A stretch of DNA of 64,000 nt from Desulfosudaceae bacterium. Its GTDB lineage: Bacteria > Desulfobacterota > Desulfobacteria > Desulfobacterales > Desulfosudaceae. The notes beneath the pieces were generated by a model. It was not told the origin of the DNA and made no database searches. It saw only the letters and a list, made by a program, of their open reading frames with translations. Made by a program: the position numbers and the translations under genes. Location: contig CAXXDV010000003.1 in the NCBI GenBank assembly GCA_963674745.2, forward strand, positions 1,984,001 through 2,048,000, in the 5' to 3' direction. Positions 1 to 64,000 of the stretch are shown piece by piece. The stretch's first letter is position 1. Each line of letters starts with the position of its first letter.

Positions 1-676
1 TGGTACCGTTAATTTCGGGCGCTTCTTTCATCTTGAAATAAACGGCCCCCTTGTCACGACCGGCCTTGTATAATCTGTCCAATCCGTTATCAGCCAGCTT
101 GATATCATTGACATAGACAGAAGCATTTCCACCGTTTTCGACAATTGCCAGCACGGATTTGAATATCCGCTTCATGATTACCGGATCGCTGTTCTGCTTC
201 AAGCCCACCAGGAATCCGACACTTTCATTCTTGATCTTGCCATCGGCAATGCGGGCTTCGATCTGTGACAGAGAAAGGGTATTATCCGACAGGCCAATAC
301 CGTAAGCCTCGTGTTGAGCAACGGCCGCCAGATCAGTTGAGACGACGATGGCTCCGACCTTCTTGTCCTGCTTACCGCCTTTACCATCGGAGATTCTGGC
401 GGTGAAGTCGCCGCATACACCGGCCAGGCCGGTGACACTGACGTTATTGAAAATTTCGATATTTTTATGGGATGATGCCTGCCCGGCAATTTTCTGCCAT
501 TCGGCCAACGCCTCATCACTTGCCCCCAGTAACGCAACCGACTGGCCGGAAGAATCAGCACCTTGTTTCGCCAGCAGGACCTGGTATCCCGCATCCGCGA
601 TTTTGACGGCCATTCCGTCTCCTGTTAAATTACCACCGATAACCAGCACGTCGGTATTCATATTGATGTTCTCCAT
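1..676 (-). CDS. HdrA/QmoB-like FAD-dependent oxidoreductase, N-terminal part (runs off the window start)
   Basis: Not in the ORF track. Manual translation from ATG 676 gives MENINMNTDVLVIGGNLTG...GVCGDFTARI...KVGAIVVST...LDRLYKAGRDKGAVYFKM, open to position 1. HdrA-type N-terminus, 4 nt downstream of the previous hdrA-like gene. Confidence 0.7.
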   Translation of the reverse strand, partial: MENINMNTDVLVIGGNLTGDGMAVKIADAGYQVLLAKQGADSSGQSVALLGASDEALAEWQKIAGQASSHKNIEIFNNVSVTGLAGVCGDFTARISDGKGGKQDKKVGAIVVSTDLAAVAQHEAYGIGLSDNTLSLSQIEARIADGKIKNESVGFLVGLKQNSDPVIMKRIFKSVLAIVENGGNASVYVNDIKLADNGLDRLYKAGRDKGAVYFKMKEAPEINGT

Positions 677-680
677 ATTG

Positions 681-1988
681 CTATTCTCCCAGATATGTCA
701 TGGCTTCCTCTGCTGCCTGAATTGCCTGGGCAATGGAAGCATCTATTGTTTTAGGCTGATGAGCGGTTCCAGCAACAAAAATACCCTTTTTACCGGTTGC
801 GGCGGCATCCAGATCGCCGGAGGCGCAAAGAAAACCATCCTTGTCAAGATCAAGCCCCAACAGATCGGCCAAAACCAGATTATCCGGATTCGGTGTAATC
901 CCGACAGATAAAACCAGTAAATCAAACGTGTCATAAACAGCCGTCCCCGCAGTTGACACCGGCCCGGTATCTTCTTCACCTTCGGCCGCCGGAGCGGTTT
1001 CCTGTTCTTCAAGGGATTTTCCGGCTGCACCATCTTCATCGTAAAAACGGATGGACAGACAATCATTTTCCGCCGGGAAGGCATCCACGGGGATGCTTCT
1101 GACGAACCGGAACTGTTCGTTACAGGCTTCATAAAACATCGGAAACTCTTTACCAATATTTTGAATATCCATATAAAAAACAGTTATTTCGGAATCAGGC
1201 TGATGATGTTTTATCGACCGCGCCGAACGAAGTGCGTAAGGGCAGCAGACCCGGGAACACCAGAGGTTACCAAGCCGCTCATCACGACTGCCGACACATT
1301 GGACAAAGGCAATTTTTCTGGCCGGTTGCCCATCAGAAGGACGTACCAGCGATCCGTTCTCCCGTTTAATCCTTTCCATATCCAGTCCGCTGATGACATT
1401 GGGGAATTTCCCGTAGCCATAGGTACTTTTCTTGGAAGGATCAAAAGCCGAAAAGCCGGTAGCGACGATCACCGCATCCGCTTTTATCGTTTCAAAAGAC
1501 GCTTTGTCATCAACATTGATCGCACCCTCGGGACAAAGTTCAACCAGTGGTTTGCAATCATGAATTTTGTTTATGTCCAGGGCGTAAAGGGGATTGTTGT
1601 TTTTTGAATATCCCCGGAGCACAGCTCCCTTGACCGGTGATTTTTCAAAACAGACGCCGCAGTTATTACATTTCTCAGAATCGATAAAAATCGGCCCTTC
1701 TTTCAGGCTTATTGTGAAGCCGTCACTGTAGTCTACTTTTTCTATTTCGGAAAAAAGATGAACCGAGATATTATTGTCGGTGCTGACATCCTTCAGCAAC
1801 TCTTCGACGCTACAGGCGCCGCACTGCATGCATTCATCAGTTGCCTTGCAGGTATAACCGATGGCGTGCCCACCTAAAAAGTTTGTTTTTTCAACAATAT
1901 GGACGCCCACACCGGAGCCTGACAGTGCCCTGGCTGCCGCCAGCCCCGCGGCACCGCCACCGATAATTACTACTTGTTTTCCAGCCAT
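681..1988 (-). CDS. hdrA: Heterodisulfide reductase subunit A-like flavoprotein with ferredoxin insert
   Basis: VVIIGGGAAGL FAD motif, CMQCGAC, CNNCGVC, FVQCVGSRD, WCSRVCC, YMDIQ, GIFVAGTAHQPKTI. Start taken at MAGKQ (1988). Confidence 0.85.
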   Translation of the reverse strand: MAGKQVVIIGGGAAGLAAARALSGSGVGVHIVEKTNFLGGHAIGYTCKATDECMQCGACSVEELLKDVSTDNNISVHLFSEIEKVDYSDGFTISLKEGPIFIDSEKCNNCGVCFEKSPVKGAVLRGYSKNNNPLYALDINKIHDCKPLVELCPEGAINVDDKASFETIKADAVIVATGFSAFDPSKKSTYGYGKFPNVISGLDMERIKRENGSLVRPSDGQPARKIAFVQCVGSRDERLGNLWCSRVCCPYALRSARSIKHHQPDSEITVFYMDIQNIGKEFPMFYEACNEQFRFVRSIPVDAFPAENDCLSIRFYDEDGAAGKSLEEQETAPAAEGEEDTGPVSTAGTAVYDTFDLLVLSVGITPNPDNLVLADLLGLDLDKDGFLCASGDLDAAATGKKGIFVAGTAHQPKTIDASIAQAIQAAEEAMTYLGE

Positions 1989-2042
1989 ATCCGTTCTCAA
2001 GCTCCTTGTATTCAAAATTATCCGAACATACGATTTTAAAAA

Positions 2043-2966
2043 TCAGACTTCGGGCCTCGGAAGAACACCGGCCTGTTCCGCAATCTCGGGCACTTTATGC
2101 TCCCATTCAATTGCCATTAGATGAACACCGGCGATGCCTTTCATCTCTTTGAATTCTTCAATCTGCTCACAGGCAATCCTGATGCCTTCTTTGGCCTGTT
2201 CATTTTTCTTGACACCCTTGAGTCGATTGATTATTTCATCCGGGACATCCATCCCCGGCACGTTTTTCTTCATATACCGCGCCATACCAAGGCTTTTCAT
2301 GGGGGTAACACCGGCCAGGATAAAAACCCTATCGGTAAGCCCCATATCATTTGCCTCTTTTACCCATTCCCGCATCCTGACCATGTTGAACACGCACTGG
2401 GTCTGAATGAAATCAGCTCCGGCAGCAACCTTTTTGGCCAGACGGTGCACCCGCCACTCATAAGGCCTGGCAAAAGGATTGGCCGCGGCACCGATAAACA
2501 GCTTCGGCGGTACGTCGATGTCCTGGCCGCTCAGGAATTTCCCTTCATCCCGCATGGTTTTAACGGTATTCACCAGTTGCATGGAGTCTATATCAAAAAC
2601 GCCCTTGGATTGCGGATGATCACCGAATTGCTGATGGTCACCGGACAGACATAACATATTATGAATGCCGTGTGCATAGGCGCCGAGGATATCCGCCTGC
2701 ATGGCCAGACGGTTACGATCGCGGCAGACCATCTGGAAATTAGGCTCCAGCCCTTCTGATATCGCGAATAATGAAGCGGCAAAGCTTGACATTCTGACAA
2801 CTGCCGTCTGATTGTCGGTAATATTCACCGCGTCAACCATGTTTTTCAAGGGTTTGGCTTTTTCCCGCAGGGCTTCTACGTTGGCACCCCGGGGAGGCCC
2901 TAGTTCACCGGTAAAAGCAAAGTGACCCGCACGCAGTATTTTCTCAAGTCTGCTTTCAGATTTCAT
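2043..2966 (-). CDS. metF: Methylenetetrahydrofolate reductase, catalytic subunit
   Basis: ELGPPRG, VDAVNITDNQTA, CRDRNR, LSGDH, GADFIQTQ motifs. Confidence 0.93.
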   Translation of the reverse strand: MKSESRLEKILRAGHFAFTGELGPPRGANVEALREKAKPLKNMVDAVNITDNQTAVVRMSSFAASLFAISEGLEPNFQMVCRDRNRLAMQADILGAYAHGIHNMLCLSGDHQQFGDHPQSKGVFDIDSMQLVNTVKTMRDEGKFLSGQDIDVPPKLFIGAAANPFARPYEWRVHRLAKKVAAGADFIQTQCVFNMVRMREWVKEANDMGLTDRVFILAGVTPMKSLGMARYMKKNVPGMDVPDEIINRLKGVKKNEQAKEGIRIACEQIEEFKEMKGIAGVHLMAIEWEHKVPEIAEQAGVLPRPEV

Positions 2967-2989
2967 AATATCCTTCTTTCCCGAAAAAA

Positions 2990-3673
2990 TTACTTTTCTT
3001 CAAAAAATGCTTTACGCTCAACATAACCAGTCTGTATCAACGTCTGTGGCGTCTGATTTCTCCAGTCATTAATCGGATTCAGCGACAGGATGTTATCAAG
3101 ACGATTCTGCGCTTTCAGACGCTGGTATATCATAAACCACGCACAGGGCTGGTCCTTGTTGATTTCACAGCTTTCACCATTAGTGCCCCCGCAGGGTCCG
3201 TTAAAGAGCGATTTGGCACACATGGTCACCGGACAGATACCACCTGTCAATCCCAGCTGACAATTGCCGCAGGCACGGCATTTTTCCTCATACCAGCCCG
3301 CATCGCGGTTTACACCGATAAAATTGGTGTTCACCGCCGGAAAAACCGGTGTTTCAGGGTACCTTTCCGCCAGGAATTGAATACCCGCGCCACAGGCCAT
3401 GGAAAGGAGCGCACCGTGCCGGGGCACCAGATCATCCAGTTGGGCCAGGAACTCCATGTCACACTGACGCTGCACGGTTATTCCCTGGAATTCCGCGGTG
3501 CGGCCCTTTTCCCTGGCACTCATGGCCAACTCGGCATTCAAAATACCGACCTCTTTTTCACCACCCGCAAGGCAGACGGTGACACAGGTAGCACATCCCA
3601 CGGTCAGCACATTCTGGTAGTCTTTTATAAAATTCTCAATCTCTTCAAATGGTTTTCGTTCCGCTACTATCAT
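2990..3673 (-). CDS. metV: Methylenetetrahydrofolate reductase Fe-S subunit MetV
   Basis: MIVAERKP start after AGGAGG RBS. Motifs GCATCVTVC, RQCD, MACGAG, CRACGNC, CPVTMCAKSLFNGPCGG. Adjacent to metF. Confidence 0.88.
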   Translation of the reverse strand: MIVAERKPFEEIENFIKDYQNVLTVGCATCVTVCLAGGEKEVGILNAELAMSAREKGRTAEFQGITVQRQCDMEFLAQLDDLVPRHGALLSMACGAGIQFLAERYPETPVFPAVNTNFIGVNRDAGWYEEKCRACGNCQLGLTGGICPVTMCAKSLFNGPCGGTNGESCEINKDQPCAWFMIYQRLKAQNRLDNILSLNPINDWRNQTPQTLIQTGYVERKAFFEEK

Positions 3674-3848
3674 AGAGCATCCTCCTAATTGCGACAAACA
3701 ACATCATAGCCGATGTACAAAAGAGAAAACATGCCATAAAAACTGAAAAAAAGTCAATAAATTTTACAAAAATTCAAATTTTTTTTAACGTTTTCAGATA
3801 ACTATTTTTTAATACTGTAAAAAACACGCTGACCGGACACAGTTTTGA

Positions 3849-3878
3849 TTGACATATAAAAAATGGGTTGCCTAATAT
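3849..3878 (+). promoter_or_regulatory. Putative sigma-70 promoter for mdh
   Basis: TTGACA-18 nt-TAATAT about 55 nt upstream of the mdh ATG. Confidence 0.45.
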
Positions 3879-3918
3879 ACATATTTTTACTCATATACTT
3901 ACTTAACCCAAACACTAA

Positions 3919-4866
<948 letters not shown>

Positions 4867-4915
4867 TCATTTCAACCCGGATATTTCATTTTCTTTGTTT
4901 TATTTAAAGATATGT

Positions 4916-5057
4916 GGGCACCTCTAAAAACTAGAATTTGGGTTCGAGGTCAAGGTGCGCGAAAATTTTTACCGAAGGAATACATTGACGTATTTCGAGG
5001 ATTAAAACTTGAGCACAAGGCCGGCATCGGGCCAAAAGATAGTTTTTAAAGGTGCCC
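4916..5057. repeat. Palindromic intergenic repeat / MITE-like element, copy A
   Basis: Imperfect terminal inverted repeats GGGCACCTCTAAAAACTA / TAGTTTTTAAAGGTGCCC. Core TCAAGGTGCGC...AGGAATAC...GTATTTCGAGGA resembles the copies at 24023 and 50578. Confidence 0.65.
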
Positions 5058-5078
5058 GGGAAATATCCGGAGCAGCGC

Positions 5079-6434
5079 CTAAAGCCCGCCGCGAACCGGA
5101 CGGACCAACGCATTTGCATACATATAAGTCTTATCTACGCCACTCGGGCTGTTACCGCTGTCAAAATGAACAAACCATGCTGAGCTCGCATCAGGGGCAT
5201 GAGTCGTTGAGGACCAGAAAATGTTGGAGTAGTAGGAAATTGAACTTGTTTTTGGAAAATAATTCTCATTTATGGCCTGCTGATATCTTCCATAATCCAC
5301 AAGAGACCTTAATTCCTTGATGTTCGGCATCCGCCAGTCGGAATAACCGGCCAAAGTCATGTCCTGGCAATACCTCAAGGCGTCCTGCCAGGTCATGGCC
5401 TCCGAAGATGAATCCCGCGCCCACATCAGATGCTTACCATTCTCGGTAACCGTGACCGTGCCGTCGCCATTATCCGTATATATCGGCGATGACCCGATCC
5501 CACGAACGGCACGCACGGAAAAGTTTTTTTGTTTATCGTTCTTGACGATGCCGCCGTCATCAAAATCCAAAGACCAGGCGGAACTGGCATCGGCGGCATT
5601 CATCGTGGCAGACCAGTAACTGGCATCTATCGTGTTCGGAAAAAAATCCGTATTAATCGCCGGACTGCGGCCAATAAAATTTGCGATTGAATTCAATTCC
5701 TTTATGGTCGGCAAACGCCAGTCTGAAAATCCTCCGAAATTTTCGTCGTTCAGTTGAGCCATAAACGCGTCACCGGCACGATCCCAGTCCGATACCAGGT
5801 TTTTGTCATGGATGGTACCGTCTTCGGTTTTGACCTCCCAGATCAGACCGGTCAAATTATCCCTTACCATGGCCCAGTTAAGGGCGTCTTTTGTTAAAGG
5901 GAAACCACCTGCGTCCAGCCTGGTAAAGGGTGAACTGATTGTGGCATAACAGGCATCCTGACCGTAAAAGTCCTCGCCAGGTGACGGGCAGGGATAAAGG
6001 AAATAAATCGTATCATAGCATCGGGTCTGGCCGGTATCAGAAACAAACGAGTTGCCCAGCAAACACGCTTCATCATTTATGCCGTCACCGTCATTGTCTA
6101 TCCCGTCATCGCAGACTTCCGGCAGGCAATCCTCATCAACCAGCCCGTCGCAGTCGTTATCAATGCCCACACAAAATTCTTTTGCCTGAGGATTAATCGT
6201 CGGGTCTCTATCGTCACAATCCAATCGTTTGCCGCAGCCTTCTTCAACATAAAAGCCATCTCCGTCATTGTCTGTGCAGCCGACAGAATCTTCTTTTTGC
6301 ACACTATTGCCGGGACCGCTGCTGTCGCCAAAACTGCAGCCGGACGTGCCGACGAGAATCACCAATAAAAGGCCCGTCATCATCACGAAAAAGACAGAAC
6401 GAACCTTGTTAAAAATCTCTGATATGTGTTTCAT
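5079..6434 (-). CDS. Secreted/lipoprotein with Cys-Asp putative metal-binding repeats and two DUF1566 (Lcl C-terminal) domains
   Basis: Hydrophobic N-terminus ending TSGC. DNDGDG/DCDD/GIDNDCDGLVDE repeats, DTGQTRCYD, DNLTGLIWE, GFSDWRLPTIKEL, GYSDWRMPNIKEL. Start taken at MKHISE after AAGGAG. Confidence 0.8.
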   Translation of the reverse strand: MKHISEIFNKVRSVFFVMMTGLLLVILVGTSGCSFGDSSGPGNSVQKEDSVGCTDNDGDGFYVEEGCGKRLDCDDRDPTINPQAKEFCVGIDNDCDGLVDEDCLPEVCDDGIDNDGDGINDEACLLGNSFVSDTGQTRCYDTIYFLYPCPSPGEDFYGQDACYATISSPFTRLDAGGFPLTKDALNWAMVRDNLTGLIWEVKTEDGTIHDKNLVSDWDRAGDAFMAQLNDENFGGFSDWRLPTIKELNSIANFIGRSPAINTDFFPNTIDASYWSATMNAADASSAWSLDFDDGGIVKNDKQKNFSVRAVRGIGSSPIYTDNGDGTVTVTENGKHLMWARDSSSEAMTWQDALRYCQDMTLAGYSDWRMPNIKELRSLVDYGRYQQAINENYFPKTSSISYYSNIFWSSTTHAPDASSAWFVHFDSGNSPSGVDKTYMYANALVRPVRGGL

Positions 6435-6492
6435 GGACGTCTCCTTTTGGGGCGATGCTATCATAAAAAAGTGTAAAACGCGATTTAACCAG

Positions 6493-8313
6493 TCATGTGT
6501 ACAGGGCCTCTTTAATCCCGATCGCTATTTTTCTGGAAATGCCCGGTACCGCCGTAAGCTGATCAATATCCGCCCGGCGGATGTGCTCCATGGTGCCGAA
6601 ATGATCCAGCAGGGCCTTCTTCTTTTTCAAACCGATCCCGTCCACTTTATCCAATGCGGACTGAAATGCCACATGGCCGCGACGAATTTTCTGGTAAGAA
6701 ACGGCAAACCGGTGCGCTTCGTCTCTGACCTGCTGCAGCAGGAAAAGCGCCGTATCCCCGGCGGTAAAATTCACGGGATTGACCCGCCCGGGCAGATAGA
6801 TTTTATCCTCTTCGTCCTTGTCCCGATCTCGTTTGGCAATGGCTGCTACGACAAAACTACCGGCCAACCCAAGGTCTTTAAGGACTGAAAGTGCAATATT
6901 CAACTGCCCCCTGCCCCCGTCTACCAGCAGCAGATCCGGATAAACCGGCCTTTTTTCATCGTTTGAAAATCGACGGTAAAGCACCTCCGCCATGCAGGCA
7001 TAATCATCCCGGCTGTCAGCCTGCTTGATCCGATATCGCCGATAGCGATCTTTGGCCGGACGGCCGTCCACAAAAACCGCCATGGCCGCCACCGGTTCAG
7101 TACCACCCAGATGGGAATTATCAAAACATTCGATCACCTCGGGCAATGTCGTCATGTGCAGTTTTTTCTGAATACGCGCCAGCACCTGCCGGTTGGATTC
7201 GAACTGCGCCGTGCGATCGGCCAGTTCATTCCTGGCGTTTTCTCCGGCCATTTCAACCAACCGCTTTTTTTCACCCCGTTGCGGCACCAGCAGGCGCACC
7301 GTTTTCCCTCTGTTTTCTCTCAATGACGCCGCCATCAGCATCGTATCAGCCGGAGGAAAAGCCGTCAGAATTTCATCCGGGATCACACTGTTCTTGCCGT
7401 AAAATTGTGCCATAAAGGACCGGATGGTTTCCGGTTGGGGTGTGAGTGCCCGATCGAAATGGAAAAAAGCGGTACCCACCAGAAAACCACCGCGAACATG
7501 CAGTAACGTAAAGACCGAGAACCGTTCGTTTTCAGCCAGACCGATCACGTCACGGTCCGCAAAGTCAGTGGTAACAACGACCTGCTTTTCAAGCATTCTT
7601 TCCACGGCAAACATCTTGTCCCGAAGCCGGGCGGCCAGTTCAAAATCCCGGGTTGATGATGCCTGCGTCATTTCCTGCTTGATCTTGGACACCAGGTCCG
7701 ACCGTCTCCCTTTTAAAAACAAGACCACCTCTTTTAAAATTTCCTGATAATCACTTTCGGAGATATCGTTACAGCAGGGTGCCAGGCACAGCCCCATCTG
7801 GAAGTTCAGGCACGGCCGCTCCCGTTTTTTAAATCGCTTGTCGCGGCACTTTCTGAGCTTAAAGGTTTTGTCGATTATTTTCATGGTTTCCCTGACCGCT
7901 CGGGAAGACGTATAGGGGCCGAAATACAGCGCGCCGTCGTTATTAATTTTTCTCACGATTTCCAGAGCCGGATAGGGTTGCCCGTTGATATCGAGTCGTA
8001 GTGAGGGATAACGCTTGTCGTCCTTTAAAATCACGTTATACCGGGGTTTATAGCGCTTGATCAGGTTGGACTCCAGGATCAGGGCTTCTTTTTCCGTGGC
8101 CGTCACCAGGGTTTCAAAGTCGACCATTCTTTCAACCAGAACCCCGGTTTTCGGATCCATCCGTTTTCGATCGATAAAATAGGACGCCAGGCGCTTTCTC
8201 AGGTTGGCAGCTTTGCCGACATAGATGACCCGGCCGGTTTCATCTTTAAAAAGATAAACCCCCGGGCTTGAAGAAGCGCCCGCCAGTTTTTCAGATAAAG
8301 GGTGATGATTCAT
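6493..8313 (-). CDS. uvrC: Excinuclease ABC subunit C
   Basis: [53 protein letters not shown]. Confidence 0.97.
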
Positions 8314-10319
8314 TTCTCAAAATCGAACAGCATCAATTTCTTCAACTCAATAATCCGGTCCCTGATTTCGGCCGCTTTTTCAAACTCATACTCATCTGCG
8401 GCATTTTTCATTTCCCGTTCCAGCCCGGCCACGATTTCGCCCAGGTCTTCAACCGTCTCGTATTGTGCCAGGGTTTCCTCAATGCCGACTTGGTCACTTG
8501 TTTTCGTCAATTCCTGCATGGCCTCGAAGGTGGTGGCGATCTCCTTGACAATGGTTTTGGGCGTAATGCTGTGAGCATGGTTATACTCAACTTGAATGGT
8601 CCGCCGCCGGCTGGTCTCGTCCATGGCCCGGCGCATGGCATTGGTCACATGGTCGGCATACAGGACAACTGTTCCATTAACATTTCTGGCCGCCCTCCCG
8701 AATGTCTGCACCAAAGACCGTTCCGATCGAAGAAACCCCTCTTTATCGGCGTCCAGAACTGCCACCATCGACACTTCCGGGATATCCAGCCCTTCCCGCA
8801 AGAGGTTGATGCCGATCAAAACATCAATCTCACCCCGCCTCAATTCCTGGATCAACCCCATCCGCTCGATGGTTTTAATCTCGGAATGAAGGTATTTTGT
8901 CCGCACCCCCAGGTCAGCGTAATAATCGGTCAGGTCTTCGGCCATGCGCTTGGTCAGGGTGGTAACCAGCACCCGTTCCTGCCGATCGACACGTTTCCGG
9001 ATTTCATCATATAAATCATCCACCTGATTGGCGGCCGGGTGTATCTCAATCCCGGGATCCACCAGGCCGGTGGGGCGGACAACCTGCTCCACCACGGCAC
9101 CGCCGGCTTTATTATATTCATATTCCGCCGGTGTGGCCGAGACATAAGTAATGGCCGCACGTTGCGCCTTCTCATTAAATTCATCAAAGGTCAGAGGCCG
9201 GTTGTCCAGGGCCGACGGCAGCCGGAACCCGTATTCCACCAGGGTTTCTTTCCGCGAGCGGTCCCCTTTGAACATGGCGCCCAGTTGCGGCACCGTGATA
9301 TGACATTCATCCAGAAAAATAAGAAAATCATCCGGAAAATAGTCCATCAATGTCGAAGGCGGATCCCCCTGGTTGCGGCCGGTAATATGGCGGGCATAGT
9401 TTTCAATCCCGTTGCAGTAGCCCATCTCCTGTATCATTTCCACGTCAAAATGAGTCCGCTCCTCAATCCGTTGCGCTTCGATGAGTTTGCCCTGGTCCCT
9501 GAAAAAATCAATCCGCACTTTTAACTCATCCAGGATGCGGTCGATGATGGCCTTGCGGCTCTGTTTTTTGGTTACATAATGGCTGGCCGGATAAATCACC
9601 GCCCGTTCCAGCCGGTTCACCACTTCCCCCTTGAGTGGATCGATTTCCGAAATGGCTTCGATCTCATCACCGAAAAATTCCACCCGAAGGGCACGGTCCT
9701 CCTCGTAGGCGGGGAAAACATCAACCCGATCACCACGAACACGAAAGACACCCCTGAAAAAATCCAGGTCATTGCGTTCATACTGGATGGCCACCAGGTT
9801 TTTCAGAAAGTCGTCACGGTCCATGAGTTGGCCGGATTTAATATCAATACGCATCTCAAGATAATCTTCGGGCGCGCCCAGGCCGAAAATGCAGGATACG
9901 CTGGCCACCACGATAACATCACGTCTGGACAATACCGACCGGGTGGCGGAATGACGCATCTTGTCGATCATCTCATTGATGGACGAGTCCTTCTGGATAT
10001 ACGTATCGGATACGGGCAGATAAGCTTCCGGCTGATAATAATCATAATAACTGACAAAATATTCGACGCTGTTGTCGGGAAAAAGGCCCGTAAACTCGTT
10101 GTACAGCTGCGCCGCCAGAGTCTTGTTCGGCGCGATGATCAGGGCCGGTTTTTCCAGCCGCGCGATGACATGGGCCATGGTAAAGGTTTTGCCGGACCCG
10201 GTAACGCCCATAAAAACCTGGTGCTTACGGCCGGACCGGATATGACGGCACAGTCCGTCAATGGCCTGCGGCTGATCGCCCATGGGCGTAAAACTGGTGG
10301 TAAGGGAGTATAGCGACAT
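8310..10319 (-). CDS. uvrB: Excinuclease ABC subunit B
   Basis: [45 protein letters not shown]. Confidence 0.98.
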
Positions 10320-10338
10320 GATGACTTACTGGTTTCTT

Positions 10339-10668
10339 TTATTCTCCCCAGACGCGGATAGCCTGCTGTTCCCATAAGCCACCCAGGAGACTGATTGTTT
10401 TCATATCGGCAAAATAAAATGTCTCAAACCCCGCTTTCCGGGCGGCATCCCCGATGGCCCTGCTGTCCCATTCAACGGATATGTCTAATCCGGTAACCGG
10501 CTCCTGCAAAAGCTTGCTGTTAACCGAGGTGACCGTGTGCCCTATGGGGGTTTGATTCATATCGGTCGTCAAGGGAAACGTCACATTGGTATAAATAAGC
10601 CCCGAGGTGCAGCCCGGTCCGAGCAGCAGAAACATGAGCAAAAGCATAATCATGGGTGCTGACCGCAA
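10339..10668 (-). CDS. TRL-like family small lipoprotein
   Basis: Signal peptide ending GPGC, GLIYTNVTFPL, IGDAARKAG, C-terminal IRVWGE. Start is TTG 10668 (GGAG RBS) or ATG 10653; the ORF-track start overlaps the upstream gene. Confidence 0.6.
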   Translation of the reverse strand: MRSAPMIMLLLMFLLLGPGCTSGLIYTNVTFPLTTDMNQTPIGHTVTSVNSKLLQEPVTGLDISVEWDSRAIGDAARKAGFETFYFADMKTISLLGGLWEQQAIRVWGE

Positions 10669-10669
10669 C

Positions 10670-10981
10670 TTAATCTCCATAAGCGATGGTGGTGTGGCGG
10701 GCGTACAACCCGCCCAGTAAAATAAAATATTCTCCATCCAGATGATTGATGATCCGAATATCAGCGTTTTGGGCCGCTTTAGCCGTGCCGGCATCACCCC
10801 AGCTCACCAGCCAGGCAATGGAATGAACACTGGACCTGCCCACCTTATCTCCCAGCCGGGTCTGATCGACATCCCGATCAAGGGGGTACCGTACTTTGCC
10901 GTACATGCATCCTGAAAACAGAACCGCGCATAAAACCGGCAGCAGTATTATCCTGAATATTTTTGTACGCATAAGCTTCAT
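10670..10981 (-). CDS. TRL-like family small lipoprotein
   Basis: Lipobox LFSGC, LVSWGDAGTAKAA, C-terminal TTIAYGD. Confidence 0.7.
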   Translation of the reverse strand: MKLMRTKIFRIILLPVLCAVLFSGCMYGKVRYPLDRDVDQTRLGDKVGRSSVHSIAWLVSWGDAGTAKAAQNADIRIINHLDGEYFILLGGLYARHTTIAYGD

Positions 10982-11101
10982 ATCCGTCTGTCCTTTTTCA
11001 TAAACCCGTCAATGGCATGCCTCACAAGCCGGCAACCTGAAAATACGTCTAAATTATGTTTAATAATAGCCCAAATTGAAATAAAACGCCATAGTCGTCT
11101 G

Positions 11102-12061
11102 TTAACCCGACTGAAGGTTCCAGGCATCCTGAAGTTTGTCCCTGTTGTCGATCAGCAGCTTCATGTAGACTTCTTCCAGGTTGATCATTTCCCTGTCCTT
11201 ATTCCGCAGCCATTCGGCCAGCCAGGCAAAACGCAGGGCAATCACAACCTCCACCAGAAATCCCCAGCTGGCTTCACTGATAACCGATGTCTGTCGCACC
11301 TCGCGGATAAAATTCAGGACAAGATCGTCCATCAACCCGGAGGGGTGTTCCATACCGACACAGCCGATCAGGTTGGCGACATCGTAGATATCTATTTTAA
11401 GCCCGCAGAACTCCCAGTCGATGACAGCCGTAACGGCATCTCCGCGCCAGATGACGTTCATGGGGTGAAAATCCCCATGACAGAAGGCTACCGGCAGCGT
11501 GTCATGAACCGCCAGAAAAGAACCGCCCAGAAAATCGAAAACCGGTTTGACCCGCTGCCCGACATCAGGATCATGCTGATTTATTTGCGGTTCCAGCTTG
11601 AGAAGATATTCTTTAAGTGAAAAAAAAGGCAAATCGCGGGCCTTGATTTTCCGGGCGTGCCGGTAAAAATTTTCCAGAAACCCCGCCAAAGAGATTCCCT
11701 TGCCGGCATCATGAATATAACGGGGCCGATCCAGGTCATCCCCCGCGACAAAAGGTGACAACTGCCACCAGGCATCGTTAGAAGGGGCCAGATAATCACC
11801 GGTCTTTGTCCTGAGATAAGGCGGCACCTGTTCCAGGCCGCCGGCATGGAGCCGTTCCAGAATATGGCCGATAAAAGCCCGACGCCGGTGCCGGCCGGCA
11901 TCGATCTGCTCCAGAACAAAGATCCCGTCTTCTTTATCCTCAACGGCGACTCTGAAACTGGATCGATCGGGACTGCCGTAAAGTTCGATATCATGACGGA
12001 TGGTTTTCAGGTGAATATCCCAGAGCCGGACAACCGTATTGATCACTTCAGACGTCATCAT
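11102..12061 (-). CDS. Phosphotransferase (APH / homoserine kinase type II-like)
   Basis: HGDFHPMNVIW and VIDWEF kinase motifs. Confidence 0.8.
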   Translation of the reverse strand: MMTSEVINTVVRLWDIHLKTIRHDIELYGSPDRSSFRVAVEDKEDGIFVLEQIDAGRHRRRAFIGHILERLHAGGLEQVPPYLRTKTGDYLAPSNDAWWQLSPFVAGDDLDRPRYIHDAGKGISLAGFLENFYRHARKIKARDLPFFSLKEYLLKLEPQINQHDPDVGQRVKPVFDFLGGSFLAVHDTLPVAFCHGDFHPMNVIWRGDAVTAVIDWEFCGLKIDIYDVANLIGCVGMEHPSGLMDDLVLNFIREVRQTSVISEASWGFLVEVVIALRFAWLAEWLRNKDREMINLEEVYMKLLIDNRDKLQDAWNLQSG

Positions 12062-12076
12062 ACAGAATATCTAAAT

Positions 12077-12742
12077 CTATTTTTTTCTTGCGATAAGGCT
12101 GGCCCAGCCATGGTTGTGCGGCCGCCCGTGTGAAAGATCCTCCTCGACCCCTTCATAGTAGTAGAGGCGTTTCAAATCTGAAAAACAGGCGCTCAACTCA
12201 TCGGGCTTAAAATAATGGGCCATACCGAATGACGTGTCACTGACGTCTTCCCGGGCACCTGGGGTTGTGACAGCCTGACATCCCGGATCCCGGGTGGTAA
12301 AAACATTTACATAAAGCAGGCCGCCCGGCTTTAATGTCTTCTTAATACCCTGTACAACACGGTTCCTGGCAGGGGTTTCCAGGTGATCGAGAATGGTTGC
12401 CGCAACAACCAGGTCATAAGCCGCTTCTTTGAACGTATATTCCGACAGATCACACAATAATGTGCTAATCGGCAGGTGATGCTGTCCGGCAATGGATTTG
12501 AGCTTATTAATACCTGAGGCTGAAAAGTCCACGGCCGTTACCAGGCATCCCCGCCTGGCCAAATAAACGGCGTATCGACCTTCTCCTGCCCCCAGGTCAA
12601 GGGCGTGATAACCCTTCAGGATCATCCGGTCGAAAAACGAATGAAACTCCGGACGGACATCCCATCCGTAATACATGTCGGTTCCATCATAGGCCAGGTC
12701 AAAGGAATGCGCCTTGGCATTTTTTTTAACGGGTGTATCCAT
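12077..12742 (-). CDS. Class I SAM-dependent methyltransferase (TehB-like)
   Basis: LDLGAGEGR, AVDFS, LKPGGLL. Confidence 0.85.
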   Translation of the reverse strand: MDTPVKKNAKAHSFDLAYDGTDMYYGWDVRPEFHSFFDRMILKGYHALDLGAGEGRYAVYLARRGCLVTAVDFSASGINKLKSIAGQHHLPISTLLCDLSEYTFKEAAYDLVVAATILDHLETPARNRVVQGIKKTLKPGGLLYVNVFTTRDPGCQAVTTPGAREDVSDTSFGMAHYFKPDELSACFSDLKRLYYYEGVEEDLSHGRPHNHGWASLIARKK

Positions 12743-12940
12743 ATGAAATGATTTTATCGCCGTCTGTTACCAGTTTGCGGATACGATCTTAACCGAATAT
12801 TTCATGTTATCCAGTATAAGTCAACCGGTGGCCAGAGGTATAACCTAATCCGAATAATGCTTAACCGGCCAAATTGACACCCTTTGCAGGCTCTGTTAAA
12901 CATGATTTATACAATAACCCCAACCTGACAAGGAGGAACG

Positions 12941-13675
12941 ATGAAGTACAGAATCCTGCTGATTATCGCTGCCGTTTTAATAGCCGGAGGCGTTGCCTGT
13001 GCCGAAGATGAAAAGGCGTGGCGTGGATCAGGAGAAGTGGGATTTCTGATGACCACCGGGAACTCGGAAACCGAGTCGGTTAACACTAAAGCGGGCCTGG
13101 AATACGAAAACGCCCACCTGTTGAGCGAGATTAACCTGGCAGCCCTTTACAGTTCTGAAGAAACGGAAACCGATGGAGAAACCGAGAAGACCACTTCCGC
13201 GGAAAAATATAACGCCGACGCCAAAATCGGCTATAAGTTCCGACCGGTTGATTATGTTTTTTTCAACGCCGCCTATGAAGACGACCGGTTCAGCGGATAT
13301 GATTACCGCAGCAACTATGCCGCCGGCTACGGACGAAAGCTGGTCAACAACGATACCGTAAAGCTGAACATTGAAGTCGGCCCCGGTTACCGCTATGACA
13401 AGCTTGATAATGGCCAAACGGAAGATGAAACCGTATTCCGTGGATACCTCATGTTTCATTTTCAACTTTCCAAACAGGCCGCTTTTCAGCAGGAGATTAC
13501 GCTTCTGGCCGGTCCGGACAACACCGGCACCAAATCCATAACCGCCTTAAAATCTCAGATCGCGGGCGCACTGTCCTTGAAAGCAACATACACGGTGGAC
13601 CACAATGCTCATGTTCCGGACGACAAAGCGCACACGGACACGGAAACCGCACTGACATTGGTTTATGATTTTTGA
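12941..13675 (+). CDS. Outer-membrane beta-barrel protein, DUF481/YdiY family
   Basis: AGGAGG RBS, signal peptide, GNSETES, YEDDRFSGYDYR, GPGYRY, C-terminal LVYDF. Confidence 0.85.
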   Translation: MKYRILLIIAAVLIAGGVACAEDEKAWRGSGEVGFLMTTGNSETESVNTKAGLEYENAHLLSEINLAALYSSEETETDGETEKTTSAEKYNADAKIGYKFRPVDYVFFNAAYEDDRFSGYDYRSNYAAGYGRKLVNNDTVKLNIEVGPGYRYDKLDNGQTEDETVFRGYLMFHFQLSKQAAFQQEITLLAGPDNTGTKSITALKSQIAGALSLKATYTVDHNAHVPDDKAHTDTETALTLVYDF

Positions 13676-13725
13676 TTTTTTTTGAGGATTCAAGGATTCA
13701 AGGGTTCAAGGGGTCCAGGGGCCAA

Positions 13726-13840
13726 GGTTCGGGGTTCAGGGTTCAGGGTTCAGGGTTCAGGGTTCAGGGTTCAGGGTTCAGGGTTCGGGGTTCAGGGTTC
13801 GGGGTTCGGGGTTCAGGGTTCAGGGTTCGGGGTTCGGGGG
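13726..13840 (+). repeat. Heptanucleotide tandem repeat (GGGTTCA/GGGTTCG), about 16 units
   Basis: Directly visible; preceded by related GGATTCAA/GGGTTCAA 8-mers from about 13686. Confidence 0.95.
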
Positions 13841-13842
13841 TT

Positions 13843-13984
13843 GTAGGGGCGACCCGCGGTCGCCCGATAAATGGGCAACCACAGGGGGGTGCCCCCTACG
13901 GGCCGAAGAAAGCGTTCATGAACAATGTAGGGGCAGGCCCCTGTGCCTGCCCGGTGAAGGGCAACCACGGGGGGTTGCCCCAAC
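13843..13984. repeat. Two GTAG-type REP doublets (REPIN-like)
   Basis: GTAGGGGCGACCCGCGGTCGCCC...GGGCAACCACAGGGGGGTGCCCCCTAC (13843-13899) and GTAGGGGCAGGCCCCTGTGCCTGCCC...GGGCAACCACGGGGGGTTGCCCCAAC (13927-13984). Confidence 0.8.
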
Positions 13985-14090
13985 GTTAGCAACAGAGCCG
14001 TCCTGATGGACTCGTGAATTATGCGGGCAAGACACTGAAACCGAATAGAATGTCCGGACTAAAGTACGACTGAAAGAGAGGTCTTTTTTG

Positions 14091-14885
14091 ATGAAATGGT
14101 CAGATGAAGCTGAAGAGGCCCTGAAAAAAGTGCCTTTTTTTGTCAGGAGCAAGGTCAGAAAAGCCATCGAAAAACAGGCAGCCGATCAGAATAAAAGCCG
14201 GGTAACCCTGGATGACGTCATGGCCGCCAAAAAACGGTTTCTCAACAAAATGGCCGAAGATGTACGGGGTTTTCAGGCGGACACCTGTTTCGGCCCGTCC
14301 GGATGCCCGCATCGGACAGTGGCATGCGGCAACCTCATGCAGCAGGTGGAAGATCGACTGGTCAGGGCCGACCTGCTCGGCTTTCTGAAACAGACTGTTG
14401 GTGAACAATTGAAATACCACCATGAATTCCGGGTGTCCGCGGCTGAATGCCCCAATGCCTGTTCCCAGCCCCAGATCAAGGACATCGGCATCATCGGTGC
14501 GGTTGTGCCTGAAATCACCGACCAGGCCTGTACCGGTTGTGAGTCATGCCTTGATGCCTGTCCGGATAACGCCATCACCATGGATCATGACCGGAATATT
14601 CCCGTTATCAGCACCGCTGACTGCCAGAAATGCGGGAGATGTATCACCGCCTGCCCCACCGGCACCATCATGGCCGGCGAAAAGGGTTTCCGGGTGCAGC
14701 TGGGCGGACGCCTGGGCCGGCATCCCCGGCTGGGACTGGAGCTTCCGGGTATCCTGACGGAAGACCAGGTACTGGAAGTACTGGACAATGCCCTGCGGTT
14801 CTATAAAAACCGGTCGCAAAAAGGTGAACGGTTTTCCCGCCTGCTAGAGGAAGAAGACCTGGAAACAGTTTTTCCCGAACGATGA
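14091..14885 (+). CDS. Sulfite-reductase-like 4Fe-4S protein with N-terminal PCP_red-like domain
   Basis: WSDEAEEALKKVPFFVRSKVRKAIE, CFGPSGC, ECPNACSQPQIKDIGIIG, two CxxCxxCxxxCP motifs, GGRLGRHP. Confidence 0.75.
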   Translation: MKWSDEAEEALKKVPFFVRSKVRKAIEKQAADQNKSRVTLDDVMAAKKRFLNKMAEDVRGFQADTCFGPSGCPHRTVACGNLMQQVEDRLVRADLLGFLKQTVGEQLKYHHEFRVSAAECPNACSQPQIKDIGIIGAVVPEITDQACTGCESCLDACPDNAITMDHDRNIPVISTADCQKCGRCITACPTGTIMAGEKGFRVQLGGRLGRHPRLGLELPGILTEDQVLEVLDNALRFYKNRSQKGERFSRLLEEEDLETVFPER

Positions 14886-14921
14886 TCATTCTTGTAAGCA
14901 GAATCAGGAAATCGATGCAGG

Positions 14922-15527
14922 CTACTCAGCGACCGGCTTATCTTCCTGTTTTAAGATGGTTGCCTTCTTGATGACAATGGGTTCTATCGGCACATTCTGG
15001 AACATACCCACGGTGCGGGTGGGCTTGCCGGCAATGGCGTCGACCACATCCATCCCGCTGACGACCCGGCCGAAAACACAATACCCCCACCCCGACATGC
15101 TCTTGTTGCGATGATTTAAAAAGGCGTTGTCCTTGAGATTAATAAAAAACTGGGCCGTGGCGGAATGGGGCGCAGAGGTTCGGGCCATGGCAATGGTACC
15201 CCGCTTATTGACCAGACCGTTGTCAGCCTCGTTGGTGATCGGCGACCGGGTCTGTTTCTGTTTCATATCCGGCGTAAATCCGCCCCCCTGATTCATAAAA
15301 CCGGGAATGACCCGGTGAAAAACAGTACCGTCATAAAAGCCCTCTTTTACGTATTGAATAAAATTAGCCGTCGTCAGCGGTGCCTTGGCCTGATCGAGTT
15401 CGATGGTAATTTCCCCCAGGCTGGTTTCCAGTGCAACCCTCGGATTCTGATCAGCAGCTGAAGCAAACGCAAAAAACAGAAAAAACAAAACCGTTAAAGC
15501 AAAAATAAAAGAATGTCGGTGACTCAT
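14922..15527 (-). CDS. Cyclophilin-type peptidyl-prolyl isomerase, exported
   Basis: [47 protein letters not shown]; signal peptide. Confidence 0.95.
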
Positions 15528-15739
15528 GGCGGCTCCTTGTTAAAACTTATTAAATTTTCTGGCTAACCCGATATTTCATTAAATATTCTGGCTATTTATA
15601 GGTACCGGATATAACATTTTCCATGGCGAATGTCAATCGCGCGGCCCAGAAAAAGCATTGACACCTTTTGCCTGTCCTGCTTAGATAGGCACTCTAAACA
15701 CTTGGACGTTTAACAACCTGAAAACAGTTAGTATTATTA

Positions 15740-17065
15740 ATGATTTCAATTTTAAAATATGACGGCCACCAGACCATACAAAAAGCCGTCAATCTGGTGA
15801 ACGGGTTTGAGCGTTTACGCACCGGCCACCGTGTCATGATCAAACCCAATGCGGTCGGCGCCGACCCCAACATGCCGTATTTCGGCATGATGACCACGGC
15901 CACCGTGGTGGAAGGTATCGTTCTGGCACTCCTGGATTTCGGCTGCGACCCGAAAAACATTACCATTGGAGACGGGGGCGCCGCCCGGCGGGAATTGGGG
16001 TTGAGCACCCGTGTCATTCTGGCCGCCATGGGCATGGCCCATATTGCCCGCAAGTACGGGGTGAAGGTGATGGATTTCAACCAGGCACCCACGACCCGTA
16101 TCAAATGCGGCGATCTTGATCTGGATATCGCAAAACCGGCGCTGGAGACGGACTTCCTCATCAATGTGCCGGTACCCAAGTATCATGACCAGACCCTGGT
16201 CACCTTAAGCCTGAAAAATCTGAAAGGCTGCCTGGCCCCGGATTCCAAGCGTCGTTGTCACACGGCCCGGCTGGAGGATCATATTGCCGCCTTTAACACG
16301 GAAATCCCCTGTCACCTGACCGTGATGGACGGCATATATTTTCTTCGCGGCGGCGGCCCCATGATCGATTCCGGAGAGCCCTGTCGAAAAGACATGATCA
16401 TGGCCGGGACGGACCGCATTGAAATGGATTCAGCGGCAGCCAGGATACTGGGTGTTGAACCCGAAAACGTGCGTCACCTGACCGCATATGCGCGCCTCAA
16501 AGAACGGGAGAGTGACATCGGGCGGGTTGAGTGGATCGGAGACAACCCTGAACACTTTCGTGAACCGCCTTTCGGCGGCACAATGGAAGTCTTCGGCCGG
16601 AACTTTCAGCGGGCTGATATAACCGGCATTCATCTCCAGCCGCCGGGCCAGACCTGGTGTACCGGCTGCAACATCAGCCTGCGGGCAGCGCTGTACATGC
16701 TCTGTAAAGACAATCCCGGTCAGGATTTTGGCGGCGTTGAGATCCTGTGCGGTAAGCAAACCCGGGCGGATGGCCACCATGAACGAACCATTCTGTTCGG
16801 TGACTGCCCGATCAAAACCAATGCCAAAAACAAAAAAATCAGAAACCGCCTGGAAATCCCGGGTTGTCCGCCATCGTTCATCAAGTCCTATCCGGCCATG
16901 ATGCGGTTTCTCCAACCAACCCTGAAAGCCTGGTGGCAGGTCACTAAAAACCTTGCCCTGGGGGGGCTGACCCATACCGGCCTGTATCGGATGCGATTTC
17001 CTTTTTTTGACGAAATGACCCGTTCCGCGGAGTTTGATCCGCTTGATTTTTATCGTAAATCCTAA
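15740..17065 (+). CDS. DUF362 domain Fe-S protein
   Basis: VMIKPN, LINVPVPKYH, VTLSLKNLKG, VMDGI, C-terminal WCTGC...LFGDC...IPGCPP. Confidence 0.8.
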   Translation: MISILKYDGHQTIQKAVNLVNGFERLRTGHRVMIKPNAVGADPNMPYFGMMTTATVVEGIVLALLDFGCDPKNITIGDGGAARRELGLSTRVILAAMGMAHIARKYGVKVMDFNQAPTTRIKCGDLDLDIAKPALETDFLINVPVPKYHDQTLVTLSLKNLKGCLAPDSKRRCHTARLEDHIAAFNTEIPCHLTVMDGIYFLRGGGPMIDSGEPCRKDMIMAGTDRIEMDSAAARILGVEPENVRHLTAYARLKERESDIGRVEWIGDNPEHFREPPFGGTMEVFGRNFQRADITGIHLQPPGQTWCTGCNISLRAALYMLCKDNPGQDFGGVEILCGKQTRADGHHERTILFGDCPIKTNAKNKKIRNRLEIPGCPPSFIKSYPAMMRFLQPTLKAWWQVTKNLALGGLTHTGLYRMRFPFFDEMTRSAEFDPLDFYRKS

Positions 17066-17101
17066 TAAATCAACAAAAACTGAATTTCGAAAGACATATT
17101 T

Positions 17102-18064
17102 ATGAAAAAATGGCTGCATAACAACCTGCGTTGCCCGGAGTGCCTTCCGGACGAGGTGCCCCTCACACTCGACAGCGATGACCAGGATCAGGATGAGATC
17201 ATCAACGGTCAGCTGATTTGCCCTGAATGCCGGCAGACATATCCTGTTGAAAACGGCGTGGCCATTGTCCTGCCCAGGCGGACAAAACCGCTCCTGTCAA
17301 ACGGAACCGGTTACAACTCCTGGGGCATGCTGTCCTCATACCTGTGGAGTCATTACGGTGAATTTTTCAATGATCCGGAAGCCACCGACGCCTACCGGCT
17401 ATGGTCGTCGTGTTTTATCGAATCCCAGGGATATGCCCTTGATATCGGCTGTGCGGTGGGCCGTTTGTCGTTTGAGTTGAGCAAAACCCACGCCCGCGTC
17501 ATCGGGATCGACACATCGCTTTCTTTTATTACAAAAGCAAGAACCCTGCTGCAGCAAAAACGACTTGAATTCGATCTGATAAAAGAAGGCCTGATTACAG
17601 AAAAACGTGCCTGTGACCTGGATCCGAACTGGAATTATGAAGGGATCGAGTTCATTGTGGCCGATGCCCTGGCCCTGCCATTTGCCCGCAACTTCTTTGC
17701 CACCGTGGCTTCGGTCAATGTTCTGGAAAAAGTTTCCCATCCCCGGCATCACCTGATCGATGTCGATCGGGTGTTGCGGGAACAAAGGGCCATGTTCGTA
17801 TTCGCCGATCCCTTTTCATGGGATGAAAACGTGTGCCCGCCGGAAATGTGGCTGGGTGGGACGGACAACGGAAAACATCCCGGCCGGGGGATGGATAACA
17901 TGACGGAATATTATCTGGGGAAGGACGGCCTTTTTGACCCGCCTTTTGAAATTCTGGATAAAGGGAAAGTCCTCTGGAAGATCAGAAAAACCGAGAATCT
18001 TTGGGAATACATCAATTCACAATATATTGTAGGCATCAGAAATAACCGGGAGAACAACGATTGA
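17102..18064 (+). CDS. SAM-dependent methyltransferase resembling the OvoA C-terminal (mercaptohistidine N-methyltransferase) domain, with N-terminal Trm112-like CxxC...CxxC domain
   Basis: LRCPEC...LICPECRQTYPVENGVAI, LSSYLWSHYG, ALDIGCAVGRLSFEL, GIDTSLSFI, KEG, DPFSWDE...WLGG, WKIRKT. Confidence 0.7.
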   Translation: MKKWLHNNLRCPECLPDEVPLTLDSDDQDQDEIINGQLICPECRQTYPVENGVAIVLPRRTKPLLSNGTGYNSWGMLSSYLWSHYGEFFNDPEATDAYRLWSSCFIESQGYALDIGCAVGRLSFELSKTHARVIGIDTSLSFITKARTLLQQKRLEFDLIKEGLITEKRACDLDPNWNYEGIEFIVADALALPFARNFFATVASVNVLEKVSHPRHHLIDVDRVLREQRAMFVFADPFSWDENVCPPEMWLGGTDNGKHPGRGMDNMTEYYLGKDGLFDPPFEILDKGKVLWKIRKTENLWEYINSQYIVGIRNNRENND

Positions 18065-20268
18065 AAACCAGACATGGCATTTGCGGTATCTGTTTCCACA
18101 GCCCTGGATGCGGTGCCATCGTTCATTTTGATGACGACGGCCGGATAGTGCGGCTGACGCCTGACCCGGAAGCGCCGGCAGGCAAAGTTCTGTGTCCTAT
18201 CGCGGACAGCGTTCAGGAAATCGTCTATTCGGACAAACGGCTCAAACAGCCGTTAAAACGGATCGGCGCCAAAGGTTCATATGACTTTGAACCCATCACC
18301 TGGGACGAAGCCTATGACATCATTGTGGACAGGTTAAACGACCTGAAAAAACGCCACGGGCCGGAGACGGTGGGATTCTACGCGGGGACAGGCTCATATG
18401 AACGGGCCTTCAAGGACGTGTTTCAATTAAAGGGGTCGGAAATATACCTGGCTTCCAGCATCCTGTTTCCGTTCGGCTCACCCAATACGTTCGGCGTTGG
18501 CGCCCCCTGTTACACCTCCCTGGGCGTCCTGGCACCCAAGCTGACCATGGGATGCCGGCACATCGACATGTTTTCAGATATCGACAATTCCGACCTTATC
18601 CTTGTCTGGGGGACGGACCCCTCCCGGTCCACGCCACCGGAAATGTTCCAGCGGATCCGGGTCGCCGCCGAAGAGGGCGCCGAGATCATTGTCATCGATC
18701 CCCGCAAAACCAAATCCGCCAACCTGCCGGGCAGCCGCTGGGTCCCCATCCGGCCGGGTTCTGACGGCGCACTGGCCCTGGGTTTGGCCCACGTGATGAT
18801 CAGGGACAATCTTTACGACAAAGCCTTTGTTGATGAATGGACCATCGGGTTTGATGCATTTGCAGAATATGTAAAGAATTTCACACCGGCGCATGTGTCA
18901 AAAATTACGGGGGTATCTGAAAACATCATAGCGGACCTGGCGGAAAACATCGCTGAAGCCGAAGGCGCCTCTTATGTCATGTATACCGGACTGGAATATA
19001 CCAAAAGCGGCGTTCAGAACATCCGGGCGGTCATGGTCCTGTGGGCATTGGCCGGTCAGCTGGACGTACCCGGAGGCCGCTGTTTTCTAGGGCAGGACAG
19101 AATGATCCCCTTGAACAGAAGCCGGCAGCTGGAAACGCCCGGGTTTGACCGGTCGATTGCCGGGGGCAAGTTTCCGGTCTATTCCCACTTCTGCGGCGGC
19201 GAGCCCCACGCCAATCTCCTGCCGCAGGCGATCGTTGAAGGCGATCCCTACAAAATCAGATCCTTGTTTGTTCTGGGCGCCTCCCTTATAACATCCTGGC
19301 CAACCCCCGAACGCTGGCGCAAAGCCCTGTCCGATCTGGAATTTTTGGTTTGCATTGATCTGCAGCTGACAGCCGACGCGGCTTATGCCGACATCGTGCT
19401 GCCCGCCGCGACCGCCTTTGAGCAGGAATCCTACTGCTATTATGGAAATGCCATCCGTTTCCGGGAAAGAATGATCGCCCCCGTGGAACAGGCCCGGCCC
19501 TGTTACGACATCCTGGCGGAACTGGCGCAACGACTGGGGTACGGCGATTTGTATCCGCAAAGCACAAAAGAACTGATGGACTATGTCCTGGGCGAATCCG
19601 GTTTTACCTTTGATGACATGATGAATGCGGACCGGTATGTGCTGCGGATGCCCGGCCGCCCCATGGAATATCAAAAATGGGAAAAGGGGTTGCTGCGAAA
19701 GGACGGTCAACCGGGATTCGACACCCCTTCGGGAAAATTCGAGATCGGTTCGACCACCCTTGAAGATTATGGATATGACGCTATTCCCCGGTATGAAGAA
19801 TCCGATGAGACACCGGCCAGCCGACCGGATCTGCTTGGCAAATATCCCTTAATCCTGGGTACCGGTCCCTTCAAGCCGGACATGAAATCCTGTTTCCGGG
19901 CCATACCGCGCTTCATAGAAAAATATCCCTGCCCGCTGATTGAGATCAACCCGGCCGACGCCGAAGAACGCGGTATCAATACCGGCGATCCCGTCAGCGT
20001 CAAAACCGTCCGTGGCGCCATTATCATGCAGGCCATGGTGACCGACACCATCATGCCCGGTTTTGTCTACGCCCAGGTGGGCGGCGGCGGGCCGCTCGGC
20101 CCGGAGGCCTGGCAACAGGCCAACGCGAATACGCTGACCGATCTGGATCAGTTTGATCCGATCTCCGGCTTTCCCGTCTATAAGACCCTGTTGTGCCAGG
20201 TCAAAAAAAAACGCCGTAAACGCAAGGGCATCGCCGTTCAAGACCCGTCCCTGGGATGCGTGGGCTGA
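18061..20268 (+). CDS. Mo/W-bisPGD oxidoreductase of the acetylene hydratase / metallopterin ergothioneine synthase (MES)-like group
   Basis: TTG start overlaps the upstream TGA. CGICFHSPGC...LCP Fe-S motif, RLKQPLKRIGAKGSYDFEPITWDEAY, FPFGSPNTFGVGAPCY, IRPGSDGALALG, ADIVLPA, TPSGKFE, DPISGFPVYK. No Tat signal seen. Confidence 0.8.
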   Translation: MKTRHGICGICFHSPGCGAIVHFDDDGRIVRLTPDPEAPAGKVLCPIADSVQEIVYSDKRLKQPLKRIGAKGSYDFEPITWDEAYDIIVDRLNDLKKRHGPETVGFYAGTGSYERAFKDVFQLKGSEIYLASSILFPFGSPNTFGVGAPCYTSLGVLAPKLTMGCRHIDMFSDIDNSDLILVWGTDPSRSTPPEMFQRIRVAAEEGAEIIVIDPRKTKSANLPGSRWVPIRPGSDGALALGLAHVMIRDNLYDKAFVDEWTIGFDAFAEYVKNFTPAHVSKITGVSENIIADLAENIAEAEGASYVMYTGLEYTKSGVQNIRAVMVLWALAGQLDVPGGRCFLGQDRMIPLNRSRQLETPGFDRSIAGGKFPVYSHFCGGEPHANLLPQAIVEGDPYKIRSLFVLGASLITSWPTPERWRKALSDLEFLVCIDLQLTADAAYADIVLPAATAFEQESYCYYGNAIRFRERMIAPVEQARPCYDILAELAQRLGYGDLYPQSTKELMDYVLGESGFTFDDMMNADRYVLRMPGRPMEYQKWEKGLLRKDGQPGFDTPSGKFEIGSTTLEDYGYDAIPRYEESDETPASRPDLLGKYPLILGTGPFKPDMKSCFRAIPRFIEKYPCPLIEINPADAEERGINTGDPVSVKTVRGAIIMQAMVTDTIMPGFVYAQVGGGGPLGPEAWQQANANTLTDLDQFDPISGFPVYKTLLCQVKKKRRKRKGIAVQDPSLGCVG

Positions 20269-20340
20269 TTCGGAACTGAATATTTCATCGGGAACTGAAA
20301 ACCGGAAAAACAACCGATTTGCCGATTTTCTTATTTAGGC

Positions 20341-22017
20341 TTAGCGGCAATATCCTTGTGCTTTAACCATTTCCAGTATCTGACATTCTTTTAAGGCACA
20401 TGCCTTTTTCGCATCTTCACACCCTGAAGTTAAATTACCCAGTTTAAAATATACACAAGCCCGGTTTTTGTAAGCCTCGGCGAAGTTCTTTTTAAGACTG
20501 ATGGCTTTGCTGTAGTCTCTGATAGCCAATTGATTGTTGTTCACATAATCGTAAAGAACGCCCCTGTTGTTGTATGCGTTCGCAAAATTTAAATTCAGCG
20601 TAATGGCTCGATTAAAATCATCAAGAGCTTTCTGATACTGGCACTCTTTCAAGTAAATAATTCCCCTGTTATTGTACGCATTGGCATAATAAGGATTTAT
20701 CAGCAAAGCCTGGTTATGATGATAAAGCGCTCTTGCAATCTCGCCTTTATTTTTGTAAGCGACGCCCAGTTTATCATGAGCCATATAGTTATTTTCCGTC
20801 ACCATAACCGCGTGGCGGAAAAGTTCTATGCTGTTTTTCCAATAACCGCATTGTATCCAGGTTAGAATCGCCAAACTAAAAAGTATTGCTGCTGAAAACG
20901 TAAACAAAATCGTTCCCCGGATTTTTTTGCGTCGAAATAAAAACGCCCCCCCCCAGGAAAGCATGATAGCAATGCCGATAGAAGGTAGATAAGTATAATG
21001 GTCGGTCACCAGTGCATTGGTCGGCACTATTCCGATGACCGGAATTAATGTTCCCAAAAACCAAAACCAGCCCACAAATAAAAACGGCCATTTCCTGACT
21101 GTGTAAAGAACAACAAAAGTTATTCCGATCAAGATAAAACCGGAAAATAAAATATGCCATAAGCGGAAATCAACGTGGTAATAAGAAAGTGTTAAATCCA
21201 CCGGCCGGAATGTCTTTCCAAGGTATATAACATAGGCAACAACGGCGTTGGAAATACGTGAAAGAAAGGACGGATAAGTCGTACCGGCTTTATATTGGGC
21301 CAGGAAAGTTATGATACTTAATAAAATCGACAGGAGGAAAAACGGCGTTTTTTCTTTGATCAGTCTTCCAGCTGAATGGAATACCTGCTTTTTTTCCATC
21401 AATACGTTGTCCCACCGCCCTAGAGGCCAGTAATCAATAATCAAAAAGACAAAAGGCAGGGTGACCATCATGGATTTGGACAGAAGGCTTAAACAAAATA
21501 AGAACAAACATATGATATATCTATAAAAATTGTTTTTCTGCACATAAAAAGCATAAGCGTATAAACTGGCCATTCCAAAAAACAAACTTAACACATCTTT
21601 TCGTTCGGATGCCCATGCCACCGATTCTACCCGCAGAGGATGAAGAGCAAAAAAAGCGGCGGCAAAAGCCGATGACCAGATGTTGTTAGTTGTTTTATTT
21701 AAAAAGAGAAACAGAAAGATAACAGATCCAATATGCAGCAACAGACTGATTATATGATGGCCGGAAGGATTGGCTCCGAACAGTTTCCAGTCCAGCATGT
21801 GAGAAATAATCGTTAGTGGGACCCAGTTTTTTTCAACAACGGCTGTAAATGCCCATCTGATACTTTTCGAATTGATTCCTGATTTAATAAAATAATTATC
21901 AGTGATGTAACCGGTGTCATCAAAACAGATAAAATCATTACCTGCTATCCGTCCAAAGGCGACAAAATTAGCAACAATTAGCAGTATAATTATGAGGTAA
22001 GTATATTTATTATTCAT
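20341..22017 (-). CDS. TMTC-like membrane glycosyltransferase with C-terminal TPR repeats
   Basis: FICFDD, FALHPLRVESVAWASERKDVL, LLSKSM, DHYTYLPSIG, repeated AYNNRG TPRs. Confidence 0.8.
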   Translation of the reverse strand: MNNKYTYLIIILLIVANFVAFGRIAGNDFICFDDTGYITDNYFIKSGINSKSIRWAFTAVVEKNWVPLTIISHMLDWKLFGANPSGHHIISLLLHIGSVIFLFLFLNKTTNNIWSSAFAAAFFALHPLRVESVAWASERKDVLSLFFGMASLYAYAFYVQKNNFYRYIICLFLFCLSLLSKSMMVTLPFVFLIIDYWPLGRWDNVLMEKKQVFHSAGRLIKEKTPFFLLSILLSIITFLAQYKAGTTYPSFLSRISNAVVAYVIYLGKTFRPVDLTLSYYHVDFRLWHILFSGFILIGITFVVLYTVRKWPFLFVGWFWFLGTLIPVIGIVPTNALVTDHYTYLPSIGIAIMLSWGGAFLFRRKKIRGTILFTFSAAILFSLAILTWIQCGYWKNSIELFRHAVMVTENNYMAHDKLGVAYKNKGEIARALYHHNQALLINPYYANAYNNRGIIYLKECQYQKALDDFNRAITLNLNFANAYNNRGVLYDYVNNNQLAIRDYSKAISLKKNFAEAYKNRACVYFKLGNLTSGCEDAKKACALKECQILEMVKAQGYCR

Positions 22018-22198
22018 AGACCTTAATGCACGATTGTCAGAATACCAGCAAAAGGAGTCTTTTCTTCTTATCCGTATTTTTTCATTTAAACCGGCAATTC
22101 ACGCAGAGACTAATTCACCTAACTTATTATGATGATGAACCAAGCGTAAAACGTTTTTTAAGGCGAGTAAAACAAAAAGAAGAAAAGCTGACTAAACC

Positions 22199-23992
22199 TT
22201 ATTCATCCGTTTTCAATACCGCAAGGAAAGCGGACTGGGGAATGGCCACCTTGCCCACGGTCTTCATCCGCTTCTTACCCTTTTTCTGCTTCTCCAGGAG
22301 CTTGCGCTTACGGCTGATATCCCCGCCGTAGCATTTGGCGGTCACGTCTTTTCGCAGCGGTGAAATGGTTTTTCGGGAGATGATCTGTGAACCGATGGCA
22401 CCCTGGATAGCAACCTTGAACATCTGCCGGGGGATCTCGTCCCGGAGCCTTTCGCAGATCTGACGGGCCCTTTCTACAGATTTGCTGCGGTGGATCAGTT
22501 GTGAAAAAGCGTCCACCTTTTCACCGTTGAGCAGAATATCAACTTTGACCAGGTCGGCTTCCCGGTAGTCCTTGACCTCATAATCAAAAGAGCCATACCC
22601 CTGGGTAACCGTCTTCAGCCGATCATAAAAGTCATAAACCACTTCGGCCAGGGGCAGCTCGAAAATCATTTCCAGCCGGTTGCCGGTCAGGTAGTGATAG
22701 GTGGTATTGATTCCCCGCCTTTCCAGGCAGAGATTCATGACCGCCCCCATGTAACGGTCCGGTGTCATGATCGAAGCCCGGATATACGGTTCCCGGGTGA
22801 GCTCGATTCTGGTCGGATCCGGATAGGCATCCGGATTGTCGATAAACTCGACGCTGCCGTCATGAAGCGTGATTTCAAAACGAACCGACGGTGCGGTTAC
22901 AATCATGGAAATATCATATTCCCGCTCCAAACGCTCCTGAACGATTTCCAGGTGCAGCAAGCCCAGAAAACCACAGCGGAATCCGAAACCCAGGGCAGCA
23001 GAGGTGGTTTTCTCAAACACCAGCGAGGCATCGTTCAACTGGAGTTTGTCCAGGGCGGTGGCCAGTTCCTCATAATCATCCGAGGCAATGGGGAATAGGG
23101 AAGAAAAGACCATGGGCTTGGCTTCTTTAAAACCCGGCATGGGTGCCGCGCATCGATTTTTCTTCAATGTAATGGTGTCCCCGGAACGGGTGTCGCTGAC
23201 GGTCTTGATACCGGCAATGATATAACCGACCGCTCCGGCGGAAAGCTGCTTGACCGGTTTGCGCGTAATCTGAAAAATACCGACCTCCTCCACCTTGTGA
23301 ACCGCTCCGGTTGACATGAGCAGAATCTCGTCCCCGGCCTTGACCGTACCGTCAAACAGGCGGCAGTGAATGACCGTGCCGCGATAATCATCATAATGGG
23401 AGTCAAAAATCAGGGCCCGCAACGGTGCCCCGGGGTCGCCCTGGGGCGACGGTAACCGGTGAATAATGGCTTCCAGGACCGCCTCTATACCGATATTGGC
23501 CTTGGCCGAAATCTGCAGGGCCATAGCGGAATCCAGGCCCAGGTCATCTTCGATTTCCTCCAGTACCCGGTCCACATCCGCTGCCGCAAGGTCTATCTTG
23601 TTAATCACCGGAATAATTTCCAGGTCATGTTCCAGTGCCAGGTAAAGGTTGGCCATGGTCTGTGCTTCCACGCCCTGACTGGCATCAATCAGCAGCAGCG
23701 CCCCTTCGCAGGAAGCAATGGCGCGGGATACTTCATAGGAGAAATCCACATGCCCGGGGGTATCGACAAAATTCAAAGTATACAGCTTGCCGTCTTTGGC
23801 CCGGTATGGCAAAAGCACGGTCTGGCTTTTGATGGTAATGCCCCGTTCTTTTTCGATGTCCATACTGTCAAGTATCTGGTCATGGAAATCCCTGGCCGAG
23901 ACCAGTTCCGCTGTTTGAATAAACCGGTCACTTAAAGTCGATTTGCCATGATCGATATGCGCGATAATGGAAAAATTTCGAATCTCTTTCAT
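22199..23992 (-). CDS. lepA: Elongation factor 4 (LepA)
   Basis: IRNFSIIAHIDHGKSTL, DTPGHVDF, GFRCGFLGLLH, KCYGGDISRKRKLLEKQK. Start at MKEIRN (23992). Confidence 0.98.
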   Translation of the reverse strand: MKEIRNFSIIAHIDHGKSTLSDRFIQTAELVSARDFHDQILDSMDIEKERGITIKSQTVLLPYRAKDGKLYTLNFVDTPGHVDFSYEVSRAIASCEGALLLIDASQGVEAQTMANLYLALEHDLEIIPVINKIDLAAADVDRVLEEIEDDLGLDSAMALQISAKANIGIEAVLEAIIHRLPSPQGDPGAPLRALIFDSHYDDYRGTVIHCRLFDGTVKAGDEILLMSTGAVHKVEEVGIFQITRKPVKQLSAGAVGYIIAGIKTVSDTRSGDTITLKKNRCAAPMPGFKEAKPMVFSSLFPIASDDYEELATALDKLQLNDASLVFEKTTSAALGFGFRCGFLGLLHLEIVQERLEREYDISMIVTAPSVRFEITLHDGSVEFIDNPDAYPDPTRIELTREPYIRASIMTPDRYMGAVMNLCLERRGINTTYHYLTGNRLEMIFELPLAEVVYDFYDRLKTVTQGYGSFDYEVKDYREADLVKVDILLNGEKVDAFSQLIHRSKSVERARQICERLRDEIPRQMFKVAIQGAIGSQIISRKTISPLRKDVTAKCYGGDISRKRKLLEKQKKGKKRMKTVGKVAIPQSAFLAVLKTDE

Positions 23993-24022
23993 TATGGTAC
24001 TCTCGTAAAAAGTCAAAATTTG

Positions 24023-24146
24023 GATGGCAAAGTAAAAAGTTCAAGATCAAGGCGCGCAAATCCTGAGGAATGCAGCGTACATGGGAGTACGTGAAATTCC
24101 GAAGGATGCAGCGCAACGAAGATATTGGACTTTTTACGAATCCATC
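24023..24146. repeat. Palindromic intergenic repeat / MITE-like element, copy B
   Basis: Ends GATGG...GTAAAAAGTTCAAGATC / GATATTGGACTTTTTAC...CCATC. Core closely matches 50578-50698. Confidence 0.8.
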
Positions 24147-25076
24147 TCATCTGGTCATTACCTTTAAATACAGATCACCCGTTGTTCCATCGGCCCTTCT
24201 TTTACCAAGTCCGGCCAGCCGCAAGGTTGAGCCGGGTTTGATGCCGGCCGGCACTTTTACCCGGTAAAGCCGGGATTGAAAACCCCAGGGAATATTTACG
24301 GTTTTAGTGGTTCCGGTCAGCGCTTCCACACTGGTAATGGTGATATTCCCATACAGATCGTCATCATTGGCGCCGCCGCCGGGGCGGATCACTTGCAGGC
24401 GGGGCGTCGTCTTTTTCGAAACCGCTTGCCGGTATCGGTTTTCAGAAATTTTCTCCGGACCGACACTGAAAAATTTTAAAAATGCTATCCCGGCGACAAA
24501 TCCGCCCACATGGGCCCACCAGGCGACTCCGGTAGCGCCGGCAGTCGTGGATGCGGCGTTCAGCAATTGAATGACAAACCATACTCCAAGCAGAAAAAAA
24601 GCCGGGATTTCAATAAAAAGCGGGATAAAAAAAAGCGGCACCAGGGTCAGCACTCTGGCATGGGGGAACAGCACCAGGTAAGCGCCCATCACGCCGGCGA
24701 TAGCCCCGCTGGCGCCCACGATGGGAACGGGCGAGCCGAGATTCAGCATCAGATGAGCCAGGCCGGAGGCTAATCCGCACCCGAGATAAAATATCAGGTA
24801 TCGTGCCGGTCCCAGCCGGTCCTCGATATTGTCACCAAAAATATACAGGAACCACATATTTGAGAGCAGATGCCAGAACCCGCCGTGCAGAAACATATAA
24901 GAAAAAAGCGGGATAATCTTCACCTGTGCCGGCACCAGGCCGAAATGATGAAAAAAGGCCTCCCTGCTGGCGCCGTAAAACAGCTCCAGAACGTAAACAA
25001 TTATACAGACCGCAATAATCGTGTTGTTGACGACAGGATGGGTTTCCGAAGGGTTAATGTCACGAATCGGTATCAT
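24147..25076 (-). CDS. Rhomboid intramembrane serine protease with DnaJ C-terminal-like tail
   Basis: MIPIRD, FLHGGFWHLLSNM, FGDNIED, GASGAI, WWAHVGGF; tail VKVPAGIKPGSTLRLAGLG...GDLYL. Confidence 0.88.
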   Translation of the reverse strand: MIPIRDINPSETHPVVNNTIIAVCIIVYVLELFYGASREAFFHHFGLVPAQVKIIPLFSYMFLHGGFWHLLSNMWFLYIFGDNIEDRLGPARYLIFYLGCGLASGLAHLMLNLGSPVPIVGASGAIAGVMGAYLVLFPHARVLTLVPLFFIPLFIEIPAFFLLGVWFVIQLLNAASTTAGATGVAWWAHVGGFVAGIAFLKFFSVGPEKISENRYRQAVSKKTTPRLQVIRPGGGANDDDLYGNITITSVEALTGTTKTVNIPWGFQSRLYRVKVPAGIKPGSTLRLAGLGKRRADGTTGDLYLKVMTR

Positions 25077-25116
25077 GCTATCTCATTTGATAAGCGCGGC
25101 TGATTGACCACACCGG

Positions 25117-25956
25117 TCAGGCACCGGAATCAATGCGCATGCTCAGGTCAACAGCCCTGGCCGAATGGGTCAGGAATCCGGCGGAAATAATATCCGCGCC
25201 CGCTTCTGCAATTTCCCGCAGGTGCTGTTTATCCACGGAACCGGACACCTCTACCATGGCCCGGCCGTTAATCCGTTTAACGGCCTCCCTGATCTGCGGC
25301 AGGTCCATGTTGTCCAGCATAATCACATCCGCTCCAGCGGCAACAGCCTCGTCCACTTCTTCAAATGTGGCGGTCTCCACTTCAATTCGAACCAGGTGGT
25401 GCGTATACGCCCGTGCCCGTTGTACGGCCTGGGAAATCCCGCCACAGGCAACAATATGGTTATCCTTGATTAAAACGCCATCAAACAGACCGATACGATG
25501 ATTGTGCGCCCCGCCGACACGGACAGCGTATTTTTCAAGCATCCGCAATCCCGGCAGGGTCTTGCGGGTATCCACCAGCCGGGCGCCGGTTCCCTTTAAC
25601 ATGTCAACCCAGGAACGCGTCAGGGTGGCGATTCCGGAAAGGTGTTGCAGAAAATTCAGGGCTGTTCTTTCCGCCTTGAGGATTGCGGCCAGATCACCGC
25701 TGACCTCAAACACCCTGGTTCCGGCGTCTATGGCAGCACCGTCACGACAGAGCGCGGTAAACGTCACCCGGGGATCCAGAAGCAAAAAAACCCTGCCGGC
25801 CACTTCAAGACCGGCCAGGACCAGTGCTTCCTTGGCCACAACATAACCGTGCCCTTCTGTGTTTTCCGGGATCAGGGCATCGGTCGTAATATCGCCTGTG
25901 CCGATATCTTCCCGCAAGGCGCTTTCGATAACGATATCAATATTCATATCCATCAT
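25117..25956 (-). CDS. nadC: Nicotinate-nucleotide pyrophosphorylase (carboxylating)
   Basis: EDIGTGDIT, ERTALN, DTRKT, LIKDNH, IMLDN. Confidence 0.97.
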   Translation of the reverse strand: MMDMNIDIVIESALREDIGTGDITTDALIPENTEGHGYVVAKEALVLAGLEVAGRVFLLLDPRVTFTALCRDGAAIDAGTRVFEVSGDLAAILKAERTALNFLQHLSGIATLTRSWVDMLKGTGARLVDTRKTLPGLRMLEKYAVRVGGAHNHRIGLFDGVLIKDNHIVACGGISQAVQRARAYTHHLVRIEVETATFEEVDEAVAAGADVIMLDNMDLPQIREAVKRINGRAMVEVSGSVDKQHLREIAEAGADIISAGFLTHSARAVDLSMRIDSGA

Positions 25957-28622
25957 GGCGCAATACCCATTAATTTATCAAGGGTTGCCTGGAGCTTATC
26001 TTTCCTGTCCAGCAGTGCCTGGTTGTTCTCCCGGGCCTTTTCAATCACGTTTTCCGGTGCTTTTTTCAAAAAATCACTGTTGTTCAGTTTTTTAAACGTC
26101 GCTTCGATGTCCCGGCTGATTTTAGTCATCTCTTTTTCAATGCGTGCTTTTTCCTTGTCAACATCGATAACCCCTTCCAGCAGGACATAAACCGTGGCAT
26201 CCTTAACGACCGATGTAGCTGCAAATTTCGGTTTTTCCGCTGAAGGCAACACGTCAAACGAGCCCAGCCGGGCCAGGTTCATAATCATGTCCCGGTTGGC
26301 GTGTATCTGATCGCGAATGGTATCACTATCGACATGAACCAGCACATCCAGACTTTTTCCCGGGGAGATGTTCATCTCTCCGCGGACATTCCGGATACCC
26401 GTTATCACATCCATGACCAGTGCCATCTCGGATTCCGCGTCCGGATCCTTTTGTAAACCATTGGCCGATTCCGGTGACGGCGGAAATTCGGCTTTCATTA
26501 TCGAACCTTCGGTACCCGGCAGAATCTGCCATATTTCCTCGGTAACAAAAGGAATGAACGGATGAAGCATGATCAGCATGTCCCGCAGCACCCGCCACAG
26601 AACACGTTTTGAAGCCGCCATCCGGATTTCGCTCTTGTTCCCATAAAGATCCGGCTTAACCGCTTCCAAGTACCAGTCACAGAATTCGTGCCATGAAAAG
26701 CGGTATAACGCCCCGGCCCCTTCATTGAAGCGATAATGATCCAGGGCATCGGTCACTTCTTCACGCACGGTTGCCAGTCTTGACAGGATCCACCTGTCGG
26801 CCAGGCTGAGATTATCCAGTTCTCCATCAGCACAGGCATCATCTATATGCATCATGGAAAAACGGGCGGCATTCCACAGTTTGTTAATAAAATGGCGGTA
26901 GCCCTCGATCCTGTTCTCGGACAGCTTGATGTCGCGGCCCTGGGCAGCAAAGGCGGCCAGTGTAAAACGCAGGGCGTCGGCACCATGAACGTCGATGACG
27001 GTGATGGGATCGATCACGTTCCCGGTGGATTTGCTCATTTTTTTACCGTCTTTATCCCGGACCAGGGCATGAATATAGACGTCTCGAAAAGGCACGTCCT
27101 CCATAAAATGAAGCCCCATCATCATCATACGGGCAACCCAGAAAAACAGAATATCGAATCCGGTCACCAGAACACTGGTCGGGAAGTAGGTTTTCAGCAA
27201 CGGTGTGGTATCCGGCCACCCCAGAGTGGAAAAAGGCCACAAGGCCGAACTGAACCAGGTGTCCAGGACATCCTCATCCTGTCTCAAGGCATTGTTTCCG
27301 CAGGCGGTACACGTCTCCGGGGCCTCTTCAGCCACGATTTCCTGCCCGCACTGGTCGCAATACCAGGCAGGGATACGATGTCCCCACCAGATCTGACGGG
27401 AAACACACCAGTCCCGGATATTGTCCATCCATTCATAGTATGTTTTTTCCCAGTGTTCCGGAACGATCATTGTCTTTCCGTTTTTGACCGCCCTGGTGGC
27501 TACTTCCGCCAGTGGCTTGACATTGACAAACCACTGTTTGGACAGATTCGGCTCGACCACGGTATGGCAACGATAGCAGGTACCCACGCTGTGGGTCAGG
27601 TCTTCGACTTTTTCCAGCAGGCCTTCTTCTTGTAGCGCAGCCACAACCGCCTTGCGACAAGCAAAACGGTCCAGTCCCGCAAACCGATCGCCGGCTTCGG
27701 GTGTCATTTTTCCCGTTTCATCAATGACTTTAACCATGTCCAGGTCATGTTTGCGCCCCAGTTCAAAGTCATTGGGGTCATGAGCGGGCGTGACCTTTAA
27801 GGCGCCGGTACCGAATGAAATATCCACGTAACTGTCCTCGATGACCGGTATGATTCGGTCGGTCAGAGGCAAACGGACTTTCCGTCCGGCTGAACCGGCA
27901 TATCGCTTGTCTTCCGGATGCACGGCCACCGCCGTGTCTCCCAGCATGGTTTCCGGCCGGGTCGTGGCCACGACAAAGCCCTTTCCCCCGTCATGTGCGG
28001 GATAACGGATATGGTACAGTGCACCGTTCTGCTCCTCATGCTCGACTTCAATATCAGCCAGGGCGGTGTGGCATCGGGGGCACCAGTTGATCAGATACTC
28101 ACCCCGGTAAATCAATCCTTCCTGGTAAAGCCGGACAAAAACCGTCCGGACAGCCCGGGAAAGGCCTTCGTCCATGGTAAACCGCTCCCGGTCCCAATCA
28201 CAGGAAGCACCCAGTCGTTTCAACTGCCGGATAATCCTGCCGCCATAGTCCCGGCGCCATTCCCAGACACGGTCAATAAATTTTTCCCGGCCCAGGTCGT
28301 GCCGACTCTTTTTTTCTTCCCGCAACTGTCGTTCAACCACGTTCTGAGTGGCGATACCGGCATGATCCGTCCCGGGCATCCAGAGCACGTTATCCCCGAA
28401 AAGCCGCCGATAACGACACAGAATGTCCTGGAGTGTAATATTAAGGGCATGCCCCATATGCAGCATGCCGGTTACATTGGGCGGCGGGATAACAATTGCG
28501 TAGCACCGGCTGTCGCCGGGGTCATCCGGCGCGGCGAAAAGTTTTTCACGTTCCCAGAAATCATACCACCGCTGTTCGACACCTGTCGGGTCATAACCTT
28601 TGTCAAGCAAGTTGGACGTCAT
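25953..28622 (-). CDS. valS: Valine--tRNA ligase
   Basis: PPPNVTGMLHMGH, DHAGIATQ, WCVSRQIWWGH, KMSKS. Confidence 0.98.
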   Translation of the reverse strand: MTSNLLDKGYDPTGVEQRWYDFWEREKLFAAPDDPGDSRCYAIVIPPPNVTGMLHMGHALNITLQDILCRYRRLFGDNVLWMPGTDHAGIATQNVVERQLREEKKSRHDLGREKFIDRVWEWRRDYGGRIIRQLKRLGASCDWDRERFTMDEGLSRAVRTVFVRLYQEGLIYRGEYLINWCPRCHTALADIEVEHEEQNGALYHIRYPAHDGGKGFVVATTRPETMLGDTAVAVHPEDKRYAGSAGRKVRLPLTDRIIPVIEDSYVDISFGTGALKVTPAHDPNDFELGRKHDLDMVKVIDETGKMTPEAGDRFAGLDRFACRKAVVAALQEEGLLEKVEDLTHSVGTCYRCHTVVEPNLSKQWFVNVKPLAEVATRAVKNGKTMIVPEHWEKTYYEWMDNIRDWCVSRQIWWGHRIPAWYCDQCGQEIVAEEAPETCTACGNNALRQDEDVLDTWFSSALWPFSTLGWPDTTPLLKTYFPTSVLVTGFDILFFWVARMMMMGLHFMEDVPFRDVYIHALVRDKDGKKMSKSTGNVIDPITVIDVHGADALRFTLAAFAAQGRDIKLSENRIEGYRHFINKLWNAARFSMMHIDDACADGELDNLSLADRWILSRLATVREEVTDALDHYRFNEGAGALYRFSWHEFCDWYLEAVKPDLYGNKSEIRMAASKRVLWRVLRDMLIMLHPFIPFVTEEIWQILPGTEGSIMKAEFPPSPESANGLQKDPDAESEMALVMDVITGIRNVRGEMNISPGKSLDVLVHVDSDTIRDQIHANRDMIMNLARLGSFDVLPSAEKPKFAATSVVKDATVYVLLEGVIDVDKEKARIEKEMTKISRDIEATFKKLNNSDFLKKAPENVIEKARENNQALLDRKDKLQATLDKLMGIAP

Positions 28623-28801
28623 TTTTCAAAAACTCCATATATCGTCTTTTAAGGATCTTCCATTCATTATCAAAGGTGATATTAATAAAAAAGGGATTAT
28701 TAAAAAATCCCTCTTGGTTTTCAATGCTTTTATGATTTTTTTAAAATGAAATACTCAGTGTGTGTCCGGCAACGGCTGTATGAACATCCAAAAAGGCGGG
28801 A

Positions 28802-30784
28802 TTATTCGTCTCCTGACAATAATTTAGAAAGCTTGTCGATTTCCTGCCGAATGGTTTTTTCTACCATTTGTTCGATCATTTTTTCGAGCTTCTCTGCATA
28901 TGTTTCCCTGATGGCCCGAACCAGGGCGTCTTCGAGTTGCTGTTCGGAAACAAGACCGGCCCCGGCCTCGATGATCTGTTTTTTCACACCTTCATGCCAG
29001 GCATGGATGGTTTCCGATTCAAAATCCGTGGGGATATCTATTTCCCGGCGATTATGTACACGCGCCGAGACTTTCCCTGTTTCCATAATTTTCTTCACAT
29101 CGGCTTCGGCTTCAGAAAGTTCAAAGGCGGTTTCCAGTTCGTTTTCCAGGGAGTTCGAGAATTCACCATTTTCAGCGGCAGGTTCAGTCTCCTGCTTTCT
29201 GTGCTCTCGAGACGGGATCTTGCTGTCCAGACCGCCGGCCGTGATATCCTCGAGTTCAACCGTTTCCGTTAATTCAAGTAACTGATCATCTTCCGGTGCA
29301 ACCGCAGCTGTTTCTTCTTCAGGCACGTCTTCGTCTCTAATGCCCCCGACTGTTTCCGGTATGCCTTCTTCTTCTGCTGATGCCTCAATTGCTTCTTCTG
29401 AGAACAGGCTGTCTTCAGTTAAGTCAAACAGCTCATCGCCGGACGGGCCTTCGGCTTTAACCACCTCTTGGGCTTTTTCACCAAGAATATCCTCAACCGA
29501 GATGGTTTTATCGCATTGTTGGTCATCTATTTCTTCGGCCTCATCATCCAGACCATCCATATCATCAAAGGTCAATTCGGTGGTCTCCGACATTTTCAGC
29601 AATTCATCATCGTCCTCCGCGCTCCCTTCATCAAAAAACGCGTCTTCATCAAAATCATCAATATCCTCGGTCATGTCCAGCAGATCTTCATCTTCTTCCG
29701 ACAAGCCCAGCAGCTCTTCATCTTCGTCATCATCATAAGCAGCAAGGCTGTCTTCATCTTCGACGTCGATCGTAATTTCACGCAGATCGAGGAATTCTCC
29801 GGGCACCTCTTCTTCAGTCAGACCGGCATCAACCGCAGGAATCGGCCCGGTTTCTTCATTGGCCGTGATTGGTACCGCCACCTTATCGGCAACGTCCGTC
29901 AACTCCAGTACGTCTTCAGCGTCGTCGGTCAGTTCCAGCACATCCTCATCCGCCGAATCTTCAAGTTGAATCGCTTCCTCTTCTTCGCCTTCTTCAAGAT
30001 CCAGGGTATCTTCATCATCCCCGGTCAAATCCAGAATATCTTCTTCGGTTTCGTCCGTAAGCTCAAAAACATCTTCATCTTCAGCATCGTCGGTCAGTTC
30101 CAGCACATCCTCATCCGCCGAATCTTCAAGTTGAATCGCTTCCTCTTCTTCGCCTTCTTCAAGATCCAGGGTATCTTCATCATCCCCGGTCAAATCCAGA
30201 ATATCTTCTTCGGTTTCATCCGTAAGCTCAAAAACGTCTTCATCTTCAGCATCGTCGGTCAGTTCCAGCACATCCTCATCTTCTGCGTCATCCGTCAATT
30301 CCAACACATCGTCTTCGGCTTCATCACTTAATTCCAGAATATCATTTTCGTCCTGAATTTCATCGCTCAGTTCCAGAATATCCGACTCGTCTTCCGCTTC
30401 ATGATTCAACTCCAGGACATCTTCTTCGGCATCATCCATCAATTCCAGCACATCATCGTCTTCGGCATCATCCGTCAAATCCAGGACGTCGTCTTCGTCT
30501 TCAACTGTATCGGTCAGCTCTAGCAGGTCTTCCGCTTCATCCTCTTCATCGGTCAAGTCAAAAACGTCCTCATCCGTTTCCGAGGCTCCCGACAAATCAA
30601 TGGCATCCAGTTCATCGTCTTCGTCATTGACAATATCATTAATAGAAATCGTCTCTTCATCTTCAGGCGATCCGACAACAATGGTTCGTTCCGTCATCTC
30701 GAGGATTTCAAGATCATCGTCCGTAGCCATTATGTCACTTATAGGTTCCGGCTTCTTTTTATCGGATTTTTTATCGTTTGCCAT
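28802..30784 (-). CDS. Very acidic low-complexity protein with repeated (D/E)(D/E)(V/I)L(E/D)L(T/S)D motifs and C-terminal helical domain; PopZ-like candidate
   Basis: Long ORF with GGGGG RBS before MANDKK, more than 20 LELTD-like motifs, C-terminus LEDALVRAIRETYAEKLEKMIEQMVEKTIRQEIDKLS. Function is inferred. Confidence 0.7.
   Translation of the reverse strand: MANDKKSDKKKPEPISDIMATDDDLEILEMTERTIVVGSPEDEETISINDIVNDEDDELDAIDLSGASETDEDVFDLTDEEDEAEDLLELTDTVEDEDDVLDLTDDAEDDDVLELMDDAEEDVLELNHEAEDESDILELSDEIQDENDILELSDEAEDDVLELTDDAEDEDVLELTDDAEDEDVFELTDETEEDILDLTGDDEDTLDLEEGEEEEAIQLEDSADEDVLELTDDAEDEDVFELTDETEEDILDLTGDDEDTLDLEEGEEEEAIQLEDSADEDVLELTDDAEDVLELTDVADKVAVPITANEETGPIPAVDAGLTEEEVPGEFLDLREITIDVEDEDSLAAYDDDEDEELLGLSEEDEDLLDMTEDIDDFDEDAFFDEGSAEDDDELLKMSETTELTFDDMDGLDDEAEEIDDQQCDKTISVEDILGEKAQEVVKAEGPSGDELFDLTEDSLFSEEAIEASAEEEGIPETVGGIRDEDVPEEETAAVAPEDDQLLELTETVELEDITAGGLDSKIPSREHRKQETEPAAENGEFSNSLENELETAFELSEAEADVKKIMETGKVSARVHNRREIDIPTDFESETIHAWHEGVKKQIIEAGAGLVSEQQLEDALVRAIRETYAEKLEKMIEQMVEKTIRQEIDKLSKLLSGDE
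29915..30280. repeat. In-frame 165-bp tandem duplication (about 2.2 copies) within the acidic protein gene
   Basis: CGGTCAGTTCCAGCACATCCTCATC recurs at 29926, 30091 and 30256; the 55-aa unit is repeated in the translation. Confidence 0.92.
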
Positions 30785-31180
30785 GTTTCCCCCTAAAGGT
30801 GGCATTTTCAAACACAGTCTTCTCGCAGGTCATAACAGTGACCACCTGAGAAGAGCGGAAACTATAGGATGCGAATGTATTACCCGCTTCCCGACTTCCC
30901 CCTGACAAAAAAATATAATAAGTTAAACAATATTAATACCGTTTATCACACAATATGTCAAGGTATTTGGCGCCTTAAAACCATCCCCCCCCGGGGGAGT
31001 CGTCGGCTTATTCAGTGAATGCCCTTTTCAACTTTAAATAGTGTCGTTTTTCTCCGGTAATAGATGAACATGCCTTTAAATAACAAGCGCTTTGAATTTT
31101 ATTGAACAACTGGTAAAATTAAAATTAATACTTTATTACCGGATATGTAATAATCAAAATATTTAATAAAGGCGCCCTTA

Positions 31181-31939
31181 ATGAGACGTTTTTTTATCAA
31201 CCAGCCGGCTGCTCCCGGAACTTTGTATACCATACCCCATCCGGACGCCAATCACATCAGCAACGTACTTCGAATGAAAACCGGTGATGAAATATGGCTG
31301 TTTGACGGCCAGGGTTATGAATTTAAGGCGCGGGTCAACGACATTGCCGGCAACGGGGTAACCGTCGAGATAATCGATCGTTTGTTCTGTCCGTCGGAAT
31401 CACCCGTGCGTCTCACCGTCGGGCAGGCGGTTTTAAAACACAAAAAACTCGACACCACCCTCAGGCAGCTGACCGAACTGGGTATTGACGGTTGGATACC
31501 GGTCAACACGGAACGATCCGTTTCAAAAATCGATAACAAAAAAGAAAACGCAAAAATCGCGCGGTGGCAAACCATTATCCAGGAATCGGTCAAGCAATGC
31601 CAGCGGGGACAGATTCCCATTGTTTATCCGCCGGTTAACTTCCCGGAAGCCCTTTCTCTGAGTCGAAATCATGACATTAATATCATTTTCAGCGACAAGA
31701 ACGGAGAACCTCTTGACCGGATAAAGACCCGTATCCATTGCCCCGGAGCATCTATTTTCCTTCTACTGGGTCCTGAAGGCGGATTCACGCCCCGGGAAAT
31801 AGCCTCGGCCAGGCAGCATGGTTTCATTTCAGCCGGTTTGGGCCCGCGCATCCTTAAAGCGGATACCGCCGCCATTGCGGCCTGCGCCATTCTCCAGACT
31901 CTTTTTGGCGATATGGGAAAAAACGATCAATCTTCCTAA
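31181..31939 (+). CDS. rsmE: 16S rRNA m3U1498 methyltransferase
   Basis: MRRFF, HISNVLRM, TELG, QCQR, LGPEGGF, LGPRILKADTA. Confidence 0.93.
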   Translation: MRRFFINQPAAPGTLYTIPHPDANHISNVLRMKTGDEIWLFDGQGYEFKARVNDIAGNGVTVEIIDRLFCPSESPVRLTVGQAVLKHKKLDTTLRQLTELGIDGWIPVNTERSVSKIDNKKENAKIARWQTIIQESVKQCQRGQIPIVYPPVNFPEALSLSRNHDINIIFSDKNGEPLDRIKTRIHCPGASIFLLLGPEGGFTPREIASARQHGFISAGLGPRILKADTAAIAACAILQTLFGDMGKNDQSS

Positions 31940-31948
31940 TTATTTCTC

Positions 31949-31978
31949 TTGACAAAGCAGCGCCTTTCAAATTATTAA
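31949..31978 (+). promoter_or_regulatory. Putative sigma-70 promoter of tRNA-Phe
   Basis: TTGACA-18 nt-TATTAA ending 17 nt before the tRNA. Confidence 0.55.
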
Positions 31979-31995
31979 CACATTTAATTGCCTGG

Positions 31996-32071
31996 GCCGA
32001 GGTAGCTCAGTCGGTAGAGCAGGGGACTGAAAATCCCCGTGTCGGCAGTTCGATTCTGTCCCTCGGCACCA
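31996..32071 (+). tRNA. tRNA-Phe(GAA)
   Basis: 76 nt GCCGAGGTAGCTCAGTCGGTAGAGCAGGGGACTGAAAATCCCCGTGTCGGCAGTTCGATTCTGTCCCTCGGCACCA; cloverleaf, GAA anticodon, encoded CCA. Confidence 0.97.
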
Positions 32072-32091
32072 GCAATAAATATAACTATATC

Positions 32092-32125
32092 AATGGCTTA
32101 CTTCAAAGTAGCGGTAAGCCATTTT
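32092..32125 (+). terminator. Intrinsic terminator after tRNA-Phe
   Basis: AATGGCTTAC...GTAAGCCATT hairpin followed by a short T run. Confidence 0.6.
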
Positions 32126-32406
32126 CATTGGTGCCCTGCCCCGTGTGTGAAAAATATTCGGGCTTGTGAAAATAGGCAAACGATCAACTCTCGCACAGAC
32201 TTTATTTCTTTAATCATTTCAAGCTAACCTTGTATTTTGCAAAAGCAACTAGATCGGAGTATGTGATCTTTTATCCCCGGATCCGACTGTTCAGTCACCC
32301 CCTGAACATGTAGCGGAAAAGACTGACGTCTGAGAACATTTCACCCAAAACGATTAAAAATCACTTCACATAAATCGACAAAAATTCTTTTATAAACAGC
32401 ACAACC

Positions 32407-33012
32407 TTAAAGTGAATTCAAATATGTTTGAATGATTTTTTGTGATCCGACGCCACAACTGATAATTGACCTGAAGGCCTCTTCAGCCGAAACAGAAACC
32501 GGATGGACAAATTCTTTTTTTAAATGAAAAATATAACCGGTTGTCGGGTTGGGGCCGGTGGGGACAAAAACGGTATAAGTTCCATCTGGATGCTGTTCCG
32601 TTATAAATCCCGTCATTAACGTATTGTTTTCAAATGCGCGGACCATTGCCACAGACGAGAACGGCAGCCTGCCTTTTCCCAGAAACTGCATAACCGTTGT
32701 TTTTATCAAGGCGTATCCCGGCGCTCTGCTCATTATCCGTTTTTCAAAATTCTCCTGAATAAAAGTCCCTAATTTTGTCTTAACCAGAATACCGACCAGA
32801 AAACATCCGGTTAATATCAGCATTACGGCAAAGATGTCGGCTACAACTTCCATGAGATGAAAATGGGAAACCAGTAAGGTGGTAAAAGGCTGAATCAGGT
32901 TCGTGATTAACCTGAACAGCCACATAAATACAAAAATAAAAAGCGCCAGCGGCATGACGACCACAACACCACCAAGAATGGATGTCGTGACAAACGATTT
33001 TAGATTACCCAT
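32407..33012 (-). CDS. DUF502 family membrane protein
   Basis: Two TM segments; VFVPTGPNPTTG; AFRSIISCG. Confidence 0.85.
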   Translation of the reverse strand: MGNLKSFVTTSILGGVVVVMPLALFIFVFMWLFRLITNLIQPFTTLLVSHFHLMEVVADIFAVMLILTGCFLVGILVKTKLGTFIQENFEKRIMSRAPGYALIKTTVMQFLGKGRLPFSSVAMVRAFENNTLMTGFITEQHPDGTYTVFVPTGPNPTTGYIFHLKKEFVHPVSVSAEEAFRSIISCGVGSQKIIQTYLNSL

Positions 33013-33107
33013 TTCAAGCCGCCTGTTTCCGCAATTGATCCGCTAAATAATTGATAACTCATTGAATCCCCTTCCTACGATATTCGCTTTTGATTTCACA
33101 AAAATCG

Positions 33108-34586
33108 TTAAAAGACTGTATTCATACAGTTAATTAGCTTTTCGATTTCGACTGTTGCTATGCCGGAATTGATATCGGACATGGCATAGGGAATGACCAG
33201 TTCGTTATTATGAATTATCGCACCGCAGGAATAAACGACATTGGGTACATATCCCTCGCGTTCTTTCTCATGTGGGGCAAGTAACGGCTCATCAAGACGG
33301 GCGATAATTTTTGAAGGTTTATCAAGATCAAGCAGCATGGCGCTGATGCAATATTGACGCATAGGCCCGACACCGTGGGTGAGCACGAGCCAACCTTTGT
33401 CGGTCTCCAGGGGGGAACCGCAGTTACCGATCTGAAAGAACTCCCAGGGATATTCAGGTTCCTGGATGATTTGGGACTTCTGCCAGAAATGGATGTTATC
33501 TGAGAACATGATATGATTATTTTCACCGTCCTGGCGTGAGAGCATCACATAACGGCCGTTAATTTTCCGCGGGAAAAGTGCCATGCCTTTATTTTGTACG
33601 GCTTTGCCGTTGAGTGTGAGAATGTTGAATGTGATGAAATCTTTGGTTTCAATCAACTGCGGTAAAATCGTAATGCCATTATAAGCGGTATAGGTAGCAT
33701 AGTAAATGACCTCTCCGTTGTCATTGAAAAATTGCACGAACCGGGCATCTTCAATACCCCTGCTTTCGTTTTTTGAAACGGGAAAGATCACCCGTTCGGA
33801 TATGGGATGATCGGGGTGAAAGCTCACCTCGTAATTGGAATCCGCAAGCCAGCACATGACCTCGAAGGTTCTGTTCTGGAACGCTTCAGAAAATAGCGGC
33901 TTTGTGCGAAGTTGTTTGATTATCTCTATTAATTCATTATAAGTAAAATCCTCCGGCAGCTGGTTAAGAATATGGGCGGTTATCTCATTGGCGGCCCCCA
34001 TCTCGTTAAGTTTTCGTTGGAACGGATTGCGTTTGTAAACCGCGTCTACCTGGAGATCCGGGGTTTCCACAAAATCACTGATCGGGTCGAAGAAGAATTT
34101 GTTGTTTCGGTCAAGGATACCGCTACGAAAGACAATGGACGAAATATGGCCTTCGCCGGTTGCCCGCAGACTCATGACAAAACGCAGGCTGCCTTTTTTC
34201 AAGTGGCTCTGATCAGGATGGGGGATGATGGAAGGGTTAAAAAGGGCTGCCGATTCAATGGAGTATTCCTTTGTAAAGTAAGCGCCGATGAGCGCCTTTT
34301 GGACATCGCTGAGGATTGTTTTCTGGGGAATATAATCCTTCACCTCCGTTAAGTGCTGCTCAAAAATGTGTTCGATATTTTCGTGTCGTCCGGAAAAGTC
34401 GGCCATTATTTGTGAGATTAAATTATTAGCCGTTGTTTCAGGCAAGCTCATTATCCGGGCAATTATTTTTGCTATACGATACCCTTCTTCGGGAACATTA
34501 AGCTGAGTGATCACCCGTGAGGTATCCCCTGTGATCTTAATCGCCTTTCTTTTAACGTTCAGCTTCTGATTCATTTTTACCTGCAT
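33108..34586 (-). CDS. Glycoside hydrolase family 130 protein (long form)
   Basis: EYSIESAALFNPS, SLRATGEGHISSI, GIEDARF, QIGNCGSP, GYVPNVVYSCG. Start taken at MQVK (34586). Confidence 0.85.
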   Translation of the reverse strand: MQVKMNQKLNVKRKAIKITGDTSRVITQLNVPEEGYRIAKIIARIMSLPETTANNLISQIMADFSGRHENIEHIFEQHLTEVKDYIPQKTILSDVQKALIGAYFTKEYSIESAALFNPSIIPHPDQSHLKKGSLRFVMSLRATGEGHISSIVFRSGILDRNNKFFFDPISDFVETPDLQVDAVYKRNPFQRKLNEMGAANEITAHILNQLPEDFTYNELIEIIKQLRTKPLFSEAFQNRTFEVMCWLADSNYEVSFHPDHPISERVIFPVSKNESRGIEDARFVQFFNDNGEVIYYATYTAYNGITILPQLIETKDFITFNILTLNGKAVQNKGMALFPRKINGRYVMLSRQDGENNHIMFSDNIHFWQKSQIIQEPEYPWEFFQIGNCGSPLETDKGWLVLTHGVGPMRQYCISAMLLDLDKPSKIIARLDEPLLAPHEKEREGYVPNVVYSCGAIIHNNELVIPYAMSDINSGIATVEIEKLINCMNTVF

Positions 34587-34629
34587 ATACGCTGTGTCCT
34601 TATTGTTGGTTGAATTTTTATAAAATAAT

Positions 34630-35571
34630 TTACAACGGCGGCCGGGAAGCCGTGAGACAAAGCGAAACCAGATCTTCAATCACGGCTGTGCCAACGCACA
34701 TGACCGTATCTGCGCCGCCCCAGTATATTTTCACCGTACCGTCCTTTTCCGGAACAGCACCGCAGGTAAAAACCACATTGGGGACATAACCAGTTGTCTC
34801 CCAGGGATCTTCAGGCTGCAATATCCATTGATCGGAAACACCGATGATCTTGGCTGGATCATCAAGGTCATGCAGGGCCGCGCCGAGTCGATACACGGCT
34901 CCGGCCATTGTTTTAAAGACGCCATGATAAATATGAAGCCAGCCCTGGCCGGTTTTAAACGGCGGCGCGCCGGGTCCGATTTTCATTTCATCCCAGTGAT
35001 AGGCCAGCGGCCTCATAATTACCCGGGAATTGCCCCAGTGCATCAGGTCCGGAGAATATGAAATCCAGATCGACCAGGGCAAAATTTCCGAATGCGGCCG
35101 GTCCAGGCGCGCATAGCGGCCGCCGAACTTTTCAGGAAAAATGACCACGTTGCGAAGGTCTGCCTGGGTGATCAGGGCAATACGTTCCACTGTTTCAAAA
35201 TCCCGGGTGCGCGCCAGGGCAATCCGCACGCCGTGACGGGAATAGGCGCTATAGGTCAGCAGGTACTCATCCTCTACCGGCGAAATCCTCAGGTCTTCGA
35301 CGCCGAACGCTTCATATTCGGCAAAGACCCTGTCTGTTGAAGGTATCAGAAAGGGTTCGGGATGAACCGTAAATGAAAATCCATCCTCGCTGTCGGCCCT
35401 GCCAATAATGGAACGCCCGTTCATCAGATGGGATCTGAAAAGCATGATGTAACGATCATTGTGTTTGACAACGCCGGCGTTGTGGACAGTCGCAACCGGA
35501 TACGGCACATCTTTTCGGGTCAGGATGGGGTTCTTTTTAAAACGAGTTATTATTGGGTTCTGGATTTTCAA
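34630..35571 (-). CDS. Glycoside hydrolase family 130 (beta-mannoside phosphorylase-like)
   Basis: NPIL, VHNAG, GVEDLRI, KIGPGAPP, IYHGV, GYVPNVVFTCG, YWGGAD. Confidence 0.88.
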   Translation of the reverse strand: MKIQNPIITRFKKNPILTRKDVPYPVATVHNAGVVKHNDRYIMLFRSHLMNGRSIIGRADSEDGFSFTVHPEPFLIPSTDRVFAEYEAFGVEDLRISPVEDEYLLTYSAYSRHGVRIALARTRDFETVERIALITQADLRNVVIFPEKFGGRYARLDRPHSEILPWSIWISYSPDLMHWGNSRVIMRPLAYHWDEMKIGPGAPPFKTGQGWLHIYHGVFKTMAGAVYRLGAALHDLDDPAKIIGVSDQWILQPEDPWETTGYVPNVVFTCGAVPEKDGTVKIYWGGADTVMCVGTAVIEDLVSLCLTASRPPL

Positions 35572-36587
35572 AGGGGTCTATCCTGTAAAATCATTTCATA
35601 GAGGTTTATGTATTCATCAACCATGCGATCGACCGTGAAATGCCGTTCAACATGGCGACGGCAGTCTGCACGGTCAATCTCTTCAATATGTTCAACCGCC
35701 TTAATGGCCTCGTTTACATTGTCGACCAAAAAACCGTTTTTTCCGTTTTCAATCAATTCAGGCATACTGCCCCTGTCAAAGGCGATCACGGGCGTACCGC
35801 AGGCCATGGATTCGATAACGGACAGACCAAAAGGCTCATCAAATTGTATGGGGTGCAACAGCGCGCGCGCGTTGCCGAGCAGCCGGTTTCGCTCAACCGG
35901 TCCGACGCTGCCGACATAAACCACCATATTATTGTCGATGTGAGGGGCGACATACTGATCATAGTAAGCCTCGTCCTGGATAATACCTGCCAGTATCAGT
36001 TTTTTATGGCAGGCCCTGGCGATTTCGATCGCTTGCCGCACGCCCTTGTCATGGTGAATGCGCCCAAAAAAAAGCAGATAATCATCCGGAGCAGACTGAA
36101 AATCAAACTGCCTGATGTCAATGCCATGATGAATGGTTCTGATATAATCCAGATCCGGCGACCGGTCGGCATCGCTGATGGAAACATAGTAAGTTTTACC
36201 GTTGTACTTTTTATAAACAGGCAAAATCCCGGGCGATGAAAAGCCGTGAATGGTGGTCACCACCGGGGTGGTGGTCAGGCCGGTATACGTCAGCGGCAGA
36301 AAATCAAAATTGTTATGGATAATGTCAAACTTGTCGGCATGATCAAATAGTTCTGAAATGTGCAGGCACTCCCAGACTTTTGGTATGAGTGAGCGGTCTT
36401 CCTCATAGCCCCGCGGACAGACGGCTTGCAGCGTGCCGCTGGTCTTTGAATCCGCGGTCGCGAACAAGGTGACCTCATGACCGCGTGTTACCAGCCCTTC
36501 GGTTAAAAGGGAAGCCACGCTTTCCCAGGGGCCATAATGACGTGGGGGCGTTCGCCAGGCAATGGGTGAGAGCATCGCGATGTGCAT
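35568..36587 (-). CDS. Glycosyltransferase family 4
   Basis: PPRHYGPWE, FGRIHHDKG, EPFGLSVIESMACGTPV. Confidence 0.9.
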   Translation of the reverse strand: MHIAMLSPIAWRTPPRHYGPWESVASLLTEGLVTRGHEVTLFATADSKTSGTLQAVCPRGYEEDRSLIPKVWECLHISELFDHADKFDIIHNNFDFLPLTYTGLTTTPVVTTIHGFSSPGILPVYKKYNGKTYYVSISDADRSPDLDYIRTIHHGIDIRQFDFQSAPDDYLLFFGRIHHDKGVRQAIEIARACHKKLILAGIIQDEAYYDQYVAPHIDNNMVVYVGSVGPVERNRLLGNARALLHPIQFDEPFGLSVIESMACGTPVIAFDRGSMPELIENGKNGFLVDNVNEAIKAVEHIEEIDRADCRRHVERHFTVDRMVDEYINLYEMILQDRPL

Positions 36588-36601
36588 GGCTGATCCTTTA
36601 C

Positions 36602-38947
36602 CTAATTGGCTTTCGAGAACGATGCCGATTTAAGGACTTCGTCGGCATAGAGATGCTGCAAAGATATCAGCGACAGCAGCCAGGCAAGGGACGATTCAGC
36701 ACCCTCATTCTGGTTAATGCCGTCCGCCATCAAGCCATCCCGGCAGCCGCCGGTCTTGGGATCATAGAGCGGCATATTCAGGTCATTTTGTCCGAGAAAC
36801 CAGTTAAAACACATGACGGCGTTGTCGAACCAGGTGTGGTCACGGGTGATATTAAACGCTTCAATACAGGCTTCAATCATGGCATTGGCTTCGACGGGCT
36901 GCTGGTCGAAACGTGCTCTATGACCGCCTTTTTCATACCATCCGTTGCTGCCGATGGGCACAAAGTGATTATCTTCGGTTTGGATGGCAAGCAGCCACTT
37001 GAGGGCGTTAAGTCCCATATCGATCATGTCGCTTCTTTGCATCCTTTTGCCGGACACCAGCAGGGCTTGGGGCAGTTTGCCGTTAGCATAGTTCAACGCG
37101 TTTTCAAGCCAGGGCCAATCGACTGTTCCATTGTGTACGAACTGATTAAAAAGTCTGTCGGCAAGTGCGTCACGGACCCTGCGCACATCACTGTCGCCGG
37201 AAAATTTATGCAGGTAAGCATTTATGCCTACTAGAGAAAAAGCCATAGCGCGAGGCGAATAAAAACCCTCGGCCGCTCTCAACGCCTTGTTGAAAAGGGT
37301 TGTGCTCATTGCCAGATGCCCTGGATCGTCGAGAAAAGCCACTGCTTTACCCAGACACCAGATCGCCCTGCCATGGGCATCCTCTGATCCGACATCCTCC
37401 ATCCACTGCCGTGAATACGTCATGAAATTGCGAAAGCGCCCATTCTTTTCATTATAAGCATACAGAAGAAATCCAAGATAATGGCCGCTTAGAGAATCAA
37501 GTCCAAAACCGTTTGTCGGCAGGTATTTCTGTCCCATTGCGACAACCAGCAGGGCTCTGGCATTATCATCGGTGCAATAGCCATGAGCGCGATCAGGAAT
37601 GGTATGGTTGGCATGTTGCAGGATGCCGGTATCATCGGTAAACGCTTTCAGGTGATCGAGCTTGATCTCCGGGAGCTCGAAATTTGTGATGGCCTTGATG
37701 TTTTCCACATAGGAATAACGGGGACGGGGGTTTTGGGTGCGATTTTGCCGCACTTCACTGAAAACCTGGAGGTATTTTTGGGCTACCGCTTTCCAAACCG
37801 CTTCACGGCTGAAGGTATAAGCCTTTTTACGCATGGCGTGCCGTTCCACATCGTTGTCAAAAAGTTCGATAATTTGTCCGGCGATGGCATCCGGATTGCG
37901 AAAGGGTACAATCCGGCCCCGGCCTTCAGCCAGCATCTCAACGGCATACCAGTATGGTGTTGAGATGACGGCTTTGCCTGTGCCCATGGCATAGGCAAGC
38001 GTCCCTGAGGAAATCTGGGATTCTTCAAGATAAGGGGTTACGTAAATATCGGCAATGCCGAGAAACTCGCACAACTCTTCTAGTTCAACAAAACGATTTT
38101 GAAAAATCACATTTTCGCCGATGTCGAGTTTGCGCACGAGCTGCTGCAGCATGATACGGTATTCGTCGCCATGAGACTTTAAGATATGCGGGTGTGTCGC
38201 GCCCAGAATGATATAGACGACATCAGGATGTTTTTTGATGACCATGGGAAGCGCCTGCAGCACATTCTCTATACCCTTATTCGGGGAGAGCAGGCCGAAT
38301 GTGAGCAGCACCTTTTTGCCTTCCACCCTGAACTTATCTTTGTAGTAGCTTGAATCAATAAACGGCGTATCCGGAATGCCATGATGAATAAAAGCGATTT
38401 TCTCCTCGGGTACTGCATAGACATCCCTGAGAAAATCGGATGCCTTGAGACTCATCACCACCAGTTTATCAGACAGATCGGACAGTTTACACATGACGTC
38501 ACGATATTCAGGAGCAGGATCCTTCAGAATCGTATGCAATGTTGTTACGACCGGCATGCGCAGATCACCTAACAGTTTAAGCAGGTGACTGCCGGCCGGA
38601 CCGCCGAAAATTCCGTATTCATGCTGTACGCAGACAATGTCCGTCTGGCTGATATTAATAAATTGAGCGGCAATACCGTAATCGGCCAATTTGTTCTGGT
38701 TGATCTCAAATCGCACTTTTTTCGGATATAGATATCCCTCAAGTTTATCATTCATGGCAGCCGCCCAGCATTTAATTCCGGGCGTTTGCGCCGATAAAGC
38801 CTCGACCAGGTCGGTTGTGAAAGTAGCGATACCGCACTGGCGGGGCAGATAGTTACCTATTACGGCAACTGATTCGATTCCCTCGTAACATTTAATACCA
38901 GATGTCATAACAATTGCTGCCTTTTTGCTTTTACGTTGATCTTTCAT
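36602..38947 (-). CDS. Glycosyltransferase family 4 fused to a C-terminal glycosidase-like domain
   Basis: PRQCGIATFT, QHEYGIFGG, FGLLSPNKGIE, SGTLAYA; then GYCTDDNARAL, SEDAHGR, FDQQP, NEGAES. Confidence 0.85.
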   Translation of the reverse strand: MKDQRKSKKAAIVMTSGIKCYEGIESVAVIGNYLPRQCGIATFTTDLVEALSAQTPGIKCWAAAMNDKLEGYLYPKKVRFEINQNKLADYGIAAQFINISQTDIVCVQHEYGIFGGPAGSHLLKLLGDLRMPVVTTLHTILKDPAPEYRDVMCKLSDLSDKLVVMSLKASDFLRDVYAVPEEKIAFIHHGIPDTPFIDSSYYKDKFRVEGKKVLLTFGLLSPNKGIENVLQALPMVIKKHPDVVYIILGATHPHILKSHGDEYRIMLQQLVRKLDIGENVIFQNRFVELEELCEFLGIADIYVTPYLEESQISSGTLAYAMGTGKAVISTPYWYAVEMLAEGRGRIVPFRNPDAIAGQIIELFDNDVERHAMRKKAYTFSREAVWKAVAQKYLQVFSEVRQNRTQNPRPRYSYVENIKAITNFELPEIKLDHLKAFTDDTGILQHANHTIPDRAHGYCTDDNARALLVVAMGQKYLPTNGFGLDSLSGHYLGFLLYAYNEKNGRFRNFMTYSRQWMEDVGSEDAHGRAIWCLGKAVAFLDDPGHLAMSTTLFNKALRAAEGFYSPRAMAFSLVGINAYLHKFSGDSDVRRVRDALADRLFNQFVHNGTVDWPWLENALNYANGKLPQALLVSGKRMQRSDMIDMGLNALKWLLAIQTEDNHFVPIGSNGWYEKGGHRARFDQQPVEANAMIEACIEAFNITRDHTWFDNAVMCFNWFLGQNDLNMPLYDPKTGGCRDGLMADGINQNEGAESSLAWLLSLISLQHLYADEVLKSASFSKAN

Positions 38948-39062
38948 TTGTCAAAATCGATGGCACTTTATCCTTTTTCCCCTTTCGTTTCTCTTTCAGC
39001 GTTTGTTTACCTTTTTTCTGTTCTTCACGTTTGCCTTTATCCCGTTTTCCTTTGTCGCCCAT
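38931..39062 (-). CDS. Small Lys-rich basic protein (43 aa)
   Basis: Below the ORF-track cutoff. AAGGAAACCAA-ATG; MGDKGKRDKGKREEQKKGKQTLKEKRKGKKDKVPSILTNERST*. Fills the gap between clsB and the GT4 fusion in the same orientation. Confidence 0.55.
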   Translation of the reverse strand: MGDKGKRDKGKREEQKKGKQTLKEKRKGKKDKVPSILTNERST

Positions 39063-39093
39063 TTGGTTTCCTTTTCTTTATGAATTATTGTTT

Positions 39094-40260
39094 TTATCCA
39101 TGGCCGGACGGTTCACCCGGGGCATACCCGGCTATTCCTGTCATGAATCTCACAACCCAATAGCTTAGCCAGCTTGTCAGGCGGAACCGAAATGACTTCG
39201 AGCTCAATTTGTTCCCGAAAATCCGTCGAGCGCCGTCCTTGATTGCCTGCTCCATGCTATACTTTAATTCTTTGGCAAAATCTTCATCATCAACAACGAC
39301 ATTTGCTTCCAAAGAAAGCAGCAGGCTGAGCGGATCAAGATTTGAAGATCCCACTGTAGCCCAATGATTATCAATCACGGCAACTTTGGCGTGCATCATA
39401 CTCTTGTGATATTCGTAGATCTCAATCCCGGCATCGAAAAAATCGCCATACAAGGCATGTGAAGCATAATGCAGCAGGCGATGATCCATTTTGCCCTGCA
39501 ACAGCAAAACCACCCGGACGCCACGCCCAGACGCATCCAAAAGCGCCCGCCGGAAATTCAATCCCGGGAAAAAGTAGGCATTGGCCAGAATGATTTCAAA
39601 TTGTGCCTGTTCAATTGCCAAAAGATAGGCCTCTTCAATATCCCGGCGATGGCGGATGTTATTCCGTATCATAAAACCAGAGCGCATCCGGCCCATGGCT
39701 TCGACTGAAGGGACTTGTCTGTAATCTTCCCGACCCAGGCCGGGAAGCATGCGGGACCAGGTCACTCGCGCCCACAACCGGCGGGAAGAGGTATAAATTT
39801 TTGTCACCAGCGGCCCCTCCACACGGACAGCGTAGTCATGACGAATCGGTGTTTGATCAGGCATATTCATATCATCGATTATATTAATCCCTCCGACAAA
39901 CGCCATCTTCCGGTCCACAACCAATACTTTGCGGTGCAAGCGCCGCAACCGCCGGCGTCGCAACGTCCAGGGCGATGTCCTAGGCCGGAACTTCAATACC
40001 ATTACGCCAGCCGCTTCCATGTAATCCATCATGGTTTTCGGAAAACGCTTCGAACCGAATCCATCCATTAAAACGTGGACTTTTACGCCACGCAAGGCCG
40101 CCCGCCTGAGCGCATCCGCAATGCGCTGCCCGGTATTGTCATTTTCGAAAATATAGCTTTCCAGGTAAATCTCACGCTCCGCCAGGTAAAACGCCGCTTC
40201 GATCGCCGGAAAATAAGCTTCGCCGTTTTGTAACAGGGTAATGTGATTGTTTGGAATCAT
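39094..40260 (-). CDS. clsB: Cardiolipin synthase B
   Basis: LLQNGEAYFP, two HKD motifs (LHRKVLVVD, HAKVAVID), GSSNLDPLSLLLSLEAN. Confidence 0.88.
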   Translation of the reverse strand: MIPNNHITLLQNGEAYFPAIEAAFYLAEREIYLESYIFENDNTGQRIADALRRAALRGVKVHVLMDGFGSKRFPKTMMDYMEAAGVMVLKFRPRTSPWTLRRRRLRRLHRKVLVVDRKMAFVGGINIIDDMNMPDQTPIRHDYAVRVEGPLVTKIYTSSRRLWARVTWSRMLPGLGREDYRQVPSVEAMGRMRSGFMIRNNIRHRRDIEEAYLLAIEQAQFEIILANAYFFPGLNFRRALLDASGRGVRVVLLLQGKMDHRLLHYASHALYGDFFDAGIEIYEYHKSMMHAKVAVIDNHWATVGSSNLDPLSLLLSLEANVVVDDEDFAKELKYSMEQAIKDGARRIFGNKLSSKSFRFRLTSWLSYWVVRFMTGIAGYAPGEPSGHG

Positions 40261-40334
40261 ACGGAGCAAAACAGGTCCATCCTTTTTCTGAATTGGCGCT
40301 GCCTGTCGGAAATATCAAGCGAACGTCTGGTCGG

Positions 40335-40556
40335 TTACTGCGGCTTGGTGTAGGGGTGGTTTTTGTGGTACAGACGCAGTTGAGAAGCAAACCAGCCCAG
40401 GACAATTCCAATTGATAAAATCAAAAGCATCACCAATGCCCTGGACATTGACAACGTCCAAAATAAAAACGTCAGTTCTACCGTCGTGACATTCTGGATG
40501 ATGAATAATACCACCATCCCAATCAGTGTTAAGCTAAGGATAAATTTGTAGTTCAT
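40335..40556 (-). CDS. LapA/DUF1049-family small membrane protein
   Basis: GAGGAG RBS; FIIQN...V.LTFLFW pattern with two TM helices. Confidence 0.75.
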   Translation of the reverse strand: MNYKFILSLTLIGMVVLFIIQNVTTVELTFLFWTLSMSRALVMLLILSIGIVLGWFASQLRLYHKNHPYTKPQ

Positions 40557-40722
40557 TGTTATCTCCTCTATATTTTACGAAGGAACCTCAACTGTCGCGG
40601 CCGTTCACAGCTCACCAGCCACAAGCGATCACTCATGCCATATTCCGTGATCACGGACCGGGCAAAACACAATTCCTGCGTTTGCTTTGGCCTGCTGTTA
40701 ATCGTTCATCGGGTTTCGAAAT

Positions 40723-41199
40723 TCAGGAAAACGATTCCGCGTCTAAATCAGTTTGTATATTGCTTTGTGTATATCCTGTAAGCTGGAGTTGAATTTGTTT
40801 TAATGTTGCGCCTTTCAAAACCCATGTCTCGGCTTTTCCCAGATCAATTGATCCTGATATACCGGTTTCCCTGACAACAATCTTTTTTATTGTTTTTTCA
40901 TTTAATTCATCCGGATTGACATGCACCACCTTAATTTCATCAGCATCAGTGAGGGAAGAAAATCCACCAGGCAGATAAATCGCGCCATTAGAAAAATCTA
41001 CGGCAAAGGCAATAATACCCGGGATAAGAAAAAACAGAAGCCCCACTCCATCCAGAACTGCGACTCCCGCATCAATGCGTCCGCTACTCTGCCCTCTTCT
41101 TTCAGGATACAAGATCGTGCCACAAGCTGATATTTGAACGAGAAAAACAATTGAAACAAACACGGCGAGTATGTTGTTGGAAAGTACTCTCTTTTTCAT
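40723..41199 (-). CDS. Hypothetical lipoprotein
   Basis: AGGAG RBS; ISAC lipobox; CGTILYPERRGQ...FAVDFSNGAIYLP. Confidence 0.7.
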   Translation of the reverse strand: MKKRVLSNNILAVFVSIVFLVQISACGTILYPERRGQSSGRIDAGVAVLDGVGLLFFLIPGIIAFAVDFSNGAIYLPGGFSSLTDADEIKVVHVNPDELNEKTIKKIVVRETGISGSIDLGKAETWVLKGATLKQIQLQLTGYTQSNIQTDLDAESFS

Positions 41200-41275
41200 C
41201 TCAAAATCTCCTTCATCAATAAAGCCCCTTCAATAGCGCCGCCGCGAACGTTAATTCAAAAGCGTAAGACAATAA

Positions 41276-41554
41276 TCAGGAAAGGTCTTTCTTGAGTCCA
41301 TGAAAGGCCTTCACAATATCCTGGACCGCCTCGTGCATGCCCTCGGCGCCGGAACCGATATCAGTTGTTCTTTTTTTCTCAATTCTGTCCTGAACCCGGG
41401 ATTTGATTTCTTCCAGGTTTTGAGCGTGTTTTTCAAATTGCAGTCGATGCGCTTCTTCCAGGTCATCGATGACATCAGAATTAATCTGTAGGATGAGTTC
41501 GTCTGCCTCAGCCATTAATTGTTCGAGCGTTTTGGGTTCTGAATCACTTGGCAT
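41276..41554 (-). CDS. Hypothetical helical protein
   Basis: AAGGAG RBS before MPSDSEP; in operon orientation. Confidence 0.6.
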   Translation of the reverse strand: MPSDSEPKTLEQLMAEADELILQINSDVIDDLEEAHRLQFEKHAQNLEEIKSRVQDRIEKKRTTDIGSGAEGMHEAVQDIVKAFHGLKKDLS

Positions 41555-41610
41555 AATTTCTCCTTTCACTGCTCCTATTGCTCTGAATGTGGTTCATCTT
41601 ATCGGCACCG

Positions 41611-42639
41611 CTATTGCCTGCCGGAAAGTGATTTAACGCCCAGCGTTTCGATTAACCCGTTGATGTCGGTGGTTTTGAGATTCATTCCACCCTCTGAAAC
41701 CGGCAGCAATATGATGCGCTTACCCTGAATCGCTTCCGCGATTCTCAGTTTTACAATCGCTTCACCGCCCGAACCTGCCAGGGCTTTATTCATTTCCTGA
41801 ATTCCATTCGCCTCGGCAATGCCTTCGGCCTGAATGGCCTGGGCAATAAGAAGCTGCTGTTCCTGGTATACATCGGCCTCAATTTTAGCCTTGAGATACA
41901 CACCGTCGGCATCGGCTATCATCTTGTTGACCTCTCCCTTGGCTTCTTCCAGTTTGCGCTTGTATTCCTCGGTAGCGGCGTGCTGGGCCGACTTGTTCTT
42001 TTCCACCTGCTGATCAGCCACTTTTTTATCTTCAATGGCCTTGGTGTATTCGGGATTGAAACGATAATCGTTGGTCAACACCTTCTCAACGATAATGCCC
42101 ATGGGCCCGAGAATTTCTTGAAGTGCCTGGCGTGCCTTGTCTGACTGGGTTTCACGGGCTTTGGCCACATAAAACGCCTCGGTTTTCAGTTCACCGAAAA
42201 TATCTCGGGGTTTGCTGCGGGCGACCGTTCGTACGATGGTTCCCCGCAACGTCTCATCATCCCGGGCTACATACTGGAGAATGTAAGGTGCTTTATCCGC
42301 ATCGATACGATAAGCGATGATTACATCCAGGCCGATGTCGTTACCGTCGATGGTTTTGAATACCAGGTCATCTCTGGTCCGGCGGTCGCCTCTGCTTTTC
42401 GAAAAGGTCATTTCCAGGTTCTGGAGTTTGGTATCGAACACATGCCAGTCATTAATAAACGGAAGAAAAAAATAAGTGCCGCCCGGGGCATAAATGCGAT
42501 CCTCAACACCCTTCGGTCCCCATAAACCTGTTTTATGGGTTCTGACGCCCACTTCCGTCAGCCCTGTGGTATGGGGAACGCAGGCGTTTACGGTGAGTAA
42601 AGCCATTATCAATGCTATCAAGGTTATGAACCGTTTCAT
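41611..42639 (-). CDS. SPFH/band-7 domain protein
   Basis: N-terminal anchor/lipobox, KTIDGNDIGLDV, AIEDKKVADQ, Ala/Glu coiled coil. Confidence 0.82.
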   Translation of the reverse strand: MKRFITLIALIMALLTVNACVPHTTGLTEVGVRTHKTGLWGPKGVEDRIYAPGGTYFFLPFINDWHVFDTKLQNLEMTFSKSRGDRRTRDDLVFKTIDGNDIGLDVIIAYRIDADKAPYILQYVARDDETLRGTIVRTVARSKPRDIFGELKTEAFYVAKARETQSDKARQALQEILGPMGIIVEKVLTNDYRFNPEYTKAIEDKKVADQQVEKNKSAQHAATEEYKRKLEEAKGEVNKMIADADGVYLKAKIEADVYQEQQLLIAQAIQAEGIAEANGIQEMNKALAGSGGEAIVKLRIAEAIQGKRIILLPVSEGGMNLKTTDINGLIETLGVKSLSGRQ

Positions 42640-43751
42640 TATTTGTCTCCTTTGCGAACGTCGAATAATTGCAGCGTATTATCCAGATTCAACGGGTTGA
42701 CGCCGTGCGGCCCGTCACTGGGCAGGATGATCACATCAAGGCCATGGTAGACGTCGGCCATCTTCAAAGCCACCATGCGTTCGGAACCGATCCCTTTCAG
42801 CGCTTCATTTTTCAGACGCACTTTTTCCGCCTCGGCCAGTTTCACCTGCAGGTCGGCGTTGGCTTTTATCTTGCGGGCGTAAAGGTCCTTTTCAGCAATT
42901 TTGCGGGTGACATATGCCTTGCCGTTTTCAATCTCAACGGCGGCGATAACTTTTCCTTCCTGCACGATCTTTTTCAGCTCAGCCTCTTCTTTGGCCGCTC
43001 GCGCCGCCGACTGGTTGGTAAATACCATCTGGTCCTGAAGTTTTTTGGCCTCGATGTTCTTCTGAATTTCCGGGCTGTATATGAAATAGCGCACCAGCAC
43101 CTGGTCTACCTCGATACCTTTCACCTTCAATTCGGCATTGAGATTCTGTTTGGCTTCCTCCGCTTTTTCAACCCGCATGGGACTGTTGTAAAACTCTTCG
43201 GTGGTCAACTTTCCCAGGGTCTCTTTCAGTGCCGGTTCAGCTTTGGGAATAATGCCGTTGTCTTCAAAGAGATTGCCGGGACCGATGGTGGTGAAAACCA
43301 GATAGGGATCCTTGATGTGGTAAAGCATGGAGACGTCCACGTCCACGAAAAAACCGTCCGAGGTCTGAATGTGCGCGGCCCGATCTTTCCGCGCCGTCAC
43401 CGCGGCGGTTTCGGGGAAATTGGTCAGTTCCAGCACCTGGATACCTTTGGGCAACCGGTACATCTGCTGCAACCCGAAGGGCAACACAAACGTCAGGCCG
43501 GCATGATAAATCTGTTTTTGAACGCCGCGGTTTAAGCCCACCCGGACGACCTTGATTCCATACTCATCCGGCTGCACGTAAACAAACAACAGTTTATAAC
43601 TGACAAATAACAGCACTGCTAAGGCCACCAGGATATTGATTCCTCTGGACAGCCTGAAATTAAACCGGGGGAACCTGAAACGTTCTTTTAATTTGTTTAT
43701 AGAAACTGATATCTGATCCAACTGGTTGTCGGTCATGATTACTTTCTCCAT
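42639..43751 (-). CDS. SPFH/band-7 domain protein
   Basis: TM segment, YVQPDEYGI, QTSDGFFVDVDV, coiled coil; paired with the downstream paralogue. Confidence 0.82.
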   Translation of the reverse strand: MEKVIMTDNQLDQISVSINKLKERFRFPRFNFRLSRGINILVALAVLLFVSYKLLFVYVQPDEYGIKVVRVGLNRGVQKQIYHAGLTFVLPFGLQQMYRLPKGIQVLELTNFPETAAVTARKDRAAHIQTSDGFFVDVDVSMLYHIKDPYLVFTTIGPGNLFEDNGIIPKAEPALKETLGKLTTEEFYNSPMRVEKAEEAKQNLNAELKVKGIEVDQVLVRYFIYSPEIQKNIEAKKLQDQMVFTNQSAARAAKEEAELKKIVQEGKVIAAVEIENGKAYVTRKIAEKDLYARKIKANADLQVKLAEAEKVRLKNEALKGIGSERMVALKMADVYHGLDVIILPSDGPHGVNPLNLDNTLQLFDVRKGDK

Positions 43752-45230
43752 TTAATAAATATATCGTTCGCATATTTTGCGGTAATGATAGCCGTATATT
43801 GAAAACGTTATGGCCATTGATATCAGCCCGGGTTTGCGTATCAGGGTCCAGATGAGCAGTTCCCAATAATAAAACCGCTCCTTCCCCAACACCCCGATTC
43901 GGACAGCGGACCGGACAATTGAAAAGAGTCGTTGAATGTCTATCGGTGTCTTGATTTCAGGCGGTGTCAGTTCGTTCAGTAATGTTCTGACGCGCTGATA
44001 GTAATTTTTAGGAGAATAAATCTGCTTCATAATCGCCTGATACCCCTCAGACAGCCTTTCCAGGCCCATCCGGGGAATAATATTGGTTGTGCCATCGACA
44101 TTATCCCCGGAAAAACGATTGGCAATGCGGCTTTCCCGTTGAAGCCGATCAAAAAGGCGCGTACCCGGAGGCGCCTGGAGCATCCCCACCATAGCGGTTA
44201 CGATTCCGCTCTTCTGAATAAAATCGATCTGCCGCTGAAATATAGAAGGGGTATCGCTGTCAAAGCCCACAATAAAACCGCCCATCACCTGTAAGCCCGA
44301 TCGATGGATGATCGAAACACTTTCCAGCAAGTCACGATTTGTGTTCTGTGACTTATGACATTCCGTCAGACTGCCCTCATCAGGCGACTCGATACCGATA
44401 AAAACGGAATCAAAGCCTGCAGCTACCATCATGCCCAGAAGTTCAGGGTCATCAGCAAGGTCAATGGAGGCTTCCGTGAAAAACACACATCCCTTTTTAT
44501 CTTCACGCCACTTGATCAGAGCGGGAAGTAAAAGCGTTTTAAGATAGCGTTTATTTCCGATAAAGTTATCGTCAACAAAAAATATGCTGCCGCGCCATCC
44601 GGAAGCATAAATGCAATCCAGTTCCGCGATAACCTGTTGCGGCATTTTAAGTCTCGGCCGATGACCGAATAGCGTCGTCACATTGCAGAATTCGCAGTTG
44701 AATGGGCACCCCCTGGAAAACTGAAGATTCATGGACGCATAACGTTTCATTTTTATCAGGTTCCACGAGGGAATCGGGGTGTCGCAAGGGTCGCAGAAAC
44801 CGGAAGCCCGGTAGACGCTTTGGGGCCGTCCGTTTTGCAGGTCTGCCAGAAAAGAAGGAAGGGTCAATTCCGCTTCATCCAGAACAAGATGATCCACCTG
44901 CCTGAATTCTTCAGGTTCTGAAGTAAACAGCGGTCCTCCGGCAACGACCTTTATATTCAAAGCCTTGCAGCGAGCGATGATTTGTTCGGCCGATTTCCGC
45001 TGTACCGTCATGGCGCTGATGAATACCATGTCCGCCCATAACAGTTCTTTATTCGAAAGACGATCCACGTTTACATCCACAAGACGCTTGGACCAGTCAT
45101 CCGGCAGCATGGATGCGACGGTGAGCAGACCAAGCGGCGGGTAGGCCGCTTTCTTTCCGATAAAACTCAAAGCATATGTGAAAGACCAGAAGGTATCCGG
45201 GAATTCCGGGTAAATGAGAAGAATATTCAT
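43752..45230 (-). CDS. B12-binding radical SAM protein (DUF4070-type)
   Basis: FPDTFWSF, PPLGLLTVA, SRGCPFNCEFC, FFVDDNFIG, GFIVGFDSD. Confidence 0.88.
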   Translation of the reverse strand: MNILLIYPEFPDTFWSFTYALSFIGKKAAYPPLGLLTVASMLPDDWSKRLVDVNVDRLSNKELLWADMVFISAMTVQRKSAEQIIARCKALNIKVVAGGPLFTSEPEEFRQVDHLVLDEAELTLPSFLADLQNGRPQSVYRASGFCDPCDTPIPSWNLIKMKRYASMNLQFSRGCPFNCEFCNVTTLFGHRPRLKMPQQVIAELDCIYASGWRGSIFFVDDNFIGNKRYLKTLLLPALIKWREDKKGCVFFTEASIDLADDPELLGMMVAAGFDSVFIGIESPDEGSLTECHKSQNTNRDLLESVSIIHRSGLQVMGGFIVGFDSDTPSIFQRQIDFIQKSGIVTAMVGMLQAPPGTRLFDRLQRESRIANRFSGDNVDGTTNIIPRMGLERLSEGYQAIMKQIYSPKNYYQRVRTLLNELTPPEIKTPIDIQRLFSIVRSAVRIGVLGKERFYYWELLIWTLIRKPGLISMAITFSIYGYHYRKICERYIY

Positions 45231-45265
45231 AAGTGGCGTTCCTTTTCGATTTCAGGTGAATGGGA

Positions 45266-45595
45266 TCAACCATTTTTATCCCTGACTGCATGAACGGCTT
45301 CCATCCCTTCTGATTTGGAAACCGTGTTAATTTGAATGTCCGGGGGTTCGAATAAAAGCGTTTTTATCCCTAACAAAACGCCGAATCGGTGAGATCCTAA
45401 ATAACGGTCCAGATCATCACGGGTCTTCCACTCCTCCAGCACGTTGAACCGGTTTTTGTTTTCGATATCACAAGAAACGGCATAGCTCAGGCAACCGGCT
45501 TCTTTTTCCGTCGACTCGATCATGGAGAGAAGCGTTTGCGTGATCTCCTGATGTTTTTCAGGACGGACATTCATGATAATTTTTACCAGGATCAT
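45266..45595 (-). CDS. Antibiotic biosynthesis monooxygenase (ABM)-family protein
   Basis: EAGCLSY...EEW pattern; GAGAGG RBS. Confidence 0.75.
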   Translation of the reverse strand: MILVKIIMNVRPEKHQEITQTLLSMIESTEKEAGCLSYAVSCDIENKNRFNVLEEWKTRDDLDRYLGSHRFGVLLGIKTLLFEPPDIQINTVSKSEGMEAVHAVRDKNG

Positions 45596-45628
45596 TACCA
45601 ACACCTCTCTACTGAACTGTTTTTTTAG

Positions 45629-45859
45629 TTAATCCATTATTGCAAGCACAGTTCGTTTTTTTGCTTTAGCCGAAACAGCACTTAATATGGTCCGCAGGGC
45701 ATCGGCGGTCCGACCATGCTTGCCGATGACTTTACCGATGTCCGCCTTGGCGACCCTGAGTTCCAGAATTGAGGTATGTATCCCGTCAATTTCTGTAACG
45801 GATATAAGATCCGGTTCAGCAACAATTGATCGCGTTATCGCCTCAACTATTTCTTTCAT
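45629..45859 (-). CDS. khpA: Single KH-domain RNA-binding protein (KhpA family)
   Basis: MKEIVEAITRSIV...LELRVAKADIGKVIGKHGRTADALRTIL; G-rich RBS. Confidence 0.85.
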   Translation of the reverse strand: MKEIVEAITRSIVAEPDLISVTEIDGIHTSILELRVAKADIGKVIGKHGRTADALRTILSAVSAKAKKRTVLAIMD

Positions 45860-45902
45860 GGTCCCCCCCCCTCTTGGTTTACTCCCGGACAAGCGGCGTG
45901 TT

Positions 45903-46184
45903 CTAAACCGTTTCGGCTTCAGGCGGCACAACCTTTTCAAGATGAATAAACGCCACCTTCGCCAGGGCATCCATAACTTTCATAACTTTCTGTTTCGGGA
46001 CCACGGCATTGACAATATTTTGAACCTGGGACCGGGAGTAACCGGCTTCCAGGGTGTCCGGATGCCCTTTTATAATACCCTGATAAAGAACGAAGGCTTT
46101 ATGTATGTCCTTTGTTGTGTAGTGTGCATCATAAGCCGCTGCATACTCCTGGCCTGCTTCTGTCTGTTTCGGGTTGTGTATCAT
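45903..46184 (-). CDS. Hypothetical protein (first gene of the segment 1 operon)
   Basis: GGAGG RBS; 93-aa ORF downstream of the putative sigma-54 promoter. Confidence 0.65.
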   Translation of the reverse strand: MIHNPKQTEAGQEYAAAYDAHYTTKDIHKAFVLYQGIIKGHPDTLEAGYSRSQVQNIVNAVVPKQKVMKVMDALAKVAFIHLEKVVPPEAETV

Positions 46185-46281
46185 GTCGATTCCTCCATTT
46201 TTACAGCGATCATACGGTCGCTATCGTTTGGGTGTATTTACCCTCCCTGAAAAATTATCAGGGCCTTTGATAAGTTATTAA

Positions 46282-46298
46282 CTCAAAATTCATGCCAG
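46282..46298 (-). promoter_or_regulatory. Putative sigma-54 (-24/-12) promoter
   Basis: Minus strand CTGGCATGAATTTTGAG versus consensus YTGGCACGrNNNTTGCW (GA instead of GC at -12); adjacent to an enhancer-binding protein gene. Confidence 0.55.
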
Positions 46299-46381
46299 TG
46301 TTTAAGATCCTGGCTTTTTGTTACGCATCATGCTGATTTATAAAAACGAATCAGGTTTTAAAATTATGACAAGGCAAGTAT

Positions 46382-46430
46382 GGTCAGGCGTGATAAAAGG
46401 GTCACATTTGACCATTGATCATATATGACC
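46382..46430. promoter_or_regulatory. Three tandem GGTCA-N4-TGACC-like palindromes (putative enhancer-binding protein sites)
   Basis: GGTCAGGCGTGATA (46382), GGTCACATTTGACC (46400), GATCATATATGACC (46417), about 85-130 bp upstream of the sigma-54 site. Confidence 0.55.
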
Positions 46431-46548
46431 TTTTTCTGTGGGGTTTTCGAAGGCGTATTGGGAGAGGAATAACGAATGATCGAAAAGGCGTGTCAACTGG
46501 GGTTGACTGGTAAGGTCTGTTCCGTTCAATGCCGGGACGGCGATACCA

Positions 46549-48030
46549 TTAAATCTGTGAGATATTAAGCTTACGCATGCGGGCGCGTAAGGTGCTGCGA
46601 TTGAGTCCAAGGATCTCAGCCGCACCATCTTTCCCGCCAACTTTCCAGTGGGTCTGTTCGAGCACCTGAATGATGTGCTCCCGTTCAACCGCTTCCAGTG
46701 TTTTCCGGCCGGCACTTAAATCCCTGAACGGCTTCTTAAGCTCATCAACCAGACGCAGCTTGGGGCCCGACGAATTGATGACCGCACGCTCAAGGACGTT
46801 TTGCAATTCCCGGACATTTCCCGGCCAGAGATAATTTTGTAACTCATTCATTACTTTCGCCGGGATAACATTAGTGGTCTTGCCCATCCGCTTGGCAATC
46901 TGTTTGACATAAAAATCGACCAGAAGCGGGATGTCTTCCCTGCGATCCCGCAACGGCGGCACGGTAATCGGAAAAACATTTAACCGATACCAGAGGTCCT
47001 CCCGGAAGGCGCCCTTACGGACCTCCTCTTCCAGATTGCGATTGGTGGCGGCGATAATCCGCACATCGACTTTAATCGTGCGGGAGCTGCCTAGCCGCTC
47101 AAACTCGCCGTCCTGAATGACTCTGAGCAGCTTGGGCTGCAGTTCGAGAGGCAATTCTCCGATTTCATCCAAGAAAAGAGTAGTCCCACTGGCCATTTCA
47201 AATCGCCCCAGGTGTCTTGCCTGGGAACCGGTGAAAGCGCCTTTCTCATGTCCGAACAATTCGCTTTCAATCAGGTTTGCGGGCAATGTGGCGCAATTGA
47301 CTTTTATCAGCGCCCGGTTTTTGCGCGAACTCAAGTTGTGAATCGCCCGGGCAACCAGCTCTTTTCCGGTTCCGGTCTCGCCCAGAACAAGAACGGTTGT
47401 GTCGGCTTCGGCAATCTGCTCAACCTTATAGAGTACGTATCGGAGTCCGTCACTTTGGCCGATCATCTGTTCGTGGTTGAAAGCCACTTTAATTTCTTCC
47501 TGCAAATAGGCTTTCTCCGCTTCCAATTGATCCTGTAATTTTTTTATTTCATTAAGAGCGGTTTCCGTCAGATGTCGGCTTTTTTCCGCCTCGTCCCTGG
47601 CATGAACAAGTTCAGCCGTTCGTTTTTCAACGATTTCTTCCAGATTTCTTTTATAATTTTCCCGATCCGTCGCATCCTCAATGGCCAACAGAATCAGTTG
47701 GGTCTGGTTTTCCTCCCGGTAAATCCGTCTGGCGTTTAAATGCATAATTTTCCGACCTATGGTCTCAAAGGTATGCTCCACCTCAAAGTCATGGAACAGG
47801 GAGTTTTGAGGAAGGATGTCTTCGAGTAATTCCCTGAGTTTGGGAATATCCCATTGCCGGTTGCCAAGATCGTAAATTAAAACGCCCTCTGTCTCATGCG
47901 GTTTAACATTGAAGGTCTGGTAGAAGGAAGGATTCGCTTGAATAACCTTCAATTCAGCGTCAAGCACGAGCAAGGGCTCGCGAACCGAATTCAGAAAGTT
48001 GTTAAGAATTTCCATATAGGAATTGACCAC
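46549..48030 (-). CDS. PAS-domain sigma-54 enhancer-binding protein (Fis-type HTH)
   Basis: PAS N-terminus, [51 protein letters not shown]. Confidence 0.92.
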
Positions 48031-48311
48031 TTGCTTCCCCCCATCCCCTTACGTGTTTGCCTGACATCTTACAGGCTTTTGCTTTAAGCCTATTGGGGAT
48101 ATTGTTACTTTAATATAGTTGCAGTGAAACCGCAATCTAATCCTCCGCATTATTTCTTTGGTTAGTCAAACTTCATGTTGAATTTCGTGTAGGACTTTTA
48201 TTCCAAAATTTACCAAAATGGCACAAAATGAGAAAAAATATAGAATTAAAAAACCGGCTAATATATCAGGTTACCGAAAAATGAGGGGGTTAAGAAGCTC
48301 GGAGGCGGTTT

Positions 48312-48356
48312 CTGAAAATCCCCGTGTCGGCAGTTCGATTCTGTCCCTCGGCACCA
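48312..48356 (+). repeat. att-like direct repeat: exact 45-bp copy of the tRNA-Phe 3' part
   Basis: CTGAAAATCCCCGTGTCGGCAGTTCGATTCTGTCCCTCGGCACCA is identical to 32027-32071. Confidence 0.95.
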
Positions 48357-48720
48357 GCAATAAACATAATTATATCAATTGTTTATCGCGGATTATATGT
48401 AAGCCATTTTTCTTTAGTCCCCTGCCCCGTGTGTGAATCTGTGTGTAAAAAACTTTCGGGCTTGTAAAAAGTGGCAACAGAACAACTCTCGCACAGCCTT
48501 TATTTCTTTAATCATTTCAAGCTTTCATTATTTTTTAAAAAGCAGAAAAATCCGAGCATGTAATCCTTAATCCATAAGACGGCCACACAATCAAATCTGA
48601 GAATGATTATTTTTGTACTTCAACAAAGAAATACCCTATTGCCCTTTACGAAACAAAACGCTGATTAGGAATTGGCAAAAAAACAAGCGCCTATCCTTAC
48701 CTGGGCTTTTTACGGAGCCG

Positions 48721-50514
48721 TCAGGGCGAGGGGATGATAACGGAAAAAGTGCTTCCCTGTCCGGGTGTGCTGCTGACATCGATTTTCCAGCCGTGAATCT
48801 GCACGATGTGTTTGACAATGGCCAGACCCAGGCCGGTGCCGCCCAGCTTTCTGCTTCGTGTTTTGTCCACCCGGTAAAAGCGTTCAAACAGACGCGGGAT
48901 GTGAACAGCCGGTATACCGACACCATTGTCCGCAAAACGGACCGTTATATTACCGTCCCCGGCAGCCGCTTCAATTTTGACCTCGCTGTTCTCCGGGCTA
49001 TATTTAACGGCATTTTCCAACAGATTGATAAAAGCCTGTTCGGTCAGTGAAAAATCCATTAACGCAGTCAGAGCGGGATCACAATCAGTGACAATGCGGA
49101 TATCTTTTTGATCGGCTTCCGGCCGGCAGACATTAACAGCAGAATCAATCACCGTTGAAATCTTCTTCTTTTCAAAATGAAAATCTTTTTTCCTGTCGGC
49201 ATGTTCGATATTGGACAACCGCAACACATCCTCGATTATAGCGGACAGGCGCCGGGCGTTTTTGATGATAATCTCCAGGTAATGTTTGCCTTCCTGGTTA
49301 CCGTTAATGATTGGTTCGGCTAAAAGGGCCTCGGCAAAGCCCTGGATAGAGGTCAGTGGGGTTTTGATTTCATGGGATACGTTGGCCGCGAATTCTCTTC
49401 TCATGTTTTCCAGCTGTCGCATCCGGGTGACATCGTTTAACACCAGCAGGGTACCGATTCGCTGCCCGGTCTCATCGATCAGGGCCGCACTTTTCACGTT
49501 GATGACCCGGGCATCTTCTTCTTTTATTTCAAAAGCAATATCACCCTCGGCTTTCTCGGAACCAGCGGCGGTAGCGATAAATTGCGTAAAATCATGGTTT
49601 CGGATGACTTCATACAGGTATTTGCCCTGCAGTTGACTGCCGCTGTTACCCAGAAAAACTTCCGCGGCATGGTTGCTCTGTAATATCCTGTCCGTCTTAT
49701 CAACCGCGATCACCGCTTCTGTCATGCTGCCGAAAACAGTTTCCAGTTCATTCTTCTGTCGTTTGATAATTTTTATCCGTTCATCGAGCTGTACCGACAT
49801 TTTATTCATTGCTTCCGCCAGGCTGGCCAACTCCTTTGAATCCGGCAGCACCAGCTTGCGCTCAAGATAGCCGGCGGCAAAACGCCGGGCGCCGGCTTCC
49901 ATCTCCTGAACCGGCCGCGCGATCTTTTTCGATACCATCAAACTGACCAGGGCAACCAGCAGCGTTATCAGAAAAAATATTTTAATGATCTCCCATTTTA
50001 CTTCGCCCAGTGCCTGATAAACAGATTTCAAAGGAACCGATGTCCGGACAACCAGCCTGGCCGCACCCTTATCCTGCGGGATTCCGATCGCCACATACAT
50101 CATTTTTCTTTGTAATGTTGCGCTGTAACGGATGGCGCTGCCTACTCCCCCTTTCAAAGCAGCCGCGATTTCCGGCCGGTCCCTGTGATTTTCCATAATT
50201 CGGGAATCTTCTTCCGAATCAGCGAGGACCCGGCCTTCCGGAAGGATGACCGTGATCCGCGTGCCGGAAGCCTCACCTGCCTGCTTGCAGCGTCGGTTTA
50301 TCTCCTGAAGGGAATCTGCTTTAAGAGAAATATCATCAACACGAATATTCTGACTGAACAGGTGTGCCCGGGCAGTCAGGTTTTCCTGTGTCTGGCTGAC
50401 GATAAAGGCATTAAGCAAATTAAAAACAAACCAGACGGTAACCAGCAGAGAAATAACTGCGATAAGAAAATAGGAGGGAAATATCTGAGAAAAGAGTTTT
50501 TTACGTCTGGTCAT
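48721..50514 (-). CDS. phoR: Phosphate regulon sensor histidine kinase
   Basis: MENHRDRPEI, HAMP/PAS, FAANVSHEIKTPLTSI, NLLENAVKY, FERFYRVDK, GGTGLGLAIVKH; next to phoB. Confidence 0.88.
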   Translation of the reverse strand: MTRRKKLFSQIFPSYFLIAVISLLVTVWFVFNLLNAFIVSQTQENLTARAHLFSQNIRVDDISLKADSLQEINRRCKQAGEASGTRITVILPEGRVLADSEEDSRIMENHRDRPEIAAALKGGVGSAIRYSATLQRKMMYVAIGIPQDKGAARLVVRTSVPLKSVYQALGEVKWEIIKIFFLITLLVALVSLMVSKKIARPVQEMEAGARRFAAGYLERKLVLPDSKELASLAEAMNKMSVQLDERIKIIKRQKNELETVFGSMTEAVIAVDKTDRILQSNHAAEVFLGNSGSQLQGKYLYEVIRNHDFTQFIATAAGSEKAEGDIAFEIKEEDARVINVKSAALIDETGQRIGTLLVLNDVTRMRQLENMRREFAANVSHEIKTPLTSIQGFAEALLAEPIINGNQEGKHYLEIIIKNARRLSAIIEDVLRLSNIEHADRKKDFHFEKKKISTVIDSAVNVCRPEADQKDIRIVTDCDPALTALMDFSLTEQAFINLLENAVKYSPENSEVKIEAAAGDGNITVRFADNGVGIPAVHIPRLFERFYRVDKTRSRKLGGTGLGLAIVKHIVQIHGWKIDVSSTPGQGSTFSVIIPSP

Positions 50515-50577
50515 TATCTACACCTCATTTACACCGCCAAAAAGGGTCAAAAAGTTAGCTTGCAATCCATTTCGGGA

Positions 50578-50698
50578 GTGGCTTCGTGAGAAGTTCAAGA
50601 TCAAGGCGCGCAAGTCCCGAGGAATGCAGCGTACTTTTAGTACGTGAAATTCAGAGGGATGCAGCGCAACACAGATATTGGACGTCTCACGAAGCCAC
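50578..50698. repeat. Palindromic intergenic repeat / MITE-like element, copy C
   Basis: Ends GTGGCTTCGTGAGA / TCTCACGAAGCCAC; core TCAAGATCAAGGCGCGCAA...GAGGAATGCAGCGTAC...GTACGTGAAATTC...GGATGCAGCGCAAC...AGATATTGGAC shared with copy B. Confidence 0.85.
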
Positions 50699-50706
50699 CA
50701 TAAAGA

Positions 50707-51402
50707 TTACTCTTCTTTGAAGCGATACCCTACCCCCCTGACCGTCTCAACACAGTCCCCAAAAGGACCGAGCTTTTTCCGCAACCCGGCGATCTGGACA
50801 TCAACACTTCTGTCGGTCACGGCGTAATCCTCACCTTTTATCTTGTCCACAATCTGCCAGCGGGTGAACACCCAGCCGGGGTGTTTGGCAAGCAGGTGCA
50901 GCACATCAAATTCCGTGGGGGACAGCATAATTTTCCCGCGGGCGGTTTCAACCATATGTTTATGGGGCATGATGGTAATCCCGTGAACATGAACCACACC
51001 GCTTTCATCAGCCGGCGTTGACGGACGGGATCTTCTTCTTAGTACCGAACGGATTCTGGCAATCAGAACCCTGGGGCTGAAGGGCTTGGTCACATAATCG
51101 TCCGCCCCTATTTCCAGCCCGGTGATAATGTCCGCCTCCTCGCCTTTTGCGGTCAGCATGACAATAAAAATGTTTTTTAAAACCGGATCGGACTTGATGC
51201 TTCTGGTGACTTCCAGACCGTCAATCCCCGGCATCATCAGATCAAGTACAATCAGGTCCGGCAGTTCGGCCCGGGCAATGGACAGGGCTTTTTCCCCGGA
51301 GGCGGCACACATGGTCGGGTAGCCCTCTTTTTCCAGGCTGACCCGGACCAACTCCAGAATATCTCCTTCATCATCGACGATAAGAATTCGTTCTTTGGCC
51401 AT
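50707..51402 (-). CDS. phoB: Phosphate regulon response regulator
   Basis: ILIVDDE, LDLMMPG, GADDYVTKPFS, RSVDVQI, VETVRGVGYR; pst context. Confidence 0.88.
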   Translation of the reverse strand: MAKERILIVDDEGDILELVRVSLEKEGYPTMCAASGEKALSIARAELPDLIVLDLMMPGIDGLEVTRSIKSDPVLKNIFIVMLTAKGEEADIITGLEIGADDYVTKPFSPRVLIARIRSVLRRRSRPSTPADESGVVHVHGITIMPHKHMVETARGKIMLSPTEFDVLHLLAKHPGWVFTRWQIVDKIKGEDYAVTDRSVDVQIAGLRKKLGPFGDCVETVRGVGYRFKEE

Positions 51403-51417
51403 TGGTCTCTTCTTTCT

Positions 51418-52101
51418 TTAATCCGAAACGGTTCGATCGATATCCTTTTTATCAACATGTCGGACAATCTCACCTTCCACCATGTAAATAACCTCCTCGG
51501 CAATATTGGTGGCATGGTCGGCCACGCGCTCCAGATGACGGGATATCAGGAAAAAATTCAGCAAAAAGGCTGTATTGATCTGTCTGTTGTCTCCCAGGGT
51601 TTTCAGCTCATGATAGATATCGTTCCGCATCATATCGATTTCGTCGTCAGCAAACAGCACTTCTTTTGCCGCCAGCGAATCCTTTTCCACAAAAGCGTTA
51701 AGGCTTTTACTGAGCATGTTTTTTACCTTTTTGCCCATGGGAAAATAATCATAATATTTTTCCTGTTCATCTTTTCCAACCAGCGCTTTGACCCGATGGG
51801 CCATGTTGACCGCTTCATCCGCGATCCTTTCCAGATCATTATTAATCTTAATGGTAACACCCAGAAAACGCAGGTCAATGGCAACCGGCTGGTAAAGGGC
51901 GATCGCCTTCAGGCATTCTTCCTCAATTTCCACTTCCAGCTCGTCAATCTGATAATCCGTGTCAATAATCTCCTGGGCCAGATCCTGGTCCAGGTCCCGT
52001 ATGGCGATTATCGTTTTTTGCAAGCGGTCTTCGGCCATGGCACCGAGTTCCAGCAACCGCTTTTTTAGATGTTCCAGCTCGTTTTCAAGATGTTTAGTCA
52101 T
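51418..52101 (-). CDS. phoU: Phosphate signalling protein PhoU
   Basis: YQPVAIDLR, DLERIADEAVN, LERVADHATNIAE. Start at MTKH (52101). Confidence 0.95.
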   Translation of the reverse strand: MTKHLENELEHLKKRLLELGAMAEDRLQKTIIAIRDLDQDLAQEIIDTDYQIDELEVEIEEECLKAIALYQPVAIDLRFLGVTIKINNDLERIADEAVNMAHRVKALVGKDEQEKYYDYFPMGKKVKNMLSKSLNAFVEKDSLAAKEVLFADDEIDMMRNDIYHELKTLGDNRQINTAFLLNFFLISRHLERVADHATNIAEEVIYMVEGEIVRHVDKKDIDRTVSD

Positions 52102-52117
52102 GTTTTCCCTCGTCGGC

Positions 52118-52873
52118 TTAGCCAAAGCGACCGGTTATATAGTCTTCCGTCTGTTTTTTCTCCGGCCGGGTAAACAGCGTGTCGGTTTCGCCGGACTCAA
52201 TCAGTTCGCCCAGGTAAAAAAAGGCCGTGGTATCCGACACCCGCGCTGCCTGCTGCATGTTATGGGTAACGATAATAATAGTATAGGCCTGTTTCAGCTC
52301 GTGAATCAACTCTTCAATCTTCTGCGTGGCGATGGGGTCCAACGCCGAACAGGGCTCATCCATGAGCAGGACTTCCGGTTCCACGGCCAGGGCCCGGGCA
52401 ATACATAACCGCTGCTGCTGACCGCCGGACAACCCCATGGCAGATTCGAAAAGCCGGTCTTTGACTTCCTCCCACAAGGCCGCCTTTTTCAGGCTGGTCT
52501 CGACCTTGGCCGTTATCCGGGCTTTATCCTTGACGCCGTTGATTCGTAATCCATAGGCGATGTTTTCAAAAATCGTCTTGGGAAAAGGGTTGGGCTTCTG
52601 AAAAACCATCCCGACCCGGCGGCGCAGGGTCACGTAATCCACCTTGGACCCGTAAATGGGCTCACCGTCCATGAGAATCTCACCGGTCACCCGGGAACCG
52701 TAAATCAAATCGTTCATCCGGTTCAGGCACCGGATAAAGGTGCTTTTGCCGCATCCGGACGGTCCGATCAGGGCGGTTACCCGGTTTAAATGAAAATCAA
52801 GCGTGATATCTTTTAAAGCCTGAAAATCACCGTAGTAAAAGCCAAGTCCTCTGGTTGCAATTTTAACCGTCAT
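52118..52873 (-). CDS. pstB: Phosphate ABC transporter ATPase
   Basis: [39 protein letters not shown]. Confidence 0.97.
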
Positions 52874-52878
52874 TTTTT

Positions 52879-53787
52879 TTACTCCTGAAGCTTTCGTCGT
52901 AATCGCGCCCTGATAATAATCGCAAACAGGTTCATGCCGCAGACAAGAACGATAAGTACCAGCGCGGTTCCGTACTGCAGAGGTCCGGTAACAGCGATGT
53001 TTCTGCCCTCGGTGGCCAGGGCGTAAATATGATAGGGCAAAGCCATGACCTCGTCGAATAAAGAGGTGGGCAGGACGGGGGTAAAAAACACCGCCGCCGT
53101 AAACAGGATCGGCGCGGTCTCACCGGCGGCCCTGCCCAGGCCGAGAATGGCGCCGGTCAGGATTTCAGGGATGGCGGCCGGAATGACCACCCGGTAAATG
53201 GTCTGCCACTTGGTTGCGCCCAGTCCCAGGGAAGCTTCCCGGTATGTATCCGGCACGGCTTTCAAGGCTTCCTCGGTTGCCCCGATGATCACCGGCAAAG
53301 TCATGACCCCCAGGGTCAGGGCCCCGGCCAGGAGGCTGACACCGAAATTTAATACGGTACAGAAAAAAGCCAGTCCGAACAGGCCGAAAACAATAGACGG
53401 CACCCCGGCCAGAGAGTTGATACCGAAACGGATCATCCTTAAAAAACGGCCTCTTCTGGCATATTCATGCAAATATACAGCCGTAGCAACACCGATCGGC
53501 ATGGCAAACAGAAGCGCGCCGGCGGCAAGATAAAATGTACCGATAATACAGGGCATAATACCGCCTTTGGTCATCGAGTCGGAAGGCGGTTGGGTCAGAA
53601 AATCCCAGCTGATGCTCCCGGCGCCTCTGGATATGACAAAGTATCCCACTATCAGCAAGGCGGCCGCGTTTATCAGCGTGGCCAGGCGGAACAGGTTGAA
53701 AAACAGCCCCTGCAGCATCTGACGCCGTTTCAGACGTTTAGCGATTTGTGACGTTTGCTGTTGCTTCATTACCGTATTATCACCCAT
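52879..53787 (-). CDS. pstA: Phosphate ABC transporter permease PstA
   Basis: [36 protein letters not shown]. Confidence 0.93.
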
Positions 53788-54681
53788 TTATCCACCGAGC
53801 TGTTTTTTCTGAAACCTGTTGGCCAAAACATCCGCCGTCAGGTTGAACAATAAGGTAAACACAAAAAGCACAATACCGATGGCAAACAAGGCATGATAAT
53901 GGGTGCTGCGAAACGGTGCTTCGGCCATCTCCGAGGCAATACTGGCCGGCATGGGACGGACCGGGTCAAACAGGGAGTGCGGTACAATAGCCGCGCCGCC
54001 GGCGACCATCAGCACCACCATGGTCTCGCCGATGGCCCTCGACATTCCCAGGATGACCGCCGTGGCAATACCCGACGCGGCAGCTGGAAGCACGATTTTA
54101 AAAATGGTTTCCAGTTTGGTGGCCCCCAAGGCCAGGGACGCTTCACGCAGGGACTTGGGCACGCTGTGAATGGCGTCCTCGGATATACTGCAAATGGTCG
54201 GTACGGCCATAAAGGCCAGCATCAGTGAGGCATTAAAAAGATTAATGCCGACGGGCACATTGAACACTTTCTGCAAAAACGGGCCGAACACCATCAGGCC
54301 GAACAGGCCGATAACCACCGAGGGCAGGGACGCCAGAATTTCCACAAAGGGCTTGACGATCTCCGCCGTGCGTTTGCCCGCAATCTCGGCGATATAAATC
54401 GCCGTCATGATCCCCAGGGGCACGGATATAATTGAGGACAGCAGGGTAACACAGGCAGAACCGGCGATCAGGGGGAGGATGCCGAACAGGGGGTCGTCAT
54501 CGGTCGGATACCATAAACTGCCGAACAGAAAATCCTTGAGTGACGTGAATTTTAATACGGGAAGTCCCTCTGCAAAAAGGAACAGGCCGATCAGCAGTAA
54601 ACTGGTGATGGAAACCAGGGCTACCACCAGAAAAAATATCTGAACGGACCTGTCTGTCGCCTGTCGTCGGGAAATTTTCAT
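53788..54681 (-). CDS. pstC: Phosphate ABC transporter permease PstC
   Basis: FGILPLIAGS, LPSVVIG, SRAIGETMVVLMVAG. Start taken at MKISRR. Confidence 0.93.
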   Translation of the reverse strand: MKISRRQATDRSVQIFFLVVALVSITSLLLIGLFLFAEGLPVLKFTSLKDFLFGSLWYPTDDDPLFGILPLIAGSACVTLLSSIISVPLGIMTAIYIAEIAGKRTAEIVKPFVEILASLPSVVIGLFGLMVFGPFLQKVFNVPVGINLFNASLMLAFMAVPTICSISEDAIHSVPKSLREASLALGATKLETIFKIVLPAAASGIATAVILGMSRAIGETMVVLMVAGGAAIVPHSLFDPVRPMPASIASEMAEAPFRSTHYHALFAIGIVLFVFTLLFNLTADVLANRFQKKQLGG

Positions 54682-54994
54682 GGCCTCAATGGTTCCTGTC
54701 CTTATTGTCGCCTCGGGCCTCGGAGACTGTGTCACAATTGTTTATTCAAAAAAAGCGACTTCCTAATTTGTCGTATAACGAACTTTCTTTGAATTTTAAT
54801 GGTAAAACCATTCCGGAAAACACTCTTTTTCCGGCTTGTTTTGAATTGCGACACAGTCTCCTCGACCCGGGGGCCAGAAAAACCGATTATATTCCTCTAT
54901 GTGCCTTCGGGGCCTGTATACCCATTTTCGTTCTGTTTCCCGGGCGCGAAGGCTCACTTGACCCCTCGAGTCCTTGAATCCTTGGCTCCTCTCG

Positions 54995-55822
54995 TTACGG
55001 CATAAACACCGGCACACTCCCCACAGCCTGCACCAGTTTCTGACCTTTGGGTGAAAACACGTAGTTGATAAAATCCAACGTAATCCCTTCCGGCCAGCCG
55101 TTGGTAAACATGTACAGGGGGCGGCTGACGCCATACTGACCACTTATGGTTGTCGTTTCGGTTCCCAGAACGCCGTCCACCTTCACCTGTTTGAGGGAAT
55201 CATTTAAGTAAGCCAGGCCGATATACCCGATGGCACCGGTGGTCTGGCCGACCGTCTGGACGGCGGCGCCATTGGAGGCAACCGTCAGCGCGCTGGGTAC
55301 AACCCGCTCTTTTTTCAACACAATATCACCCCAGACTTCATACGTCCCGGAAGAGCTGTCTCTTGAAACAACAACGATTTTTTCGTTTTTACCGCCGACG
55401 TCCTTCCAGTTGGTGATTTCCCCTTTATATATGGCCCCCAGTTGATTGATGGACAAATCCGATACCGGGTTGGCGGGATGGACCACCGGAACAATGCAAT
55501 CCATGGCAATTCTGAAAGGCACCGGATATATACCCTTGTCGCAGGCCATTTTGATCTCTTTGTCCTTGATAAACCGGGAGGCATTGGCAATATCGGTAGT
55601 ACCGTCAATAATGGCCTTGATACCGTTGCCGGAGCCGCCGCCGGAAAGGGAGACAGACACGTTTCTTTCCTGCATATAGGCTTCGGCGATTTTCTGAGCA
55701 GCCGGTAGCACGGTCGTCGACCCTTTGATGACCAGCTGTTCCGCCATGATCGGGACAACAGCAATGAACGCCGCCAGGGTTAGAACAATTGCGAATGTTA
55801 ATTTTTTTAATGTGTTTTTCAT
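54995..55822 (-). CDS. pstS: Phosphate ABC transporter substrate-binding protein
   Basis: IKGSTTV, GGGSGNG, DIANASR, SRDSSSGT, SRPLYMFT. Confidence 0.93.
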   Translation of the reverse strand: MKNTLKKLTFAIVLTLAAFIAVVPIMAEQLVIKGSTTVLPAAQKIAEAYMQERNVSVSLSGGGSGNGIKAIIDGTTDIANASRFIKDKEIKMACDKGIYPVPFRIAMDCIVPVVHPANPVSDLSINQLGAIYKGEITNWKDVGGKNEKIVVVSRDSSSGTYEVWGDIVLKKERVVPSALTVASNGAAVQTVGQTTGAIGYIGLAYLNDSLKQVKVDGVLGTETTTISGQYGVSRPLYMFTNGWPEGITLDFINYVFSPKGQKLVQAVGSVPVFMP

Positions 55823-55897
55823 TTTTTCTCCAGTAATTTTAAAATTTTGTCGATAATCAATTTTCCCTTTCTGTTACCGGTGATTATTGAAAACAAT

Positions 55898-55937
55898 CAT
55901 TAGGACAATATGAGAAAAATATTAGAATATTGTTAAG
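55898..55937 (-). promoter_or_regulatory. Putative Pho box (four direct repeats, 11-bp period) upstream of pstS
   Basis: Minus strand TTAACA-ATATT-CTAATA-TTTTT-CTCATA-TTGTC-CTAATG. Confidence 0.55.
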
Positions 55938-56161
55938 ATAAACCGGGCCGAATAACGGACCTGAAATCAACAGACAGCGCACCTGATAAGATTTCAGACG
56001 CCTGCATTATTGATACTTTACTGTAAATATTGAAAATCTGCCTGATTAAAACAAACGATTCCAGATGAACCAAATTGTTTTACATGCCAGAAGGAGGCGT
56101 ATTATGCCGGAAGGAAATTATGAGAATCTAATGTCTGAGATAAAAAGCTCGGAGGCGGTTT

Positions 56162-56206
56162 CTGAAAATCCCCGTGTCGGCAGTTCGATTCCGCCCCTCG
56201 GCACAA
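56162..56206 (+). repeat. att-like copy of the tRNA-Phe 3' part (45 bp, 3 mismatches)
   Basis: CTGAAAATCCCCGTGTCGGCAGTTCGATTCCGCCCCTCGGCACAA, preceded by the same AAGCTCGGAGGCGGTTT as at 48295. Confidence 0.92.
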
Positions 56207-56490
56207 GCAAAAAACATTGCCATATCAAATGCTTATCAAATATCATGGGGCAAGCCTTTTTTCATTGGTGCCCTGCCCCTGTGTAAATCTGTGTGTGGAT
56301 CCGAGCATGTGATCTTTGATCACCAGGTCCGGCGGTTCACTGGTTTACCGGCTCTATGAGATTTTGAGTTATACTTTTTGTATTATTTGCTGGTTCAAAA
56401 AAAATATTGGCTAACTCTCCTGATCACCGATAACGTGAATAGAAGCTTTTCTTTCTTTCCTGTCTTACAGCCAAATAATCTTGACATGAA

Positions 56491-56516
56491 TCGTTATGCC
56501 ATATATGACATAACGA
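56491..56516. promoter_or_regulatory. ModE-type operator overlapping a putative sigma-70 promoter
   Basis: TCGTTATGCCATATATGACATAACGA palindrome starting just after TTGACA (56481-56486). Confidence 0.7.
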
Positions 56517-56558
56517 CAATATGTTTTATTTATTTTTCACAAAAAAAGGGAATCAATT

Positions 56559-58028
56559 ATGCTGCAACCAAATACAAACCAGGAATCAAACATCCAACCC
56601 AATAACCCGGCGCAAAATGATGCTTCCGAATTAGAACGCGTTTTTCAGTTACAGAAGACGGCTTTCTTAAAGAACCCCCTTCCAGATGCGGAGGAACGTA
56701 TTGGCCATCTAAAAAGGCTAAAAAGAAGTCTGGTTAAATATAAAAATGAAATCGCGGACGCACTGAACAATGATTTCGGCAACCGGTGCAGAGATGAAAC
56801 ATTTCTGGCTGAACTGATCGGCGCAATTGAAGGAATTAATTATAACATACGACATGTCAAAAAATGGATGAAACCTTCCCGACGCATGCCTGGAATGATG
56901 TACATGCCGGCTTCAGCTAAAGTTTATTATCAGCCCCTGGGAGTCATCGGCATTATCGCACCCTGGAACTACCCGGTTTATCTTTCCATCGGCGGGCCAC
57001 TGGTATGCGCCCTGTCCGCAGGAAACAGAGCCGTTATGCGTATGAGCCGGTGTACGCCGCAAACCGCCGCCGTGCTGAAAAAGCTTATCGGAGAAACATT
57101 TAATGAAGATCATGTAACGCTATATGCAGGTGACGATGTTTCAGGAAGACAGTTTACCACCATACCATGGGATCATATGATATTCACGGGTTCAACAGCA
57201 GCCGGGAAAGAAGTGATGCGTGCCGCAGCAGATAATCTTACACCGGTAACCCTTGAACTGGGTGGAAAATCACCGGCCATCATCAGCCATGACGTACCAA
57301 TCAAAGACGCTTCCGAGCGGATCGCCTGGGGAAAAATGCTCAATTCCGGTCAGACCTGTGTCGCACCTGACTACGTACTCTGTCCAGAGCATCGAATATC
57401 CGATTTCATCGAATCCTTTCGTCAATCTGTTCAACGCATGTATCCAACGCTAAAAGGCAATAAAGACTATACCAGTGTGGAAAACGATCAGCAATATGGA
57501 CATCTGCAGGAACTTCTGGAAGATGCCCGGAAAAAAGGAGCAAAAATAATCGTTATCAATCCGGCTGATGAGGATTTTTCCGGTTCGCGCAAAATACCGG
57601 TTCACCTGGTACTCAACGCCACTGACGAAATGGCGCTTTTACAAAAAGAAATTTTCGGACCGATATTGCCGATTATTCCCTATAACACCCTGGAAGAGGC
57701 CATTCGTTACATAAACGACCGTCCGCGTCCCCTGGCCCTTTACTTCTTTGATTACAATCGGGGCAATGCCGAGTACGTTATCAAAAACACCCATTCCGGC
57801 GGCGTGCTGATCAACGATACCATGGTCCACGTACCTCAGGATGCCATGCCTTTCGGCGGTATTGGTCAATCGGGTATGGGGCAATACCACGGGCACGCCG
57901 GGTTTCTGGCCTTTTCTAAAGAAAAGGGGGTGTTGTTCAAACCGAAATTCAATAGCGGTAAACTGATCTATCCGCCATACGGCAGATATGTTCACAAGCT
58001 GGTTTATAAATTACTGCTCGGTGAGTGA
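56559..58028 (+). CDS. Aldehyde dehydrogenase (coniferyl aldehyde dehydrogenase / ALDH3-like)
   Basis: QPLGVIGIIAPWNYP, FTGST, TLELGGKSP, NSGQTCVAPDY, EIFGP, PFGGIGQSGMGQYHG. Confidence 0.92.
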   Translation: MLQPNTNQESNIQPNNPAQNDASELERVFQLQKTAFLKNPLPDAEERIGHLKRLKRSLVKYKNEIADALNNDFGNRCRDETFLAELIGAIEGINYNIRHVKKWMKPSRRMPGMMYMPASAKVYYQPLGVIGIIAPWNYPVYLSIGGPLVCALSAGNRAVMRMSRCTPQTAAVLKKLIGETFNEDHVTLYAGDDVSGRQFTTIPWDHMIFTGSTAAGKEVMRAAADNLTPVTLELGGKSPAIISHDVPIKDASERIAWGKMLNSGQTCVAPDYVLCPEHRISDFIESFRQSVQRMYPTLKGNKDYTSVENDQQYGHLQELLEDARKKGAKIIVINPADEDFSGSRKIPVHLVLNATDEMALLQKEIFGPILPIIPYNTLEEAIRYINDRPRPLALYFFDYNRGNAEYVIKNTHSGGVLINDTMVHVPQDAMPFGGIGQSGMGQYHGHAGFLAFSKEKGVLFKPKFNSGKLIYPPYGRYVHKLVYKLLLGE

Positions 58029-58123
58029 TTGCCGCCGTATAAATCTGACAAACAGTTTTTGTTTCTCCTCAGAGGGGACAGGATCGACCACAAACGATCT
58101 TGTTCCGCCCCCTGTCTTAGGGT

Positions 58124-60892
58124 TCATTCGATTTTATCAATACGAACGGCACAGGCCTTATATTCCGCCGTCAGCGTGATCGGATCAAAAACCGGGTTGG
58201 TAAGAAAATTGGCATTACCTTCCCGAAAATGAAAAGCCATCCATACCAGCCCCTTGGGTACTTCTGCGGTCACCCGCGCTTTGACACGGACTTCTCCCCG
58301 ACGGGACTTGACCTGAATGAGTTCACCGTCGGCAATATTCATGGCGGCCGCGTCATCAAATGAGATATCTGCCGTTTCCTCTCCAAGCAGATCATTTAAT
58401 CCTTCACAGCGCCCGGTTTGGGTTCGAGTATGATAATGATACAATCTTCTGCCCGTGCTCAACACCAGTGGGTAGGTTTCATCCGGGATCTCGGCTGGCG
58501 GCGTCCAGTCCACAGGGATCAACGCGCCCCTGCCACGGGTGAAGTTTCCGGACTGATGAAGTACAGGTGTTCCCGGATGATCTTCGGTCGGGCACGGCCA
58601 CTGCAATCCGTCACCCTCAAGGCGATAGTATTTGATCCCGGCCAGGGCAGGCGCCAGCACCGATATTTCGTTATCCCAGATTTCCTGAGCACTATTGGAC
58701 GTCCAATCCTGACCCATACGACGGGCGATTTCCTTGAATATCAACCAGTTGGGCATTGCCTGACCCGGTGCCTGACTGACGGTTCTGACCCGGTTGACCC
58801 GGCGCTCGCTGTTGGTAAAGGTTCCGTCATTTTCACTCCAAGCGGCCGCGGGCAGCACCACGTGGGCAAACCGGGTGGTCTCGGTCTGAAAGATATCCTG
58901 ACAGACCAGAAACTGGGCTGAGGCCAACTCATGTTCCACTTTATGAATGTCCGGCTCGGTGCTGGCCAGGTTTTCACCGAAGATGTAAAAAGCCTTCACT
59001 TTCCCTGACAACAGGCCTTCCATCATCTGTGGAATCATCAGGCCGTTTTTATCGGGCAGGTTTGAGACATTCCAGAACTTCTCGAATTTCTGCCGGGATT
59101 TTTCGTCGATAACGGTCTGATAGCCCGGGAATACGTTGGGAAGCGCGCCCATATCGCAGGCACCCTGAACGTTATTCTGTCCCCTCAAGGGATTAACTCC
59201 GCCGCAGGCCACGCCCATATTGCCCAGCAGCATCTGCAGATTTGCAGTGGACACAACGTTGTTACGGCCGCAAGTATGCTCGGTAATGCCCAGTGTATAG
59301 CAGAGCATGGCAGGTTTTACCGACACCAGTAGTCGGACCGTGTCATACAGCATCTGCTCGGAAATTCCGCAAATCGGGGCGACCCGCTCCGGTGGATATT
59401 CGCTGACTTTTTCCTTCAGCTCCTGAAAATTTTCGGTTCTTAATTCAACAAAATCTCTGTCATACAAGTTGTCTCGAATCAGGATATGCATCAGACCGTT
59501 TAAAAAAGCGATGTCGCTGCCCACATGAATAGGCACATGCAGGTCCGCAAAATCCACCAGACGATGGGCTCTGGGATCCACGACAATAAGTTTGGCGCCC
59601 TTCTGAACGGCATTTTTCAAAAAAGTCGATGCTACTGGATGGGCTTCGGTCATGTTGGACCCGATCACTAAAAACATTTTCGCCCGTGAAAATTCCTCAA
59701 AAGAGTTGGTCATGGCCCCGGAACCGAAAGATGCCGCCAGACCGGCGACTGTGGGGGCATGTCATGTACGGGCGCAGTGATCGATATTATTGGTCTTGAA
59801 CACCGCGCGAAAAAGTTTTTGCATCTGGTAGGAATCTTCGCTGATGCTCCTGGCGCAGCTTACACCAGCAATCGCGTCTGGCCCGTCAGTGGCAATAATC
59901 TGCTTAAACCTGTCAGCGACCAGGTTGAGGGCTTCATCCCAGGAAGATTCCCTGAATTTTCCGTTTTCCCGAATCAGCGGTGTGGTCAACCGTTCTTCGG
60001 AATAAATGAAATCATAGCCGAAACGACCTTTAACGCACAGTCGGCCTCTGTTTGGCCGACCGTTTTCCACCCCGTTCACCTTGACGATGATACCGTCCTT
60101 TACATGCAGTTCCTGCTGGCACCCCACGCCACAGTATGGACAAGTCGTCCGGACTTTTTCCACCTCCCAGGGACGCCATTTGTACACCGCCTTCTTTTCC
60201 ACCAGCGCCCCTACGGGACAGGCCTGAATACATTCACCACAAAAAACACAATTAGAATCCGCCAGTGTTTGATTGTTTCCGGTTACGATTTTTTCCTGAC
60301 CGTCCTGAGTACCGAAATCAATAACCCGATTGACCTGTACCTCGTTACAGGCGCTGACACACCTACCACACAGGATACAGCGGGAATGATCCCTTATAAT
60401 CAGTGGGTTTACGTCTTCTTTAGGCAGGGACGACCGATCGGCATAAGGTCTTTTCCCCTTTACCTGATAACGATAGAGAAGATCCTGCAATCGGCAGTCT
60501 CCCCAGACAGGGCAAAGATCATCTGTCTGTTCATATTCCCCTGCCGTTAGCTGAAAAGTAGTCCAATCAGATACGCCCTTGCTGGAAGCCGTGCAATTGT
60601 GGTTACCTGATGCGATCATGGACTCCAGGGTTTTTCTTCTAGCGGCTACCACTTTGGGTGATTCGGTTTTAACCAACATGCCTGCCTCGCAGGGTGTATT
60701 ACAGGCGGTGACCAGTTCAGCCTGCCCATGAATTTCCACCACGCAGATTTTGCATCTTGCACCGGGCGTAGTACCTTCCAGATAGCAAAGTGTGGGAATA
60801 TCTATACCATGTTCTTTTGCTACCTCAAGAATCGTCTGGCCGGAAGAAAAATTAATCTCCCGGCCGTTTAGAACCATTGTAGAATCGGACAT
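58124..60892 (-). CDS. fdhF: Selenocysteine-containing formate dehydrogenase alpha subunit (FdhF-type with N-terminal Fe-S domains), 922 aa
   Basis: The two track ORFs are in frame across TGA 59762-59764, reading [27 protein letters not shown]. Also IPTLC, CILCGRC, CVFCGECIQACP, TTCPYCGVGC, LRGQNNVQGACDMG. Confidence 0.92.
59733..59749 (-). promoter_or_regulatory. Bacterial SECIS hairpin
   Basis: GUCGCC-GGUCU-GGCGGC stem-loop 12 nt downstream of the UGA, with an fdhF-like GGUCU apex. Confidence 0.75.
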
Positions 60893-60982
60893 GCGACTTC
60901 TCCCGTAATATTAAAGAGATTTGTATGTGTTTATCCGGATCAGCCGGACGAAACTTCAAAACAAGGGAGATATCAAATGTAT

Positions 60983-61010
60983 TTCGTTATGTCAATATTG
61001 GCATAATGAA
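60983..61010. promoter_or_regulatory. ModE-type operator upstream of the FDH gene
   Basis: TTCGTTATGTCAATATTGGCATAATGAA; same motif and spacing as 56491-56516. Confidence 0.7.
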
Positions 61011-61050
61011 TAGAAACAAAAAATTTGTGCGGGGATTCTTGAAAAACAGA

Positions 61051-61434
61051 TCAGTCTTTTGGGGCGGATTTTAATCGGGGAGCAAATTTTTCATCAAAAA
61101 ACGTGTCAGCCTGTTTATTCACCTGTTGATGAAGGACGCGGAATCTTTTTATAAGAGACTGGGCCAACGGCGTTAAAGCTGATCCCCCCCCGGATGCGCC
61201 ACCGGCATTTCTGATTAAAAGCGGATACCCCAGGGCTTCTTCAGTGGTTCTGATTTTTCCCCAGATGGCCCTGTATCCCATCTTCAACTCTTTAGCAGCC
61301 GCGTTGATGGAACCACATTTTTCAATCGTGCTCAGGATACGGAAACGGCCCAGCCCGAAAATCACTTTTCCCTGATTGTCCTCTATCCATATTTTGGAAC
61401 GGATATGGAACACCTTTTTTTCTTTTTTTGTCAT
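61051..61434 (-). CDS. ModE-like winged-helix regulator (DNA-binding domain only)
   Basis: IRSKIWIE...IFGLGRFRIL...GSINAAAKELKMGYRAIWGKI...GGASGGGSALT; 127 aa, no TOBE domain. Confidence 0.85.
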   Translation of the reverse strand: MTKKEKKVFHIRSKIWIEDNQGKVIFGLGRFRILSTIEKCGSINAAAKELKMGYRAIWGKIRTTEEALGYPLLIRNAGGASGGGSALTPLAQSLIKRFRVLHQQVNKQADTFFDEKFAPRLKSAPKD

Positions 61435-61845
61435 GCATAACTCCTGTCGACCAAAGGTTGTACCTTTTGTTCTGGTCGTAGAGATATAGTGTGGTTAAAA
61501 ACAATATTAAACCAAGTTTACTTGTGTTCCTATCTCAATTTTACGTAATTTATTGATACGGCAATGGATAGCAAAGAAGCAACAGGTCAGTCAATATGTT
61601 ATCGGTTATATTTCCGACGTCAACTTACGGAAAAATTAGGGGTTCAGAAGGCTCGGAAGTTCTGACTTCTAATCCGTAGGTCGGACGATACAATTGTGAT
61701 CCAAGGCAACGCTAAGCAAAAAAATTTAACAAAACAATATGCGGTAATATGCGATTATGCTGCCAGAGTTGTACAAAAACTCGTTTAATATTCGAAAAAC
61801 TCGCATAACTTTCAGTAACATACTAATTTTACTTAAAAACCAACC

Positions 61846-61864
61846 ATTCTGTCCCTCGGCACCA
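61846..61864 (+). repeat. 19-bp copy of the tRNA-Phe 3' terminus
   Basis: ATTCTGTCCCTCGGCACCA is identical to 32053-32071. Confidence 0.85.
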
Positions 61865-61883
61865 TAAAAGATAAAGCTAGATT

Positions 61884-61918
61884 AAAGGGTTATCCGCTGC
61901 GTCGGTTAACCCTTTTTT
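61884..61918 (+). terminator. Intrinsic terminator, possibly bidirectional
   Basis: AAAGGGTTA...TAACCCTTTTTT. Confidence 0.6.
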
Positions 61919-62001
61919 CGTTGAAAATGACAAATTGTGCCCATGAGACATTTTCGATTGTTCTTCGAGGTAGGACTGATACATGTATTTTATCAGCAGT
62001 G

Positions 62002-62673
62002 TTAATACGCCATCAGTCTCTGTGCCAGCCGATGCAGTTCCGGGTTGGCCAATGCGACGACTTTTTTCTTGACCGCCCGCGAATAATATTCTTTTTCGGT
62101 TTTGGTCAAAGGCAATCCCTCCAGCCGTTTTTTGAACAGCTCTTTCTGCTTGGGGGAAAACACCTGCGAAAGCGCGTATTCCAGAGAAAGCGCTTCGTGT
62201 TTTTCTGTTTGCCGGCGGCTTTTTTCGGCATCCTTTTCGAAATACAGCTCGAATGCCTTCTTCAGACGCAACGGATGGAACTCCAGCCCGTTCAGTTTGA
62301 AACTGTTTCCGGATGCCAATTCTTTGCGCAGTTGTTTCAGACCTGCTTCTTCATTTTCAGAAAGCATCTCTTTTAGCGGCCTCATCCAGGAAAAGGACAG
62401 GTGGCGGAGGTCGTAGAGCGTAAACGAGACCTGCAACAGAGCATGAAAGGCTTTTTTCTGCTCTTTATTATTGAGGTGTTCCAGGACTCGTTCATATGCG
62501 AATCGGAAATCACTAGCAGCATTGACGAGCAGTACCGGAAACCCTTCCCATAATCTCTTGTCCCTGCTTTTTACCACTTCGGCGAGGGTCTGGTTGACAT
62601 CGAATTCTTCGATTGCCTCCAGAAGGGGCAAACCCAATTGTGACAACCTTTCATATAATGACTTTTCCGTCAT
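62002..62673 (-). CDS. Hypothetical protein coupled to the nucleotidyltransferase (possible antitoxin/regulator)
   Basis: ATGA overlap with the upstream gene; C-terminal LSQVFSPKQKELF...LTKTEKEYYSRAVKKK. Confidence 0.7.
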   Translation of the reverse strand: MTEKSLYERLSQLGLPLLEAIEEFDVNQTLAEVVKSRDKRLWEGFPVLLVNAASDFRFAYERVLEHLNNKEQKKAFHALLQVSFTLYDLRHLSFSWMRPLKEMLSENEEAGLKQLRKELASGNSFKLNGLEFHPLRLKKAFELYFEKDAEKSRRQTEKHEALSLEYALSQVFSPKQKELFKKRLEGLPLTKTEKEYYSRAVKKKVVALANPELHRLAQRLMAY

Positions 62674-63254
62674 AAGACTTTCTCCTCTTTAAGGAGTTCG
62701 ATAAATCGGTCGATGTGGACAGCTATTCGTGCTTCAGCGATATCATAACTGGCAAGCTCACGATAATGATTCACCAATCGTTCGATATCGATTCGGTGTC
62801 GTATGGATTTCATCAGCATCAGGCAATCCTCGGAATCAACTGTGGTACCGCGCATCAATTTACTTGCGATCAGGTCGTATTCATTCAAAATGCCGATATA
62901 GAGCCGGCTGTATTCCTTCAGCAGGGTGTGGTTACCCGGTTCAAGCGGTGATTCCAGCAGTTCCGTCGTATGGATCCGGTTTCCTTCAAAAAGGTCGAAC
63001 CTAAAAATGTCTCCTTTCCGCTGCCATCCGCTCCCGGTAACCTGCTCGTAACCAAGCGTTTTGAGCACCTTGATCAGGTAGCCATGTTCACCCGTCCTGG
63101 GGACCATGAAATCAACATCTTTGGTGGATGGTTTTACTTGAAGCAGGGTCATTGCCGTTCCACCGCACGCAACGAGGTGAATCTTCCTTTTCAGGAAGCG
63201 GTTCCATTGCCCCATAACATCGAGCAAGGTCTGTTTGTTGATCCTGTATTCCAT
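62670..63254 (-). CDS. Nucleotidyltransferase-fold protein (DUF6036/AbiEii-like)
   Basis: ACGGTAM...STKDVDF motif; DLIASKLMRG...D. Confidence 0.75.
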   Translation of the reverse strand: MEYRINKQTLLDVMGQWNRFLKRKIHLVACGGTAMTLLQVKPSTKDVDFMVPRTGEHGYLIKVLKTLGYEQVTGSGWQRKGDIFRFDLFEGNRIHTTELLESPLEPGNHTLLKEYSRLYIGILNEYDLIASKLMRGTTVDSEDCLMLMKSIRHRIDIERLVNHYRELASYDIAEARIAVHIDRFIELLKEEKVL

Positions 63255-63502
63255 AACATTGTACCGATTAGTTCAATTATTTGTATAATTATATACAATA
63301 AGTTGATCATATTTGTACAGCATTTTTTGAAAAAACAATATGGCAGAGGAGTGATAGTCATTGTGCCCAGACTGTGCCTAAATTGTGACCGTCAGAAACA
63401 AACGTTAACAAATAAAGACAAACAAAACCAAAAATACACAGCTTTTTTAAATATTATCAACCTATTGAAAAAACGGATAAATCGTATTTTCTCATAATTC
63501 GG

Positions 63503-63547
63503 CTGGAAATCCCCGTGTCGGCAGTTCGATTCTGCTCCTCGGTACCA
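63503..63547 (+). repeat. Degenerate att-like copy of the tRNA-Phe 3' part (45 bp, 4 mismatches)
   Basis: CTGGAAATCCCCGTGTCGGCAGTTCGATTCTGCTCCTCGGTACCA. Confidence 0.88.
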
Positions 63548-63705
63548 GCAACAAATAAAGGGCTTGCAAGAAAACCGTGCCGCCTTTTTTTTGTGTTACA
63601 AATCCGGCTGTAAGCTATTTGTGAGCAGTGCCTCCCCGCCCCTATTGAATCCAGGTCACAATTTCGTCAAGTGTGGTTTTCTTTGCTTTCCGTTGCTTGT
63701 ACCAT

Positions 63706-63999
63706 TCAGTGATGAGCGTTCTCATAATGCGCCAGTGGAATTGTTTTTTGAGCGATCAGTTTTTCAGCCAATCGCCATGCGTGTCGCAAAAAATTAAATC
63801 GGGTCAAATCAGTCATTAATTTTGAAGTTGATTCCAACCTTCTCTGAACAAGCTCACGTTCGGGTGAATCTTTGTGTAAGACAATAAACCTCCGAAGATG
63901 CTTAATGCCTTTTGTGCCGATAATTGCATAGGGTGCGTGATGACCCGCCTTTATGACGGCTTCAATCTCATGTTTCGAAGGTGAATCATCGGCAAAATG
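63706..63999 (-). CDS. Nitroreductase-like ORF, 3' part (starts beyond the window; probably truncated)
   Basis: Manual translation HFADDSPSKHEIEAVIKAGHHAPYA...RRFIVL...NAHH*; resembles the nitroreductase N-terminal motif but stops about 97 codons later. Confidence 0.45.
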   Translation of the reverse strand, partial: HFADDSPSKHEIEAVIKAGHHAPYAIIGTKGIKHLRRFIVLHKDSPERELVQRRLESTSKLMTDLTRFNFLRHAWRLAEKLIAQKTIPLAHYENAHH

Positions 64000-64000
64000 T

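Follow-up and report, generated by a model that had tools for sequence, protein, structure and literature searches.

PMC10696552 counts, as of 2023, four pathways to ergothioneine and only one to the antioxidant ovothiol. This single ovothiol pathway is that of OvoA, which uses O2 and iron. MES, the ergothioneine synthase that relies on a metallopterin (CaMES from Caldithrix abyssi, Beliaeva and Seebeck 2022; PMC9516567), obtains its sulfur from a fused desulfurase by a transfer that is obligatory and intramolecular, and its activity is abolished in a C153S variant (PMC9516567). The N-pi-methyltransferases of 5-thio- and 5-selenohistidine (NCBIfam TIGR04345) are the OvoA C-terminal domain (OvoA-C), OvoM and OvsM; according to the ovoselenol preprint, OvsM is inactive on histidine itself and the order of steps is histidine selenylation followed by methylation.

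Here we describe two genes in the window (the whole 64,000-nucleotide stretch of Desulfosudaceae bacterium DNA that was analysed), which encode a methyltransferase (MT) and a Mo/W-bisPGD enzyme (MoW-I) and are a pair conserved in sulfate-reducing bacteria. Judged from sequence, the pair probably makes an ovothiol-like thiol by a route new to the literature. We favour, with some reservation, the reading that the genes act as one module by which an N-methylated mercaptohistidine (ovothiol A or an isomer of it) is made without oxygen.

Gene layout and the methyltransferase

The initial annotation described two overlapping genes with a TTGA junction, and both open reading frames were found in that arrangement: the TTG start of MoW-I (18061-18063) and the TGA stop of MT (18062-18064) lie within a 4-base overlap. 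The features of the genes and of MT are:

17102-18064, + strand: MT gene, encoding protein P0001 of 320 aa, ATG start (open reading frame and translation)
17102-17281, + strand: Trm112-type zinc ribbon, MT residues 1-60, with Cys11/Cys14/Cys40/Cys43 (PF03966)
17303-18043, + strand: methyltransferase domain, MT residues 68-314, with OvoA C-terminal homology along its full length (hhalign)
18048-18052, + strand: GGGAG, Shine-Dalgarno-like, 8 bases 5' of the MoW-I TTG and within the end of the MT gene (sequence reading)
18061-20268, + strand: Mo/W-bisPGD enzyme gene, encoding protein P0002 (MoW-I) of 735 aa, TTG start (open reading frame and translation)

The motifs that had been listed are likewise all present in the translations: SSYLWSHYG, ALDIGCAVGRLSFEL, GIDTSLSFI, KEGL, DPFSWDENVCPPEMWLGG and KIRKT in MT and FPFGSPNTFGVGAPCY in the second protein. 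Promoter and terminator scans gave results no better than shuffled sequence, no riboswitch or other RNA family was found in 13500-20600 at E up to 0.1, and the upstream DUF362 gene (15740-17065) was ruled out as a part of the module by its lack of conservation with the pair.

What kind of methyltransferase is MT? TIGR04345 (ovoA_Cterm) matches it with E=1e-32 and 113.6 bits over profile positions 6-238 of 242, which upholds the proposed likeness to the OvoA C-terminal domain along its length, and a Pfam search agrees that there is no sulfoxide-synthase domain. The score nevertheless lies under the NCBI curated cut-off of 170 bits; all other matches to this model in the window's genome score at most 32.8 bits. 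Comparison of the MT family alignment (A1) with OvoA P0409 by hhalign gave a probability of 99.4 and E=8.7e-22 over 234 columns at 33% identity, with MT residues 68-314 aligned to OvoA residues 444-690. Among solved structures the MT sequence matches OvsM (2e-22), OvoA (3.8e-16) and OvoM (6e-16), and the MT family profile matches OvsM (3e-27), OvoM (5.9e-25) and OvoA (5.8e-24), the next methyltransferase following at 7.5e-11. The top 10 Foldseek matches are all OvsM, OvoA or OvoM (2e-19 to 4e-18; the next is 2.5e-10), and the ESM Atlas returned only unnamed methyltransferase clusters. By sequence, then, OvsM, OvoM and OvoA-C are the nearest characterised relatives of MT, and this part of the original assignment stood up in the model search, whereas membership at the ovoA_Cterm cut-off did not.

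Since the best solved match of MT is OvsM, a 5-selenohistidine methyltransferase, slightly ahead of OvoM, the pair could be thought to make an ovoselenol-like selenohistidine derivative with selenide or perselenide as donor. The margin in favour of OvsM over OvoM and OvoA in the profile values above is small, however, and no selenium-donor gene is conserved beside the pair, and we consider this selenium version very unlikely.

The zinc ribbon of MT is a feature absent from the initial annotation. PF03966 (Trm112p) matches MT residues 4-52 in Pfam with E=4e-9 (36.6 bits versus a cut-off of 22) and NF038101 matches the ribbon with E=3e-13; its four cysteines are invariant in A1, and AlphaFold pLDDT is 87-94 across residues 1-60. 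Ribbons of the Trm112 type are known from RNA and protein methyltransferase partners, and the first structural match beyond the OvoM group in Foldseek is RlmA(I); both would fit an MT that methylates RNA or protein and a Mo/W enzyme that thiolates the same macromolecule. The first methyltransferase from outside the OvoM group follows only after an E-value gap of 9 orders of magnitude in Foldseek and 16 in the profile search, which speaks against such a function; we regard it as highly improbable.

The Mo/W enzyme and its relation to MES

A search with MoW-I (library of 1.84 billion) gave 15,882 matching cluster representatives, the first being its own cluster at 65% identity. The best match outside that cluster is a 1139-aa protein with 52% identity over residues 2-721, which has Molybdopterin, Molydop_binding and Aminotran_5 domains, and among the matches listed 120 of 120 homologues of this protein are fusions of this kind. 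One such fusion, P0390 (1136 aa), has Cys14/17/21/48/153, Lys952, Cys1074 and Cys1135, exactly the CaMES numbering of PMC9516567. In MoW-I itself Pfam found Molybdopterin (E=9e-43) and Molydop_binding (E=6e-19) and no other domain. The likenesses of MT and MoW-I to their families go far beyond what chance would give.

The MoW-I clade is the sister of MES in a FastTree tree (support 97, 149 rows) and again in an IQ-TREE LG+C20 tree (SH-aLRT 99, 57 rows); in both it lies outside the fused-MES clade and is not nested in it. MoW-I is 52.5% identical to the MES metallopterin module and 36.1% identical to the acetylene-hydratase homologue P0163 (E=2.4e-143 to 2e7z), which the tree puts in its other half and which does not have the 14-residue insertion ahead of FPFGSPN that is common to the MoW-I and MES families. 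The residue comparison covered 64 rows of pair enzymes and 115 of MES; 193 positions, the five cofactor cysteines included, hold the same residue in the two families with an invariance of at least 95%. The cofactor features of MoW-I are:

18082-18195, + strand: [4Fe-4S] cysteine motif, Cys8/Cys11/Cys17/Cys45 (aligned to CaMES Cys14/17/21/48)
18508-18510, + strand: codon of Cys150, the predicted Mo/W ligand, within FPFGSPNTFGVGAPC (aligned to CaMES Cys153)

The four cluster cysteines are 100% conserved in all 64 pair rows and all 115 MES rows, as is Cys150 of MoW-I (Cys153 of CaMES) in both families. The kinship with MES that had been claimed for this enzyme thus holds in that the MES metallopterin module has its closest relative in MoW-I, but MoW-I belongs to a sister clade without the fused desulfurase.

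A further 30 positions are invariant within each family yet differ between pair and MES, some of them beside the metal ligand: F116/F157/F600/F610 of MES are Y113/L154/L599/M608 in the pair family, whose residues among these differences also include R115, K118, D186 and E337. Together with the sister position, these differences make another substrate or chemistry possible for MoW-I. The same two enzyme types might act on another imidazole or N-heterocycle, or on a histidine dipeptide or peptide, with MT methylating that product; the authors of the MES study suggest that oxidative heterocycle sulfurisation may be common among uncharacterised Mo enzymes, and an M19 dipeptidase gene adjoins MT in 6 of the 80 loci of its own subfamily (MT-I) and in 3 loci of the sister subfamily MT-II. 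MT nonetheless retains the thio/selenohistidine methyltransferase motifs across its full domain, and the dipeptidase gene is found neither in the window nor at most loci; we think another substrate of this kind unlikely.

Could MoW-I be an ordinary oxidoreductase or hydratase (like polysulfide or thiosulfate reductase, an S- or N-oxide reductase or acetylene hydratase), with MT methylating a small product or being unrelated? Acetylene hydratase (2e7z, E=9e-58) and polysulfide/thiosulfate reductase are the solved enzymes that it matches best, NCBIfam gives only sub-threshold generic matches, and the MT-II subfamily pairs with a Mo/W clade that is not MES (below). A PsrA/PhsA test gave 239.8 bits for PhsA against a cut-off of 694, and the sequence begins at the FeS motif; a role as a respiratory reductase was ruled out by the lack of a Tat signal and of partner subunits. 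The missing Tat signal, the lack of conserved FeS or membrane subunit genes and the identities given above argue against this reading, and so does Phe12, which in MoW-I follows the second FeS cysteine at the position of the catalytic Asp in acetylene hydratase. Adjacency to MT in 74 of 80 loci also weighs against it, and we judge an enzyme of this ordinary kind to be improbable.

Conservation of the pair and the sulfur supply of MoW-I

Co-occurrence of the pair across anaerobes had been named as a check, and 74 of the 80 related loci have MT and MoW-I side by side, all in Desulfobacterota: MoW-I is directly downstream of MT in 73 and directly upstream in 1, and a contig end intervenes in 4 more. 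Desulfonema magnum and Desulfatibacillum alkenivorans are among the carriers in culture. Comparison of these neighbourhoods revealed no other gene conserved near the pair. A search of longer proteins for a fused MT-Mo/W protein gave one match, an ordinary OvoA, a null that is weak evidence. An MT partner is lacking for four other unfused MES-like proteins; these orphan genes were dropped as pointers to further partners because the four loci have no consistent neighbours.

Absence of egtD and ovoA-N from carriers of the pair had been named as a further check, and it came out in favour in the window's genome (99.96% complete) and five others: 0 of 6 have EgtD (PF10017), and 0 of 6 have OvoA-N (TIGR04344) above the family cut-off of 400 bits, the top score being 75 bits. 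In a 301-genome sample of the phylum, EgtD is present in 20 of 20 fused-MES genomes (within 3 kb in 19 of them) and in 0 of 4 pair genomes, an exclusion that comes from few, related genomes. The failure to find EgtD in the carriers searched makes it unlikely that MoW-I acts on trimethylhistidine.

Members of the MT-II subfamily score 84-105 bits with TIGR04345 (cut-off 170). They too are paired with a Mo/W enzyme, MoW-II, which the IQ-TREE tree puts outside the MES superclade, so the partners of the MT family are not only MES-like enzymes. In 4 of 20 loci MT-II has on one side a B12 radical-SAM gene with a gene for an (S/A)CHAP-repeat peptide (Cys-His-Ala-Pro repeats); on the other side, in 3 of the 4, is an M19 dipeptidase gene. 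Operons of this make-up also point to thiohistidine chemistry.

MoW-I has no fused PLP cysteine desulfurase according to Pfam, the protein ending at residue 735, and Lys952, Cys1074 and Cys1135 of MES are without counterpart in it; it ends instead in a basic tail, ...LGCVG. Because the fused desulfurase is obligatory in MES, the sulfur supply of MoW-I must differ. No desulfurase is conserved beside the pair in the neighbourhood comparison, and the only desulfurase match in the window's genome is one separate gene on contig C1. The tail is as follows:

20200-20265, + strand: C-terminal tail VKKKRRKRKGIAVQDPSLGCVG, residues 714-735, with Cys733, a candidate persulfide-carrying arm (orthologue conservation)

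The sequence (D/N)(P/A)xLGCx(G/A) ends 60 of 63 full-length MoW-I orthologues, 95% of pair rows and 1% of MES rows have Cys733, and a tail of this type is absent from MoW-II and from the orphan unfused relatives. The missing desulfurase module and the conserved C-terminal cysteine tail are both features that the initial annotation did not include.

Proposed pathway and comparison with known systems

For the preferred reading we infer, as follows, which molecule is converted, which ring position receives the sulfur and from which donor, how the steps follow one another and what they yield. MoW-I would be cytoplasmic and would carry one [4Fe-4S] cluster together with a Mo/W-bisPGD cofactor ligated by Cys150. 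By analogy to what has been proposed for MES, it would move a metal-bound sulfido sulfur to a carbon in the ring of free L-histidine, where C5 would lead to ovothiol and C2 to an isomer. The reduced metal would be re-sulfurised by a persulfide on Cys733 of the flexible basic C-terminal tail, which would stand in for the Cys1074/Cys1135 relay of the fused desulfurase of MES. Sulfur may reach the tail from a separate NifS/IscS-type desulfurase or through the relays of sulfate reducers, be they of sulfide, polysulfide or DsrC type. The OvoM-like MT would then methylate a ring nitrogen of the thiohistidine with SAM.

Anaerobic sulfurisation coupled to N-methylation had been the reading of the initial annotation. 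The kin of MT, the kinship of MoW-I with MES, the pairing and the egtD and ovoA-N nulls favour it, but it is only partly supported, because MoW-I is a sister of MES without a fused desulfurase and because MT falls below the curated ovoA_Cterm cut-off, with an identity to characterised enzymes of only about 30%. A wider reading, which we put forward tentatively and hold to be rather doubtful, is that Desulfobacterota sulfate reducers make ovothiol A or a hitherto unknown N-methyl-2-thiohistidine without O2 by a stand-alone MES-type sulfurase whose DsrC-like C-terminal cysteine arm brings in the sulfur instead of a fused desulfurase, as one of at least three convergent anaerobic routes that share one zinc-ribbon OvoM-like family (with MoW-I, with the unrelated MoW-II, and with the B12 radical-SAM enzyme acting on the Cys-His-Ala-Pro repeat peptide). 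In the literature outside subscription journals, published descriptions were found neither of a Mo/W-dependent ovothiol or thiohistidine route nor of the CHAP-peptide route. If the pair does make an N-methyl-thiohistidine, ovothiol-type thiols, like ergothioneine, would have an anaerobic origin, C-S bond formation by Mo/W enzymes would reach beyond MES, a sulfurase module would be functional without a fused desulfurase, and sulfidic, strictly anoxic bacteria would contain a redox-active thiol for which a part as an antioxidant is not evident there.

How does the pair compare with the known systems? MES, which makes ergothioneine from trimethylhistidine and adds the sulfur without oxygen, shares with MoW-I a Mo/W-bisPGD module that is cytoplasmic and has four FeS cysteines besides the Cys that ligates the metal, and both are found in strict anaerobes with their gene adjoining that of a histidine-pathway methyltransferase, which is EgtD-type for MES and OvoM-like for MoW-I. 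Like MoW-I, acetylene hydratase 2e7z is cytoplasmic, consists of one subunit and has a Cys ligand and a single FeS cluster. The C-terminal arm of DsrC is a persulfide carrier, and the DsrC/TusE arm is like the MoW-I tail in its C-terminal G-C-V cysteine (the genome's DsrC ends ...KPTGCV and MoW-I ...PSLGCVG), although the resemblance covers only 3-5 residues and MoW-I does not have the DsrC fold. In outline the pair is also like EanA/EanB, which combines oxygen-independent sulfur transfer to an imidazole with a methyltransferase (PMC9516567 and PMC10696552), but its enzyme is a rhodanese, of an unrelated family, with trimethylhistidine as its substrate. MT shares the motifs HYG, ALDxGCAVGR, GxDxSxxFI, EG, SP(F/Y)(S/T)W, WLGG and IR(K/E)T with OvoA-C, OvoM and OvsM, its closest solved structures (PDB 8khq, 9bxl-n, 9bxh-k; target-normalised TM-score 0.8), at about 23-33% identity to the characterised proteins; it differs from them in its extra N-terminal Trm112-type zinc ribbon and in that no iron sulfoxide or selenoxide synthase was found with it, at the family cut-off, in the six carrier genomes.

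The methyltransferase and its gene neighbourhood

The methyltransferase (MT, or MT-I where its subfamily is meant) and its Mo/W-bisPGD neighbour (MoW-I) are encoded on the same strand by ORFs that overlap within ATTGA:

17102-18064, + strand: MT gene, ORF of 320 aa
18061-20268, + strand: MoW-I gene, ORF of 735 aa with a TTG start

A GGGAG is located 8 bases 5' of the MoW-I start, and every motif that the initial annotation quoted for the two proteins was found in the translations of these ORFs. A DUF362 protein gene (441 aa; window 15740-17065, + strand) ends 36 bases 5' of the MT start and, because it is on the same strand with so short a gap, may be co-transcribed with MT in the window; we rejected it as a partner of the pair, since it is no conserved neighbour of these genes at other loci. 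Window 14088-14885 (+ strand) encodes a 265-aa protein with an unusual combination of PCP_red, nitrite/sulfite-reductase-type 4Fe-4S and ferredoxin domains.

According to Pfam, MT combines a Trm112-type zinc ribbon at residues 4-52 with a methyltransferase domain of class I. Its best NCBIfam family by far is the ovoA_Cterm profile TIGR04345 (E=1e-32, profile positions 6-238 of 242), at a score of 113.6 bits that is below the curated cut-off of 170 bits; the next small-molecule methyltransferase family reaches ~31 bits, and no other TIGR04345 match in the whole genome exceeds 32.8 bits. The best three solved-structure matches are the characterised thio- or selenohistidine N-methyltransferases OvsM (2e-22), OvoA (3.8e-16, chain residues 463-671) and OvoM (6e-16), and the next methyltransferase follows at 2e-6. 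With a profile built from 14 members of the MT family these values become 3e-27 (OvsM), 5.9e-25 (OvoM) and 5.8e-24 (OvoA), with the next at 7.5e-11, and the alignments reach the C-terminal IR(K/E)T...SQ motif. Alignment of MT with the full-length OvoA P0409 (691 aa) by hhalign pairs residues 68-314 with OvoA 444-690 at 33% identity (probability 99.4). The first ten Foldseek matches of the AlphaFold model of MT (pLDDT 79.5, pTM 0.84) are exclusively OvsM, OvoA and OvoM (2e-19 to 4e-18), and RlmA(I) and carnosine N-methyltransferase come after these at ~3e-10. Profile, hhalign and structure matches thus place MT in the OvoA-C/OvoM/OvsM superfamily, as a divergent branch that carries a zinc ribbon in addition, and the original suggestion that it matches the OvoA C-terminal domain held up despite the sub-threshold TIGR04345 score. 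With such relatives, we regard modification of a macromolecule by the pair as exceedingly improbable.

Kinship of MoW-I to MES and its supply of sulfur

MoW-I contains the Pfam domains Molybdopterin and Molydop_binding and nothing else, and no Tat signal was found in it, as its FeS motif begins already at residue 8. Among solved structures it comes closest to acetylene hydratase (9e-58) and to polysulfide/thiosulfate reductase, as might be expected of an ordinary oxidoreductase, but we consider that identity quite unlikely from the following comparison with metallopterin-dependent ergothioneine synthase (MES). When 1.84 billion cluster representatives were searched exhaustively with HMMER, the best match after its own cluster (65%) is a 1139-aa protein, 52% identical over residues 2-721, which is a Mo-bisPGD::Aminotran_5 fusion; 120/120 of its homologues among the matches listed are such fusions, from Desulfobacteria, Methanoculleus, Nitrospirota, Scalindua and Jettenia. 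The fusion P0390 (1136 aa) has Cys14, 17, 21, 48 and 153, Lys952, Cys1074 and Cys1135 in the exact numbering of CaMES, the Caldithrix abyssi enzyme (PMC9516567). All 26 fusions inspected end in CR and so have the penultimate Cys reported there to be essential.

In a FastTree tree of 149 rows the fused MES clade has the MoW-I clade (including its representative P0123) as its sister (support 97), followed outwards by P0125, then P0127 with P0132-P0136, then P0130; the fused clade includes a 708-aa representative, P0131, that we take to be a partial MES. The same sister relation was obtained with IQ-TREE (LG+C20 PMSF, 57 rows; SH-aLRT 99), where the acetylene-hydratase homologue P0163 (E=2.4e-143 to 2e7z) falls in the other half of the tree. 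MoW-I is 52.5% identical to P0390 (383/730 aligned positions) versus 36.1% to P0163, and a 14-residue insertion before FPFGSPN is common to MES and the pair enzymes but absent from P0163. MoW-I had been called MES-like, and its closest relative is indeed MES, but it belongs to a sister of the fused clade and carries no desulfurase.

An alignment of 64 pair enzymes and 115 MES N-modules showed the cofactor cysteines, five in number, to be 100% kept in both sets; 193 positions were at least 95% invariant and identical between them, and 30 were invariant within each family yet different between the two. MES F116, F157, F600 and F610 correspond to Y113, L154, L599 and M608 of the pair enzyme, and R115, K118, D186 and E337 of the pair enzyme to L118, C121, N189 and P340 of MES. 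Speculatively, such residue differences would fit a switch from a quaternary-ammonium to a free-amine substrate; there is a small but appreciable chance that enzymes of the MT and MoW-I types act on a substrate other than free histidine.

How might MoW-I be supplied with sulfur? MES requires its fused desulfurase as well as Cys1074 and Cys1135, and sulfur is transferred in it only within one polypeptide (PMC9516567). MoW-I, unlike MES, stops after the fourth domain and ends in the tail VKKKRRKRKGIAVQDPSLGCVG. The ending (D/N)(P/A)xLGCx(G/A) is present in 60/63 full-length MoW-I orthologues (the other three look truncated), and its Cys733 occurs in 95% of pair rows versus 1% of MES rows; Cys378, Cys459 and Cys611 are also pair-specific, and Cys121 and Cys246 are MES's own. 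An LGCVG-type tail is absent from MoW-II (below) and from orphan unfused MES-like relatives. We infer that the MoW-I tail is an arm that carries a persulfide, in the role that the Cys1135 arm has in MES. The G-C-V at the end of this tail resembles the C-terminal arm of DsrC, a persulfide carrier (...KPTGCV in this genome's DsrC), in a likeness that spans 3 to 5 residues. The genome also has a stand-alone gene for a NifS/IscS homologue (contig C1, 917994-919103), which shares 47% identity with the MES C-module.

Conservation, distribution and a sister subfamily

The MT alignment was scanned over one genome per species, which gave 96 relatives; the hosts of the 80 loci retained are, to judge from record titles, nearly all Desulfobacterales, Desulfatiglans and other sulfate reducers, and unclassified Deltaproteobacteria or Proteobacteria MAGs. 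MoW-I (67-76% identity, tblastn) begins within ~200 bases downstream of MT in 73 of these and lies directly upstream in one (L079), so it adjoins MT in 74/80 loci and the pair is conserved. The contig ends at four loci without a MoW-I match (L014, L037, L062, L077), and MoW-I is truly missing from two (L070, with 1.6 kb downstream available, and L078). Cultured species among the carriers are Desulfonema magnum, Desulfoluna spongiiphila, Desulfatibacillum alkenivorans and Desulfosarcina variabilis (loci L001, L007, L016, L068). Clustering of all ORFs of the loci found these two genes alone to be conserved; the remaining recurrent families were shadow ORFs within them. Some loci carry additional genes:

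L002-L006, L008, L014, L022, L023, L077 (10/80 loci; e.g. L004:8895-9971, + strand): second methyltransferase, Rv2258c-like HTH_65 + Methyltransf_31, ~358 aa, directly upstream of MT
L045, L049, L051, L053, L054, L055 (6 loci; e.g. L053:6523-7545, - strand, and L053:5683-6522, + strand): M19 dipeptidase + Lactamase_B_2 (metallo-beta-lactamase-fold) protein, just upstream of MT-I

The second methyltransferase could add a further methyl group. Three of the six records with the M19 dipeptidase are titled Desulfatiglans, and this dipeptidase family recurs in radical-SAM operons (below). Another four MES-like enzymes without the fusion share 46-49% identity with MES (L117:2334-4481, - strand; L118:3065-5164, L119:5962-8187 and L120:5926-8124, + strand); they lack the LGCVG tail, and neither a methyltransferase partner nor any consistent neighbours accompany them.

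Six carrier genomes were searched for egtD and the OvoA N-terminal domain, a check proposed in the initial annotation: in neither that of the window (99.96% complete) nor five others was the histidine trimethylase EgtD (PF10017) found, and no OvoA-N match reached its cut-off (best 75 of 400 bits). A sample of 301 genomes from the window's phylum served as an independent check of the MES label. Fused MES is present in 20 of them; 17 of these matches are full-length and the other 3 truncated, in at least one case because the contig ends. Every one of the 20 has a strong EgtD match, and in 19 this match lies no more than 3 kb from the fusion on its contig. Homologues of MT (E up to 1e-30) occur in 28 of the 301. 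Four of these, the window's included, have MT-I (51-100% identity) beside an unfused 52-53% MES-like enzyme, and all four lack EgtD. Just three MT genomes have EgtD; they belong to one genus and also have fused MES, and in the one whose MT locus was examined (G092, locus L108) MT is of the radical-SAM-linked type. This mutual exclusion of EgtD and the pair is suggestive rather than statistical, because the genomes are few and related.

The remaining 24 MT genomes encode a sister subfamily, MT-II, 37-42% identical to MT, whose best family is still TIGR04345 (84-105 bits). Twenty of the 24 loci were examined; a Cys-ligated Mo/W-bisPGD enzyme, MoW-II (~687 aa), is directly downstream of MT-II in 11, a B12-binding radical-SAM gene is upstream in 4, and 5 have neither:

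L097-L103, L107, L113, L115, L116 (e.g. L097:3921-5984, - strand, beside L097:5995-6933, - strand): MT-II + MoW-II, a second conserved pair
L104:7024-7098, L105:7035-7169, L108:7172-7261, L111:7088-7147 (all - strand), with their flanks: operon of the B12 radical-SAM enzyme (674-686 aa where complete), (S/A)CHAP peptide and MT-II

MoW-II lies outside the MES superclade in the IQ-TREE tree and has no C-terminal Cys tail. In L098 (7804-9849, - strand) and L102 (2926-4971, + strand) a further 681-aa Mo-bisPGD enzyme with a canonical Molybdop_Fe4S4 domain, accompanied by two ferredoxin genes, is just upstream of this pair. The small peptide, with 4 to 9 (S/A)CHAP repeats, is encoded between the radical-SAM and MT-II genes in 4/4 such loci, and was found neither in the other 117 loci examined nor in the window's genome. 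An M19 dipeptidase gene follows MT-II in three of the four (L104, L108, L111), with an Aminotran_5 gene also next door in L111. These operons look like a peptide-templated Cys-His route. One methyltransferase family thus occurs together with three distinct candidate C-S-forming systems in anaerobes, and since the (S/A)CHAP system sets Cys beside His, this wider context is independent support for the view that the family acts on a thiohistidine-type substrate.

A putative route compared with known systems

In the best reading, which we think rather probable, MoW-I would sulfurise free histidine by MES-type sulfido transfer and be recharged with sulfur through Cys733, and MT would subsequently methylate a ring nitrogen. 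Sulfurisation before methylation is favoured because OvsM, as reported in the ovoselenol preprint, does not methylate histidine itself; a selenium product from the pair, as the kinship of MT to OvsM might suggest, seems to us very unlikely. Sulfur is placed at C2 by MES and at C5 in ovothiol, so the pair may yield either ovothiol A itself or one of its isomers.

Sequence and genome context make a strong case for the pair; the proposed chemistry is putative. Our literature searches found no description of a route that joins MoW-I and MT; the consulted portions of PMC9516567 do not mention unfused MES homologues or OvoA-like partners, and PMC10696552 gives one ovothiol pathway as known as of 2023. 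What is new here is an undescribed combination of known enzyme families, with a new architecture.

Follow-up and report, generated by a model that had tools for sequence, protein, structure and literature searches.

CIMEs and microCIMEs, known from site-specific tandem accretion among relatives of ICESt1 and ICESt3, are described as units that have lost their integration genes and kept their att sites; their cargo measures 1-13 kb or is absent (130-220 bp), and they accumulate at a single target gene (PMC5704250, PMC7563491, with Pavlovic 2004 as a cited reference). The ssrA islands of Dehalococcoides likewise lie in tandem behind one RNA gene; 15 of them reportedly lack the module for integration and have been put forward as CIMEs, and their cargo is metabolic (PMC3146451). 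Tycheposons are described as carrying their own integrase, with an integrase clade for each tRNA (bioRxiv 10.1101/2020.12.28.424599). In E. coli 536 the integrase of PAI II at leuX excises PAI V at pheV, and for integrase-less Klebsiella asn islands rescue by the integrase of another tRNA has been predicted, as reported in PMC4891358 and PMC2704930. Integron cassette arrays without an integrase (CALIN) are described as mobilisable in trans by a helper (PMC11389934), and the A and J crossover subsites of tDNA islands are defined for Islander (PMC4383910).

The array studied here occupies positions 31996-63547 of the window, i.e. the whole 64,000-nt stretch of the genome under study (G000) that was analysed. 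It is real and consists of four integrase-less islands (16.3, 7.9, 5.7 and 1.7 kb for segments 1-4) stacked head to tail at tRNA-Phe, bounded by the tRNA gene and four copies of its 3' part (Table 1). The initial annotation had proposed tandem accretion at this tRNA; the coordinates and mismatch counts of the copies were all reproduced, and the 45-bp copies begin in the anticodon loop, at tRNA position 32. att0 and att1 share an identical stretch of 53 bp. In Islander terms three copies are of the A (anticodon) type and one, att3, is of the J (junction) type, with its crossover in the T-stem/acceptor. Decay had been thought to rise with distance from the tRNA. This gradient is only partly decay, because att3 marks a different crossover subsite and two of the three changes in att2 equal the natural tRNA-Phe 3' allele of a relative (L024); segment 1, nearest the tRNA, is itself eroded and misses one arm repeat at each end. 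Tandem tRNA 3' copies were present at seven tRNAs of G000, with an adjacent tyrosine integrase at tRNA-Ala only.

Table 1. Features of the tRNA-Phe array (positions in the window).
Feature	Position	Strand	Details
tRNA-Phe(GAA), target gene and attL (att0)	31996..32071	+	ARAGORN
Predicted 7-bp crossover overlap, CTGAAAA	32027-32033		within tRNA-Phe(GAA)
Segment 1 left end, family A	32072..32300	+	75% to segment 2 left end; alignment
Segment 1 left-end terminator hairpin	32092-32123
Segment 1 left-end arm repeat	32143-32151		single (second lost)
Segment 1 left-end spacer			~120 bp, non-integrase; ends in pseudo-core ~32265
Segment 1 cargo	32407..48030	-	DUF502, two GH130 phosphorylase-like, two GT4 glycosyltransferases, ClsB cardiolipin synthase, two hypothetical, two SPFH, B12-radical SAM, ABM monooxygenase, KH protein, PAS-sigma54 activator; Pfam, NCBIfam
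Segment 1 right end (R1), full family-A end	48180..48311	+	HMM built without this copy, E 8.6e-17
Segment 1 right-end arm repeat	48187-48195		one, imperfect
att1, 45-bp tRNA 3' copy	48312..48356	+	45/45 exact
Segment 2 left end, family A	48357..48600	+	PWM score 25.8
Segment 2 left-end arm repeats	48429-48452		two
Segment 2 left-end pseudo-core	~48562-48573
Segment 2 cargo	48721..55822	-	complete pstS-pstC-pstA-pstB-phoU-phoB-phoR operon
Segment 2 right end (R2)	56141..56161	+	~20-bp family-A stub beside core
att2, 45-bp copy	56162..56206	+	3 mismatches, all outside overlap
Segment 3 left end, family A	56207..56441	+	PWM 22.4
Segment 3 left-end arms	56279-56302		spacer deleted
Segment 3 left-end pseudo-core	56311-56339		followed by weak relics: second arm pair and integrase C-terminus (minus strand, ~56357-56441)
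Segment 3 cargo, aldehyde dehydrogenase	56559..58028	+
Segment 3 cargo, formate dehydrogenase alpha	58124..61434	-	with ModE-type regulator fragment (61051-61434)
Segment 3 relic family-A right end	61608..61690	+	57 bp, without arms; then tRNA-Arg(TCT) anticodon-arm core
Segment 3 family-B right end	61731..61845	+	ATATGCG repeats
att3, tRNA 3' end	61846..61864	+	19/19 exact; different crossover subsite
Segment 4 left end, family C	61865..61945	+	terminator and one TGTGCCC arm
Segment 4 cargo	62002..63254	-	DUF6036 nucleotidyltransferase-like gene and hypothetical partner; Pfam
Segment 4 right end, family C	63362..63502	+	three TGTG(A/C)C(C/T) repeats
att4, 45-bp copy	63503..63547	+	4 mismatches, one inside the 7-bp overlap

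Judged by sequence comparison, the segment ends derive from three island families (A, B and C) and not from the single cassette family first envisaged. The left ends of segments 1-3 are indeed homologous (75-76%), but the right ends differ in kind: R1 is complete for family A (74-78% to the Phe right end of a congener), R2 retains about 20 bp, and R3 combines a family-A relic with a family-B end. Scans with the arm matrix and the HMM found no arm repeats at the right end of segment 2. The segment 3 relic had an HMM E-value of 0.00099 within the array and 0.17 genome-wide; the core behind it matches tRNA-Arg(TCT) at 24 of 30 positions, while the family-B end is 90-92% identical over 66-72 bp to ends before both tRNA-Leu(GAG) copies. 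In segment 4, the terminator resembles the tRNA-Phe terminators of both congeners, the left end shows 75% identity along 65 bp to the left end of a family-C element that has an integrase (L169), and the right end 69-72% to Phe-array ends in L020, L138, L148, L157 and L176. The Phe pseudo-cores alone match at 16-18 of 30 positions, which is within the random range. Retention of both ends in several segments, as had been supposed, does not hold for family A: only segment 1 has both, each eroded to a single arm, and segments 2 and 3 have kept their cores and lost the right arms. Segment 4, like segment 1, has kept attL and attR, with eroded arms and the mutated att4 overlap.

Annotation bore out that the cargo is unrelated between segments. 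Each holds 2-14 genes and has its own regulators; the genes of segment 3 lie on both strands. Its formate dehydrogenase alpha gene contains an in-frame TGA (59762-59764), which likely encodes selenocysteine. The segment 4 gene pair matched no PHROG or NCBIfam family and is possibly a putative toxin-antitoxin-like pair.

The segments had been described as devoid of any recognisable integrase, transposase, relaxase or phage gene. A Pfam scan of 34 ORFs detected none of these families in the 32 array ORFs; none of the 21 PF00589 matches in G000 falls inside the array, nor did a genome-wide search with a family-A integrase HMM give a match there. However, the suggested search for integrase remnants did reveal a weak relic of an integrase C-terminus in segment 3 (nhmmer E 0.0025 with the arms, 0.012 without; not significant with the protein HMM). 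Because of this relic the parent could have had an integrase, and the shared ends alone are no proof of movement after integrase loss.

Family A is an apparently undescribed, widespread family of tRNA-switching tyrosine-integrase islands. As predicted for the array, its crossover lies in the anticodon loop; the same arm repeat (GTGTG-GA type) is found at both ends and overlaps the integrase stop. The autonomous relative that had been sought is present in G000 at tRNA-Ala, an intact island with xis-int, primase-like genes and arm repeats near-identical to those of the array. Its xis-int is the only candidate integrase found in G000 for moving family-A ends. Its ORFs, many of them without assignment, included no relaxase or T4SS family (Pfam, E 1e-8), and VirB4 and coupling-protein families (PF03135, PF02534) had no match in G000. 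The ends also recur elsewhere in the genome: the five best genome-wide matches to an arm matrix (PWM) built from 35 of 38 foreign integrase loci lie 48-73 bp past att at Ala, Arg(CCT), Phe att1, Arg(ACG) and Phe att2, and family-B ends occur at tRNA-Leu(GAG). Five of the 38 foreign integrase loci are at tRNA-Phe, and the Ala integrase groups with Phe integrases in a weakly supported clade. On a quick tree of 39 integrases with 15 target labels, in which 14 of 36 inner branches are open, 22 tRNA changes were counted against a minimum of 14; the labels are still clustered, none of 200 shuffles being as low.

A survey of 401 genomes from the order recovered 20 true foreign family-A left ends. The 16 readable ones comprised four with a full integrase, one frameshifted, eight with a C-terminal stub and three with none; integrase loss (11/16) is routine in this family. 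Some elements have a doubled set of arms ahead of the integrase (L039), two foreign autonomous elements carry primase-like genes, and an empty left/right fusion lies at tRNA-Phe in G232 (L113). A congener carries a 3.5-kb integrase-less cassette at tRNA-Ala, the left end of which copies its right-end spacer (100/106 identical) and terminates in a tRNA-Arg(CCT) core. The relic breaks one base past the 7-bp overlap, where a crossover made by an integrase should end. The congener with this youngest cassette gave no family-A integrase match.

The pst-pho operon of segment 2 has one sister copy in G000, in a 74-kb phosphorus island at tRNA-Arg(CCT) (C1:1851919-1858728). These are its only two copies there, both behind homologous integrase-less left ends, and neither island contains a family-A integrase or PF00589 match. 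In the tree the two copies pair as sisters (SH-aLRT 100) within the genus clade. Both congeners have pst at the core locus, and the corresponding place in G000 holds nothing but repeats. The phosphate-uptake operon of the host itself was likely taken over by one island. The left-end spacer of segment 2 is homologous to the left end and the right-end spacer of the Arg(CCT) island: its post-arm DNA scored z 7.3 and 6.2 against these (200 shuffles) and about 0 against integrase C-termini. The post-arm region of the segment 1 left end is likewise unrelated to integrase C-termini, and that end scored z 2.8 against the Arg(CCT) left end (3/200 shuffles, start of the compared stretch shifted). The 150 bp from pseudo-core to phoR do not align between the two islands (z 0.1). 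Host-type repeats at two places in the Phe copy, absent there in the Arg(CCT) copy, suggest a long residence.

Order or content differs in a related strain, as had been anticipated. Runs X1/X2, which come from one sample of a ~91-95% relative, yielded a contig that links 48366 to 61902 with 27 other letters in between; DNA of segments 2-4 occurs there too, at a comparable depth. This joint, which links segment 1 directly to the distal terminator, points to movement after integrase loss, as does the loss of pst-pho from the core locus together with its two sister island copies; the joint could also stem from a second strain simply without segments 2-4. Among the joints listed for X5/X6 none was an excision or empty-site junction; these are ~10x contigs built with an assembly word shorter than the 45-bp att, in which rare circles would not show.

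Taken together, the stack probably arose by repeated integration of three island families, followed by integrase deletion and occasional later movement by the integrase of a relative. The three families would have integrated site-specifically at tRNA-Phe, and integrases would have been lost by stepwise truncation or by recombination of the left with the right arm pair, which would leave attL followed by a right-end copy. By homology, one left-end lineage served three cargoes at tRNA-Phe and the Arg(CCT) island; the same lineage likely captured the host pst-pho operon and was likely retargeted from Arg(CCT) to Phe by a swap of att core DNA. Movement would require a family-A integrase, in cis from a tandem neighbour or in trans, with the tRNA-Ala xis-int as candidate. 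With both A ends left in segment 1 alone, the array would today be mostly immobilised. Trans-mobilised cassettes and independent integrase loss, first posed as alternatives, are not exclusive: the segments arose through integrase loss, and later movement is likely for one or more of the integrase-less lineages. Possible, if doubtful, is a helper-cassette system in which the integrase lineage reads only the arm repeats and the tRNA target is a swappable attP module; arm-to-arm recombination would strip the integrase and leave working ends, and cassettes would capture core operons such as pst-pho and be shuffled among tRNA-Arg, -Ala and -Phe by one resident integrase.

The initial annotation favoured a dedicated family of non-autonomous cassettes, moved by a resident integrase in trans into an integron-like ordered array. 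The intact xis-int at tRNA-Ala with its near-identical arms, the single left-end lineage, which accompanies several cargoes and occurs at two tRNAs, the X1/X2 arrangement, the young congener cassette with intact ends and the documented cross-talk of integrases at different tRNAs (PMC4891358) would all fit. We nevertheless consider it unlikely, given the mixture of three end families, the missing A-type right arms of segments 2 and 3 and the single arms of segment 1. Moreover, no family-C integrase was found and no family-B integrase identified in G000, the full left end was found in no other of the 401 genomes, and integrase stubs of all lengths are what ordinary decay leaves. Even less probable is that every segment brought its own integrase, lost it where it had inserted and has been immobile since, the shared ends going back to an integrase-bearing parent whose left end was extended. 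The segment 3 relic, the stubs at 8 of 16 readable foreign left ends, the doubled-arm elements and the eroded ends agree with such a course, which would however require two independent integrase deletions, one in each pst island, with end points within ~25 bp of the same position before phoR, and leaves the X1 joint unexplained unless a second strain was present. That homologous recombination of the host permuted and retargeted the segments once the first islands had integrated, using the 45-55-bp att copies and the end repeats of ~130 bp, is very improbable: it would suit the identity of att0 and att1, the 94% identity of the congener cassette spacers and the existing arm-to-arm fusions, but repeats this short are poor RecA substrates and the congener relic ends as an integrase would leave it.

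Repeated integration with subsequent integrase loss fits a known way of genome growth, the stacking of integrase-less islands, which tools demanding an integrase per island skip. It suggests that a host's only high-affinity phosphate-uptake and PhoBR operons can become island cargo. With one intact integrase and several integrase-less relatives at other tRNAs, whose ends differ in known arms, G000 is a compact test case; should its integrase turn out to accept any anticodon-loop core, it would offer a DNA-retargetable integration tool.

The Phe stack is best read as a CIME-type accretion array, a pattern of known kind and not integron-like; a chronologically ordered, integron-like array was unsupported. 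As in the CIMEs described, units without integration genes that keep at least their att cores are stacked at one target gene, recombination or transfer genes were absent from the 32 array ORFs (Pfam, PF00589, family HMM), and the Ala-island arms, the foreign stubs and the weak segment 3 relic indicate descent by deletion from an integrase-bearing element. In contrast to the CIMEs of those accounts, Pfam gave no relaxase or T4SS match in the presumed autonomous parents, the site at tRNA-Phe is filled by four integrase-less units with no functional neighbour, even beside the tRNA, and the same end lineage is seen at two tRNAs. Islander-type tDNA islands have their own integrase in each tandem member, whereas none of the Phe segments has one. 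With the Dehalococcoides islands, as published, the array shares the tandem stack, integration-module loss and metabolic cargo; those use the serine integrase DsiB and a single target, whereas here a tyrosine integrase uses anticodon-loop sites at many tRNAs. Tycheposons, as outlined in the preprint, resemble the autonomous relatives (tyrosine integrase, xis, primase/helicase, cargo, no conjugation genes) and also the Phe array (partial tRNAs separating the tandem units, phosphate cargo). However, their own integrase and replication module are absent from the four segments, though the Ala island has an integrase and primase-like genes, and their tRNA-specific integrase clades have no parallel in family A on our quick tree. 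Integrase cross-talk, experimentally shown in the E. coli reports, is here proposed from sequence. Integrons and CALIN, as characterised in the source cited above, share an array without integrase and a possible helper in trans; their cassettes have attC and are small, mostly single-gene and in one orientation, whereas at tRNA-Phe the tRNA copies and arm repeats enclose operons of several genes.

The array behind tRNA-Phe is real and well bounded, and it is probably of the CIME type (att-bearing elements without integration and transfer genes), with occasional helper-driven movement. Within the window ARAGORN predicted a single tRNA gene (31996-32071), which is tRNA-Phe(GAA), and the downstream copies of its 3' part reported in the initial annotation (att1 to att4) were all recovered with the same lengths and mismatches. 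The 45-bp copies start at tRNA position 32, and the four integrase-less islands, segments 1 to 4, measure 16,285, 7,850, 5,658 and 1,683 bp. The proposed gradient away from the tRNA is only partly decay: att4, with its change in the overlap, is genuinely decayed, whereas att3 is a different crossover subsite and not a decay product, and two of the att2 changes correspond to a tRNA-Phe allele found at another locus (L024).

A Pfam scan of 34 ORFs, 32 of them array ORFs, returned cargo families alone, and none of the 21 PF00589 matches of the genome lies in the array, in agreement with the earlier statement that the segments lack a recognisable integrase. The suggested search for integrase remnants, carried out in the array by tblastn with the tRNA-Ala and tmRNA integrases and with a family HMM, gave nothing convincing; a C-terminal integrase protein HMM matched arm-encoded residues only. 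A weak integrase relic does lie behind the pseudo-core of segment 3, so an integrase-bearing parent with this type of left end may have existed. The formate dehydrogenase alpha gene of the array contains an in-frame TGA at 59762-59764 with a hairpin closely downstream. This TGA likely codes for selenocysteine, and the in-frame TGA ruled out the split gene as a pseudogene. Contig C2 (132 kb) carries a paralogue that is 50-60% identical. A 669-aa protein encoded two genes ahead of tRNA-Phe (28802-30811, minus strand) has many short acidic repeats and matches no Pfam family; the congener G002 has a similar repeat region at the equivalent position.

Features of the tRNA-Phe array (window positions) and of other loci in the same genome (G000, contigs C1 and C3)
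Feature	Position	Details
att1, tRNA-Phe 3' copy	48312	45/45
att2, tRNA-Phe 3' copy	56162	3 mismatches
att3, tRNA-Phe 3' copy	61846	19/19
att4, tRNA-Phe 3' copy	63503	4 mismatches, one change in overlap
Cargo block: glycosyltransferase/GH130/cardiolipin/SPFH/radical-SAM	array	Pfam
Cargo: complete pst-pho operon	segment 2	Pfam
Cargo: aldehyde and formate dehydrogenases	array	Pfam
Cargo: DUF6036 pair	array	Pfam
Autonomous family-A island, 70 kb, tRNA-Ala(GGC)	G000:C1:1188418-1258018 (L001-L004)	xis-int, primase-like pair
Integrase-less island, 74 kb, tRNA-Arg(CCT)	G000:C1:1851524-1925399 (L005-L008)	both family-A arm pairs intact
Place of pst-pho in the congeners	G000:C1:151300-151950	GC-rich tandem palindromic repeats only; both congeners keep pst-pho
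Two 1.9-kb single-gene units, tRNA-Leu(GAG)	G000:C3:2485349-2489204 (L012)	Fic; AAA_14-DUF4143; family-B right ends
Two near-identical (93%) 1.5-kb units, tRNA-SeC	G000:C3:1004486-1007500 (L010)	ended by tRNA-SeC 3' copies; Gp49/HTH toxin-antitoxin-like pair

Three families of island ends, A, B and C, occur in the array. The homology claimed for the ends of segments 1 to 3 holds for the left ends, which are alike at 75-76%; the right ends, in contrast, are of different kinds and unlike each other. An HMM built from seven further right ends of family A matched the right end of segment 1 at 48180-48309 (E 8.6e-17) and found no match in that of segment 2. Segment 1, with a single arm repeat at either end, is the only unit that has kept both A ends. 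At 61608-61664 the same HMM gave only a weak match (E 0.00099 within the array, 0.17 over the whole genome); behind this relic come a tRNA-Arg(TCT) core (24/30) and then a family-B end, 90-92% identical to the ends preceding both tRNA-Leu(GAG) copies and closed by att3. Segment 4 carries TGTGCCC-type repeats at its left and right ends (family C), and the integrase-bearing end of locus L169 resembles it. The family-B type of the tRNA-Leu(GAG) locus is also present inside the Phe arrays of this genome and of G232. In other genomes, several tRNA-Phe att copies are split in two by a related short insertion before the T-loop (L022:687-751, L141, L158, L163, L113:845-900). The terminator 3' of att3, at first taken as purely native, also matches a family-C left end and may derive from either source. 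That such units constitute an active, dedicated cassette system is unlikely.

The CIME-type reading calls for a helper, and an autonomous relative with an integrase, as had been anticipated, exists in the genome. Downstream 3' copies are present at seven tRNAs, among which only the first tRNA-Ala(GGC) segment has an adjacent tyrosine integrase. Its R-K-H-R-H-Y residues were seen by inspection; an HTH_17 xis-like gene lies closely upstream, and the segment also has primase-like genes. The island also carries type I restriction-modification and a ThiF/E2/ubiquitin-like cluster, and shares an ssb-nuclease-UvrD-radC block with genome G007; next to it comes a TonB-receptor unit of 3 kb that has no integrase. 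Used as a query, the integrase retrieved 38 relatives, mostly from Desulfobacterota, Magnetococcales and Acidobacteria by record title, which target Phe (5), Arg, Lys, Thr, Ala, Met and Leu tRNAs; in family-A relatives a 12-bp arm repeat overlaps the final integrase codons. Two elements with a family-A integrase (L047:4596-4672, L069:11241-11317) abut tRNA-Arg in the orientation opposite to all others. An arm matrix was derived from 35 of the 38 loci, with mixed registers and therefore conservative. Its five best genome-wide matches are the left ends at Ala, Arg(CCT), Phe att1, Arg(ACG) and Phe att2; the array thus has arms in common with the intact element, and its ends do occur elsewhere in the genome, as the initial annotation had supposed. 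On a quick integrase tree (n=39) the 15 target labels change 22 times (minimum 14) and are nevertheless clustered (0/200 shuffles); the enzyme of this genome and two other Ala enzymes group, at weak support, with five enzymes from Phe sites. Both the island family and its apparent ease of tRNA change seem to be new.

Integrase loss is routine in family A. A tRNA-end-plus-arm pattern matched in 24 of 401 genomes. L076 (a false match), the genome's own locus and two right ends (L084 and L086) were dropped, leaving 20 left ends, four of which are cut by contig ends and unreadable. The remaining 16 comprise four with a full integrase, one frameshifted, eight with a C-terminal stub and three with none. 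L084 and L086 had been considered empty mini-elements, but are plain right ends with an upstream motif by chance. G232 has an empty element of ~190 bp, in which the left arms lead directly into the spacer of a right end and then a damaged att. At tRNA-Ala of G002, where this query found no family-A integrase, a 3.5-kb cassette has as its left end a copy of its own right spacer (100/106), closing in a tRNA-Arg(CCT) core broken one base past the overlap. Recombination of a left with a right arm pair would remove the integrase and leave attL intact, a plausible clean path to integrase loss, and new. By sequence comparison, the left ends at tRNA-Phe resemble eroded products of such arm-to-arm deletion. 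The post-arm DNA of segment 2 resembles the left (z 7.3) and right (z 6.2) ends of the Arg(CCT) island; against integrase genes z is about 0, and an integrase origin of the 120 bp following the arms was hence rejected. The segment 1 left-end comparison (z 2.8) and the Phe pseudo-cores, which alone fall within chance range, count against this reading. Decay in place as the only process is distinctly improbable.

Relocation of the host pst-pho operon, likewise new, would be one sign of movement after integrase loss. The sole paralogue of the segment 2 operon (77-88% DNA identity) follows immediately on the homologous left end of the tRNA-Arg(CCT) island, in matching orientation. phoR was present in 34 of 41 genomes searched, and in an 11-row tree the two pst copies are sisters (SH-aLRT 100) within the genus clade; the core locus is kept in both congeners, and this genome shows only repeats there. 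The simplest reading is that an integrase-less element captured the native operon and was then retargeted between tRNAs, possibly by swapping of att cores. The lack of alignment between the two pst islands over the 150 bp from pseudo-core to phoR (z 0.1) weakens it. Two small palindromic repeats in the Phe operon, at 50570-50700 (39 further matches in the genome) and 54707-54877 (3 further matches), have no counterpart at the corresponding places of the Arg(CCT) copy. The Arg(CCT) island further contains a PHO4 transporter, two alkaline phosphatases, a phytase, a purple acid phosphatase and TonB systems.

As a second such sign, the arrangement differs in a related strain. One sample (runs X1/X2) contains a ~91-95% relative in which 48366 and 61902 lie on one contig, separated by 27 other letters, so that segment 1 stands immediately before the distal terminator; segment 2, 3 and 4 contigs have depths of 12-13.7x versus 10.2x. 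Either the array is permuted or two strains differ in content, and both readings place the variation at att boundaries. Runs X5/X6 contain the array as exact contigs that break at att repeats; neither a circle joint nor an empty-site joint is among the joints listed for them, a result with no bearing on whether excision occurs. From X3 and X4, runs with a small share, came only cargo of a related kind or the Phe left end of another organism. The exact right-end pattern had no metagenome match; a looser one found 45 loci, several with additional att copies and family-C ends downstream, and none with cargo of this genome (E 1e-8 over 110 bp). Several of 61 genomes carry Phe 3' copies, the Phe flanks of the congeners are unlike those described here, and the full segment 2 left end turned up in no further genome among the 401. 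No tRNA was found within 12-20 kb stretches around segment 1 cargo elsewhere (5 of 12 foreign matches examined). That host recombination permuted and retargeted the segments is very improbable. For the CIME-type array, tandem integration at the anticodon loop would have built up the segments, and a helper, predicted to be the Ala integrase acting on Phe sites, may move integrase-less units.

In the main texts searched, no paper was found on the family-A integrase, which may be listed in supplementary tables, none combining integrase-less tRNA islands with excision in trans, and none combining Desulfobacterales tRNA islands with integrase and direct repeat. The array works like CIME accretion. 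As outlined in the relevant parts of PMC5704250 and PMC7563491, CIMEs have lost integration and transfer genes but retain att sites, and they pile up as tandem accretions; microCIMEs measure 130-220 bp. The array is only a candidate for strict membership, the parents showing no conjugation genes. VirB4, coupling-protein and large serine recombinase families were not found in this genome, nor was a family-C integrase (best match 22%), and no integrase of family B was identified. Islander, as its method is set out in PMC4383910, demands an integrase in every tandem member and reports 4 tandems of at least 3 among 2168 genomes. The section of PMC3146451 on Dehalococcoides describes 15 ssrA islands without integration module, and cross-talk between leuX and pheV integrases is cited second-hand in PMC4891358 and PMC2704930. 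Autonomous family-A relatives are similar to tycheposons, whose integrase clades, according to the portion of 10.1101/2020.12.28.424599 dealing with them, are however tRNA-specific. Among integrons, the CALINs treated in part of PMC11389934 are the analogue of such integrase-less arrays.
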